Under the pieces are notes generated by a model. The model made no database searches and was not told where the DNA came from. It saw nothing but the letters and a program-made list of their open reading frames with translations. From positions 1 through 64,000 of the forward strand of contig QPGO01000110.1 of NCBI GenBank assembly GCA_008632985.1: a DNA stretch of 64,000 nucleotides, in the 5' to 3' direction. This document shows, in pieces, positions 1 to 64,000 of the stretch. Positions within the stretch are counted from its first letter, which is position 1. The number at the start of each line of letters is the position of its first letter. The stretch is from Psammoneis japonica. Lineage: Eukaryota. The translations under genes and the position numbers were made by a program.

Positions 1-2190
1 AAGTGTTGTCAACTGGGTGGGCAACTGAGGGAGATTGTTCAACAATGATTGAAGCACAAGGGCATTTAGAAGGGTGACAAAGGGCTTGCTGTCATTGTTG
101 CCCTTGGCAGCCTCTCTGGGATCAGCATTGCCAACAGACTGTTTGATGGAGCCAAGAAGGAGATGTGTGACTTGGTCACTGTTGGTCCAAGGAGCTGACA
201 AAAGGATGTTGCTGAGATTGGCTTGACCAGAGGCACACTTGTTGCAATTGTTGGCATGGTGCTTCTTCATGCATTCATTGAAACCTTTGCAGACTTGTGG
301 CCATTGGCTCATGCACAAATGATGGTCTTGGTTTGGGATCACAGATGTTTTCCCTGACAACCCCAACAAGAATGTTGTCTGGCATCCACGCAGTTGCAAA
401 GAGCAGTTTCTGGTGCTGTGCTTGTGAGAGCTGGGTTGCTGGGTGATTGACTGGCGGATTTGGCAGCAGGGTTGCTCAAATGAACCATGGCAGCCAAGCT
501 GTGAGTCTTGCTCAGTTTGCCTTTGCTGAAGATGTGGCTGGCTGCCAACAATGAGGACTTCACAAGAAAGGTGGCTTTGAATGCTTCCTGCTTGAACTGC
601 ATCTGATCAGAGTGGCAAAGTGACAGCGACTGCATGTGGGCAGTGCACCCATTGGACTCCATCTTTTTGTGGATCTGGGTGTTGAGATTGTCAACAAATG
701 ATGTGTGATGTAGATCAGATGGCCACAGGGTGTTCAAATGATTCAGAAAAATGGAGATGACAACATTGCACTTGTTGCAGCATTCCTGGATGGCCGCAGA
801 GCTGACAGCAGTGCCATCAGAGAGAGTGGTTTTCTGATGAACCTGGTTCAAAATCTTGCGAGGGTCATTCACAAAATTTGGAGCATTGCACAAAGTGTGT
901 TTTGCAAGATGGGCTGGAAGCCAGACTGGATGATGAACAAATTGATGCACATGCCTTTGGATTCCACAGACAGCATCACTTTGTTTGGACCCACAAAATT
1001 TTGTTTGGATCAGCGAAATTTTGGGAGCTTGCAGGTCAAATGGCTCTGAGATGGCACCCACATCATTGGCACAGACAACATCTTGGAACTGATGCATTCC
1101 TGCCCTGGGTGGGAGCTTGCAGCACTGACACGCAACACAGTTGTTTTTTGTTGTCAACTGCATGTTTTGCACGCACATTTCTGCATGTTCTCTTCTCCAA
1201 AATTGTTTTCCACACGACTCCCTGTTTTGCGAAGCCCAAAAAATTTTTGTTCAGTGCATTTGTGGGAACAGCAACACCCCAAGTGCACTCTTCAATGTCT
1301 AAAGAATGCACTGGACCAAGCAAAAAATGACTTGCTTCAATCATGGATGAGTTTGTGCACTTGCAAAATTGCCTCTTTTTCTGTCTGTGATCATTGGTGT
1401 GTTCATCACCTGGCAGCAATTTTGCTGCGGGGCTCGCACATGGAATTCTGTGGGCCCAACATCACACAGATTCCCACCTGGGTCTGGAATGCATCCATTT
1501 GACAGCAGGCTGTGTGGTGATGTGTGATGCAGTTGCCATCCACAGTGAAGGCACAAAGATCAACAGGGTTGCTGGCTGTGAGAGTGCAGCTGATGGGCTG
1601 AGTGTGGTGTCATCAAGAGAGTGCAGGTTGACAGCACCTTGTGTGACTTGGAACACGTGATGCCATCAGGATGACAGCCAGCCATGCTGCTGTCCTGGAT
1701 GGGTTGAGGATGCCATGGTCATCCAGACAGTTCGCGGGGTGGTGATGGCTCTGGCGGCATCATGGCAGGACACAACAGCAAGATTCACAGGATCTTTGAG
1801 TGCTTGATGGCTGAAACTTTTCCATTTGGTGATTTTAGCTTTGAGGAGGCTTGTCTGATTTGCAAGAACACCCACGGTGGTGAGACGATTGCCGCAAGAC
1901 AGGCCGGGTGCATTGGCAACGGCGCTCTTGTTGTCGACACATTGAGCGCCGGGCAGTGAGCTCTGCATTGCCCACGTCAGCAGTGACATGAGGGCGCACA
2001 CTCATGGCAACATGATTGTGTGGGTGGGGTGATGTGCTTCTTTGGGGCGAAGGTCTTGGACAAGGGGTTGGCAAGACACTCATCAGTGGGCGATGTTTTG
2101 GCTCGTTTGGTGGGGAAAGGTCTGCCGGCCAGCGGTGATGGTCGAAGGCTTGGCATGATGCTGAGGATGTGTTCGTTTTTGAGAGGTCAA
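1..2190. mobile_element. Decayed repeat, probably a retrotransposon remnant (possible gag-like region on the minus strand); TpA/CpG-depleted block 1
   Basis: Only a handful of TpA in ~2.2 kb. The minus-strand ORF 339..1178 (279 aa) has no Tyr and ends in CWGCQGKH followed by an in-frame TGA and then ...IIC, resembling a zinc knuckle. The element identity is tentative. Confidence 0.45.
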
Positions 2191-2623
2191 AGCTCCACTT
2201 TTAAAAAAGTGGCTTTTAAAAAAGTGGAACGGTGTGAAATGGAAAAGCGAGTGATTCTCAGAATTTTGAGCCTCTCCCGTGTTGAGCTGAAAAAGTGGCG
2301 AGTGAAGGGAAAACCGTTGGCGAATGGCGATTTCCCCCAACGGCCAAACGGTTTTTCCGTTGAACCGAGATGGCTCGCGAAAATCCGAATTTCTGGTTAG
2401 GTGTGGGCTCTCATCCTCTCTACGGTAGTAGAGAGGAGGTGTTGTTGTTGTGTTTGTCCTTGCTTTCAAGATGAACGCTATGGAGTTGCCGAGGTACGTT
2501 CCTTGGATGTTATCTCTGTGGATTACTGCAATGCTCTATTAGATCGAGACCGCTTACCGAAAGGATTCACTTTTCCGATTATTAAACTCAAGTGGCGGAA
2601 AATTTTCTGGTTGGGAACATCCT

Positions 2624-4192
2624 GTGAATGTGGGTGGTCCCGTGGAATCCATCTTTCGCCCGTCCAACGGCATCGCTTCCGGTCTGAACTGTCAGGACGC
2701 CGACTTTAAAACCGGCCTGCAGGAAATCCATACGGTTATAGCTACGGCCCAAGCCAACGGCAAACGACTGCGAGCGTACGGTTCCCGATGGACTTTTAGC
2801 AATGTGGGGTACGAGAAGGAATACCAAATAGAATCAAGGGACCTCAACTACTGTAAAATCGGTTTTGATTCTGGATTGATCGACGAGAACTATCATAACC
2901 GTGCAGACCGGCTGGTCTTTGTGCAAGCGGGTGTCATGGTCAAATACCTTGTGAGAGCGTTGGAGTCGGAAGGACTGGCACTCTCAACCACGGGCTTCCA
3001 AGATGGACAGCGCTTGGTTGGTGCCGTGGCGACGGGGACACACGGATCACGCGTGGACTTTGGAAGCATGCAAGAAATGGTCAAGGCCATTCACTTGGTT
3101 CTACCCAATAAACGGCACGTTCTACTCCAGCGCAATTCCGATAAAACCGTTACTGAACGATTTTGCGCAGAGTATTTGGAAGGAGCCGAATTGCTAGATG
3201 ACAATGATGATGCTTTTAACGCTGCTTTGGTTCATCTGGGATCCTTTGGGATTGTCCATGGGCTTTTGATTGAAACGGAACCTCTGTGTAATTTGGAGAA
3301 GCAGGTCAGGCGAATGTCGTACTGCCGTGCTAGCCAAGCCTTTCAAAATCTTGACGTGGCTTCCTTGGGCTTTGAAAATTTCGAACCAGGTGAGATTCCT
3401 TTTGATGTCTTGTTTTGCATCAATCAGAATCACTTGGGATGTTCGCGATCGGTAACCGTTGTAGCCTATCGAAAGCTTCCGCTGAAGGGAAACGCAACAA
3501 CGCGACAAACTACCGCAAAATTGCCATCGTCGCCGCCGTTGAATGAGGCTCCTTTGAGTCCGCGAAGGACCCCTGAATTGCCGTCGTCGCTTTGTAAAAA
3601 GATACGAGAAATCTCGATAAGGAGATTTTTCTTTGGATATGGGGTGGGAGCGTGTCTTCGGTCGTATGTCGGCAAGGAGACGAAGGAACCAGAGTTGCTC
3701 TTGCCTTCGCAAGCGTTTACTGGCAAAGGAACGGACGCTGAACGCTCATCGGATCCCGTGAAAATGATGTGCATGGAACTTGCTTTTTCCATTGATGATT
3801 TAGAAGACGCTTTGGATGTCATTCTGGAGTCCCTGCGTTCCTTTCCCGTTGCAACTGCAGTTTCACTTCGTTACGTTCCACCATCTAAGGCTACGTTGGC
3901 CTTTTCAAGATTCAGTCCTTTGACAGTTACGGCGAACATAACTACCGCCCAGGATCCTCGACTATTTTGTTTGCGGACAAAAGTAGGGCTTGACAACCTT
4001 GTGGATGTCATGGACCAGTCTGGCATTCCTTACACTTTTCACTGGGGCAAGTGGCATCCGGAAAAAGATGTGCTCAAGCGGTACGATGCCCCTTCTGTGG
4101 ATGCGTGGAAGATGCAGAGATCTCTGCTACTGGGACCCGATGGTTGTAAAATGTTTGCCAACGAGTGGTTGCGGTCAGTTGGATTGTACTAG
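2624..4192 (+). CDS. FAD-linked oxidase, L-gulonolactone / D-arabinono-1,4-lactone oxidase family (5' end uncertain)
   Basis: FAD_binding_4-type motifs RAYGSRWTFS, VQAGV, GAVATGTHGS and LGSFGIV, plus the C-terminal HWGK motif. The frame is open back to a possible splice acceptor at ~2542. Confidence 0.85.
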   Translation: MNVGGPVESIFRPSNGIASGLNCQDADFKTGLQEIHTVIATAQANGKRLRAYGSRWTFSNVGYEKEYQIESRDLNYCKIGFDSGLIDENYHNRADRLVFVQAGVMVKYLVRALESEGLALSTTGFQDGQRLVGAVATGTHGSRVDFGSMQEMVKAIHLVLPNKRHVLLQRNSDKTVTERFCAEYLEGAELLDDNDDAFNAALVHLGSFGIVHGLLIETEPLCNLEKQVRRMSYCRASQAFQNLDVASLGFENFEPGEIPFDVLFCINQNHLGCSRSVTVVAYRKLPLKGNATTRQTTAKLPSSPPLNEAPLSPRRTPELPSSLCKKIREISIRRFFFGYGVGACLRSYVGKETKEPELLLPSQAFTGKGTDAERSSDPVKMMCMELAFSIDDLEDALDVILESLRSFPVATAVSLRYVPPSKATLAFSRFSPLTVTANITTAQDPRLFCLRTKVGLDNLVDVMDQSGIPYTFHWGKWHPEKDVLKRYDAPSVDAWKMQRSLLLGPDGCKMFANEWLRSVGLY

Positions 4193-4809
4193 GCTGGTAA
4201 CATTGCGTGCGGGGGAACGTCGAGAATCTCAGACTCGGAGCCGACCGCACGCGAGAATAGAATATGGTGTACTGTTGACTCGAGGAGGGAATAGTGTAAG
4301 AAACAAATAATTATCTCAAAGGATCAGGCTCCACACTACTGTAGGCTTTCAAGGCTGCGGATCACTTGCTTCGTCCCGATACAAAACAGTCGAGTCCAAC
4401 ACAGAAAACCATGAGATGAGATCGTAGATAAATGGAGAGTGACAGGTGCATGCCCTGGACACAGACAACAGGTACAACTCTGTGTTCTTTCGTTTTTCAT
4501 TCTTTGCCATTGAAAGTTAAGTCAGAAGTGACAAGCATCTCCACTGACTGACATCACTCCATGTCTTAGAACTGGTTTTCTTGAAGATGGTTTTGCATTC
4601 ACACATGATTAAAAAAATGAGAGCATCTGCTTGATTCTTTCATCGAGCAAGGCATGGAATCGGCGCGTCTCTTCTTCCATTGCTGACACCAGCACAGGTC
4701 CGGGTGCAATCGCATCTGGAGAGTGGCCCAATGCATCATCACTGGGCCCAACATTGTCAACGAATGCCTCTGCATTGTTCTGAGCTCTACACATGATTGA
4801 TTGACTGAT

Positions 4810-5720
4810 TAAATTTGTGCTTGAGCCATCACATTGTGCAGTTTGTCACGGTGGAATCATCTTCTCCTTGACCATCCATGTCAAGCATGGCACCCAGTTG
4901 TCAATGTGCCATTGCTGCACTTTGGGAGGAATCTGGGGTTGGCTTGTCACATCTGAGATTGTGCCATCCAAATGGATGCCAAGCAGCAGCAGGTTGCAAT
5001 GACATCACAACCAGAATCTCTGTTGGATCAACGGCACTGACGGAAAAGAAAATGGACAGCCTCTCTGTGTCGCTGGGAAACAATGAGAATGAATTCCCTG
5101 TTGACACAATCCACTGGAATCATGATGAGTGCACCCTTGAAAGTGCCAGCAGGGATGGGTCATTGAGACTCTGGGATGCAATGGTTGTTGGTCCATGCAC
5201 ACACAGTTGAGCAGCCAAGGTGTTGCCAACGGGTCGTGTTGTGGGGCTTCAACAAGAATGCCCATGCTGGCATCCACCCTGGCTCATGGGAAAGATGTCA
5301 GACATCAAACAGAGCATTGCAGTCTTGGCAGTTTGCCATCTTTGCTTCCTGATGGGTCCATGGATTTGCACAATGGACAGACCGGCATGACTGAGAGCTG
5401 TTGCCAGCCACGTGCTGCGCCAGCCATGCCAGTCCAAGCATCAGCGGCATTGCTTGGCACCCAGAAGTGATGACAGACTGCTCAGATGTGAGATGTCCAG
5501 TTTGGTCAGTGCACTTGACTTGCCAAAGGGCTTGGCATTGTTGCTGCCATTTTGATCTGGTTTGTGGGGTGGGGTGCACAGGGCTGGAAGAGCTCGGACA
5601 GCAAGGAAACCCTTTGTTTCATTTTGACGAGTCTCATCGCCCAACAACTCTCACACTTTGGGATGCCACCTGAGAAGATTTGGATGTGACCAGGATCACT
5701 TCGTCACCTGACTCTGCCTC
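4810..5720 (+). pseudogene. Degenerate WD40-repeat gene in TpA-depleted block 2
   Basis: Fragments IHWNHDECTLESASRDGSLRLWD, ISGIAWHPE and TLTLWD lie in different frames. No TpA seen between ~4812 and ~5725. Confidence 0.65.
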
Positions 5721-6051
5721 TGGAGTAGAGCGAGAGAGCCTCCGACTTCTGTCGTGGGGCCCTGCTGGCACAGTGCTCTTCAGACCTCCCGTCGACTCGA
5801 CTGCACGAGCTGGCATCCGGCAAAGGACAAAGGGAGCGACACATCCATCACACTGACAGGCAGAATGGATAGACGGTGGATAGAAGGACATTACGTAGAA
5901 ATGCACGTAGGTTGATACCACTCTATCCGCACCGCGCATCGTCATCACACGCAACAAACAACAACAACGCGGCGTCTCGGCATTGGCGTCGCTGCCGCTA
6001 CAACTAACCAAGGAGTGTTTGACAACTTCGCTACTCTACTGCAATCACATC

Positions 6052-8706
6052 ATGGTGGCCTTTAAAAGACGAAAAACTCCTGATCTTCGGCGGCGTCGAC
6101 AAAAGAGTCCGTTTTCAACGTGGAGTTGCGCTCTGCCTTTTTTTCTGTTCTTCATGGTTTTGCTCTATGTGGGAGTCACTGTATGGATGTTCTCGTCTCC
6201 GCCGTCTTCTCCAGAAACAGAAAAGATGGATCACCTAAGAAAGAATCGAGAGCAAGCATCGAAATTACTTGTAAATGAGTCACCAAAGGATGCGGCGAGA
6301 CCGCACTTTAATATCTTTCCTGATGGGCAGCTTGCAGGCAGAAAGAAGGTTTATGACGGTCAAGCAGTAAATCACCGGCATACAGACGAACGAATTGCTG
6401 GTAACCAAAAGGCGCAAATGCAAGACGTTAATATAGAGCCAGATGGTTCACATGAGAAGGTCGAGTCAAAATTAGAAGCTCATCTGAAAGAATTGGAGGC
6501 CAGGCGGAAAGCACCAGTCGGCAACACCGAGGACGTAACGCCTACTACCAAACTTGAAAAGTGGACAGACACCACGCTGCGGATTCTTATGGAACCCATT
6601 CGTCAAGATGATTGGGAAGTGAAGCCTTTACCGGTTCGAACAACGACTGCAGAGGATTTGAAAGTCATGGAGTTTCCTCAGCTCAAATCGTGTGCCAACC
6701 TTATGGAACAGTTTCCAGTCGACCAGTGTCCCAATACGGATCCATTCTTACCGTGGATTCATGACGTCTTTCCGACTCATGATGGAAAGTTTATTCAATT
6801 TGTGGCACAAAACAGACGTCGGTGTCATACTGGAAAAACGACGGAAGAAACCGCGATTCTCAAACACGAACAACCGCAAATTGCTCTCTTTCAAAGTGTG
6901 GCTGTGAAGCGAATCAGCCAACAAGGCAATACAACACGATATCGGCTTTCTTCGCATGAAGAGGCGGATGAGGATGGCATGGATACACGATTTATCTGTC
7001 GGTTCAAACCCACAATGGAAGAGACTCTTTCGATACACAATGTTAATTACGAGTTTGCATCCTATCGTAAAGGAAACGTAGCAACCTTTACGAAGGATGG
7101 TGTCAAGGATATCAAGTCTCTGCATACCTCACAATTGATTTTTAAGTGTCCCGTCCCACCTCATTTGCAAGAGTTGGTAAAGAGTGGAGAATCTGTCGTA
7201 GACGACTTTGCCACGCTCTTTGTGGATATCATTCCAATCAGAACGCCGCCGCGTTATGGCAAACCCAATGCGTTCCTTCCTCCACGATACAAGGAGCACC
7301 GGCAGAAATCTCCTCCAGACTTTGATCCCGATATTGAATGGGGTAAAAATCATGTCTTGCCTCGTATTGAAGATTCGGGACGTTGGGAAAACATTCCCGT
7401 TTGCAAACCTTCTCTCATGGCCTACGAACCAACCGCTCTGAATAACGGCAACACGGTTATTGCCAAAGACGATGACGCTCCACAAAAGAACCATCGTCTT
7501 ATTGCTTGTGTTTGGGCAAGTACGGGGTACACGACTCGTGGAGAACGCTTTGCTATTTCCGATGGAGAACGACGCATGCGTGAGTGGCTTCATTTCAACT
7601 TTTTGGTAGGATTCGACCACGTATATGTCTACGACAATAGTGGTTCAAACCCAAAGAATACCAAGACGCTCCAGAATGTAACAGATGAGTTCCCTCCCGA
7701 AAAGGTGACTCGCGTGGTGTGGCCCAGCAAGGTGTGCAACAATCGCAAAAACAATGTGGACAGTCCGGGAGAGCGTTCCTCGCAATATGCCGCGGAAGCA
7801 TCGTGTCGATTGCGCTTTGGTCCCCATGCAGAATGGCTTGGTGGTTTCGATATCGATGAATATGTTGTGCCTCTGGGTGAAAACAAGAGCTTAAAAGATA
7901 TTCTGGACAAATTAGAGTCGGAAGGAAACAAAATCATTAGCTTTGGTTCATGGCGAGCATGGCCGAGAAAGACGCTAATCGAGTAAGTCCGACAGAGCAG
8001 GTATGTGACCTGATTTCTTGCTGCACTCTCATTATGTTTGCTTTGTGCTCGCAGAGTTCCAGAAATTATCAAAGACTTTAAGACTTGTGGACGAGTAAAG
8101 CCTTGTTTTCATGTACGGGTGCCGCCCAACAACACGATTTTGCAAACTTACAACTGTGATCGCCAACAGGGCCAAAAGACACAAGTAATGCCCGCCGAGA
8201 AACAGGTATGTAACGATATGGAATGAGGCGTGTTTTGTCGACACGTCCGTTGCTAACATTGCCCTTGTTCACCACCTGTTCTTGCTCCCTCAACAAAGTT
8301 GTACCGTCCGGATTATGTCAAACAGCATTTTGTCCATTTTTCAACTATAACAACTTTATCTCAAATGTCAAAGTCGGAAACGTTGGCTGCAGGACTTGGT
8401 CCTTATCGTCAACGCATCGGTCAAGACCCTGCTTGTCGATTCTCTAATGAGATTAACGAAGGCACGATGCTTCACACCAAGGCCATTGCGACACAGGATA
8501 CCGCGGGTTGGCTTGACGCTTGCAAGGTTGGGGACGACAAGGCCACGTGTCGAATAGGGAATCCGTATCCAGAGGGTGCGTATGACGCCGGTATTCACAG
8601 TGATAAGTATGGCTGGAAGTACAATTGCTTTGTCAACCAACGAATCGAGAATTACTGGGTACCGAAACTCGAACAATCAATGATGAATAGCAGCACCGTG
8701 CAGTGA
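6052..8706 (+). CDS. Type II membrane glycosyltransferase family 92 (DUF23)-like protein, 3 exons
   Basis: N-terminal TM segment; motifs MREWLHFNFLVGFDHVYVYDN and WLGGFDIDEY. Predicted introns ~7983-8054 (GTAAGT..CAG) and ~8206-8298 (GTATGT..AAG) join the ORFs. Confidence 0.8.
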
Positions 8707-9599
8707 GCAAACCCTGCCGTCACAACTAAAAGTAAGTAGCTCTTGCTTTTCGTTATAGAGGTCAGAACCATTCAACACGAAGTATCTCATGTAATCAATT
8801 ATTTATCCACCGCAGTGTAAACTAGGACCTTCGTTTCATTGGTGCAAGGTCTCGCTAGAGTCGATTTCGAGCGCAAGCCTGACGATTGGTACATTTTCCA
8901 AGATGTTTTGCTCGCTTATCTGGAACAGGACGCACGTTGGAGCGCGGCTTCACTGTTCCGTTTCTGCTTCATCCACCACTAGAGGTCGCCCACTCGATGG
9001 CGCCAAGTCGCAACGCTGAAGAAAAGGATCCACATGGTGCAAACCAACAGCCTCAACCCTTAGTTGCATATGTCGAAAATCGGAATATTGGCAACGGGCC
9101 TTGATCCTCATCAACAAGTCACTGGACAAGATCCTAGCCCTACGCTTCGAAATCTCTAGAGCAGAGACAACATAGGGGTATACTGCGATTCACTTATAAG
9201 ACGAAATAAGAATTGCTGTGCTCGCGATAAAGGATGGCAAGTGTAAGACCATTTGTCAGAGAATCAGGGAATCAGGATGTTGCAGCAATTTAATGACGGA
9301 CCAACGGTTCGAGATTCATTAGAAAGCGAAGTTTATAAGGGGAACCGTCTACTAGTGGACGACGTAAACAGGCATTTGAAGCTGGCAAACCGGCACATCT
9401 CCGTCGTGCCAAATACCGTGCTGCACAATTCTTGTAATTGCCTGATCGTTGAGCGTGTTGAGATTATGGTTGCTTGTGCAATCATGACAATGCCATTCCC
9501 GGCGCACTCACAACCGTATAGAAGACGCAGCATTACAACGGTCCCAATCTTTCAGTTCGTTGGCATTGTTCGGAGTACCGTGATTTCCGAGAATCGACG

Positions 9600-12500
9600 C
9601 TAGTAGAGTCCCAATGAAAGACCGGTCACAACAATCCAGACTACAGTAAAGCATTCGGGCCCTTTCCCTGCGCCAGTCGAAGATGGCGCGGATCTTGGGT
9701 AGGAGCTTGGCGTGGGGCTCGGCGATGAGCTAGCTTCATAGGTCAGATCAGAGACCGATTTATCATCCGGACTAGAAGCTGGCCCTGCTCCTGGGACTAA
9801 ACTCTCTATCATGGCCGGGCCATTCCTCGGGTGAACGGATGATGCGTCACTACTAGGGGCGGGACTCACCTCAGAGGTCGGACCAACTCCACTCCGGACA
9901 AGTGACGGCTCGGTTGTTGGCTCGGATGTAGGCTCCAAACTTTGCCCTCTGCCCAGAGACACACTGGGGTCCTCTGTCAGACTGCCACTCGAGATGAAGG
10001 GAGTTTGAACAGTTGGCCCTGACCCTGTGAGTGGCCTCCGGCTTGGCTTCGCGCTGGGTTCTTCCTTTCGACCACCAGTGGGGGACTGGGAATGCCTGAA
10101 ACTCGGCTCGAAGGATGGGGCACCGCTCCGGATCGCGGACGGTTCAGCTGCTGGCCCGGTGCTTGGCTCGCTACTTGAAGCCACGCTGGGTGCAAAGGAG
10201 GAGGGTTCAGAACTTTGCGTTAAACTCGGACCCCAGCTAGGTGCTCCGCTGTGCACCTCACTTGGACGACCAGTCGGGAACGGGGACGCTTTGAGACTCG
10301 GCTCAAGGGATGGAGCACCACCCCAAATTGGGGACGGCCCGGAGCTTGGCTTCCAGCTTGAATCCACGCTAGGTACTATGGTCGGACGACCGCTCGGGAT
10401 TGAGGAGGGATCAGAACTTGGCGCTGAACTTGGATTCAAGCTTTGTACCACGCTGGGCATGTCACTTAGACTACTGGTTGGGAAGCTAGACTGCTTGGGA
10501 CTAGGCTCGGAGGACGGAACACCACTCCAGATCGGGGACGGCCCTGAGCTTGGCTTCCCGCTTGAAGCCGCGCTGGGTGACACGGACGGATGGAAGCTTG
10601 GAATCGAGGAGGTATCATGACTTGGCCAAGCGCTTGGCTTCAAGCTGGAGGTCAAGGTGGGCTCGGCGGTCGGACTACCAGATTCTGACAAACTCGGGTT
10701 GGGACTTGGTAAAGAGCTTGGTGCATCACTTGGCAAAATGCTTGGCGTGGCGCTTGGCGCAACGCTGTCGGGTCTCTCGGTTGGAGTGGGAGGATCAGTC
10801 GGACACTCCTGTAGGCAGCGAACGCTTTCCCCAGTGCATCTAGTGAGGCATCCGTCTACGGTGGTCGCTTCACATTCACTACCAAAAGGAAGAACAACAT
10901 CGAGACCACATGACGGTGACAACCCATCGCATTCATCGTCCAAATCACATGGTCCGGAAGCACGGCGACAGATTGTTCCAGCGGATTCAATCTCACAGAA
11001 AGAGGAGCAGCAGTCCCCATCATTGGTATTTCCATCGTCGCAGGTTTCGCCCGGGTCAAGGACTCCATTTCCGCACAGATTGACCGGTGTCCCAGTTGTT
11101 GCAACTGATATGTCATCGAGAGACAGGACCTGACCATCCTCTGAAAAAAGCTGAATTTGAAAACTGTAGGCTGTTCCCGGCGACAAATTGGAAACGATAT
11201 ACTCTGTCGCGAGTAGATTGACTTCTATTGGGACATAGCTCGAAGCAGGTTGAGAGTCAAACTTCTGCAGAATGGTGGAGAACGAGGTTTCGCCGAGTTT
11301 GGCCCAGGTTATTCGAGCACTGGTATCCGTAACATCCGAGACCTCCAATGCAAGATTCCCACCGTCGACCCCGCCTCTGAAGGTCAATTCATAGTCTCCA
11401 GTCGGAGACGCAAAGTCCACAAGATGAATGAATCGTTCGTCCACTGGTCCCGTTTCAACGAATCGTTTCGTTTTTGCAGTTCTCCAGACATTTTGTCCAA
11501 CCGGCAATGATTCACCCGACAAAGATCGTATCGCCGACTGTAAAACATAGGTTTTGGGCAAAGGATCGTCGAAGCGGTAGTAGTACCAGTTTCCATTTGT
11601 TGAACTAACCCCGTCAGGTATATTAGGCAAAGTGAATCGAACAACCAGTCTCCACATACTAGATTCGCCGCGAACTGCCTCGGACACAAGCACTTCGGCG
11701 CCCAACGAAACAAATACTGGCTGCTCCGTACCATCGGCCGAACTCACAATTGTGTCGGGAAGTCTGTCAATGTCCGGAAATTTGTTGATCAAGAAGTCGG
11801 GCAAATCGTCATCTGTCGTGCCCGTGGCAGTTGCTGCCGCTCCGTTAATTTGGACACAGTGAGTAAGCTGGAAGATGTCAACAGATTTTACCAGTGCAAG
11901 GCGGTCGTCGTTGATCGGACCTTTGTATGTAAATGAAGCACTATAGTTTGAAAAGGTGCCTTGAAGCGATGAAGTCAACTCCCATATTCCAACAGCTGTT
12001 GATTGTGCCGGAATTGTACCAAAGTCGATCGCTAACGACGGTGCGGCAGGCTTACCGCCAACCCTCGCAGATATAATCTTGAAATTAATTAGCAAACCTT
12101 TGTCGTTTTCTGTTATCTCCGGTTGGGCAGAAACGATTTTCAAGTTGATTGCGTCTCCAAAGCCCTCATTCTTCACCAGCACAGCTAGCTTGTATGGAAT
12201 GCTGGGCTCCACCTCCAGCGTGAAGGGATCATCTGCAAATATTTCATACTCATGGAAATACACAAGTTCAAGTTGTGGGTCGGGAGACACTGTGATCGTG
12301 TCAGGGAGTAGATTGATCGAGTTTTGCACGGTTTCATTGACATATTCAAACAGGCCGCTCACTTCGTACTCGACTGCTTTGTTGGGGCTGCGTCGCCCAA
12401 TGGTAGGAACAACCAAGTTGCAATCCCTGAAAGCGAAGCACCAAGAGTTCCCGATCCATCTACGCTGGTGATGCCGAGAAGCACTGGATCATCGATTACA

Positions 12501-15500
12501 AACTTCTGATTACTTTCGATGTCAGAGCCCTTTTCTTTGATAATTACTTGTATCCTTATTTCACTCATTTCAGAACCGCCATTTTCAACTTGCAATTCAG
12601 CCTCGAACGCCTCTCGGGTGAGGACCGCGCGTTGCTTGATTTGAACGCGCACCTTGGCGCAAACGCCGTCTCGGCTTCTTGAGGCAGCGGCGACCACATT
12701 GTCTGCATCAGAATGCCATTGGGAGTTTAGATTGGTGAATCCTTGAAGCTGGGCACGACTGATAGCACCTGACAAAGGTTCGGCCTCTTTTACAAGCTCT
12801 GAGTAGTCAATCATATCTTGATTGAGATCAGGTGGTAGATCAGTCACAGAATAATATCCCTGGGTGTAGTAGGCTAATGAACGATTCCACCGGGCAGCGA
12901 ATTCAACAATTTGTTCTCGAGCGGTTTCAAAGGGTGTTGCAACAATGAATTCAACCTCATTATGTGAAATGATCTCGCCCATGTCGCCGGACTCATTCAC
13001 CGTATCGGCCAGTCGACTTTGAAACAAGGGAAGGCTGTCTTCTGAAAACGAATCGAAGAAGTCCCCATCAGCCCCCCCGAACGGTTTGAGGGCAAATTCA
13101 AACAGAGAAACGATGGCTGCCGTAGAATCTTGAAAATTCCTGGCCGCAATTTCATCTTCTAACTCAATGTCTTGCAACTCTCGGCTGCTGGTTATATGGT
13201 TCAGCAGTCTTTGGCCAAGAAGCCCTCCAGGTCGGTCAAAGCAGCGCTTTAAAAGGTCATCCGCGCACTCTACAATGGATTGGAGCCTCGTCAATCCCGC
13301 AACAATCGCGGGCAGAGCCAAACGACGGGAGGACTCTCCTTGCAGTAAACCGCGCGAGGGACCCCTTTTGTTCCCAGCAAGATCCATGGCGCAGTCTATT
13401 GAAGCTTTCACAGCACATGTAGCATCCGCAAATGGGCCTGACTGCGAATCCATCAGACCAAAAATGCACTTTCCCATATTAATCGCGCATTTTGTGACGT
13501 CGTCAAGTGGTAGAAGTTTCTCCAAACAACCAAAAATCGCGAGTTGACACTGGCATCCAATCTCCAAAGATGGTCCACCACGAATGCTACCTGGGTTCGT
13601 GCAACATTCGCTACTGCCAGTGGCTTGAGAAGGACGAGAAGAATAAGTCCTACATCCCTCGACCCGCCGGGAAGTGATGTAGGTGATTTTCTCAAACCTC
13701 CACTCATCCTTCCGGCATTTCACGCTCCACACTGCATTGCCATTTGTACAACTGTTACCGCTGTTCTGTAAAGCTCTTGAGGAGGGTAGAGCTTCGATCT
13801 TCACGGGATAAAATATTGTAGTGCCGGCAAGCACATCTCCAATCGGGCCTTCAAGGAGCGGAACAAACTGCAGCCCATTTACAGATGGGAGAGTAATGTC
13901 GAAATTATTTACTGATATCAATCCATGATTTGTAATTTTGAAATTGATCTGATCCACGCCTGCAGTCAGGGTCGTGATGTCAATTTGCACAGGATCAATG
14001 ACAATGACGGGCGCAGGAACAAAGGTAGTGAATGTCGCCTCTATTGTTGTCTCGTACTCTTCCTCAATTAGTGTTGGCCGGACAGTCCATGAGTACGAAA
14101 CCAGCTGCCTTGCAAGAAAAGCGTACACGACAGATTCAGGGCTTTCTAGATCAAGCACCTGGTAGAACCCGTCATGGTTACTGGCAGACGCTCGAATCCC
14201 GTAGAGGCCATAAGCCAGCTCAGAAAATACTGCCTCACCCGTAGCGTCGGTGGTAGCCCGAAACCTGTCTCCAGTCACTAGGTTGCGTATCCTGACATCT
14301 GCCTCTGAGAGACGTGGACTACCATCCGCGAAAAAGGTGTATTCATCCTCGCAAACAACCGTAAGATTGCCAGTGAGGCTGCTGGTTACTTGTATTTCGT
14401 ATCTCAGATCTAAGAATGTGGAGTCGGAACGTATCTGAAGTCGGCCAGTACTTCTGTCAAACGGCTCATCTGGATCAGCAGCACTCGAAAAGACAACAGG
14501 AAAGGACTCGCCGGGACTCAAAGATGCAATCACAGCTCCTGATGAGATTTGCAGCAAATCGAATCCGGGAGGAAGGATCACCTGTAGCTGTCCAGTCGGA
14601 GCAGCTCCTTCGTTGCGGAGCAAGACAGTGGAGGAAGCGAGCCCTCCTTGATTCACTTTGATGCTGACTTTTGAAGGAGTTGCAACCAGCTCTGGAACCG
14701 GGATGCTCACCCTTATCTCAATTTCTCCCACCGCGAATGCAGAAGAATTTGATAATATTTCATAGTGAACAACGTCCGTAACTGGGGAAGTGGCCAGCAA
14801 AGTAACATTTGCCGTGACAGACAACGTTGCAGAGTCTAAAGAGAGCCCGTTCAGTCCGATCACTAAAGACTGGATCTCTCCGGGAAGATCAGATACAACG
14901 TTCACAGAGAGACCAGACAAAGGGAAGTCTGCCTTTACTGTCGAAATGGTAAACGCGTCGACTTGCTGGATGATTTCATCAGGGTATCCAGAGACAATGA
15001 CACGTGTTGGAGAAACTGAAAGACCAAAGATGGTGAAAGAATCCGAGGGGACGCCAGAAGAAAAACCAGGCACCTGACCCCCCACCTCGTAAACCCCTCC
15101 TTCATCAACATATGGCACAAATGGCACGCGGAATTTTCCCTCTTGGTCTGACGTAACGGAGAGGATGCGCCGGAAGCCTGCTTCGTTCAGAACAAAAACC
15201 TCGGCAGAGCAAAATGAGACCGCGCTATTGTTTGAACGGTAGAGGCAGTTGCCCTCAATGGGAACAAAGCGATTCTCGGGGCCCGTTTCCAACTTATCTA
15301 CCAACGCATCAACGTTGGCAATATAATATACTGGTAGAACTAAAAGTTCAAAGGTTACGGAGTTGTCAGCAACTTCATTCTGGGCCTGAACGGTGAGCAT
15401 TACAGTTCCTTTCAAATTAGTATTCCAAGAGATTTCGCCAGTCTCGCTGTCAACAGTCAAGCCAGGAGCAACAGGACTGGACGAGACGGTCCAGCTGAAA

Positions 15501-17294
15501 GGCGGCGTTCCCGAAAGGACAACGGGAGTGATATTTACTTTGTTGCCGACGATAACCTGCATATCTGGCAGATCTGCGAGTACCGGTGGGTCGACAATGA
15601 CATCAATGTGCCACCTGTGTATCCGTTGAAGCAGAAACATTCCCCGCCGGAACAAAATCCGTTGGTGCACGGGTTTCCTTTACAATCACCAAAGAACGTG
15701 AAGGAGACAGAGTTTAACGACTCCTCTCCATCAATGTGCACGCTGAAATCGACTACGATTTCTCCTTCAGGCCCAATGACGACAGAAGGAGCGACACAGG
15801 AGATCTCTCTCGATGAAAGAAAGGTACCATCGACAAAATTAGAGCCAAATCTGCATTGAATTTCATCCCCGTCCATGTTGTACCCTTCAACACGGACTAC
15901 GTAGTTTCCCGTGTCGGGGCCAGCTTGAGGAACAACTTGTGTCATGTAGATCAGCGGTAGGCATTCTGATGTAAAGGTGCCTTCGGGGCAAGTCGGGGCC
16001 GCCGTTGGAACAACGGACGGTTGGCGGCTTGGCGTCGACGTGGGCTCTTCCGTAACGCATCCATACTTTCTGGGCGAGCTGAATGTAAGATTCTTAAACT
16101 CAACCCCATCGCATCCAAGAGGTCCCTCGCATATAAGGCACTCCGTATCAGTAATTTGTGTATTGCTTTGGCATGTAGCAGAGTCGGAAAAACGATTTCC
16201 GTCATCATAGCACATCAGAGTCTCGGGGCCGGAGATGAACGCTCCTTCGCAGGTGTTCTCGCCCTGACACAGCACCATGTCGTTTGCCACAATGTGAGTA
16301 TCTTGGCACGCATTTCTTCCTATGCAGCTCAACGAGGGTGTAATTATGTCGGACCGGTCGCACGAACTGCGGCCCAAACATTGTAGCTCTACACTTGCCA
16401 AAATCTCATCGATGTTCTCACACGCTTGTGCAGAGCTACAAACAATGTAAGGAGCCGCGAGAATGTCCGCACTGTTGCAAACTGCCAATCCAGAGCTGCA
16501 GAATATCGCTTCTTCCGCTACAACAGAATCAGCATGGTAGCAACCAAAGAATCCAGCGCAAGCGACATTCCGAGCAGACACGCTACGCACTGACCTGCAG
16601 GCACTGCTTCCAATACACGATACATCATGCGTTGCAGAGATATTGTGCACATCTGCGCAGGAAAAGAAATCCGTACAAAATACATCATTCGCTGAAATAG
16701 TCCCAACAGAGCGACAGCTAAAGCTTCCTGTACACAACAACTCTTCAGCGGCCAAGATCTCTGACGTTTGGCGGCACGCATCTTCTCCGTCGCAGGTTAC
16801 GTTCGGAGCAGAAAGACTCTTGGCGTCTCTGCAGGCTCGGTACCCTTGACATTTCACCTCGTTGTAGGCAGAGATAGTGGCATGTCGACAGACAAATTCT
16901 CCGTTGCAAATCACAGTATACAACCGCTAATTTCTGCTGCTTCTCCCTCAACCCAACACGGGTGCTCCACAGTGCAGAACAGGGTAGAGTTTTCGTTTGT
17001 AACAATACCACCTATTGTAGATGAGCATTCACCGGAAGGCATGGGAGAAGAGGATGGTGAAATGCTAGTAGGGAGTGGCATGGGGCTTGGCACTGAGGTG
17101 TGACTCATGCTTAGGGACAAGCTGAGTTCGCGGTGAAGATGTACATCAGCTTCTTCAACAATGGTTGATGGCTTTAGACTAGGACTGGTGGAGGGGTTCG
17201 GAACAAGTCCTAGCGGTAGAGCACGGTCATTTTCCAAAGCTATAACTGTTGGGAGAATGAGAGCGAGAAGAAGCGGTGTTTGCGACTTTCCCAT
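9600..17294 (-). CDS. Giant secreted/cell-surface adhesin-like protein (~2560 aa), split into four ORFs by three apparent single-base frameshifts
   Basis: Signal peptide, CxGxxxC repeats, IPT/TIG domain, EGF-like, Ig/CARDB-like and FN3-like regions, a Myxococcus-type Cys-rich repeat (CGNGVLDPGETCDDGN), a disintegrin-like segment, a long PS-rich mucin-like tract and a hydrophobic C-terminus. The ORFs overlap at ~16915, ~15600 and ~12390. Confidence 0.8.
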
Positions 17295-17722
17295 GACGGA
17301 TGACGCTCTATCGGTATGCTGTTCTTCGTGATTTACGGTACGTTTTTGCTCACATTATTTTGTGAGAGGCACTTGTCTTTGCGATTTTCTCATCCCTGCC
17401 AGTTGAGCGTTGAATTCGAATTTTCGTCTTTTCTAATGAGCATTAATAACTTGTGCTTGAAGAAGTGGTTGTCGGTACATACATAGTCTGGATTGCGCCG
17501 TCCGTTGAGACGAAACTGAGGTGCACCATCAGAACAAAAATTGAAAATCGGTGTGGACGCGCTCATACGTACGAATCTTCTCCCAGTGAGCATCCCACAT
17601 GGTGCGTAGGAAATGACTCTGCGACACTTCTTTCCGAATACTCAATGCCATGGGTTAGCACCATTAGCTTCAGCCTTGAGACCCCGCTGGGAGCGCTCTT
17701 CATGGTGTGTTGCGTGTTGCGG

Positions 17723-17830
17723 CATTAGACCTCGCGAATCGCGAAAAAAGCATTAGACCTCGCGAAAAAATCATTGGACCTCGCGCGGACGCATTCAGCA
17801 CAAAACGGAGACAATGGCTTTTTTGTACGA
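17723..17830. repeat. Array of CATT(A/G)GACCTCGCG motifs, a probable transposon sub-terminal repeat
   Basis: Three copies at ~21-28 bp spacing. The same motif family occurs at 53197-53310. Confidence 0.7.
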
Positions 17831-18662
17831 GCCGTCGCCCGTCGCCCGTCGCGATGGGGAGGCTCTTCGACAGGTGATGCAGCAATAGACAACAGACAAG
17901 TGTTGCTCCGAAGATCAGTGAGCCCTTAGAAAACCCTGATTGAGTGCATTCATTTGATGTCAACATGCGAAGCATGATGTCAGAGGAGCCCGAGTGACGA
18001 GGCACTTGCAGCAGAAGAAATCATGTGCGCGCACAACCTTTCAATGGAACGGCCTTGTCCCGGCATTGCACATGAGAATGAATTAGAAGTTTGATGCTCA
18101 TTGCCACAGGGGAGCACAAACAGCACCAGGTGCCATGATGTGATGCTGCCACACAGCTCCGGTTTGTTCAAGCTGGGTGTTTCTCAGCACTGTGCGGCAC
18201 AAAACAACCTCCGAGCAAACATCTGGTGCTTGGGATGTCAGGAGGCCATGCATTTTCCTTGGTTTCAAGTGCTCTAGTTTTTTTGCTGCATCATTTCTCC
18301 AGGCGATGTCCTCTGTGCTCCACGCCCGTTGCCGACATTCCACGCCTCTCTTCCAACTCCTTCTGCAGCCCAGACCATGCTGCATGCCACACGTTGCTTC
18401 AGATGACTTCTGCCACACAGCAAGGCTCCAAATGCTGCTTCTCTGTAAAAAGATTCAACTCCTTGTCCCACCCAGTGCTGCACCCCAGGCCTCGCATGCC
18501 TCAACGGTGGGTTTGCACCGTGTGACTCCGTGATGCGTTGTTGTCACTGCAGCTGGGGAGCAAGTTGTCCTTCATGGAAAGAACACATTCTAGTCAAAAG
18601 GGCAAAGAATTAGAATGAGGGTGACACAAGTTGGATGCAACTCAGTTCCAAGGCCTGCAAAC

Positions 18663-19053
18663 GACGCGTTCCAGGTCTAGGTGGGACCTCGCACTACTGA
18701 ACTGTGACATCGACAGTTTTTTGAGTCTCGTCGTATGTCGCGCACGTAGATTTCTACGTGATTTTTTCGATATTTTGTGTCATTTTACGGTACACTTATT
18801 GAGCGATCCGTCCAACAACTTTTGACATTTTTTGTTACAGCGCGATTCTTTGATGTCTTAAGAATCGCGCAGGGCAGGCGAAGTTGCAAAAACGTCGAGT
18901 GGGTAAGAGGCATAATTGTACCACAAACTTGGCCGTTTATTTGATGTTGAAGATAAATGTGTCCATTAATTAAATTCTCGTACTACGGAGCTCGCACGTA
19001 GAATTCTACGGGCCCAATGTCACATGGAGTCCCACCTGGGGCTGGAACGCGTC
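18663..19053 (+). mobile_element. MITE copy 1 (391 bp)
   Basis: ~25-bp imperfect TIRs GACGCGTTCCAG....AGGTGGGAC; 4-bp TSD AAAC on both sides; near-identical inverted copy at 19759-20150. Confidence 0.92.
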
Positions 19054-19758
19054 AAACATCTCATGTCCCTGCTTGCCCAGTGTTCAATCTCAGAGTGTCA
19101 TCACCCGCAAGCGTTGCTTGTTGCTGGTTTCGATTGCAGCACCAGCACCGCAAAAATCCGTGCGTGCATGAGTTTTTTGGCGAGCATTCCGTAAAGTCTT
19201 GACTTGTGTCTTGATGTCATGACTGAAGCAGTGTGTGTTGTCACGAGAAGACCTTCTTCCTTTTCAGTGGTCAGCTTGTGTTTGTCAAGCATTGCCCGTC
19301 AACGGGCTCTTTCACATCTGAGATTTTTCTGGAGGGCTGCTGAGACTGCGGCACGTGGACACGGGATGGCTTCTCTGCAGTTTTGCCAGTGACAGTCATT
19401 CAGTTTTGAGTGACCTTGCAATGTCATCTGCGTGCCTTGACATCACAATTGATCCTAGAGAATCAACTCATGTCTGCTGACAATTGAGAGACAGTCACCT
19501 GTTGGAATGAACTGGGTCGTGACACTGATGAACTCAGTTTGGCAAGAGCTCTGCTTGACCAAGGGAGACAAAAACTTGTCTCTCCACACAAAACCCACTC
19601 CAAGGTGCAGGAAAGTGCAACGTGCCATGCCTCCGGCTCGTCAAATCTTCTGATGACACACCGGCACACAAATGATGTACGACCACAAACAGGACTTGCT
19701 TGGACATGCAAGCTGCACAACGGGTTCCGGTGATGTCCCCTCACATGCATTGGCTGTG

Positions 19759-20150
19759 GACGCGTTCCAGCCCTAGGTGGGACTCCTTGTGACATTGGGC
19801 CCGTAGAATTCTACGTGCGAGCTCCGTAGTACGAGAATTTAATTTTAATGGACATGTTTATCTTCAACATCAAATAAACGGCCAAGTTTGTGGTACAATT
19901 ATGCCTCTTACCACTCGACGTTTTTGCAACTTCGCCTGCCCTACGCGATTCTTAAGACATTGTAGAATCGCGCTGTAACAAAAAATGTCAAAAGTTGTTG
20001 GACGGATCGCTCAATAAGTGTACCGTAAAATGACACAAAATATCGAAAAAATCACGTAGAAATCTACGTGCGCGACATACGACGAGACTCAAAAAACTGT
20101 CGATGTCACAGTTCAGTAGTGCGAGGTCCCACCTAGACCTGGAACGCGTC
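19759..20150 (-). mobile_element. MITE copy 2 (392 bp), inverted relative to copy 1
   Basis: Same TIRs; 4-bp TSD TGTG on both sides; absent from the homologous site in the repeat copy at ~62480. Confidence 0.92.
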
Positions 20151-20569
20151 TGTGCTTTTGAAGCTTCTTCCAACTCTGTGCTCTGTGTCTGACATCATTT
20201 CTCATCACTGGGCTTGGTTCGACGGCCAAAAATGGCACTCTGTCAATGTTGCCAAGACTGATGACTGGGAAAATGGTTTGGCACTTTTGTCCTGCAGTGG
20301 CCACAAAACCGCTGACAGCTGACCATTTTCTTCTGGTCAACAAGCACGCACCAATGGCATTCTCTCTCATCAGCTAAAAGGGCCAACTGAGAGGTGCTTT
20401 GTTCTCTTCATGGATGGGATCCCTGCGCCTTTCATCGAGACCCTGCAGCATGTCCTGCCTTTGCACAACAAGCACATGACGAATTTCAACAGAAGCAACA
20501 ACGCTCCAACTGTTGCCAACCCAAAAGACACTTTGGCTCATGGTTGCTTGACCTGTTGGACACTGCCCC

Positions 20570-21090
20570 ATTGAAATCAATGCGTTGGACGAACAATCTG
20601 CCTCAGTTCTCAAGGAGCGGGTGCTGCGTTGTGTGGAGTTTGTCGCCCTCAATGTGATCAAGAACTCAAACGCAACAAATTGTTTGGCTCTTGATGAAAT
20701 CGATGGAGCCAATGCCCGCGGGGCTGATGCGTCACTGGTGGAACTTTTCATCAAGGCAGAAATGTCCAGCTGCAGGGACAGCAACAACTCCCACAAGAAG
20801 AAACAGAATCCTTGCCCTCGTCATTCCATTGTCGTCATTCGCAGCCACAAGTTTGCGCCAGCACTCAGACCACTCTTGTCACATGCCGTGCAGTTTGATG
20901 TGCCGTCTAGCATGCGTCTCGTTGCAAGACTCCAAGCTGTGTTGAGCAAAGAGCATTTGAACTTGACAGGCACTCTGCATCATCAATTGGTCACAGGGAC
21001 AGGAGATGACATCCATTCTTGTCTGCACACCTTGCATTTGGCGGCAGCATGGGCCCGAGAATTGGTGAGACTGTCAGACAAGGATCAAAC
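20570..21090 (+). pseudogene. CTF18: CTF18 (RFC-like clamp loader) fragment within repeat copy A
   Basis: NCLALDEIDGA (Walker B), HKFAPALRPLL and GDDIHSCLHTL resemble CTF18 motifs. Confidence 0.72.
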
Positions 21091-21529
21091 TCATGTCAAT
21101 TTTATTCACCATTTGGAGTGGCAGACCATCAAGAGTCTCACCATGGTGTGGCATTAAACAGGGTGGACTGGTGCTGTGCTTGGAATGCATGCAAACACAC
21201 CCCGTTGCGTGATGCTTTCAATGATCAACCCGAGGGTGCGATTTCAGATTTTCGCTGTCACTCCATGGAAGCAAAGGCTCATCTGCAGGGAAAAGACATC
21301 AACTCACACTTGTGCTGCAAAACAGGAGACGAGGATTGGACACACTCAGAATTTGTCCCGCTCGCACCAACGTTGGCCGCAACGGGAGAATGATCTCAAG
21401 ATGTTCTGATGCCACTGTGTGAAATGGCTCAATGCAAGCCATGGAAGAAAATCATGTGGTGCACCAACTTGCAGTGCATCTTGTTGGAAGTGAAAGCAAT
21501 CGACGGATCAGGCACAATTGCAGATGCTC

Positions 21530-21900
21530 TGGTGGTGAGTGGGAGGGCAACAAGGCCTCATTTTGCACCCTGGAAAGTCCTTTTTTTGTCACCAAAATCT
21601 GAGGCTTGCCAACTCCGCCACCAGCCGAGAAGCAAAAATCAAGTCTGATTACATTGCGCATAAAAAAATCAAGGGAGCGCTTGGCATCAAGACAATCATT
21701 GGAAACAGACTCAAGAAGATGATGGCCGGAACCCAGCCAATGAGATGAGCTGTCGTCAGTCGCTGTGGAGGCCATGCTTGATTCTCAGAGCATTGGAGAA
21801 GACGGCAAAGAGGAACGCATCAAGGCAGAGGCAATGTCCAATTTGACTGCACTCAAAGACAAGTTGAGTGCAGACAAAAAGGGCGCAATGGTCCCAGCCT
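21530..21900 (+). pseudogene. eIF5B: eIF5B fragment within repeat copy A
   Basis: IKSDYIAHKKIKGALGIK..GNRLKKMMAGT and IKAEAMSNLTALKDKLSADKKGAMVPAS resemble eIF5B domain II/III. Confidence 0.7.
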
Positions 21901-23734
21901 CTGTTGTCTCGACAGTGCACTTTTGTTTCAGATTCATGTCTGGTGCACCTTTTGTTGTGGACAATGCTCAATTGGTGACGTGGGGACCCGATGTGTCCAT
22001 GAGATCGACACTCAATGACACGACAAATCACAAACATTTTCAGTGTCCAAAATGCTGGTTTAATTCAGTGGGCCCCAGTGCAAGTGCTTGAGATGTTGTC
22101 CCAATGCCGCACCACAGCACCTCTGCTGCTTCGTGACTGCGGCTCTGTTTCGACAGGTCAACCTTAAAGAAACGACCCAAGGGGAGACGAAGGTGGAGTG
22201 GCAAGAATCAATGATCCCCGATGCCAAAGCCTTCAAGGCATGTCAGAGCAGGCATGAAGGTGGGATTTCATGTCTGCACTCAAGTGCAACAACCATTTGC
22301 GCCAAGGTTGCAGAAGCAGTTTTCTCTGTCATCTTTTGCTCCTGGTTCAGGCCATCCAACAAGCAAGTTAGTTGTGGCTTCGTCAATGTCATGAATGTTC
22401 TTCCTCTTCTCGTTCATGGCTTCTTGAGATTTCATGTCTTGTTCGTCTCATGAGTTGACGTGCTGGAGCTTCACTTGGAGCTTGGAGAGTGGTGCTTGCA
22501 GGTTTTGAACCTTGGGTTGCAATTGAAGTGCTCCTGCAGTGCTTGAGGGCAAAAACAAACTCGGCAACACCGCCGCCAGTGCAGTTGGAATCGGAACGGG
22601 GCGCACGCATGAGGTGACAAAAATCTCCATTGTGAACAAAAAAGGCTGTCCCAAGCACACCAGCTTTGCCGACTTAGACCACAATCCTTGCATTTGAGGT
22701 GACGATGAAGCACAAGGACCAAGAACATGCTGCGACCGCCATTGCAATCCACAGACATCGTGCAGAATGAGTGACACGCAAGTGTGGATTGCCATCTTGT
22801 GCTTTTGGTCTTTCTGCATGTGATGGAAAAGTTTCAAAGCGTGCTTCAAACATTTGAAACATGCCGGTGTCAAAAGTTGACAGAAATTGGTCGCGTGGGA
22901 TGACATTGCCTCAAGAGAGCCATCAAAAGATGGAGCTCAAGCTTTTGTGCATCTTCAGAGTGAAAAATGTCACCCAAAAAAATGCAAAAGGGCGGGCGCG
23001 CTGCGGAGACAACAAGAAAACTTGCGAGTCAACCGCGCACCAAATCAACACTCCCTGCGAGTGAAGACTCACCGTGCCACATCACTGATGTGATGGAACC
23101 CCATGCCCCGCATTCCGTCAATGGCATGATCTGCTTGGCGAGGTTTTGCTGCTTCGCAGACGAACGCTGCTGTCTGTTTCAATGGCCGTGACCTGACGGG
23201 TCAAGCAAGCAGGCAAATTCCTGCGGTCAAAGACACAGGAGTGACATGGACTCCAGGCCGGAGACACACACACTCGATTTGCCCCGACCTCCGGACTCAA
23301 CTGGCAACACCTGCGCCACCTGGAGACAAAACGCCATCAAGCTGAATGAGTTGTGGAGTGCCAAACGAGAGCGAGTGCTCAATCCAGAGGAAGGGCGAAC
23401 ATTCGTGGGGACTTGGCACTTTCCAAATTATTGCTAATTCCTACGTAGACCTTACGGTTGCCGCACAAAACGCCAAAAAAAAACTGCCGCCGATGACGTC
23501 TTCGCCGCTGTCGAGGTCCGAGCATGTGACGACAACAGCGGCAAGGATTTGGTCTGTGAGTCTGTCAGGATGTACAAGCTCCGGTGCAAATCTACGCACG
23601 AGCCTGTTGCCATGCGTGGTACGAACACCGTTAAAATTTGCACTGCGTTTTATGGCAGTCTGCGCAGGGCTTCTGATGGGACGAACTTGTCATTTGTGAA
23701 TGACCATGCACAGATGTCATAGATGCCTCGAAGA

Positions 23735-23820
23735 CGAAACGTGATGGAGGGGGGAAAACAGACGGCACACGAAACGTGATGGAGGGCGGGGGGACAACAG
23801 ACGGCACGAAATGTGATGGT
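23735..23820. repeat. Short tandem repeat (~35-39 bp unit, ~2.5 copies)
   Basis: ACGAAACGTGATGGAGGG...ACAGACGGCAC is repeated. Confidence 0.7.
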
Positions 23821-24416
23821 GCGTGCGTCGCGTGCGGTGCGTGGCGTGGATGAACGACACAGACGAAATGATGGAATTTCAAATGCATGGCTCTAAAATC
23901 TGCAACATTGTTCGTCCGTAGGGGTGGTGCGTTGCTCAACAGCTTCTCTGTGTGAGTTATAAAGATGAACATGTCAAAGAAAATGAGTGAGATGCCGAAA
24001 CAAAAGCGCAACACAACTCGATTGCGACAGAGAGCGATGGTGAGTCTCGAACCGTGGTGTCAATGCAAAATCCTTTTTTCACCTTACAATTGGCCGCTTA
24101 CCTTCGAAAAAGCAACATAAGCTGTTTCTATATGAAGGTAAAGACCAGTAGATAGCGTTGGTATTGTTGAAAGGATCGTCAACAGTCTAATGACCCGCGC
24201 TCCGATTATTGTGGTTTATGGTGTGTGGTGCTTTGATGAGGATGCGCGCACCCTTGGAGTCGCGTGTCCGGTCTCTTGCATTACAAATACATATACATAA
24301 TAGTAATAAATTTATATACTTTAACGGCGGAGTTCGCACCGTCAAGATTACTTAGAGGCTGTTGACCACGCATGGCAACACGCGTTCTACGCAGCTTGTA
24401 CATCCTGACAGACTTC

Positions 24417-25133
24417 TTATGTATCCTCTTGAATAGCGGTACGTATGCGCACACAAGCCTTGCTTGCATTGCCGTTGCCGCTATGAAGGGCTTCATAAGT
24501 TTCGTTGGCTCTTGGGCCCTCATCACTTCCCACTATCGGATAGCCAGCATGAAAAAGGCCATCTTTGCATCCTATGAAGCGTCGACGGTCTATGTTGTAG
24601 AAAGCAATGTTTCCGTTTCCCGCATCGACGATGAGGAAGCGCTCTGAGCTCCAATCAAGTGGAAGCTTCTCGATAGATATTTTTCCGCCTCCAAAGTCAA
24701 TCTTGTCATTCTTCATCCTAAGGAACCCGTAACCCGATGAATAAAGAGCAACGACATTCCCCGGGACCAATGCCTTCTTCCAATCATCAACGGGCTTCCC
24801 AACAGAGTTCTCTGTAGTTTTGGAATCAATGTCAATGAAGTGCGTAATCGCGAGATGAATCAAGCAGGGTAGACGAAGCAACTGCCCATCAACTTTTCCC
24901 TTTCCCGAGTTTTGCGGGAATGGCGGAAACTTGAAGACAAAGCCCTTGTCAGCTAGCTTTTCCTCGAGGATATCAATTGCCGCTCCAACTGTAGTTTGGG
25001 GGCTTTCAATGGCATTCACCATGAAAGCTTGATCTCCTAGCGTCGTCTCTTGCTTCTTTTCCACCATTGCAACTCCGTTCTGATTCTGATGATGATCAAG
25101 TGGCAGAGTTGTGAGGACTTCACACCCGGACAT
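24417..25133 (-). CDS. Hypothetical protein with fascin/beta-trefoil-like repeats
   Basis: 238-aa ATG ORF; the segments GNVVALYS..GFLRM and ERFLIVDAGNGNIAFYN resemble fascin-like repeats. Confidence 0.5.
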   Translation of the reverse strand: MSGCEVLTTLPLDHHQNQNGVAMVEKKQETTLGDQAFMVNAIESPQTTVGAAIDILEEKLADKGFVFKFPPFPQNSGKGKVDGQLLRLPCLIHLAITHFIDIDSKTTENSVGKPVDDWKKALVPGNVVALYSSGYGFLRMKNDKIDFGGGKISIEKLPLDWSSERFLIVDAGNGNIAFYNIDRRRFIGCKDGLFHAGYPIVGSDEGPRANETYEALHSGNGNASKACVRIRTAIQEDT

Positions 25134-25159
25134 AGTAGCCTCAATATCCGGGATCCTCT

Positions 25160-25320
25160 ATTCTTGATTCTGATATGATTGGCTGACGAAAATTTCGAGT
25201 ACTGTACATGTGGATTCTGCCGTACCGGTACAGTACTGTAGGCTGTCGATGACAGAACTCTTTCTGATTCTGGTTGGCTAACGAAAATTTACAGTACTAT
25301 GGATTTTGCAGTAGCCAGTC
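25160..25320. promoter_or_regulatory. Duplicated CCAAT-type motif upstream of the 25133 start codon
   Basis: Two related copies, G(A/G)TTGGCT(G/A)ACGAAAATTT..AGTACT..TGGATT, about 95 bp apart. Confidence 0.4.
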
Positions 25321-25620
25321 GATGAGTCTAGCTAGAGAGTAGAATATTTTGCTACTCTCTAAGAGCTCTAGAGTGTAACTACTGTAGTACACGAAAAAGT
25401 AAGCAAACCAGGAATAATTCGGTGGAGTCACGTGCTCGGGTCAACAGCAGAAAGACAAACTTACGGTTGGAGATAGCTACTATTCTCTCTACGTAGAGCT
25501 AGAGTAGAGTAGAGAGCCCTCTCTACTCTAGAGCTAGTAGAGAGTAGTAGAGCTCTACTCTCTAGAGTAGTGGAGTCTCTACCTACTACTCTAGCTAGAG
25601 CAGAGAGAGTACTACACCTG
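25321..25620. repeat. Low-complexity cluster of CTCTA/TAGAG palindromes
   Basis: Contains CTCTACGTAGAG, GTAGAGCTCTAC, CTCTAGCTAGAG and similar palindromes. Confidence 0.8.
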
Positions 25621-25848
25621 CGAGCGCTAAGCTCACATTGAGAATCACACTTGAATAACACGGAATAGGAAATGAATTTTAAAAGTTATATAGCGAGACT
25701 ATTGCGGTGCTACAGCCAGTCTCATCCTTGTCCGGACTAGTATCAAATACGAAGTGCCCAAATTACTGAAAGGCATCTCCAACCAAATGTTTCCATGATC
25801 CTCATGAATACGCATTCTAAATCCAAATAATACAGATATGCATGCCAT

Positions 25849-27520
25849 TTAAGCCTTGTGTTCATGTTTGTATCCACCATGAGCATCATCCACAACAAAG
25901 TCATCTTCTCCACGAACATCCTTTTGGTGTGCAAAGACGCTATTGATAATGAGGCCCGACTTCATGTCGGCAGCAAACTGCGACTTGTCGGCGACCGTGC
26001 GTGCCTTTTGAAGGACCGTATCCACCGTCTCGCGATGTTCGGCACGATGACGCAAGGCTTGTTGAATCACCGTGTCGCCACCCACGCCCCATACTTCGAG
26101 AAACTTGATTTGAAATTTCTCCAAGGCTTCGACAGGAAGCAAGTGACCATTCTTGTAGGTGCCATCTAGATAACGAGCATGGCACTCCTCTCCAAGGTTG
26201 GTGGGGAGAAATAAACGTGGCTTGTCGATGGTACCTCCAAAGCCGATACCATAGGCCCTACTGCTACCGTTTCCTTTGGCAAGAGTCGTCCTTGGCTTGG
26301 GGCTGCAATACATGAAATTCTCCTCCTTGGCGTCGGGATGAAAGACAATCAGGGTGGGGTGCAGCTGAAAGAGGAAACAATTGGAGTCTCCATAAAAGTT
26401 GGCGGATTCCTTCCATGGCTTGGAGGCAATGGCGCCCAAGACGACATTTTGTTGTGTCTGAATCACCATGAGAGTCGGTCCTGCGTATCCCAGCAGGGAC
26501 CACTCGAGGCTCTCAAACGACCCGCCATCCATGTCGTACGAATAGAGACGGTTCCACTGTGATTAAAAGAAAAAAAGTCAAGAGTTAGATTTGGTCGCTA
26601 ACAAAGTATTGTGAGAATGCAACTCTTTTATGCGAAAAAATACATACCTTTGCACCAAACTGAAGGGACGTACAAGACAAGGCAAACAAGAGTGGAGCCT
26701 GCTGATCCACGAAAATGTCACTGGCATGGTCCAAGAATGGATAGGTATACGGAGTCCTTGACACAGGATACGGGTGGCTGTGAAAGATGAGATTATGGCA
26801 AAAGGTGGACAAGGTGGCAGGCAAGAGCGGAACACTCTCTTCGACCCACTTGCTAAACACCGACTCTCCCTTTCGCTTCCAATAGTCCAACATGTCTCCC
26901 GTCAACTCCTCCACCACTGTTCCATCAAAGGAGCTTCCCAACGATGACGACGTCTCTTGATGATGTGCTTCAGCACACGCCAGTATGAGCGACTTGGCCA
27001 GCGTATCGGTAGCAATCGATTCGTGCAGAATCCGATCCTCCACGAGTTCTTTGCTGAACTCCGGCGCCACCAAGACATGCGATGCCACGGCAAGACGAAA
27101 ACACAGATTGACCAAATCACGTGGAGACGGATCGTCCAAGAGATGGTACAAGAGCCGTTCTGCCTCTCGTGGTCCGCGACGTCCCGTGCTTGCCACGCCC
27201 TCCAAAAAGTGCTCAAATTGCTTGTGTTCGGGGGAGCCTTTGCAAAAAACAAAGGTCTCGGCCGACGTCATGGCCTTTTGTAAGTGATCTCCGAATGTTT
27301 GAGGAAGAATCTTGGCTTCCATAAAGTCGACACGACTCTGCATTTCATCGCCCGGGAGAAAAAAGTGCGTGTACGGAGAAGACAGGGCGAGCTTTTTCAG
27401 AAAGGAATCCGTGTTGCTTTCGTCCTTGATGGCGTTGTGACCACGAAGCAGAATCTCCAATTCGTCTTCCTGAAACGGATAGTGATCCTCAAAGTGTTTG
27501 ATTTCAGCCAACGATGTCAT
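25849..27520 (-). CDS. TLDc domain protein, 2 exons
   Basis: DGGSF..L, GPTLMVI, FYGDSNCFLFQL, GIGFGG and LEVWGVGG motifs; GT-AG intron 26557-26647. Confidence 0.88.
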
Positions 27521-27769
27521 GGTGTTGATGTATGATTGCTGTTGATGCGGTTCTGTTCAGTTCTCATTTTGTGTGTTGATTGCGTTGCAGGAGAGCGACG
27601 AGCTGATTCCAGAGGATTGTGAAGTTGACGTCGGGGTTCGCATACGATATTTACTTTTTATTCATTCTCGAGGATGCTATAAATATTGATTTGTTCGTCT
27701 GTCCGTGCATGCGGGTGTGACCAGCATGACAAAAAAATCTGGAAACCGCACAAAAGAAAAACATCCACC

Positions 27770-28467
27770 ATGGCGTCATCAGCCAGAGCATCGTCTTTCT
27801 TTTCTTCTCCCATGGGACGACTTTCGGCTCTGGCAGTGACGGTACCTCCTGTTTTTGTGTGGTTGACGGATTGCTTTTATTCTTTCAGTGTAGTGCGAGG
27901 AACATCCATGGAACCATCTCTGACCGATGGAGATGTTGTATTGGTACGAAAATGTGATGCGTTTCCGGCATTGGACAGCAGTTCCGATACGGATCAAGCA
28001 CGAATTGCACGAGTCGAGGCATCCGTTGGAAATGGACCGAGCTACGTCTACAACAGACCACCGCTCGTTTTGCCGGGGCACGTTGTGGTCATGTATGACC
28101 CGCACGTGGCATTTCCTCATGCTCTCATGATCAAGCGGGTTGTGGGACTTGGAGGACAGATAGTGAGAAATATATTAAATATGTGCTGTATATTGTAACA
28201 GACCTGTGCAGGACCGACTAACAGTACCCTCTTTCATTTCATTTGTAGGTCCGACCAACTGTTCGAATGAGACATGTAGAGTCGATTCCGCGATATAGCC
28301 TTTGGGTAGAAGGTGATAACGCACAAAACTCTCAAGACTCCAACAAGTACGGACCAATAAGTAAGAAGCTACTGGTTGGAAAAGCGCAATGCATAGTTTG
28401 GCCTCCATCCCGATGGGGAGTCATTGAAAAGAAACCTCCACCACACGGGCGAGCTTGGTGGCCATGA
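27770..28467 (+). CDS. Mitochondrial inner membrane peptidase (S26 family, IMP2-like), 2 exons
   Basis: GTSMEPSL (catalytic Ser), IKRVVG (catalytic Lys), WVEGDN..SQDSNKYGP and IVWPPSRW; intron ~28163-28248. Confidence 0.88.
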
Positions 28468-28786
28468 TTAGCACTCTCTAGCTAGAAGTAGCTTGATACG
28501 TAATAGTGTCTAAGTGTTATTGCGAAATGAAATAGAACAACGTCTCCGTACGCCATGATGCATTCTAAACGCGCTTTCGGCAATGCGCACCCTGCTCTAT
28601 AGAGCAACTGGTTTCATCTCTTTGTTGACAGGCACCGGCCGTATTCTACGGGGATAGTCCAGGGATCTAGTCACGAGGAACAACAAGATCCTGACGCATA
28701 CCAGTATTGTAGTTTCACCACGTTCCGTTCTTCCAGAGATCGCAAGTACACTAGATAGGATCGAACAAGGTTTCGTCGGTGAAACT

Positions 28787-31294
28787 TTAATTCCAACTAT
28801 GAGTCATGTTGGTCATTGCGCCCGCTTCCACCATGGCAGAAATCCCTTGTTCCCGAGCAAGGCTCGCGTAGAGACCATTTTCTTTTCGCAACAATTCTTC
28901 GGGATGGCCCATTTCGGCAATCTCACCCTTTTCCAAGACAATCACACGATTGACAGACAGCGATCGAACGACACCCAAGCGATGTGTCACCATGAGCATG
29001 CTCTTGGTGTGCTCCATGGCGGTCTGGAGCGCGTCGACAACCTTCTTTTCACTCTGAGAGTCCAATGCAGCGCTGAAATGAAGCAAAATAAGTAAATGGT
29101 TAAGTACGATGCGCCCATATGAAAAGAGAGGTATACTTTCAAATTCACAACAAACAAACAAGAAACTCACGTTGGTTCGTCCAGTAACAGTACTTCTGGA
29201 GAACGAATCAGGGCACGAGCAATTGCGACGCGCTGCCGTTGGCCTCCCGACAAGGTTCTGCCACCTTCGCCGACTCGCGTGTCAAGATCCAATCCTAGTG
29301 AATTTCCGGGATGTACCGACAGTCCGGCCAAGTGCAAACATTTAGCAACGTCTTTCCGGTACTTCTCGCTGTAGCATGCTTCACCCGTCGTTTCATCCTT
29401 GGAATCCTTGTCGATTCCATACAATACATTTTCCATCAGCGTCATGGGGAACAGGTGTGGCTCTTGTTCCACCACGGCAATTTTGGAGGCGATTTCTTTA
29501 CGAGTCATGTCCTTGAGGCTCCGACTCCCCAAGTTGCAGCTACCAAACGCGGGATCATAAAATCGAAGAATGCTTCGAAGCATGGACGACTTTCCAGATC
29601 CACTCCGTCCCACAATCGCCACTCGATCACCTGGATAAATGTTAAAGTTGATATTCTTCAAAGCAGGGTTCTCCATACAACCGTAGGAGACAGTCATGTT
29701 GGACATGTTGATAATGGGTTTGTTTTGTGTCAAGGCTTGCTTTGTTTCTGGCAAAACAACTTGCGTTCTTTCCGTTTCATCCGTCGGATCTCGAATGGCC
29801 GGGATGCGTCGAATCAAATCAAAGACACTCGTCGATGCTCCCACGGCGCTCTGGATCTTTGCCCATTGATCTCCAACCTCATTGGACGATTCCAAAACAA
29901 AATTGGTATAAAACAAAAAGGTTGTCAATCTCGATGAAGGCAACCCACCGGCTTTACCAACCGACCAACACATAAAGAGCAACATGACTTGCAAGGCTGT
30001 TTGAAGCGTGTCACTGACAAATTTGTGTGTACCATAGGCCCATGCCTGTACTTCTTCCAATTCCAAGGCCCGACTCTGAGCGCTTTCGTACTTGTTGGTT
30101 TCCTCACCAACTCCATCAAATGCCCGAATCGTTTCACTCATGGTAAAGGCCGTCTCTGCCACTGCCGTGGCATCGGCAAAGGTATCCTGCACCTTTTCCG
30201 CCAGTACTCGTGAAAATTTACCATAAATGGCCGACACAATCGCCACCAAGCCAATCCCACCAAAGGCGTACATGCTCAAGATGGGCGAAATCTTGAGCAA
30301 ATAGACGGACCCAAACAAAAATTGCGCAAACTGCCGTAGCACCACATTGACATGAAAGGAAATCACGGCACCAATCTTGTTGACATCGTTGTTGAGACGT
30401 GACAAAAGATAACCAACTTCGTTGGAATCGAAAAAGGCCGCCTCTTGCATTAACAAATTGCGATGCAACTTGACGCGGACATTGTAATTGGCTCGTGAAC
30501 CTGAAATAAGAGGAATGAAAAAGGCTTGCATAAGAGACCAGAACAAGCAATATACATACATGCTCAAGCACTTTTTAATAGCAACCGCCCACACGTACCT
30601 GCAATCCAAAACAGACTTCCGCGTACACCCGTAAAGAGCGCAGCCAGGTGCTGGTAATACCAAGTCCCGCAAGCACTTGAAAGACCTTGAGTCGAGACGC
30701 TTCATTGTTGGCCACACATGTAATGCACGCGCTGTAATAGTGTGGAATAATCGACATCATGAGAGCCCCCAACAATAGAAACCCAAAGGATGGAACCACA
30801 ATCCCAGCGTTATATCCAGCCAGTTGCACCAAATTACGACGAGCATGATTCAGTCTGGAAAGATTTTCTCGAAACGACATTTTCTTCTCGCCCTTTTTCT
30901 TCGATTCTTGCTTTGCGAGGCGACTTGCTTTTATGCGGTTCATTACGTAGCGAGTATAAAACAAGGCACTCTTGGTAAGCGTTTTCGTCTTGGGATGAAT
31001 GGTATTCACTTCTTGTTCGACATAGTCGTAGTTTTCGGAGGAGGACGAAGCCGTGTCTTGTAAAAGTGCTGTTTGTCTTCTGAATAACAACGGATCAGTA
31101 TTGAAACTCTGCTTATGAAGTGTTCTGTAGTTCTTTGTGTTTGGTAACAACGAAGGAGTAAACGCAGAAACCGTGCAACCCAGATCTAACCGACAGGCAG
31201 CCATCACGAGGAACGAGCTGCAGAGGAGCAGTTTCCAATCGCGGCCATTGGTACTGTTGTTTGTTCTTCGTGGTCTTGGAGTTCTTGATTTCAT
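28787..31294 (-). CDS. ABC transporter B-family half transporter, probably plastid-targeted
   Basis: Walker A GRSGSGKS, signature LSGGQRQR, Walker B LLLDEPT; TM domain; presequence TVSAF. Introns at ~30505-30598 and ~29076-29170; one apparent frameshift at ~30645. Confidence 0.88.
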
Positions 31295-31903
31295 TTTGAA
31301 GGATGAGCGACCATGAAAACTTTCTACAGCGATCTTTATCGTCAGAAGGAGCGTAGGGGGGAGAGCAATCAGAAGTCAACAACGACTCTGCCTTTGTTCT
31401 TTGTTCCTTGACAGGCGTCGACCTTCGAGAGGTGAACGAGTGGCAGAAACTTTTTGGTCCTTTCTCTCCGATGACGAATGGAGACAACCAGAAGGATATG
31501 TCATCATCATTTAGCTAGCGACGAAAATTGGCGGGAAATCCTCTGTACAGTCAATACCAGTTCCAACGTATGTAGAATCAGTATGTGATTTCGAAATTTC
31601 TTTTTCTCCCTCCGACATAATCCGTTGAGAAATTCGTAGCAATCATGTGCTTCACCATGGCGGACTCGAGGAAAAATCCACAGCACTCTTTGACAGGAAA
31701 CTAGTGAGGAATGCCTGTTTCGACATCAAAGAAGAGGTGGTCATGTGCCGATCATTTTCATAATTTGCACTCGGACCGCCATTTCATCAACACAGTGTCA
31801 GCGACCTTGCGTCGCACTACACTGTGGGGTTGAACAGCTATTGCAAGAAGTTGATTAGACTTGTGATTGGCGATTTCCTTACAATACCTGTCAATTAGAC
31901 CAA

Positions 31904-33423
31904 ATGATGGAAAACATTAATGACCCGAGTACGAGACGTCGAGGTAGATCAAGAACGGCTCGTCCTGTTACCACACAACAAGTGTACAGAGACATTGCGG
32001 ATTTGCAAGCCACCTTGTACCAAATGAGGAACGAACGCCGTGCTCGTCAGGCACAGAGTGGCTTGAGATTTTCTCCGAGATCTCCAGCAAACGGTCGAGG
32101 AAGAGGTATGGTGTCGTTTTTGCTTTTCATGGTTGTCTTGACTTTTTGATTGAAACATGACGTCACACCGCTGGCATCAGTCTTGCGTGACCTAATTTTG
32201 CTCACATTCTTGCGTGTGTTTGGGTTTTTCGCCATGATGCGTGGTTGTAGCTCGCCATCTTTCTCCAGTGATTCGTTGGGAGACGCGAGGACAAATGGGG
32301 AGATCAATGTTGCAGTCACCCATTCGGCAAACGTCGTCGCCGGACGCAAGAGAAGAAGAGAGTGGTTCGAGAGAAGGAACGCCGCATGAGCTACATCCAG
32401 ACCGCGATTATCGATGCAGTGTATCGAGGGGTCGCAACTTGATAAAGGCCGTTCATCATAGTGCGTCACGTGGTAGATCCATGCTAAAGGAAAAACCAGA
32501 GTCGGTAGGAAAACAAAGCATGATGGAAAAGAAGGAGAAGATTCAGAGCAAAGCTACCGGCGGAAAGCGCGAACGCAAGAGTGGAGTATCACCTGGTATG
32601 ACTCTGGCGGAACGAACCAAAGTGCGTCTACAAGAGAAAGAACGGAATCTGCAACGCATCAAGAATGAAATGATGGAAGAATGCACGTTTTCACCGGAAA
32701 CAAACCACTCGTCGTCAACGGCAACGAGTGTGCGGAGCCAGGGATCTTCACAACGGAAAACCACCGGGAAACAACCAAAGCTTGTTACTCCTCAAAGCAG
32801 CAAGACAAATGATTCATCTTCTCCTCCTACTGTGGTTGATGCTGAAAATCGAACATCACCGGAAAGTCTAGGGAAAAGCAGCGTTAGCACTACCATGAGC
32901 AGCCGTATTCAAGAGCTGTACCTAGACGGGGTCAGGAGGAATCGTGCTTTTACAGATAAGGTCTGTGAAGAACCATTGAAAGGTCATTATGAATATTTTT
33001 CTCTTTGGCTAACTTGCTTTTGTCCATTGACAGACGGAAGAGGAAATGAGAAAACGCCGCTTGGAAGAAAAGGAGCTTGAGATGTTTTGTACTTTTAAAC
33101 CCAACATGAATTGGCGCAAAAAGACGCAACCCGCTGAAAAGCGAGAGCCTAGTACTATTGAATATAATCACCGACTTGCTCCAAAGGATACCGGGTCAGA
33201 TGTTTCCATGGGAACCTTGACGTTGTGCAGCCTCAATGATATGCCCCCAGTCGAGGTTTTTGCGAAAAAGCCCGACATTGGGTACGAGACTCCGCCTCAA
33301 GTCACCATTATTGTCAGCGACAAGAGTATCGAGGAGTGCTTGCACAAGGCACCAGTGAACAAAAGACTTGCTCCTGAATTTGACGCCGCTCGCTCTGTGG
33401 ATACCGAATATGCATCTGTCTAA
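31904..33423 (+). CDS. Hypothetical basic/low-complexity protein with CTFxP motifs, probably 3 exons
   Basis: Consecutive ORFs joined at GT-AG sites; ECTFSP and FCTFKP motifs follow charged helices. Confidence 0.6.
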
Positions 33424-33879
33424 CCTCTACCAGGTAGTGTTTTGGTGGCTTTTTGCTGGTTAAGAACACCAACACCACTTTAACGTATAGTATTTGACTT
33501 TTGATCCATAGTTTGTTGATAAGAACCCCTACGTCTCTAAGAATATAATGTAAAAAGCGAGATCCAACAACAGCAATGGAACTCGCTCTATCGCACTCTG
33601 TTGCAGAAGATCTGGGTAAACGCACGACGGAACGACCGCGGCGGTGTTGTGGAAGCGGGCAGGATGGATCTGTGTGCGATTCTCAAACAGACGATGAGAC
33701 CCCGAAAATCCTTGTTCTTCTCTCAGTCTACATTGGCATTGGCTTTCATGGGGGGAGTCTCTTGAAGCGCTGCAGTGCCCCTCCCTCACCCGAAAAATTG
33801 AGAAAGACACTGGAGACCATCACGCCGTTTTCTCTTCATTTTCTCACCTCCGATCTGCCTTGGAGGCTCGGAAACTGGA

Positions 33880-34420
33880 AGCTCACAATGAGGTCAAGGT
33901 GAGGTTTTGTTGATCACTGCCTGTTTGACTCATTGTTTCAGGCTGGATTGTTTTCTGGTTGTCTTGCACACCCCCCACTCTTGTGCCCTGCTCCATCCCT
34001 GAAATTTCAAGGCCAGCCCGATTGTTGGGCTCTTGTGGGCTTTTGTTCTTTGGGCATGGTCGCCATTGCTGCCAGCCATGGCATGCTGGTGGCATCATCA
34101 CAAGATTGCCAAACACATGGCATGCACAGCTCAGAGCTGCCCACACAGTGCACGGCTGAAATGGCCAAGCTGGAAGGCTCCTTGCGCTGGCTTTCATCTG
34201 GCACTTTGGTGGAAGAGTTCAAGAGCGCTGACAAGGAGGAAGAGTTGAGTGTTGAAGGACAGGAAGATTGCCAAGGAGGCACTCTGGGAACTCATGAGTG
34301 AGTCTGATTTCAGTGCAGTGCAGGCAAGCATCAGTGCCAACAAGAGTGGCGCCGCTGACTTTCTTGGTTCTTGCAACTTTGTGGGCCAGCACAATGAAGT
34401 GCTCAATGCCATGAAAAGTG
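33880..34420 (+). pseudogene. Degenerate EF-hand-containing gene fragment in TpA-depleted block 4
   Basis: MSESDF..ISANKSGAADF resembles an EF-hand; DNA homology to 40880-41360. Confidence 0.5.
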
Positions 34421-35348
34421 CTGCAAACTTGTGCTGGCAAAACATTTTTTCAACATGAATCTTGCCAGCAGAAAAGCCTTGTTTTAACTGCAGCATTGCA
34501 CTGTGTGGCGCTGAATGTTGCTCTGTGAGAGCGACATCTGGGGGCGTGTGTTTCTTGCCGGTGTTTTCCCAGTGTGCTCTGCAGCACTGTCACTGCAGCT
34601 GGGGGGGGGGGGGGCAGCTGCTCTCTTGGCTTCACCCAAGAGACACAACTGCTCAGTGCGTTTGTGCTGCTGGCCAAATTGCCCTCCTTTGTGCCCATGT
34701 TGACACACCAACCTCATCCGCCTCTTGGCTGGACTGCTGGGTGATCTGACAAGGTGTTGTGCCACCTGCACCTGCAAGCAACCAGAACCCATCATGCACA
34801 ACTTTGCTCCTCATGACATCATGTGATGCTCTCACCAGTGGAGATTTTGCCTCCTCCTCCATGCCCTGTGCAAGTGTGTGTGGCAGCGCTGTGTGGGCAG
34901 CAGCGCTGGAGGACAAGGCCCTGCCTTTCCAGCTTGGGTTGTGCGAATGTGAGGCTTGTTTGCACACTCCAGTGAAGAAGACATTCCAGTCCATCATTAG
35001 AAGGCTTGGATTTCCTCTCCCAGTTAACCAGAGAGCCGCAGGAGAAAGGAGCAAGAACGAGATGGCGGAAGGGGAGGTCAGGCACAAGGTGACCCGGATT
35101 TTATGCCACGTGTGCGTCGACACGTCAGACACGGGAATGAATTTTATGCGGATGACGCGCGCCGATCACGATCTGCCAACCCGCGAAAAGGCAAATATCG
35201 ACATCATTTTGGTTCATTTTTTCTATTTTTTGTGATCGATTACCTCTACTGATAAAGACAAGTTGATCAGAAGAAGAGATCTGAAGTACAACACAAGCCT
35301 GCCCTTTTCTCGCACTTCTCTCTATCGTTGGCAGCCAGATCAAGAACT

Positions 35349-37997
35349 ATGACGATGACGACTGTAAGGAAGGTTCTTTTGATGTGTTGGTGGTGTTCAT
35401 GGTCGCTTTCGATCAGCCTCGGACAATCACTACCGGACTGCGAAAACAATGCAACATTGCAAACAACCTTTGGTGGCTTTTTAGCGAACAGTATCATGTT
35501 TGATGTGTCCACCACCATGACGGATGGTGGAAACGGCGATACTTCCCCATTGTGGATCACCAGTCTGGAGGCGTCCATTCGAGCGGTGTTCCTCCAAAGC
35601 GGTCCTTATACAGTCAATGTAATGACGAAAGAAGGAACTCATGTGGGGTTTGAGAATGACATTTCGGCGTGGACACTGCTCCATTCCGAACGCGATGTAA
35701 CCAGCTCGGACCTTCTCTGTGCCATTTGTACCGACAACCGACTCGAGAGTTTGCTCCGGTTGGACTTTGACGTTCCTGTGGCCCTGACAAATACCCGAGC
35801 CTTCTATCTCAGCGTCTCCGGTGCCGACAGCGACGATAAAATGGTTGTATTTGGAGATGGTCGTGCCACGCCGGAACCGGGCGCGGTGGTCGTCCAAGAC
35901 GACTACCTCGTGATTCAAGAAGGAACACCCTTGCCATCGTATTTTGGATTGTCCGTTGAAAAAGACAACGCCACTACTACGCTGCCACCTATCGCCAATG
36001 GAGGTTTCTTCAGTGGCAAGATTAATTATTTCACCCCATGTGACATGGCGCCACCACCGATGGAAACATTGTCTTGTCCCACGAATCAGGAGGCCACCAC
36101 AGTCACACTACCCACGGCTGATACTGTTCAATCTCGCACGCATGGTGTCATGTGGGACTTGACGGCTGCGGGAGATCAAGACATTCTTGTCTCTGAATTG
36201 CAGATTCCCATTGATGCAAAAGCCGCTACCTTCGACTTTGATATTTTGCAACTCTGGACCAAGGAGGGGAGTTTGGTCGGCTTTGAATCCGACCCCAATG
36301 CCTGGACCATAGTTGTGGCACAAAGTGTCGATTATCCAAGCTCTACGTTATCATTCAGCAGTTTCTGGTCTCTCCCAGTGGGACCTTTTTTGATACCTGC
36401 TGGTGAAACGCGTGCCTTTTACGTCACTACCTTTGGTGACGAAGAGGAGAATTTCAACTTTTTGATTTCGGGTGTTGGTAGACAGGACGAAGCTATCAAC
36501 GTCGATCTTGGCCCCCTGACGGCCTTTGATGCCAATGTGGAAATCAACAATGCAATGGGATTAGGCTCTTTCTTTCTTAGGGGTACAGACTCTAATAAAG
36601 TTCTGGGGTTCTGGAACGGTATTGTCGTGTATGATGTGTGCACACCCTCCTCATCGAATAGCCTGCCACCGGAAACGACGTGTCCTGAGACCTACAATAC
36701 GAAAGAGCAAATCGTATCCTTGGGTCTCGAAGAGGCGACGCGGATCATTAAATTTGATGCGGTATTTGCCATTGATGTGTACGTGGAGACCCTTTTTTTA
36801 GCACTCCGGGAAAATATCTACAGTGGTGATTTCGTGGTCTCGGTATGGACCACAAACGGACTATTGGATCAAGTAGACGCTGACGTGTCGACATGGGACA
36901 TTGTGTACCGGTCCAGCATCACTATCGAGGACAGTTTCTTCATATCGCTCCCCGAAGATCGCTTTCGCCGTATATCAGTCCAAGCGGGACAGCCGCTTTC
37001 TTTTGCGGTCGGATTTCTCCTCCTCGATGATGAGACCCCGCTGTATGCCGGTGGAGGGATTCGACCGGGAGAATGGGCGGTTCGCACACCGGATCTCCTC
37101 GTCCGTGAATCGGGATCCGTCTTTAGTGGGGCAGTGCGGTACAGCTCCTGCAATCGTCCGCGAAGATTTATGCCACAGTGTGGCGATGACTCGGTCATCC
37201 AGGCAGTGACCACCGTACCGCCTTCTTTCAATCCGCAAAACCTGCTCGTTGCCAGCGGTCCGCAGGGGGGTGTCATGTTTGATATACAAGCATCCGAATC
37301 GATCGAAGTGAGTTCCATCGATACCAGGTTGACCGATCCAACCAATTTTGGCAGCGCATCGGGAGTTGTATCGGTGTGGACCAAGACCGGGTCCTACGTT
37401 GGTTTCGAAGATGAACAGTCGGCATGGGAGTTGCTCTTCCGACACGAAGTCCGCTTTTCAAATTATGAGGATTTGTACGAAGATCTCCCGCGCGGTTTGA
37501 ATGCTATAATTCCGGTCGATGTTTTCCGTCCCAAGGTAATTCCGGCCGGTTCGACACAAGCATTCTATGTTACAATGCACGCCGACACGGTCGGGGCAAA
37601 TGTTATCGCTCTTCCAGTGAATGGGCCTCCGGGTACTTTGATTGGAGATGACGGGACGGTACAAATCTATTCTGGGCTCGCCCTTTCCGAGCAGTTTGGA
37701 GGGACTTTGTCGGGGAGGAACGGGTTTTTTGGATACATCAACTATCGGCGCTGCCCTGCCATGAGTAGTCAACAAGCCTTTGAGGCTGCCAGCAATCCAG
37801 ACCGTTTTGGCCCGACGTTGCTTGATTCATCTCCGCTTGATCCTGACTTAACGAGTCCTGAAGGCAGCGAAAGCCAAGGTAATAATGGTGAGGGGTCTGG
37901 AGGACAACCCCAATTTTCGTCTGCCTCTGTGGTCGAGTCCCGTCTTCAGGTTCCTGTGGCCCTCTTATTGGCGTTCTCATTTCTCGTTTGGCCATGA
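35349..37997 (+). CDS. Secreted/GPI-anchored-like protein with ~4 tandem internal domains
   Basis: Signal peptide; repeated G(V/I)M(F/W)D ... WTKxGSxVGFExDxxAW ... RAFY units; hydrophobic C-terminal tail. Confidence 0.8.
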   Translation: MTMTTVRKVLLMCWWCSWSLSISLGQSLPDCENNATLQTTFGGFLANSIMFDVSTTMTDGGNGDTSPLWITSLEASIRAVFLQSGPYTVNVMTKEGTHVGFENDISAWTLLHSERDVTSSDLLCAICTDNRLESLLRLDFDVPVALTNTRAFYLSVSGADSDDKMVVFGDGRATPEPGAVVVQDDYLVIQEGTPLPSYFGLSVEKDNATTTLPPIANGGFFSGKINYFTPCDMAPPPMETLSCPTNQEATTVTLPTADTVQSRTHGVMWDLTAAGDQDILVSELQIPIDAKAATFDFDILQLWTKEGSLVGFESDPNAWTIVVAQSVDYPSSTLSFSSFWSLPVGPFLIPAGETRAFYVTTFGDEEENFNFLISGVGRQDEAINVDLGPLTAFDANVEINNAMGLGSFFLRGTDSNKVLGFWNGIVVYDVCTPSSSNSLPPETTCPETYNTKEQIVSLGLEEATRIIKFDAVFAIDVYVETLFLALRENIYSGDFVVSVWTTNGLLDQVDADVSTWDIVYRSSITIEDSFFISLPEDRFRRISVQAGQPLSFAVGFLLLDDETPLYAGGGIRPGEWAVRTPDLLVRESGSVFSGAVRYSSCNRPRRFMPQCGDDSVIQAVTTVPPSFNPQNLLVASGPQGGVMFDIQASESIEVSSIDTRLTDPTNFGSASGVVSVWTKTGSYVGFEDEQSAWELLFRHEVRFSNYEDLYEDLPRGLNAIIPVDVFRPKVIPAGSTQAFYVTMHADTVGANVIALPVNGPPGTLIGDDGTVQIYSGLALSEQFGGTLSGRNGFFGYINYRRCPAMSSQQAFEAASNPDRFGPTLLDSSPLDPDLTSPEGSESQGNNGEGSGGQPQFSSASVVESRLQVPVALLLAFSFLVWP

Positions 37998-38485
37998 CGG
38001 CGGTATAAATTCACGCAGCGCCCCTCCCACTTTTGTGTACCGCACCGGCATCTCAAATCCTTTCCCGGCTAAACGACTTATTTAGACTGATTGACACCTT
38101 ACGAGTCTCTTCCATTAGCTTTTTGCCAGTTTGCAACTGCCGTATCCCACGCTCTCATCAGCATCGCAAAACTGCCATTCTATTCTACTCTCTAGAGTAG
38201 AGATACGTGCCTGGGCTTGCCGAGCATTTTATCACTGGTGTCATGCCCCAGAGCTCGTCGTATTTATTTGAGCTCGTGCTTTCGGTGCGACGAGCTCTTT
38301 TTACTATCGCCGCAGAAAAGCATCGTGTGGTACTGAGTACTGAACGCCGCCTGTGTGTATCGTTTGGCCATCATGGAGCGCTGAGCAACATCATTTTACG
38401 CAGCTATCTTTATTAGTATAATAGAAAGAGGAGGAAAGTGTTGGAGAAGAGTTCTGTCTCCTTAGAAGCATCGAAAACGAGAAAG

Positions 38486-39550
38486 ATGTCCGAGCAGGAG
38501 CATTCTATTTCGTCCAGTAGCACCAGCAGTGCTCTGTCGCTGCTGGAACTTTCTGACGAGTTGCTGAGGGCTATCTTACTTTATCTTGACGGAGTGTCGC
38601 TTGTTCAGACTGAAATCACGTGTGGCAGGCTGAATGGTATCGGACGAGAGAGTTGGGCTGTCCTAGACGAATCTATTGATACGTCTGACGAGCTCAAGTG
38701 GAATCATTCTAACAACAACAACGCTCGATATCGATGTATCCGCTACCTCAAGACAGTCAAGTTTGCTGATCGTATCGACAGGTTGATCTCGCTGCACTTT
38801 GGAGCATTCGTTGGCGAGCATGGGGGCACTTACGAAGATCATCATTGCGATGGCTGTGATTTTCCAAATCGCTTGCACTTAGATTGGATACAGCGACCGG
38901 ACGACTTTGACTACTTTGTTCGTATTTCTTTCGCTCCACGGGCTCTTCCAGCCCACAGAACCTTGCTATTTCAAGGATTCTTTTCTCATGTCTCCTTGAA
39001 TTCATACAGAAGACGGGTCAACGCACCCACGAGGCAGCTCACTATCAACCTACGCGACAGGGATAGCACCGACCTTGCCTACCTGGTACCGGCTCTCCTG
39101 CACAGCGGGAGCGTGGTTTACCCCCGTATCATTTTTCCAATTGCGAGATGTGGAGTTGTGACAACAGTCGTTGCTGTTCGGAAAAACGATTTGCAGCTGG
39201 CTCTCATGTTTGCGAGCAACAGGGTGCAGCGTACTAGTGGTCATCCATTTGGAAGTTCTAGGAGTAGTGGGGTTTTGATTGAAATGGTCCACATTTTCTC
39301 TGAGAATGCGCACCGCACTGATGACGCAGGAAATTTTATACCCACAATGAATTATACTGCTACCGATGGGGCAGGAAATCCCTATCCTACCTATACGTTT
39401 GCGGAGCTAAAACATTCGCCACGAACGGTGGATTGCCAGTGGCAGATGAGAGTCGTTTGTGGAACGTACGACCAGTCCCTGTATTCTCCTCCTGAAGAGG
39501 AGGGTACCGGCAATTGGCTTTCTCGTCGCAATGCAGGCCTCCCACCATAG
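38486..39550 (+). CDS. F-box protein
   Basis: N-terminal LLELSDELLRAILLYLDGVSLVQTEITCGRL matches the F-box pattern. Confidence 0.75.
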   Translation: MSEQEHSISSSSTSSALSLLELSDELLRAILLYLDGVSLVQTEITCGRLNGIGRESWAVLDESIDTSDELKWNHSNNNNARYRCIRYLKTVKFADRIDRLISLHFGAFVGEHGGTYEDHHCDGCDFPNRLHLDWIQRPDDFDYFVRISFAPRALPAHRTLLFQGFFSHVSLNSYRRRVNAPTRQLTINLRDRDSTDLAYLVPALLHSGSVVYPRIIFPIARCGVVTTVVAVRKNDLQLALMFASNRVQRTSGHPFGSSRSSGVLIEMVHIFSENAHRTDDAGNFIPTMNYTATDGAGNPYPTYTFAELKHSPRTVDCQWQMRVVCGTYDQSLYSPPEEEGTGNWLSRRNAGLPP

Positions 39551-39709
39551 ATTCCGATTCGGCATCTTTGCGGAACCCCGATATGATGCCGTTGGGGTCA
39601 ATTCAGCCGAGCAAAACAAGCCATGAAATTGACCATCTGCTGGTTCTTGCAAGTAGCTGTGTTTTTTGAATACCTTTATCTTGTACTTAGTTTCGCTTTG
39701 GCCTGTGCC

Positions 39710-41970
39710 TAGGTTTGCTGGAAGGAAAGAGAGAGCGCGGGAAACAATGGTCTGAGTCTTTTGGAGCGGTCGTTGAATCCAGTGCCGAATTGCAACTTAC
39801 AAATAAAGGAAGAATTGATTCAAACTGCTTGATGGCTAACAATGGAAGTGAGTCAGCTTGGAAATATGAAGCGATCATCAAGACGTTTAAAGTGGGTTAC
39901 AACAGAATCGGCAACAAACCAAACTTGAAAAAAATCATACCAGGACAAATGCACAGATGAGTGTGGTGGAAATTGTCAATGACTGCACCAGAGGAGCAAA
40001 GAGCAGTGGCAGAGAGAGAGAGAGAGTTTGCTGAGAATTGTGGCTGCCAGCTCTGGCTAAAGTGGAGCATGGGAAGAACTGGGCAAGTTTTGGGGGTGGC
40101 AGACAAATGTCAAGCCACTGACTTCAACCCCCAAGCAGGCTCAGACTCCAAGACCTTCGGTGACCCAAGAATCAAACCTCCTCAAGTGATGGAGGAAACA
40201 GGCCACATGACATCCACAGAGCCTTGTGCAACAAGGCATTTGTTGGCTTGAGGTGCCACTCCAGTGGGCACAAGAAGAGCTGCTCGTGACATCCTCAGTT
40301 TGCCTCTCTGCCTCATTGTGTGCCAGACAAACCACAAACCCTCACAACATTTTGTTGCCAACAGACTGTGGTTGTGCAGGTGCCATGTCTTCACCCCACA
40401 GTGGATGAAGACTTTGGCAACCAGCCTGTTCTAGATGGCTGGCAAACATTGTTGGCAACAGCAAGTGCAGCATCAATGGCTGCACTTTGGGAGCAGGGCT
40501 GCTCAGTGCAGCAACCTGGTGTGATGATGCACAGATGAAATTGCTTTGTCAACTGGCACCAGGTCTTGGTGTGATGAGACACTGGGGTTGGCTGCAATTT
40601 TTGCTGCATCTTTTGATGAAATGACATGCTGCCAGTTAAAAAAGTCAAACCACACAAGCTTGGTGTTCTTCTTTCCATTGCGCTCATGTTTCTAAGAAAT
40701 TTGCCCAGTTGTTGGGCTCTTGGTCCCAGCACCACAACTTGTGCCTCTCTCACCAGCACTCAGCATTGAACAAGCACACCATCAACACTCTGCAAGAGAA
40801 TGTGTCTCAGTGTGTCTTTTTGGTTGTTGTGCTTGATCCTCCCAGTGGCATGCTCTGATGGACCCTGTCAGGAGGAGCCAAGTGCAGAGATCAATGTGTG
40901 CTTTGTTGGCTGCCATGGATTTGACTTGTCATTTCATGTTTTCTTGGTTGTTTTGCATGACTTTCACTTGCTCCACTCTTTTGCCAAAATGTCAAGGCCA
41001 GCCCTGTTGCTGGATTTGCCCCATTTTGTGGGCCCAGCTGTTGTCACCACACACCACAGCATGCAAGTGGCATCATTGTCAGATTGCCAAACACAACAAA
41101 TGCAGAGTTTTGAGCTGTTTGCACAGCACATTGCTGAAACAGTCAAGAGCTGGAAGGCTTCTTGTGTTGGCTTCTTGTGTCGTCATCGACAAGAAGATCA
41201 AAAAACATGGCAAGATTGGCAGGGGGCAATGCAGAAAGTTGTTGCATGTGTGGAAAGGCTGGCAAAATGAGTGAATCTGACTTTGTTGAATTGTGGGAAA
41301 TTTTTGACATTGACGAAAATGGCAAGGTCAACTTTTTCAAGTTGTCGTGCCATGGGGGGAAGAGCACAATGAAAAATTTGGAGCCAGCAAGGGCAGCAAG
41401 TCTGCATGTCAGCAGCATGGCTGAGATGGCTGCCCTTCACATTTCTGTTCACTCCTCAACAATGGCGACAATGGTGCCTTTGGAAGAGGATGACAAAGAT
41501 CCCATGAAAAAAAAAGAGCAAAGATCCAGAGAAAAAGAGCCACAAAGACTGGGCAAGTCCCTGGGGCTGCTCGAGGGGTGCGGCAGAGAGAGGCACCTGA
41601 AAAGGAGTTGCAACTGACAACAACAATGATCCCATGGAAGAGGAGAGTGAAGGTGAGCCAGCCGCTGATGTTTGCTGGGGAGAGAGGGCTGGGGGGGCGC
41701 CAGCTTCCTTCTCTGTTGGTGGAGTGTGGCCATTGGATCCACGGCTGAATTGCAGCTGATGGTTGCATAGGAAAAATTGACTCAAACTGCTTGATGGCTG
41801 ACAATGAAAGTGGAGCAACTTTTGCATGTGACAAAACACCCACACTTGGTTCCAGAGGGTTCGCATCAACAACCAACTTGGAGCCTCTGTCATCCCAGGA
41901 CAAGTGGTGCGCGGAGTGTGGTGGAAGTTGTTGTCAACTGCTGTGCTTTGCTGGAGGGGCAAAGAGCTAA
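39710..41970 (+). repeat. Diverged ~300-bp direct repeats (39710-40010 and 41670-41970) bracketing TpA-depleted block 5
   Basis: Shared segments include AATTGAYTCAAACTGCTTGATGGCTRACAATG, CCAGGACAA and GAGTGTGGTGGAA. Confidence 0.75.
40880..41360 (+). pseudogene. Degenerate EF-hand-containing gene fragment, paralogous to 33880-34420
   Basis: MSESDFVELWEIFDIDENGKVNF; shares TCAAGGCCAGCCC, AGATTGCCAAACACA and GCTGGAAGGCT with the other copy. Confidence 0.6.
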
Positions 41971-42281
41971 CTATGGCAACTCCCCGCAACTGTGGTTCCT
42001 CTGGCAGGGCCCTGTCTGTGCAGTGATGGCTCCATCTAACCATCTAAATCAAGTGCTGCAGAAAAATGTCGAGCCACGTCATGCTTTTGTGTGACGTAAT
42101 GCCATCTGTTCCTCGTTCGCGCCACTTTTTCCGGCGCACAACGCACAATGCGTGTGCTGGTCCCGTGTAGTTCTGCGGCGAGTTCTTCCTTTTCATCACT
42201 TCGTCCTGTCTTTCTACATACGATCGGCTCGTCGGCATTGTACCTTTTGATCCGCCTTCATCTCGAAAATATAGTAGCAAC

Positions 42282-43259
42282 ATGATAAACGCAATGAGAT
42301 TTCTATTGATCGTATCTGCCATGATGGCTCTGAATACGCCGTCTTGTTGGTCATTTTCTTCCGTTTCCGTCTCATATTTTGGAACCGCGAGAACAAAGAT
42401 ACAAAGACCAACGGCGCTGTGGGAAAAAAGCACCAAAGAAGAAGTTGTAAATGGAGACACTCATGTCGATTTTGACGAAGCGGACTTGCGACAAGAATTG
42501 AAAGATGCTGAAATTGTAACGATTACGCTGGAAAATCACAAACCCATGGGTTGCACCGTGGAAGAATCCTTGGCGATCCAAGAAGATTCGTCGGATGCGC
42601 ATCCTCCCGTGTTTGTTGCCAAGGTTACAGAAGGAGGAAACGCCGAAAAAGCTGGATTGGAAGCAGGCGATGTCATTGTTGCAGTTACAGGAATTTTCGG
42701 CAAGGTTAGCAGTGTATCGGGAATGGGACTTGAACATGTGTGAGTATGATTCTGATGAACTTGACTCGGTTTAGCTACTGTATGTGACTCGAATTCGTTT
42801 TGTTCTGTGGAACTCATCCTTGTATGTTAATATTGCAATTATTTCCACAGCAAATCTTTAGTTGCTGGACTATCACGCGACAAACCTTTGGAACTCGTGG
42901 TGGCAAGAGGCACAGACGTGATGGCAGAACACGAAACGGCTCTTGTAGACTTGTGCACCATGCCCACGTCGTCGGATAAACAAATCGATGAGTGTGTTAC
43001 AAACATTCACGCCATGGCATATTTCGATGAAGATGACGAAGAGGAAGATATCGAAGAGTCGGAGAATGAGGAAGACATGTTGGAAAGCGTGTTTGATTTG
43101 TGGGCGGAAGACATGCCAGCACCTACAACCACTGCAAAAGAACCAGAACAGGCTCCGATAGAAGAGAAGAAGCCCGCACCATGGAGTGCACGATCATCGC
43201 CATCGGGAACCTATGTGCGAGATCCGACTACTGGTGAAATGAGAAACATTGACGCATAG
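42282..43259 (+). CDS. PDZ-domain protein, likely plastid-targeted, 2 exons
   Basis: Signal peptide followed by F; KPMGCTVEE and VFVAKVTEGGNAEKAGLEAGDVIVAV; intron ~42740-42850. Confidence 0.78.
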
Positions 43260-43761
43260 TAGTCTAGATTTGGAGTGACCAAAGAAAATTAAGATTTCTG
43301 TCGGCACACTGTAAATAAACGCGCATGAACTCTTCTTGTCATACCATAGACTTTCAAAAACTCTGTGTCCATACCATCCTGTTCACAAGATGCCCTATAG
43401 GTACTAACCTCTCTATTGAAAAAAGGTCCGCAGCTTGAGAAAGAATGAATTCGGATAACATATAGGTATTATTGCGGCGCAAGCTTACCGACCACGTCAT
43501 GGTACCAAATTTCGTAGAATTCTACGTGTGTTCAAGATCGCATCATTTTTTCCCGCCCTGCATGCTGCATGCAACTACTTCTACAAACTCCCATGAGCCT
43601 TGGCATGAGCTCGATCATGACACTGGCTGTATAGTTTCTATCGTATGTCTCGTCCCTACCATTGAATAGTGTATCACCCGCAAGCAAGAAACAAAAGTGG
43701 CTGGGAAACGTTCTGTACTCGAACCGTCTTATTACCCTTTACCCTTGCCCACAACAATTTG

Positions 43762-44361
43762 ATGCGTCTGATGCCTGGTGTTAGGTATCGTTCCTTCTTG
43801 CTGAGTACACGTACGTGTAATAGATCTAAATCACGTCAACTCTGCGCCTTGGCAACGATTTTGTTATCACAACAAGCGTCGGCATTTGGTTATTCCCAAT
43901 TCTCTCCATCCCTACAAGCACACAAAACAAGAATGAGCTCGTCATCTTCCACCAACAACAAATCGTACATTGACAAGCTCGCATTGATTTTAATTGAGAA
44001 TCGCAAACAACTCGTGGTGCGGAGTTTTGGAAAGACTGCCTTTTTTACACCCGGTGGCAAGCGAGAAGAGGGTGAATCCGACATGGAAGCGCTGTGTCGC
44101 GAAATCAAGGAAGAATTGACTGTGGATTTACTCCAAGACACGGTGAAACCATATGGTGTGTTTGAAGCACAAGCCTTTGGCAAGCCTCAAGGAACCATGG
44201 TGCGCATGACTTGTTATTCAGCCGACTATAAAGGCACACTAGTTCCGAGTGAAGAAGTGGAAGAAATGGAGTGGATCACGTCCGACTTTCCTCACGACAA
44301 GTTGAGCGTTACGGGTATTATGATTTTGGAGGACCTTAAAGCCAAGGATCTCATTGATTAA
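43762..44361 (+). CDS. NUDIX hydrolase (start codon uncertain)
   Basis: Nudix box GGKREEGESDMEALCREIKEEL. Confidence 0.88.
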   Translation: MRLMPGVRYRSFLLSTRTCNRSKSRQLCALATILLSQQASAFGYSQFSPSLQAHKTRMSSSSSTNNKSYIDKLALILIENRKQLVVRSFGKTAFFTPGGKREEGESDMEALCREIKEELTVDLLQDTVKPYGVFEAQAFGKPQGTMVRMTCYSADYKGTLVPSEEVEEMEWITSDFPHDKLSVTGIMILEDLKAKDLID

Positions 44362-44449
44362 AATAGAGGAAGCAGAACCACAACAATACTCTCTAGACTA
44401 TAATGATTATACTCTTGTGTGTGTCATTCTCGCTCTTTGTATGAGTTAT

Positions 44450-45136
44450 TTAAACATCAGGAACAAAGGGAACAGATCCCGGAATAAAGTATGCGGCAGC
44501 AAATCCGGCAATACCAATCATGGCAAGACGTCCATTCTTGAGTTCTTTCATACGCATCTCTTCCTTTTTCTCATCACTGAGTTTGGACCATGCTCCCGTC
44601 CAGTCAATAGCAGCGTCACCCTCTCCAGTGTATGACTTTCCATCCATTTCTTGCTTGTACTTGTATCCCTCAATGGTTCCGCAAAAGATAATGAATTGAG
44701 CCCACCACTGTGCATCGGCTTGTCCAAAGGCCTCAATAGGATTGGTGGTGGTGACATCGTTGGAATCAAACGTTCCGAAAATGGCAGGCCAGACCCAACC
44801 GACGGTAGCAAGCATGGCGGAACGGCCATTGGCCAATTCCGCCTTGCGGGCCCATTCGAACGGAACCCATTCGTTCAAGCCCAAGGGATCAAACTGTGTG
44901 GATAGTGGGGGTGTACTTAGCGTCAGTCATTCATAAACAAACAGCTACACTCCACATGATACAATAGCACTAGCAAGCACACTCACAACTTTGTTTCCCG
45001 TCTCGGTCGTGACACCAAACTTGCCATCCAATTCCGACGCCTTCAAGACCGTCTTGGTATTACTAGTAGCTGAAAGAGGAGCAAAAGCATTTGCTCCAGT
45101 AGCAACAACGGCAAGGACGGCAAGAGACTTCATCAT
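44450..45136 (-). CDS. Light-harvesting fucoxanthin-chlorophyll a/c binding protein, 2 exons
   Basis: Bipartite presequence (GANAFAP), FDPLG, ELANGRSAMLA and ELKNGRLAMIG; intron 44894-44986. Confidence 0.95.
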
Positions 45137-45440
45137 GGTGGTGTATTGAAATGTGCTTTCTCGTCGCTGTTGGCACGTCGCGTTGAAGCCACGCAGAGCA
45201 AAAAAGATCGCCGAGGCTGATCCTCAACTTCGATGATGTTGATCGAATGAATCGAATATTGATGAAGTCGACTGAGTCGAACTGTTGACGTCACCTTCGC
45301 GCACCTCTTTTCGCGCGATTTTAGTGACCGTTGGCATCCGGTGTTCGCACATGTAGAAATTGTACCAGAATCTACAACGGATTTTTTCGCGCGCTGAAAA
45401 TTCTGCTCGCTCACAAAAAGAGACACACATCAAGTTGACG

Positions 45441-46508
45441 ATGAGGTTCCGCAAGTCTTCTGCCGACGCTGCCACCAGCTCTCCTCTCAAGTTACTGTCT
45501 CCCAATAACAAGAATAACAAGAATGACAGTGATGGCCGTCGCAAATCCATGTTTCAATCGCCCACGTCGATTCTCAAAAAGCGTCCCAAAACATCGACAC
45601 CTGCTGCTGCTGCTGCTTCTGTACAACCGCCGCTCGTAGAATACCCCGTCGAAACCGAGGTTCCATCCAAGGCTCTCGTCCAGGCTCTCTATGAAGATGC
45701 TATTCAAGATGAGAATAATCACCAAGTTCAATTGGATGAGTGGAACAGCGGTTTGTTGTCGTTGGAACAAGTGTTGCTTCCCGCGGTGGCTCGGTCTCAT
45801 GCGCAGGCGCTCAAACAGCTTCAAGCCAAGCTGCAACGGAATCCTAACGATAATAAAGACAAAATCAAGGCTATCGAGGCGTGTCGGATTGCCATTTATC
45901 AAGCCGTGGCGGCAGGTATTCAACAAGCGCAAGAGACTCGTGACGAGCGTGAGACTATCATGTTGAAAGAGCTGGAAGAAGAAAAGCAATTGGAAAAGCA
46001 GGAAGCAGCCGAGCGTCGTTTGGAGAAAAAGGAGAAACTAAAGCAACAGCGTCTACTCAAAGCCAAGCAGCTGTATGAGCCGAACCGTGCCGCCAAGCAG
46101 GAGGGATTGAATCTCATGGCGGAATTGGCGGTATTGGAAAAAGAGGAGCGTCTGTGGAAGGAGGCGCAGAAGCAATTGCAAGTGCGCAAGCAAGAATTGG
46201 AGAAAAAGAAAGCAGAAAAACAAGTGGAGCATGAGACTGACGACATTTCTACTACTACAACTATTAGTCTCCCACAAGCACAAGAATTGGAAGAGGCCAT
46301 TCAAAACATTACCACGTCGTCGGTTCGTATTTGTCAAGCGGTGGAATCCGTATCCAACCTGGTACACGAAGCGGATGAGATTCGCAAAGAAATTTATGGA
46401 AGTTACAAGCAAGACTTTCAATTCCGTGGCTATCGTGGTGCCAATGATACCAAAGGTCTCTTTCGCGCATTGACTCAAGATAGTGATAGCGACAACGACA
46501 TGGAATAG
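45441..46508 (+). CDS. Hypothetical coiled-coil protein
   Basis: Long ATG ORF with an E/K/Q-rich helical composition. Confidence 0.75.
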   Translation: MRFRKSSADAATSSPLKLLSPNNKNNKNDSDGRRKSMFQSPTSILKKRPKTSTPAAAAASVQPPLVEYPVETEVPSKALVQALYEDAIQDENNHQVQLDEWNSGLLSLEQVLLPAVARSHAQALKQLQAKLQRNPNDNKDKIKAIEACRIAIYQAVAAGIQQAQETRDERETIMLKELEEEKQLEKQEAAERRLEKKEKLKQQRLLKAKQLYEPNRAAKQEGLNLMAELAVLEKEERLWKEAQKQLQVRKQELEKKKAEKQVEHETDDISTTTTISLPQAQELEEAIQNITTSSVRICQAVESVSNLVHEADEIRKEIYGSYKQDFQFRGYRGANDTKGLFRALTQDSDSDNDME

Positions 46509-46659
46509 ACTTGAGTGATTGGAGCGGTCTTGGGGTATCATAGTCTTTGGTAGTAGAGAGATTGGGGATAAGGTAAAATAGGCATACATAACATCATTGG
46601 TCAAAAATAGCGGTAGTACCTGCAATGTATTCTCTAGCTCTTAAGTGTGAATTGACGCG

Positions 46660-47405
46660 TGCACAACGACGAGCAATTTCTACTCCCAAAATGACCTTGC
46701 TCAAAAGTAAATATTAGTGTCAAGGGCTTGAAAAAGTTGTAGCGAATGCTGTACCAGTTTAGGCGCTTCACGTACCACAAATTCTTTCGACTACTCTGAG
46801 CGACCGACGAGCGAAGGAATCAGTCAATAACATACCCCAAGATTTGCTACCGGTATTCTTCCATGCCATCACAATGACGAGCATTTTCTTTTCCAAAATA
46901 ACCCTGCTCAGTACTTTCACTATCAAGGGTATGAAGCAATTGCAGCGAATGCACTGGTTTAGGCGCTACACGTACCACAGATTCTTTCGACTACGTTGAA
47001 CGTCCGACGAGCGAAGGAATCAGTCATAACATACACCATGTGTTGAGTATCCTACCGGTATTCTTCCATACCATCACAAGACGAGCATTTTCTTTTCCAA
47101 ATAACCCTGCTCAGTACTATCACTGTCAAGGCTATGAAGCAGTTGTAGCGAATGCACTAGTTTAGGCGCTACACGTACCACAGATTCTTTCGACTACGTT
47201 GAACGTCCGACGAGCGAAGGAATCCGTCATAACATACACCATGTGTTGAGTATGCTTTTCTTCCATACCATCACAAGACGAGCATTTTCTTTTCCAAATA
47301 ACCCTGCTCAGTACTATCACTGTCAAGGCTATGAAGCAGTTGTAGCGAATGCACTAGTTTAGGCGCTACACGTACCACAGATTCTTTCGACTACTCTGAG
47401 CGTCC
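46660..47405. repeat. Tandem repeat, ~200-bp unit, ~3.7 copies
   Basis: Recurrent ACGAGCATTTTCTTTTCCAAA and TTTAGGCGCTACACGTACCACAGATTCTTTCGACTAC. Confidence 0.92.
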
Positions 47406-47424
47406 AGCCAGTTTCCTTCGTAAC

Positions 47425-48561
<1,137 letters not shown>

Positions 48562-49374
48562 GGTGGTGGTGGTTGGATTATGGTTGTTATTGCCTTTGAT
48601 GTCGCCACCGCGATGAAACAGATGCGACGAACTCTTTTTGAGCCTTGAAACGCAAGACGAAGGGTCTAGAAAGAAACCGGTACACGAGTAAAGCAGACAG
48701 GACGTAGTTACCAAGAGGTGTGATAGTACACGCATCAAAACCCAAAGACAAATCAAGCTAAAGTTTGTTGTTGACACCGTTCTCCAGTTCAGTTATGCCA
48801 TTGCGTTGGCAGTCTGCAGTCGGCACTCAGTTGGACGCGAGCTCTGGTGGTGTGTTGTGGAGTTCGTGTGCTTTGTCAGTATGACGTCATTCGTGTTTTT
48901 AAAAATTGGCGAGCGTAACTGAATCGTGATGTCCATTGTACGCGTTTGTCCTACCAGAGATTTCAACGGAAAACGCCTCCCAAAACATGTTCGCGCTTTT
49001 CCTCGCTCACCGCCATCAACACGGTGAAAGCAACACGATTTTTGTTCTCACTTCTCTCGTTCAACAGGCGCCTTGTGAAGGGGAAGTCAGTGCTGACCAG
49101 TTGCTCTTTTGTCTGTGATTACACGGGAAGACAATGGCGGTGCGAACGTTTGACACTGACACGGCGGGCCGGCGGTTAAACGCTGGTGCTTACTAAAAAG
49201 AAAGTGTTGGATTAGGACGAGGGGTATTCACCCATGATACTCGTCGGGTGCGGCCCACCTACACAAATATCACGTTCTTCTCGTACGTCAATCGAGAATA
49301 GATCCGGAATCCTTGAGTAAGGACTGGTTCGAAAGAAAGGACTTACTGCTACTTGTATTTCTACCAAAACTTTT

Positions 49375-50277
49375 GTGGCGAAGTGGACGCCTTACCAAGC
49401 CTTTGTGGTTGGACCGCTAGAGATGGATGTCTCGACCTCGTTCATCATGTTCCTCGTTCGTTATGCTTTGCTTTCACCACAAAAGAAACTCACAAACTTG
49501 TCGTCTCCTTGTCTCTCTCAACAGATTGTTCCTTACAATGGTGCTGAAGCTGGGTTTGTGGCGATGCTTGCGAGAATACGCGAGTTTGGCCTTTGGCTCG
49601 TTGCGGTATACGAGGCAAGGATCAAAATGATCAACGTATGCGAGGAGGTGCGGTACTATGTTCACACCAAGAGGCAAGTAAAGGGGCTGCAAGGAGAGGA
49701 GTTGCGAGAATGGTTCGGGCGAGAGTTGTTCTGGTATCTGAAGTTCCGAGCGGAACTCGACGAGTACAACGAGGAGGCAATCTACGAGTACACAAGCACC
49801 AGGTACAAGGAAATGAACAGTTATCTTCGAACCGGGGAGCTCAACACCAACAACTTGTGTGAGGATAGGATTCTGAGCTATGTCAACTGGATGTGGGAAG
49901 GTCTAAACAAAAGGGTTCGCACTGGTGTGAACATATTTACCGGAACCGTGTTTCGTGGGACATGCGTGCCTTCTTTTGTGACTGTTTCGCCAGGTTGCAT
50001 TTATTCAGATCCAGCGTTTCTCAGTACTTCTATCAATCGCCGGACAAGTCAAGGCACATTCATGAGTAGCAGGAAGGAGGAGGAGGACGGTAACTTGACT
50101 CTATTTCGCATAGAAAGCAAAACTGGGGTTGACGTCCGTGACTTGTCCAGGCATGGCAATGAAGGCGAGGTCATTTTTCGACCGGGGACGAAGTTTAAGG
50201 TTCTTTCGGTTGAGAAAGAATACGACGACTGGAGAGAAAAGAGTTATTCATTTGTAACAATGGAGGAGATCGTATAG
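49375..50277 (+). CDS. Mono-ADP-ribosyltransferase of the R-S-E (C3/VIP2/ART-like) class; 5' structure uncertain
   Basis: AIYEYT..YKEMNSYLR, VFRG, FLSTS and NEGEVIF motifs in the canonical order; probable splice acceptor near 49523. Confidence 0.85.
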   Translation: MAKWTPYQAFVVGPLEMDVSTSFIMFLVRYALLSPQKKLTNLSSPCLSQQIVPYNGAEAGFVAMLARIREFGLWLVAVYEARIKMINVCEEVRYYVHTKRQVKGLQGEELREWFGRELFWYLKFRAELDEYNEEAIYEYTSTRYKEMNSYLRTGELNTNNLCEDRILSYVNWMWEGLNKRVRTGVNIFTGTVFRGTCVPSFVTVSPGCIYSDPAFLSTSINRRTSQGTFMSSRKEEEDGNLTLFRIESKTGVDVRDLSRHGNEGEVIFRPGTKFKVLSVEKEYDDWREKSYSFVTMEEIV

Positions 50278-50704
50278 AAGCTTTATATTGTGAGAGGGGT
50301 CGCCTCGAGGAAGTTGCAATATAATAATAAGCTACGACGGGGGAGCCAGACGGGTTTTTTTTAACTACGATAATGCCATAAATGAACATGCTATCCTCCC
50401 CTTCTAGAATTTTCTCAAACGCGCAATGAAGGTTTCATCAGAAGTGGAAACGAAAGCTTTGAAGCTGACGTGGGATCAAGTAGAAACCCACCAAGGTGCT
50501 CCGGTGTTGGGCCCGCGCTGGAATTCAAGGTCATGCTGAATGAAGGTACTTCTATGATGCGGCAAGTATCCTCTTGCAAGGACCAAGTTGGAGTCGTCGG
50601 ATTGCAGCCTACACCAGCAGTCGCCAGATTCCTGGGCTGTGCGTTGGTAGCACGTTGCGTCGGAAGAACCGGCGTTATGATTACTTAGCGGATAGAAGTA
50701 GTGG

Positions 50705-50850
50705 TGGGCGACAATAAAGCTTCTGCTACTATCTACAATCTTTTTCAACAACAAAAATGGTGCCGACGCGTCTATGGACTCATACTCCTCTTGTGTAGGC
50801 TTCGTCCAGCGTTTCTCGGGATTCAATTTTGCTCATCTGACCTGTATGAA
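50705..50850 (-). pseudogene. Duplicated 3' end of the 2OG-Fe oxygenase-like gene at ~57 kb
   Basis: RWTKPTQEEYES..APF and the downstream AAGCTTCTGCTACTATCTACAATC are shared with 56925-57040. Confidence 0.8.
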
Positions 50851-51862
50851 AAATAGCCACTGTATCCGTCTTATACGTAAAGCCAAACACTGGGGTGTTC
50901 GGTGCTGTAGAGTTTGTCGAGTCTCGCCTACAAAGGTAATGTTGTGTGACACCTCCCCTTCGCCTGGTAAACTCGGCCCGGCAGCATTATTGGATAAAGA
51001 ATCAACCGGACGAGGGATTTCAGTAGCCGGTGAATCTCGATACGTACAAGACTAGGAAACTGCCACGTTTAGGACAGACCTTGTCGAAAGTCGGCAGATC
51101 CCGTGGCACCAGACAACTGTGCGATTGATGGCCAAGTTTGATTCCAGGACATCGTTGGGATTAGACGTCCTCTCCCGACACTAAGTTCGCTCGTGTCCGG
51201 AGGGATACTCTTCAAAGATTCTACCGCGTTTTACCGGACAGACCACCACACATAAAGTAGATCTTGCAAAGCCTGATATCTGTAACAGAGTCATACGGTT
51301 CCACATACCAAGTAACTTTGTTTCATTCAAAAAGGCTCGTAAACCGGAGTTGCCTCTCGAAAGCGGGTTTCTAATTCTGTTGATTCACGTATGTCGTACA
51401 GTACAGCTCTTGGTTCTTGTCCAATGAATAAAGCAGCGAGGATGGATGCCACGTTCCTACCATGAAGCCACTGTCATAGCTGCTGGCACTATATTTTTTA
51501 TTGTCTCACAATCATTTTGGGTTTCGTCCTGGATATCGATTCTTGAGGGATAAATCGTTTCACACCATGCTGGCTGACAACAGCATGTGATGGCGACTCG
51601 CCTGGCTCTCCGGGTAATGCAATTGATGTTGTGTCCCGGAAACATCTTCCAAGGACGTCTGCACCAGCGGCTTGTTGGAAAATGTCGACACTCCTTGCTT
51701 CTCGCTTGTCGCCTGCTGTGAATTGTGTGCAATTTTTCCGATGTAGACTTGGTTGTAGTCCCGCCTTGAACCGCCGCGAACAAGACCAGTAGTAGTAGAA
51801 GTAGGGACTCAAGTGTCCACGATAAGATGGGGCCCTCTACTCTCTGCTTCTCTTCCTATGTC

Positions 51863-52120
51863 ATCAAGTCTTACTTAGTCACTGTCCGGAAGATCGGCGA
51901 TAATATCAGTCTGTTTACGATTGCTTTTCAAGAGATCTCTGCCACAACCTTGACAAACCGAATCCTTCGTATTAGAAGCTGCTTCCTCTTGATCAAGTCT
52001 TACTTAGTCACAGTCCGGAAGATCGGCGATAATATCAGTCTGTTTACGATTGCTTTTCAAGAGATCTCTGCCACAACCTTGACAAACCGAATCCTTCGTA
52101 TTAGAAGCTGCTTCCTCTTG
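51863..52120. repeat. Near-perfect 129-bp tandem duplication
   Basis: Units start at 51863 and 51992; one substitution seen (CACTGT vs CACAGT). Confidence 0.95.
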
Positions 52121-52715
52121 ATGTAAAACTCTAGCCTCGTTTCGTAGAAGATCGACAAAGTCTTCTCCGGCGTGTTACAGTATGTTGTTTCTCGATCCAT
52201 TCTTATTTATCGAACAGGTCAATGTTTGAGGCCGAGAGCGCACCCGCCAGCTTGCGCTTTCCGTAAAGACCGTCTTTCTCTCGTTCAAAGATATTGAATG
52301 TTGACGGCTATGACAGTGAAGGAGACAGATTTGTCTACATACTTCTAGTTCCCTTGGAAGTCCTCGATTTCAAGTTCAAGGATCTTTCTGTCACCATAAG
52401 TCACCTCGAGAATTTGCTTGTAGTACTGAGTCCGTTTCTTAATGAGTGGCTCAGATGACAAGAGTAGCATCGTCCACCAGCTCAACCTTTCCTGTAGCAG
52501 CCTGCACGCATGTAATTCTCTTCTGCGATACCGTGTTACTCGTACATATGAAACCGTCGCAATGAGGAGCCACTTTTCCCGGCTCACAGCCAGCAATACC
52601 GGTAGCAAAGCGAAGGTTCGAGATACTTCTAATCTGACAACGGTCGTAATTTTTCGATGACAAACCGGTACCGGTGCCATTCACAAATACCATCTGGATG
52701 ACTGGCATGAAATCA
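51990..52715 (-). pseudogene. TOP2: DNA topoisomerase II fragment
   Basis: MPVIQMVFVNGTGTG, VDDATLVI.EPLIKKRTQYYKQILE, KLAGALSASNIDLFD and TPEKTLSIFYETRLEFYIKRK resemble the Top2 breakage-reunion domain; contains stops and frameshifts. Confidence 0.75.
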
Positions 52716-53006
52716 TCAGGCTATGCGAGCGGCTCTTACTGATTTTCTGCCTGTAGAGTCCCGTGCGGCACCACACAGAAATGCTCCTCGGATTGCCGTC
52801 CACAATGCCACTGAAATATACTCCAGACAACCTCCACGGCATGTACCAACAAGATGTCCGCCCTCTTTCGAACTAGCAAGTCATACGGCACCAATACTTG
52901 TACGACCGATCCATGACGCCAATGTTGACGCAGGATTATAAATCACGTCAAAAAAGAACAAAAGATGCCTCTCAGTTTCTGGTTTTGATTTTCCCTCAGC
53001 TTACGA

Positions 53007-53081
53007 TCTCCACTTGCCCATTTTTAACCACTGATGATTCAGCACATTGTGAACCATCTCCTTGACATGGGCAAGTGGAGA
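53007..53081. repeat. 15-bp perfect inverted repeat with a 45-bp spacer
   Basis: TCTCCACTTGCCCAT ... ATGGGCAAGTGGAGA. Confidence 0.8.
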
Positions 53082-53196
53082 CCGATGCTGTGTCATCCTG
53101 AGACGCGTTGCGTCCGATGGTGCTCGTCATGGTGTTCGTTTTTTGGTGTCTGGTGTGCTCCAGGCATGCACGCACGCGAGCGAGCGATCAGCGAGC

Positions 53197-53310
53197 CGCG
53201 AGGTCTAATGCCTTTTTCGCGAGGTCTAATGTTTTTTCGCGAGGTCCAACGCTTTTTTCGCGAGGTCCAACGGTTTTTTCACAAAAGCATTGGACCTCGC
53301 AATGGTTTTT
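53197..53310. repeat. Array of CGCGAGGTCYAAYG motifs (4 direct plus 1 inverted)
   Basis: Same motif family as 17723-17830. Confidence 0.75.
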
Positions 53311-53747
53311 GTCTACCTCGCAACGTCGTCGCAGTGGGCTGGCACAGGCGACAATGATGAACGCATTCGCTCTGAATCATGATGAACTCCGATACAACTG
53401 TCGATCAAGCAGCGTTACAAGAGGTGTGATATGGTCTCAAAGCGTCTGTATCATGGTATATCACCAAGCATAAGAAAAAGAGTCGTTTGTCAGAGTTGGA
53501 ACTGCGAGAAGAGACCAGAAATGCGAACCACTCCGTGGAGCATGCCTGTTTTGCTTTGAAACAATTGTCTCTCAAGCGATGCAGTTTCTGGAACGGTATT
53601 TTGGCCTTGAAGCATAACTGGAATTATGATTATCTTAGAGCACTGGAGCAGCAAGAGATAAACGATGCAAAGGTCACGAGCAGACTTATTGCGATTCTCA
53701 GCCGGTTCTTCCAGAACTAGTGCTATATTCGACTCCGAGATGAAAGC

Positions 53748-56145
53748 GTGTTGATGGTTACCGGCGAATGTCGTCATGTTGGGGTCGTTCCACTTCGAAA
53801 GTGTCCGTCAAGACTTTCAACCATGTCTTCTCAATCCGATGGGTATACGCATTTGTATTCTGCGCCACGTGGTTACACGGGTTTTGGCCGGGATGAGTTC
53901 TTCCAAGAAGCTGTAGGCATACGGACTAGAATATTGAATGCCTTGTACACGATAAGGTCTGGTCGTCGTAATAATTTACAAGAGCGTCAATCCAATATTT
54001 GGGACTCGCTTTTGGATCATGGAGCTCAGAGCTTTGAATTATGTTTGGATCAACACGAAGCGTCTGTTGGTCGGGCAAACAGTGAATTGAACAATCTTAG
54101 AGCTGCATTTCGCAGTGACGTATTGAGAATATTGAATCAGAAGCACACGACCTGGTGCACCGTCGAGATGGTGACTCTAGATAAGGCTGAACGACTTACT
54201 ATCAACATCCCAAACAAAAAGGAGATTCAACTCGCTCGGCTGGCTGACAACTTTCAAGTCACACACAAGGGCGGAGTTCTACCAAACGGATGGAACATTC
54301 AATCCAAATGGAACCGAGTCATGGCACTGCCCATGGTGAAGGACAAGATCAACGAAACGACAGCTACAAGGGATAGCAAAGTTTCTGAATCAAGCACTCT
54401 AGGAGCCGATAAAGAAAAACAGAATGTGGTGAGGAAGAGACAGCGATGACAGCGAAGATAAGGATTGTCCTCCAGCTCAGTCTGAGTCGGCTGGGTTGCG
54501 AGTAAGAGTCATTGAACGAGAGCAGGCGAGTCCAAAGGATGTATCATCTCTCAACCAGATTAAGACAGGCCTTGATGTAAATGCGGAGGACTTACAATCG
54601 TCTCGCCAGATTGCAGAAACTGAAGAAAAAGATGAGATAGATGCGAATGAGGAGCTGACCGAAGAAGCAATTGAACTACTCGGAGAAATTAAGACGCCGT
54701 TGAGGTATGTAAAGCGTCTGCCGCAAAGAGTGTAACCGACTTGGAAATTATGCTCTCAAGATCCCTTTTCCTTTCTTGGCTTATAGATTTGGGACACGCG
54801 AGAGTCTCTGCGTGAGTCGGTTATGGCATTGGGTAATTTCCTGCTTTCTTTACAAGCTACGCTGCACGAGAAAGACCCAGTCAAAACAGAGGGCGTCCAC
54901 CTCGTAGAGGCCGAACAGCTATTTCGCGAAGCGGTCGATTTGGTCGAACAGCAACAAGCTACACACCAAGAGCAGTATTTTGATACGGAATCAAGAGCGA
55001 ACTTATCAAGAGAAGAATCCTGTATGATTCGTCAGAACCTTCTGCTTCTCGGAGGACGTGCTCACACCAACTTGGGCATATCCCTTGTCGAACGTGGCTT
55101 GCTGATGGGAAAGAAGACATCCATAATGAATCAGGGTATTGGTATGCAAGAACTAAAGCTAGCCCAGGAGTTATCCAGAGAGTTGAAAGAACGAGCAATC
55201 AAAGACAGAACCGACTACGGCTCCAGTCGCGTCGACATTGCGTCAGATATAACGTGTGCTGACCAACTCTTTTGCCTCTCGACCCGATGGCTGGGCAATG
55301 CCTTATGGCGTCAAGGTCGACGAAAGGATCTCAAACACCTTTGAGAGCGTTACAGCCTTGCTTATTAGCACAGACATTAAGGCACCAACAATGGAAGAGG
55401 TGTTGGAAGACAGAGTGACACTAGGCGTAGAGTGTTACTACGCGGCCACCACCTTTTCGGATCTTGCGCTGCAGTCTCTTGAGCAGATTCCAACATCAAA
55501 GTACGCGGACGGCGAATCGAAAGCGTGTGAGTGTGATGATCTTTTTGATTGCGCGTGCCAAGGTTTTAAGCTAGCTAAGACAATTAGCAGCAAAATCAAC
55601 GCTCTGACTCAGCAGAACGCGTTTGAGTTTCAAGCGCTAAAGCAAGAGCATGACTTAATGTCGCCAGACGACATAGGTATCGAATCATGTTAAAGGATTG
55701 AAGAATGGTGGACAGAACGAAAGTCCAACGTTGCTTCGAATGGATCTGCAATCTCCCTGCGTAGTGATGGTCCTTCCCTACCACGAAATGATTTGTTTTC
55801 TGAAGGACCGGACCACCCAAACGTCCCTAAGCGAGGGTTTGTCGTGACTGGTGACTCATGGAGGCGATCCAGTAACAAGAGGCGGCGCGCTGGAGGTTAC
55901 GGAGGCACCAGTGGGAGAAGCAATACCGCATCTTCCAAGATATTCAACTCCTCGGAAGAAGTCGTAGACTTTGGAACGATGACTGGCTTTCACAGCGACG
56001 AGCAAGCTGGGACTGTAATTCAGTTTAGGGTTTAGGAAGTGGGGAGACGATCTTCTCCCCAAAGTGCCGGGATCAAATGAAAACAATTTGTTCTATCCTG
56101 CTATTGCTCCTGAAAGACCTAGCATGGATATCGTTTCCAGTTAGC
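53748..56145 (+). pseudogene. Fragmented hypothetical gene with a helical/TPR-like region
   Basis: Successive + strand ORFs with protein-like composition, a plausible intron at ~54705-54786 and several frameshifts. Confidence 0.45.
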
Positions 56146-56961
56146 AAATCGGAGGCCAATGTCGGAGAGGAACGATCGCGGCAGCGGCGAAACGCGTACC
56201 GGTAAGTTAGCACGCGGTGGTGGATTCAATCTGACGTGACAGTAGTGCATTTTGATCTAACGTACAGCGGTGCTTGCTGCTCTGACCAGGTTTAAGAGAG
56301 AACAAGTACAGGCTTTGTAGGAGAGTTCGTGCAGCTGTTCGTAAGATCAATCCCAATGGAACAAGCGGTGAACTTGGTTCTTGCGATCTATACCTTTGAC
56401 GGCGTCGGTAGTGCCTTCTTCCAAGAAGACGAACGTTTTTGCGGCTTTGACCAATTCCTCCTTCATCTTCCGGGACCCCTAGTTTGTGGCAACAAGTCGC
56501 AGCGTTGAAAATACATGATGACTGCGCATCCCAACTCTTTAACTTGTTTGCGATACCCGTTGCCAAGATCTATCGAATTCATTGGCTGTTCGTTAGCTCG
56601 AAGCCAAAGTTCGAGGATGTATTAGAACTATATAGGAATCGAGTCTCTGCTCACAATATGGAACACCGTGGTTAAAAATCACGATTGGGCGAGCAAAGTC
56701 CTTCTCTGGAAAGCAGTGAGCTGGTGCGTGAGGGTTAAGTAGTGGGTCGCGAGTCACTCTAGCTAGAAGTAGAAGAGGTAGTGTTATCATCATAGTATTC
56801 ACCTACTAGTTTGGACTGCAATGCTTACAAGGCAATAATAATCTATTGTGTCTACTTCATTCAAGAAAGTTTTGAAGACAAAAAAGAAACAAGAGTATGG
56901 CTAAAACTTCCTTTCCTAAAATCACAAAGCTTCTGCTACTATCTACAATCTTCTTCTAAAA

Positions 56962-58000
56962 TTAAAACGGCGCCCACGTATCCATGGATTCATACTCCTC
57001 TTGTGTAGGTTTTGTCCAGCGCTCCTCGGAACTCATTTGCTCCTCCGAGCTGTACGGATAGTACCCTCGGTGCCCGTCTTTTCCGTAAAACCATAGCACC
57101 ATGTTTAACCGTTCGCTGCGCGTAATAGGAAGGGCCGCATGTTGCGTCGCTCCGCGATGCATTGTTGCCACTCCAGGAGCAAATTGAACCATGATCTTCT
57201 TTCCTGTGAGAGGATCCACAAAAAAGAGGGAAGAGTCTGAGTATTTTTCTCCCGTTGGAGAATTCAAGTTAATTTTGAGTGCCAACGAGGAAGAATCACT
57301 GTGCTGAGGATGGACCGATCTTTTCTCGATTGATGCTGAATGGTGAAATCAAAAGTCTCTGAGTTTTTATCCTTTCGAATGCATTGCGGAGAGAATAGTC
57401 GTCCTAGTGGGTGCGTGTACGTATCCATCCATTTTCGGTAGAATTTCTGAAACTCCGGCATTGCCAGATATCCAATGGAGCGCTTGTCCAACATGAAACC
57501 ATTACGGTTACGCACGATTCCATGTGGAGGTTGGAATACCTGCGTCGGCTGCTTTGTCCAAGTATTCTCTGATTACATGAAATTTGTCTGGGTAAAGAAA
57601 ATGACATTGGTATAAACTCTTGGAGAAACTTCTTGCGCAAGTCTTTCAATACATGTTCTTTGCTAGGATCCTTCCAAGCCTCCTGCACAGCATGGCGAAG
57701 CATTGGATGGTAGATAGAGTCATCAAGAACTGGAAGCGTCTATCCTTCAGTAGTCTCCGGCCATTGTAAAGCTTATCCTTCAGTAGTCTCCGGCCATTGT
57801 AAAGCATATTGGTCACGAACATAGTCAGTCACTGAAAGGATTCGTGTAGTAAGCAGATAGATCGAGTTACCGCTCTTGTCCCTGACGCAGTCAATCACAG
57901 TCTGCGGATCCCAAAAGCTGGACAAAGGTTCATCCGATGTTCGTTCGAGCGCCACTTTCCACAACCAAAAGAAGAAGACTAGAGTAAGCCAATAGAACCA
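56962..58000 (-). pseudogene. 2OG-Fe(II) oxygenase (OGFOD2-like), multiply frameshifted
   Basis: GVATMHRGATQHAALPITRSERLNMVLW and NRNGFMLD; internal 32-bp tandem duplication at 57741-57805. Confidence 0.7.
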
Positions 58001-60499
58001 TGCAATTGCGTGTCTGCGACGAGATGATGAGATTTTATAAGACATACATTCGCGAGCAACGTTCGCCCGCGTGTGTCGCCGCTGTTCTGCCTTGACACTC
58101 ACTCTAGACTGTAGAGTGATTCATTCAGCAACAACATGAAAGAGTCGATGCGATGATGCCATAAATCTAATGACAAACACAATCACTCCCAAAGATATAG
58201 CTGCAAGGTGCATGTAGGTAGCGACAAGCGATTGACTCGAGTAGTAGTCTTGTCTCCTGCGTGACACGTCCGTCTGGCGCGGATGCGAAACGACAGCTGC
58301 GTGCTCGCCACTTTGCTCTCGTTTTCGTTTTCGATTCTTTTTAGGATTTCCATTTACGCCAATGTTCCCTTTTCGATTTTTTACAAGATCTTTTCCTTTT
58401 CGTCCCAAGTGAGGACGGTGGCGACAGATTGCCCCGCCAGATCCTTTTGCAAGCTCACCGCGAGCCACTCGCTTTTTCCATGCGGCGTGTCCGCCCATTT
58501 GTTCTTGTTGCGGATTTGCCACACAGAAATACAAGTAATTAGCTCTAAGAATCAATCAGCACAGAATAAACTGCTAGTTCATGCATATAGTAAAGGACTG
58601 CACTGTGTGAAGTGCAGCGGCCCAGCCCTTCGCTGTGGTTGCATAGCGGATAGGGCCTAGCGGCCCAGCATGCCTGCCGAAGATGGAAAATTCCAAAATT
58701 TTGAAATTCCGGAGCTCGGCGGCAGTTTTTTTCCGTTTTTGACGGCTACCGTAAAGCGTACGAAGGAATTAGTAATAATTTTGTCAGTACCAAGTTCAAT
58801 CAACCTTTCTACATACGAAATCATGGTATAACTTCTACAAAAGCACACAAAAATGATAGTGATTGAGAAATATAGCAACGGTCATGTCTCACTCAGAATC
58901 TCTCGGAAATTAATTGCGCTTTGCAATCACAACTCGTCGTCTCGCACGATGTGTTTGTTGTTCGCCAAGCCGGAAGCCGTAATCTCCGAGGATGGCTCGC
59001 CCTTCCTCTGGATTGAGAGCTCGCTCTTGTTTGGCATTCCACAACTCATTTTGCTTGATGGCGTGTTGTCTCTAGGTGGCGTAGGTGTTGCCAGTTAAGT
59101 CCGGAGGTCGGGGCAAATCGAATGCGTGTCTCCGGCCTGGAGTCCATGTTACTCCTGTGTCTTTGACCGTAGGAAGTTGCCTGTTCACTTGACCCAGTCA
59201 GGTCACGGCTGTTGAAACAGACAGCAGCGTTCGTCTGCGAAGCAGCAAAAGCTCGCCAAACAGATCATACCGTTGACGGAACACGGGTTTGGGGTTCCGT
59301 CGTATCAGTGACATGATACGGTAAGTCTTCACTCGTAGGGAGTGTTGATTTAGCACGCGGTTGACTCGCAAGTTTACTTGTTGTCTCCGTAGTACGTCCC
59401 CCCTTTTACATTTTTTTGAGTGATATTCCACTCTGAAGATACGTAAAAGCTTGAGCGCCATCTTTTGATGACGTTCTTGAGGCAACGTTACCCTGCGCAA
59501 CCGATTTCAATAGCTACTTTTGATATTGGTGGGTTTCAAATATTTGAAACACGCTTTGAAACTTTTCTAATAGAGGTAGAAAGACTAAAAGTACCTAAGA
59601 CAGCAATCTATTTGCGTGCTGCTTATTCCGTACGTACGTCTGTGGACTACGATGGCGGTCGTAGCATGTTCTCGGCCCTCGCGCTTCATCGCATGTCAAA
59701 CGCGAGGATTGTGGTGTACTCAGCACGGCTGGTGTACTTGGGACAGCCTTTTTCGTTGCCGAGTTTGCTTTTTTCCGCCAAGAACTGCAGGAGCGCTTCG
59801 AGTGCACCCAAGGTTCGAAACGTACAAGCGCTGATCTCAAAGCTCCAAGTGAAACTCCAGCGCGTCAACTCACGAGCACGAACAAGACAAGAATTCTCTG
59901 GAAGCCATGAACGAGAAGAGGAAGAATATTCGTGACATTGAGGAAGCCATAACTAACTTGCTTGTTGGACGGCCTGAAGCAGGAGCGAAAGATAATCGAG
60001 AAAACTGCTTCTGCAACCTTTGTACAAACGGTTTTTGCGCTTGAACATAAACAAATCCCGCCTTCATACCTGCTCTGACATGCTTTGAAGGCTTTGCCAT
60101 CGGGGATCATTGATTGCCACTTCACCCTGTTCAACCCTTGCATCAAAACTTAAAGGTTGACCTGTCGAAATAGAGCTGCAGTCTCGAAGCAGCAGACGTA
60201 CTATAGGATACGGATCGGAACAACATCTCAAACACTTGCATTAGGGCCCATTGAATTCAATCCGCGTGTTATTGGACAAGGAAAACGCTGACCTATGAGT
60301 TGTTGTATCGTTGATTGTAGATCTCCAGGATACATCGGCTGCCGCCGTCGCCAACCGAGCATCGTCCACGAAAAAGACGATCATGACAAGGTCGGCAAGA
60401 GAGCATCACCGCCGCAAAAGTGCAGCACAGTGCCGACTGTCCTTTCGGTCGAGGGTGCGTCAGACATGAATCCGAAACAAAAGTGTGTTGTCAAGACAA

Positions 60500-61060
60500 C
60501 AGAGCTAGAACCATTGCGTCCTTTTTGTCAGTACTCAGCTTGTCTTCGAGTGCAGTAAAATCAGACATGACCTCCGCCTTGATGTCTTCCTCTTCCGCAA
60601 TAATCTAAGAATCAAGTGCAGCCAAGATAGACCACATTTGACGAGTCCGAGAGCATGACTATCGACAGCTTACCATTAGCGGGGTTCCGGCCATGACCTT
60701 CTCGAGTCCGTTTCCAACAATTATCTTAAAACAAAGCGATCCCTTGATTTCTTTTATGCTTAATGTAATCAGACTTAATGTCTTCCTCTTCCGCAATAAT
60801 CTAAGAATCAAACAGCCAAGATAGACCACATTTGACGAGTCCGAGAGCATGACTATCGATAGCTTACCATCAGCGGGGTTCCGGCCATGACCTTCTCGAG
60901 TCAGTTTCCAACAATTATCTTGACACAAAGCGCTCCCTTGATTTCTTTTGTGCTTAATGTAATCAGACTTAATCCTCGTTTCTCGGCTGGTGGTGGAGTC
61001 AGCAAGCCTCAGATTTCGGCAACAAATAATGGACTTTCCAGGGTACAAAACACGGCCTTG
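60500..61060 (-). pseudogene. eIF5B: eIF5B fragment containing a ~195-bp tandem duplication (60585-60973)
   Basis: RIKSDYIKHK and EIKGSLCFKIIVGNGLEKVMAGTP; a separate piece TLGALEALLQFL lies at ~59780-59820. Confidence 0.72.
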
Positions 61061-61569
61061 TCACCCTCCCGCAGGCGACCATTCACCACTAGAGCATCTA
61101 CAGACACTCATGCCCAATCCGTGGATTGCTTTTACTTCCAATGAGGTACGTTGCAAGCTATCGCACCACATGATTTTCTTCCATAGCTTGCGTTGCGCCA
61201 TTTCACACAGTAGCATCCATCAGGACATCTGGAGATCCATCTCCCGTCACTGCCGACGTTGGTACGAGAGGGACAAATTCTGGATTTGTTCAAGCCTCGT
61301 CTCCCATTTCGCAGTACAAGTTTGAGCTGACGCCTTTTTCCTGCAGTTGAACCTGTGCTTTCGTAGAGCGACAGCGAAAATCTAAAACCGTACCCTTTGG
61401 TTGATCAAGAAGCATTGCGTAAAGGGCATCCTTTCACGTATTCCAAGCACATCACCTGTCCAACCTGTTTAATGCTGCAACAAAAGGACAATTTCGCTTG
61501 AGCCACATGGTGAGACTCTCGATGGTCTGCTACTCCAAACGGTGCACAAGAAAGATCGACATGAGTTTG

Positions 61570-62090
61570 ATCCTTGTCAGACAGTCTCGCCAACTCTCGG
61601 GCCCGCGTGCTGCTGACAACTGCGACGTGTATAGACAAGAACGGATGTCAACTCCCGTCCTTGTGACCAATTGATGCAACAGAGTGCCTGTCAAGTTCAA
61701 ATGCTCTTCGTTATCACAGCTCGGAGTCTCGCGACGAGACGCGTACGAGACGGTGGACTGACATCAAACTGCATGGCGCATGGCACGAGCGGTCTCAGTG
61801 CAAGTGCAAGCTTGTGGTTACAAATAACGACAATGGAACGACGAAGGTAAGGATTCTGTTTCTTCTTGCGGGAGCTGTTGCTGTCGCTACGGCTGGGCAT
61901 TTCCACCTTGATAATAAGTTCCAGTGACGCAATAGCCCCGCGGGCGTCGGCTTCATCGATTTCATCGAGAATCAAACAATTCGGTACCTTGAGTTCTTGG
62001 CCAATTTGAGAGTGGCAGACTCCATACAACGCAGCACACGCTCCTTGAGACCGAGGCACATCGTTCGTCCAACGCGTTGATTTGAATGGG
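61570..62090 (-). pseudogene. CTF18: CTF18 fragment within repeat copy B
   Basis: PNCLILDEIDEAD, NPYLRRSIVVICNHK..ALRPL and DIRSCLYT. Confidence 0.75.
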
Positions 62091-63119
62091 GCGCATATGA
62101 GCCAAAGTGTCTTTTGGGTTGGCGACGGCTGGAGCATCATTTTGCTGCTTCTGCTGCTTCTTTGAAAGTCGTCATGAGCTTGTTGTACAAGGGCAGGACG
62201 TGGTGCAGGGTCTCGATGTAAGCGTAGTGACCCCATCCACGAAGAGAACGAAGCAACTCTCGGTTGGTCCCTTAGGCTGATAAGATGAGAGAATGCTGTC
62301 GGTGCGTGCTTGTCGACCAAAAGAAAATGGCCAGCGGTTTCGTGGCCACCACAGGACAAAATGCATAATCCATTATTCATGTCGCCAGTCTCGACAACAT
62401 TGATAGAGAACCATTTTTAGCCGTTAAACCAAGCCCAATGATAAGAAACGATGTCACACAGAGTTGGAAGAAACTTCAAAAACAAAACCAAGACGAGGGG
62501 ATATCACAGGAACTTATTACGCAGCATACATGTCCAAGTCCTGTTTGTTGTCGTACATTCGTTTGTGTACCGGTGCGTCATTAGAAGATTTGACGAGTCG
62601 GAGGCATGGCGCGTTGCACTTTCTGGTGCCCTTGGGCTGGGTTTTGTGTGGAAAGACAAGTTTTTGTCTCCCTTGGCTAAGCGGAACTATTGCCAAAACT
62701 GAATTCATCAGTGTTATTACCCAGTTCATTTCAGCAGGTGACTATCTCTCGCTTGTTTGAAGACATGAATCGATTCTCTAGGATCAATTGTCATGTCAAG
62801 GCATGCAGAAAACGTCGTAAGGTCGCTCAAAACTAAACGACTATCTCCGGCAAAGGTACAGAGAAGCCATCCCGTGTCCACGTAACGTCGTCTCAGCCGC
62901 GCTCCAGAACAATCTCAGATGTGAAGAGCCCGTTGACGGCGATGCTTGATAAATACATGCCGAACACAGAAAGGAACGGACTGCAAATCGAAAGTGCAAA
63001 AGGCCAACGGTTGAGACCAACAAAGAGTTCGACAAAAGGACGAATGTCTCCTTGTGAACAAATGCAAGGGGAATGACGCACAATAGCACGCAGCAGCCTT
63101 GGATCTAGTTGCACAGTAC

Positions 63120-64000
63120 TTCAGTCGTCTTGTGTGATATGAAACCATTCATGCGCCATGACTTTGAGTTTCTTGACGGCATCGCATAAATCGCTCCACC
63201 AATAACGCCGACGAGGCCGTAAACAATGGAAATGAAATAGACATGGCAGAGCCACGCCGTGGCAAGAAATGGGAAGGTGCAGTAGATTCCTCAGAATCAT
63301 GCGGTTCACCAAAACGGCGACAACAGACGAAACAGCTTCGGGTGAAGGCGCAACAAAGCACTGCAAATCCATTCGATGGGGCACTTCCAGCACAAAGAGT
63401 GCACTGCCATGGGAAATCCGAAGTAGCCAGGTACGGCCGCCGACACAGACGTCAAGTTTATGGCTCTTGCAGACAAGACTGACTGTCGCGTCACGACACC
63501 CAAGTAGGAGCCAATCATGCCAACAGCCAAAATAAGGCTCCCAAGGATAGACCAGACACCATTTTGGCAGTCGAAAAAACACAGAGATTGACAAATATCA
63601 GAGTCCTGAACTCCCCTAGAATGCAGCGACTTGATCCATTCATTTTGCCTCGGAAGAGGTTTCGGTGAAACGACAAAGATGTAAGACAGAATCTACAACG
63701 TGATGCCAGCGAGAGAGTAGATGGTTAAATGGACCAAACCGAATAGACAAAATAAGAACCCACCGATGTAAAGCAAGACTTACCCCGCCAAGGATAGATG
63801 AGCAAAGCCAACCGTAGTGCGGAAGAGGGAAATGCACATCCAAGTCGGTAAAGAACCCCATCATGTGCAGTTGCTCAGGAAGTGTCTTCCATGTGAACTC
63901 CACACGAAAGTCTCCCCAAGTCCACTAAAATAGGCTTTTCTGGAAGTAGACGTATCCACAACATTTTGGGGCTTTGATTTCGTTGACGACGCTGGGACAC
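63120..64000 (-). pseudogene. CLC-family chloride channel fragment
   Basis: GMIGSYL..SARAINLT..GYFGFPM and SALFVLEVPHRM.LQCF..SP..SSVVAVLVNRMI, split across frames. Confidence 0.65.

Follow-up and report, generated by a model that had tools for sequence, protein, structure and literature searches.

Loss of TpA by domain-restricted A:T to G:C transitions in dead DNA of the diatom Psammoneis japonica

In a 64,000-nt stretch of DNA from one organism, Psammoneis japonica (hereafter the window), five blocks are almost devoid of the dinucleotide TpA. The blocks are islands of dead, gene-free DNA between apparently intact genes, and the hypermutation that emptied them is real: A:T pairs at TpA were changed to G:C within bounded domains, alongside decay of CpG. 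The direction of the change, its context-specificity, the restriction to transitions, the symmetry between strands, the independence of sites, the erasure of copies in place and the sharp edges of the domains are all directly observed. The best explanation that we can offer is a heritable transition hypermutation of TpA that is restricted to domains of dead DNA, with deamination of adenine as its chemical step, tentatively and at rather less than even chances. A literature search found no description of a regional hypermutation that erases TpA.

Composition and content of the erased blocks

The preliminary description of this DNA had reported five TpA-poor blocks, rich in TG and CA and poor in CpG, with flanks of normal TpA content. 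All five are present at nearly the same positions, the last ending about 120 nt before 42090, and the observed/expected ratios (O/E) agree with that account. With limits refined from the positions of TpA, the blocks (11,026 of the 64,000 nt) contain 26 TpA where about 440 are expected, i.e., a TpA O/E of 0.04 compared with 0.59 outside. For CpG the ratio is 0.35 in the blocks versus 0.99 outside, and for CpA/TpG it is approximately 1.75 (TG 1.73, CA 1.78) versus 1.15. Block by block, over the spans first described, these ratios range from 0.15 to 0.64 for CpG and from 1.5 to 2.1 for TpG/CpA. The G+C content is essentially the same, 50% in the blocks and 48% outside.

This depletion is far beyond chance. 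Simulating the window 100 times with a first-order Markov model gave no TpA-free run longer than 353 nt, whereas the real window has 13 TpA-free runs of at least 350 nt, with a maximum of 1075 nt. Within the window, the blocks also fall outside the range of the remaining DNA: TpA O/E is at most 0.10 (median 0.03) in the 29 segments of 500 nt that lie wholly inside blocks, and at least 0.24 (median 0.57) in the 200 that lie wholly outside. Among 67 loci (478 kb) of eukaryotic metagenome contigs, retrieved via CTF18 relatives, we found no block that combines loss of TpA with loss of CpG; TpA-free runs in these loci did not exceed 361 nt, the longest lying in sequence with 63% G+C and normal CpG. 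The features referred to below are as follows.

1..2201, unstranded: erased block 1, truncated by the window start, with 4 TpA (O/E 0.03 over the span 1-2190 first described)
1423..1497, + strand: old MITE-end fragment in block 1, compared with young MITE copies
4611..5725, unstranded: erased block 2, with a 916-nt run without TpA
17928..23428, unstranded: erased block 3, unbroken save for two MITE insertions
18663..19053, - strand: young MITE-like insertion A, about 392 nt, with 25-nt terminal inverted repeats; TpA and CpG intact
19759..20150, + strand: young MITE-like insertion B, 97% identical to A; TpA and CpG intact
20364..21070, + strand: CTF18-like remnant frame (RFC-like AAA+ and lid) in the erased copy, with an in-frame stop
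23409..23493, + strand: homology to the paralogue past the edge of block 3; CpG and 5 TpA kept, from 23429
33730..34997, unstranded: erased block 4, with 1 TpA (O/E 0.01 over the span 33735-34995 first described)
39945..41967, unstranded: erased block 5, with a 1075-nt run without TpA
58716..62976, - strand: un-erased paralogue of block 3, a CTF18-like pseudogene with frameshifts; normal TpA and CpG

The other spans first described hold 5 TpA (4490-5720, O/E 0.06), 66 TpA (17890-23420, O/E 0.19, mostly within the two inserted MITE copies) and 9 TpA (39945-42090, O/E 0.07). Our counts also reproduce the absence of TpA from 4812-5725, where 54 are expected, and the single TpA in 33735-34995. The further claim, that decayed repeats or duplicated genes are present in all of the blocks, is verified in part. 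Block 3 is, from 19257 on, a pseudogene copy of a CTF18-like gene, its homology split by MITE insertion B; blocks 4 and 5 have an unclassified repeat of about 500 nt in common (33890-34411 and 40887-41386); and block 1 contains the MITE end. Block 2 has only a weak WD40-like remnant at 4872-5207 (E 3.3e-4), which lies under the Pfam cut-off, and no relative elsewhere in the 64-kb window. For three of the five blocks ancestry cannot be assigned, because the heavy transition load hides the origin of the DNA from similarity searches.

Substitution spectrum and pattern of hits

The un-erased paralogue of block 3 provides a reference for the substitution spectrum, over 3431 aligned columns. Where the normal copy has TpA (121 sites), the erased copy has CA at 51 and TG at 47, 98 in all, and keeps only 6. 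Where it has CpG (195 sites), 53 have become CA and 46 TG, 99 in all, and 78 are kept, so that survival is 5% for TpA compared with 40% for CpG. The erased copy has 12 TpA, of which just 2 stand opposite CA or TG in the normal one. The conversion of 98/121 TpA to CpA or TpG in this pair bears out the earlier proposal of a regional A:T to G:C change at TpA, beyond what deamination of 5-methylcytosine (5mC) or fungal RIP can do.

Measured per site, T>C reaches 0.44 at TpA (108/246), while it is 0.10 at TpG, 0.076 at TpT and 0.055 at TpC (26/469), the lowest of all contexts; the effect of context is thus 4- to 8-fold, despite saturation at TpA. The corresponding frequency of C>T is 0.26 at CpG and 0.064–0.067 in other contexts. 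Transversions at TpA (12/246, 0.049) show no surplus over all other contexts (0.032–0.060), which means that the excess consists purely of transitions, as deamination predicts. The double change TA>CG is seen at only 5 of the 121 TpA sites, and this rarity implies one hit per site.

Hits are independent from site to site and random between strands: TG and CA are used equally (47 versus 51), and the P values of runs tests are 0.87 for 98 events, 0.30 for 99 and 0.77 for 197. Of 50 hits at asymmetric sites, 30 fell on the strand that has a pyrimidine after TA, and 19 of the 26 surviving TpA lie in the word YTAR, which accounts for 16.4% of background TpA (binomial p 2e-10). Because the site is palindromic, sequence cannot separate A>G from T>C on the opposite strand.

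Erasure seems to have struck each repeat copy individually, after it had come to lie where it is now. The copies of the repeat in blocks 4 and 5 differ by TG/CA flips at 8 of 39 TG/CA steps, close to the 20% expected if ancestral TA or CG had been resolved separately in each, which argues that erasure followed copying. The MITE fragment in block 1 differs from the young copies by TA>TG, CG>TG/CA and two TG>CA flips. In clean context, tandem flips between TG and CA number 18 and single-step intermediates 8, versus 2 and 15 in un-erased repeat pairs. This surplus of tandem flips exceeds a simple two-step estimate, is not fully explained and counts against our preferred explanation.

It is very improbable that these patterns arose in sequencing or assembly, with modified bases misread so that TpA present in the cell is missing from the assembly. 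K-mer contigs from DNA run X1 (depth about 57) reproduce the 10 kb from 33001 to 43000 with 4 substitutions and 2 indels, although X1, the sole DNA run containing the sequence, may be the run from which the window was assembled and thus gives no independent confirmation; no library type is recorded for it. Misreading strand by strand would give all TG or all CA, but the two are intermixed at neighbouring sites, within a few bases. Between the erased copy and its paralogue there are also ordinary substitutions and indels, as well as two transposon insertions, the kind of differences that an old, real sequence would show. The agreement of the contigs and this intermixing largely exclude the basecalling artefact that the preliminary description had raised.

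Block edges, spared DNA and targeting

The loss of TpA can be told apart from the decay of CpG and extends further at some edges. At the end of block 3 (23050-23450) all 10 TpA are converted and 18 of 22 CpG are kept, and in block 1 the loss of CpG fades from about position 1750 while the loss of TpA persists to 2201. The edges are sharp and independent of homology: that of block 3, at approximately 23420-23429, falls within the homology to the paralogue, which continues to 23493. The paralogue is equally broken by frameshifts, yet un-erased, and four tandem-repeat families in the window (73–99% identity) keep their TpA. MITE copies A and B lie within block 3; each retains about 25 TpA, and only 2 TpA/TG-CA sites distinguish them. 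Since these copies are intact, the process does not proceed at its past average pace throughout the DNA of the domain; it may be episodic, extinct or dependent on a mark that the MITEs lack.

Similar considerations weigh on a homology-triggered burst, the ‘reverse RIP’ of the preliminary description, in which duplicated DNA would be recognised, e.g., around sexual reproduction, and heavily mutated, in a single episode or a small number of them, by an enzyme with a novel specificity. Duplicated sequence is indeed present in blocks 3, 4 and 5, the intact young MITEs suggest a process that is not continuous, and diatoms carry DNMT4 enzymes related to fungal RID and of unknown function, according to passages of PMC9998398. 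Nevertheless, we consider such a burst improbable. Repeat-induced targeting does not agree with an untouched dead paralogue, with spared tandem repeats and two spared MITEs that are 97% identical, or with an edge inside a duplicated segment. The direct repeats flanking block 5 (39773-39976 and 41733-41931) sit offset from its edges, hits form no strand-coordinated runs, and within the window no relative exists for block 1, block 2 or the left-hand portion of block 3. Erasure of TpA therefore does not appear to be triggered by homology, and we infer that targeting follows the local chromatin or methylation state instead.

The known process of RIP, in Neurospora and other fungi, resembles the blocks in being a regional hypermutation of dead or duplicated DNA that makes only transitions, in a dinucleotide context, on both strands and with a strong skew. 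RIP, however, mutates C:G pairs, makes TpA from CpA/TpG and raises A+T, whereas in the blocks A:T pairs are mutated, TpA is lost, CpA/TpG is gained and G+C is unchanged. The limits of RIP follow the duplicated segment; here the paralogue is untouched, as are other repeats, and block edges ignore homology. RIP also requires an enzyme of the RID/DNMT4 type and takes place ahead of meiosis. RIP is recognised by a high TpA/ApT (about 0.89) and a low (CpA+TpG)/(ApC+GpT) (about 1.03 or less). In the erased DNA these indices are 0.043 (background 0.65) and 1.96 (background 1.19), opposite in direction, so that RIP was rejected on its composition indices as well as on A+T enrichment and a duplication trigger, all absent from the blocks.

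Forces without specificity for TpA, namely GC-biased gene conversion, relaxed selection or ADAR-like RNA editing copied back into DNA, are about as improbable as an artefact, even though biased gene conversion favours A:T to G:C and A-to-I editing enzymes prefer a 5' U. They are already contradicted by the dependence on context, the unchanged G+C and the strand pattern. Gene conversion predicts a context-independent excess of A/T to G/C, which the preliminary description had named as grounds for rejecting its own proposal, and a raised G+C, and neither is seen; the excess is strongly concentrated at TpA (0.44, versus 0.055–0.10 elsewhere). The equally unconstrained paralogue keeps its TpA. Hyperediting of the ADAR type through a retro-copy predicts clusters of A>G on one strand, but both strands are hit equally, in random order, and copies were erased after they were in place. 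Polymerase eta, as in somatic hypermutation, has a WA hotspot (TA and AA) and mixes transitions with transversions; here A>G at ApA, scored as T>C at TpT, is 0.076 compared with 0.44 at TpA, and transversions are not in excess.

Candidate chemistry and related systems

In the blocks nearly every 5'-TA-3' has been turned into TG or CA, i.e., A:T to G:C on either strand, with a single hit per site because a converted site is no longer TpA. At least roughly half of the CpG have likewise become TG or CA, the usual footprint of 5mC. In the mechanism that we tentatively prefer, the TpA process would be at least three times faster than CpG decay, reaching a few hundred bases further at some edges. 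The candidate step is hydrolytic deamination of adenine to hypoxanthine, which would be read as G, by an enzyme that would prefer a 5' T and a 3' pyrimidine and would act on either strand of a marked domain. To our knowledge, deamination of adenine within chromosomal DNA has not been described for any enzyme found in nature. Deamination by such a putative enzyme is our leading candidate for the chemical step at TpA, though with odds somewhat against it, and is favoured over oxidation of thymine, which we hold to be unlikely.

If thymine were the target, a 5-methylpyrimidine dioxygenase of the TET/JBP type would make 5hmU or 5fU at TpA in silenced DNA, and mispairing with G would give T>C; TpA would carry a second epigenetic mark, decaying as 5mC does. 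Each of the two steps, TA and CG, is palindromic and joins a 5-methylpyrimidine to a purine, a likeness that could account for the coincidence of their losses. Against this, 5hmU itself pairs normally with A. A precedent exists in another SAR lineage: passages of PMC11572971 describe a dinoflagellate TET/JBP enzyme whose product, 5hmU, is concentrated on repeats, where it overlaps with 5mC, and silences transposons; earlier studies to which that paper refers found T to be replaced by 5hmU preferentially in TA and TC. It resembles the TpA process as a second, non-5mC chemistry on repeats with a reported TA preference; it differs in that the dinoflagellate base is, in those passages, a mark and not a mutational footprint, whereas the blocks, known from sequence alone, show no TpC effect. 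The secondary preference for TC is absent, T>C being lowest at TpC (26/469). The chemistry of 5-formyluracil would give the right change: according to PMC7051996, its ionised form pairs with G, and fdU in Escherichia coli causes mainly A:T to G:C (62–66% of mutations at 0.1 mM). However, mispairs of other kinds also arise from oxidised thymine, as references given in PMC7051996 indicate, and TpA has no excess of transversions here.

Adenine deamination has close relatives in RNA editing. ADAR, TadA/ADAT and derived editors turn A into a base read as G, prefer a 5' U or T and make only transitions, as in the TpA process, and TadA prefers a 3' pyrimidine. These A-to-I deaminases use RNA as their substrate, or single-stranded DNA in engineered forms, and leave uninherited products in one-strand clusters; in the blocks, unlike this, both strands of chromosomal DNA were changed site by site. 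The decay of methylated CpG, as in vertebrates and in methylated diatom repeats, fully fits the CpG component (99/195 converted), and it shares with the TpA process the use of single palindromic sites, hit independently on either strand. It cannot remove TpA, which was lost faster and, at some edges, beyond the loss of CpG.

It is possible, though on balance doubtful, that in this lineage, if not in diatoms generally, silent chromatin is subject to another heritable chemistry in addition to CpG methylation, in which an enzyme system would recognise the palindromic TpA in marked domains and convert it from A:T to G:C. This could be direct deamination of adenine or a symmetric base modification at TpA that would decay like 5mC. 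If so, TpA would be a second ‘epigenetic dinucleotide’, with the erased blocks as its fossil record, and captured genes and transposons would be permanently disabled without a change in G+C. Were the pattern to extend genome-wide, it would be a regional mutation whose TpA specificity and A:T to G:C direction are unreported for any genome-defence or silencing system that we found. It would imply either that nature has an enzyme whose target is adenine or thymine within chromosomal DNA or that heterochromatin in a major group of ocean algae carries a hitherto undescribed base mark at TpA, and a natural, clean and context-specific A:T to G:C activity on double-stranded chromatin would be of interest to DNA repair, epigenetics and base editing. 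Standard scans for G+C or RIP indices miss such blocks because G+C is normal and the indices are reversed. The joint deficit of TpA and CpG with an excess of TG/CA is, by contrast, a signature that can be scanned from sequence across algal genomes; such a scan could date the process and correlate it with candidate genes.

A bias in the same direction is known from very-short-patch repair in E. coli, which changes T before A to C and thereby depletes CTAG genome-wide. The likeness lies in a processing bias that removes a TA-containing word; that system is bacterial, genome-wide and aimed at CTAG, whereas the erasure described here is regional and YTAR words such as CTAG survive best.

TpA-poor blocks and their contents

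The preliminary description reported five stretches of the window with almost no TpA, and a sliding count together with a list of TpA-free runs bears this out; its spot counts, no TpA in 4812-5725 and a single one in 33735-34995, are also correct. The blocks are numbered from left to right below, against an observed/expected ratio (O/E) for TpA of 0.50 in the whole window.

TpA in the five blocks, for the limits of the preliminary description (limits refined by TpA positions in brackets)
Block 1, 1-2190 (1-2201): 4 TpA, O/E 0.03
Block 2, 4490-5720 (4611-5725): 5 TpA, O/E 0.06
Block 3, 17890-23420 (17928-23428): 66 TpA, O/E 0.19
Block 4, 33735-34995 (33730-34997): 1 TpA, O/E 0.01
Block 5, 39945-42090 (39945-41967): 9 TpA, O/E 0.07

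Pooling the blocks without the two MITE-like elements inserted in block 3 leaves 11,026 nt of erased DNA with 26 TpA, an O/E of 0.04 compared with 0.59 in the other 52,974 nt. The O/E of CpG is 0.35 in this pool and 0.99 outside, CpA and TpG stand at 1.78 and 1.73 compared with 1.15, and GpC is slightly up (1.22 vs 1.00); none of the remaining eleven dinucleotides departs from background by more than 0.16, and the G+C content is 50% in erased DNA and 48% outside. The separation of the blocks from the rest of the window is complete: TpA O/E is at least 0.24 in the 200 500-nt windows entirely outside the blocks, and at most 0.10 in the 29 entirely inside. TpA-free runs reached at most 353 nt in 100 first-order Markov simulations, while the window contains 13 runs of at least 350 nt, with a maximum of 1075 nt.

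On the plus strand TG outnumbers CA in block 1 (292 vs 220 in 1-2200), block 4 (157 vs 122) and block 5 (242 vs 211), and the two are balanced in blocks 2 and 3. The excess could stem from ancestral composition or from a strand bias of the process.

Repeated and duplicated sequence in the blocks, with the paralogue of block 3
58716-62976 (-): CTF18-like copy with normal TpA, the paralogue of block 3
19257 onward, block 3: inverted copy of 58716-62976, erased, about 80% identical
18663-19053 and 19759-20150, block 3: two MITE-like copies in opposite orientation, separated by about 700 nt
1423-1497, block 1: old end fragment of the MITE-like element
33890-34411 (block 4) and 40887-41386 (block 5): repeat of about 500 nt common to both blocks

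An exhaustive protein search with a frame of the normal-TpA copy returned 237 relatives, 500-1000 aa in length and with E down to 4e-29, that carry AAA+ and RFC1-like lid domains; for two of them the source gives the name 'chromosome transmission fidelity protein 18'. The erased copy carries an in-frame stop, and at least two frameshifts are needed in the same region of the normal copy. Both copies in the window are pseudogenes, and the functional CTF18 gene must be located elsewhere in the genome. The paralogue, whose TpA and CpG are normal, also contains a tandem duplication (60619-60973, 96% identical).

The MITE-like element measures about 392 nt and is bounded by 25-nt terminal inverted repeats. 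Its two copies in block 3 are 97% identical and rich in TpA and CpG, and one of them splits the CTF18-like homology. About 8 positions distinguish them, and just 2 of these oppose TA to TG or CA. Two of the differences are tandem flips, i.e., double changes between TG and CA, one of which makes the palindrome ACATGT.

Pfam searches with 46 stop-to-stop frames, drawn from the blocks and from the paralogue, gave just two matches, both sub-threshold; the only match in block 2 is a sub-threshold WD40. The 303-aa frame of block 1 has no homologue at E ≤ 0.01 among 291 candidates. Within the window, transition-tolerant alignment found no relative for block 1 beyond the MITE end, for block 2 or for the left part of block 3, and an Rfam search of the window gave no match.

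Contigs of the DNA run X1 (word depth ~57) cover 33001-43000, blocks 4 and 5 included, and differ from the window there by 4 substitutions and 2 indels, although X1 is possibly the source of the assembly and not independent of the window. Such accurate contigs over 10 kb, the mixture of TG and CA outcomes and a block 3 with ordinary divergence, indels and insertions make a basecalling artefact very unlikely; misreading per strand would yield all TG or all CA. One of the 4 substitutions is a tandem flip in block 5 (41475-41476), and another is a C>T at CpG in block 4. At 34671-35004, the right end of block 4, X1 depth doubles and there are several short contigs with loose ends, with one replaced 78-nt stretch: a repeated or polymorphic element lies at this edge.

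Spectrum of changes in the pseudogene pair

We compared the dinucleotides of the normal and the erased CTF18-like copy over 3431 well-aligned columns. The 121 TpA of the normal copy correspond to 51 CA, 47 TG, 6 TA and 5 CG in the erased copy, and its 195 CpG to 53 CA, 46 TG and 78 CG. Other dinucleotides are kept at 55-82%, the lower values being due to overlap with TA and CG. In the reverse direction, of the 12 TpA that the erased copy has, just 2 are aligned with CA or TG of the normal copy.

Rates of transition per site (pyrimidine-folded)
T>C at TpA: 108/246, rate 0.44
T>C at TpG: 50/502, rate 0.10
T>C at TpT: 40/526, rate 0.076
T>C at TpC: 26/469, rate 0.055
C>T at CpG: 100/389, rate 0.26
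C>T in other contexts: rate 0.064-0.067

Because a single hit destroys the site, the TpA rate has a ceiling of 0.5. Transversions occur at 0.032-0.060 in all contexts, and TpA (12/246) falls within the range of the others, so that its excess consists of transitions only. Survival is 5% for TpA and 40% for CpG, corresponding to approximately 3.0 and 0.9 hits per site, which makes TpA conversion some three times as fast as CpG decay; we estimate that it runs at least 20-fold above background.

The polarity of these changes was set by composition and not by an outgroup, as outgroup proteins have no power to polarise single bases: the levels of TpA, CpA and TpG in the normal copy are those found elsewhere in the window, and the copy that deviates is the erased one. 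Outgroup CTF18 proteins match both copies about equally (tblastn 152-159 bits vs 123+40). Compared with the two young MITE-like copies, the old fragment in block 1 shows TA>TG and CG>TG/CA changes and, within its ~70 nt, two TG>CA flips.

The spectrum of the pseudogene pair supports the central inference of the preliminary description, a regional A:T>G:C mutagenesis at TpA. The process alters the DNA itself, is heritable and stays within discrete domains, where a CpG footprint of the 5mC type is also present. Its product is A:T>G:C change at TpA, with individual sites hit one at a time and on either of the two strands. The losses of TpA and CpG are separable: in the last 400 nt of block 3 all 10 TpA are converted while 18 of 22 CpG are retained, and the right edge of block 1 behaves alike.

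The 47 TG and 51 CA outcomes are randomly ordered along block 3 (runs tests: P = 0.87 for TA, 0.30 for CG, 0.77 for both pooled), which argues against both one-strand RNA editing and a processive single-strand enzyme acting in few episodes. Each site generally took one hit, the double hit TA>CG being found at only 5 of 121. Among the 26 surviving TpA, 19 lie in the 4-mer context YTAR, compared with 16.4% of background TpA (p = 2e-10), so that conversion is about 3-fold slower at YTAR. At asymmetric sites the strand with a pyrimidine 3' of TA was hit in 30 of 50 cases, a preference that is suggestive only.

The repeat common to blocks 4 and 5 gives a small sample of 210 aligned columns, in which TG/CA flips occur at 8 of 39 TG/CA steps (20.5%). 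TA or CG make up ~40% of pyrimidine-purine steps in background DNA, and with separate resolution in each copy half of these, i.e., ~20%, are expected to differ as TG vs CA. Each copy thus seems to have been erased in place.

Flips between block 3 and 58716-62976 affect 31 of 506 TG/CA steps. In clean alignment context there are 18 flips vs 8 single-step intermediates, compared with 2 vs 15 in un-erased repeat pairs. A two-step path via a brief TA or CG accounts for part of the flips, only about 6 of the 31 by a rough estimate calibrated on the observed intermediates. On one strand a flip is CA>TG, that is C>T and A>G side by side, which would fit deamination chemistry. On the plus strand of block 3, 22 flips run TG>CA and 9 CA>TG.

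Targeting, chemistry and known systems

On its right side block 3 has its last converted TpA at ~23417, and TpA is first kept at 23429. Homology to the paralogue runs on to 23493, with 5 TpA kept and one further converted. The edge thus falls within the duplicated segment, is sharp on a scale of 10-20 nt and sits at the site of a 200-nt indel between the two copies. Around block 5, 200-nt direct repeats are offset from the edges by ~170 nt and 36 nt.

The paralogue, a pseudogene as dead as block 3, was spared TpA loss, as were tandem-repeat families at 46.7-47.5 kb, 51.9 kb, 60.6 kb and 10.2 kb. The spacer that holds the first of these is A+T-richer, with a TpA O/E of 0.83-0.99.

46750-47453: tandem repeat, four copies of a ~200-nt unit, 71-93% identical, no erasure

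At the historical rate roughly ten conversions would be expected in each MITE-like copy. Since these copies are spared, either the process is episodic or extinct, or it needs a mark that these copies lack, or the insertions are very recent. The edges, the spared DNA and the spatial coincidence with CpG loss suggest that the target would be a local DNA state, e.g., methylated or silent chromatin, and not homology. The 'repeat-induced' part of the reverse-RIP label given in the preliminary description is not supported, as the spared paralogue and the edge inside homology indicate that duplication is not sufficient and does not set the limits; genome 'defence' found no support in what was testable.

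For the palindromic TpA, sequence alone has no power to separate A>G from T>C. The chemistry that we favour, tentatively and at somewhat less than even odds, is hydrolytic deamination of adenine at 5'-TA, because the excess is purely transitional, because the flank preference resembles that of TadA-type enzymes, and because the flips can be read as adjacent deaminations on one strand. The flank preference seen here is for a 5' T far above C, C above A and A above G, with a 3' pyrimidine. The main rival, a TET/JBP-type dioxygenase that oxidises thymine at TpA, we consider unlikely, but it has a precedent: PMC11572971 describes a dinoflagellate TET/JBP-type enzyme, with 5hmU on repeats alongside 5mC and transposons silenced, and PMC7051996 describes 5-formyluracil as pairing with G and giving mainly A:T>G:C. 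Older work mentioned in PMC11572971 gives 5hmU a preference for TA and TC, but TpC is the coldest T>C context here, and the transversion excess that oxidation would bring is absent at TpA. Besides direct adenine deamination, two variants are not rankable from these data: symmetric N6-methyladenine at TA followed by deamination, and excision of A, after which C is inserted across from the gap.

Several other sources of such a pattern were rejected. UV photoproducts would leave a dipyrimidine signal, which the spectrum lacks, and polymerase-eta mutagenesis would strike AA too and yield many transversions, neither of which is seen. GC-biased gene conversion is context-independent, unlike the TpA-specific change found here. 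ADAR editing fixed via a retro-copy predicts one-strand runs, whereas the order is random, and a foreign origin does not apply to block 3, which copies a resident sequence.

As a decay of dead DNA that is regional, context-specific and made of transitions only, the footprint resembles RIP and CpG decay. It is not RIP: the indices are reversed (TpA/ApT 0.043, (CpA+TpG)/(ApC+GpT) 1.96), G+C does not drop, the mutated pair is A:T, and duplication neither suffices nor fixes the limits. The CpG component of the erased blocks is ordinary. Diatom DNMT4 enzymes, described in PMC9998398 as related to the RIP enzyme RID and of unknown function, could be relevant to this CpG part only. Full-text searches of the literature outside subscription journals found TpA erasure described neither for diatoms nor for other organisms. 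No erased block was found in 67 loci (478 kb) of eukaryotic metagenome contigs with CTF18 relatives, a weak negative, as repeats are rare in such contigs. In our view, on the basis of one window, the TpA footprint represents regional mutation of a new kind.

Genes between the blocks

The inter-block sequence holds long, apparently intact ORFs, which encode an FAD-binding protein, a glycosyltransferase, large surface-type proteins, a TLDc protein, an ABC transporter and a NUDIX protein. The best relatives of the TLDc protein are metagenome proteins (56-58% identity), with a protein of the diatom Discostella at 46%, and the relatives of a second gene of the window include a record from the diatom Thalassiothrix; the window thus derives from a diatom-like alga.

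Contigs of X2, a second run labelled 'DNA?', fall on genes and none on blocks 4 and 5, a missing cover that is no evidence of silence. One X2 contig omits 111 nt with GT..AG ends at 42739-42851, an intron in the right-hand neighbour gene of block 5, and the X2 contigs suggest an RNA library despite the label.

49375-50277 (+): ORF of 300 aa with Pfam matches to ADP-ribosyltransferase exoenzymes (E 8e-13) and NAD:arginine ADP-ribosyltransferases (E 1e-10)

An ADP-ribosyltransferase of these families is unusual in an alga.
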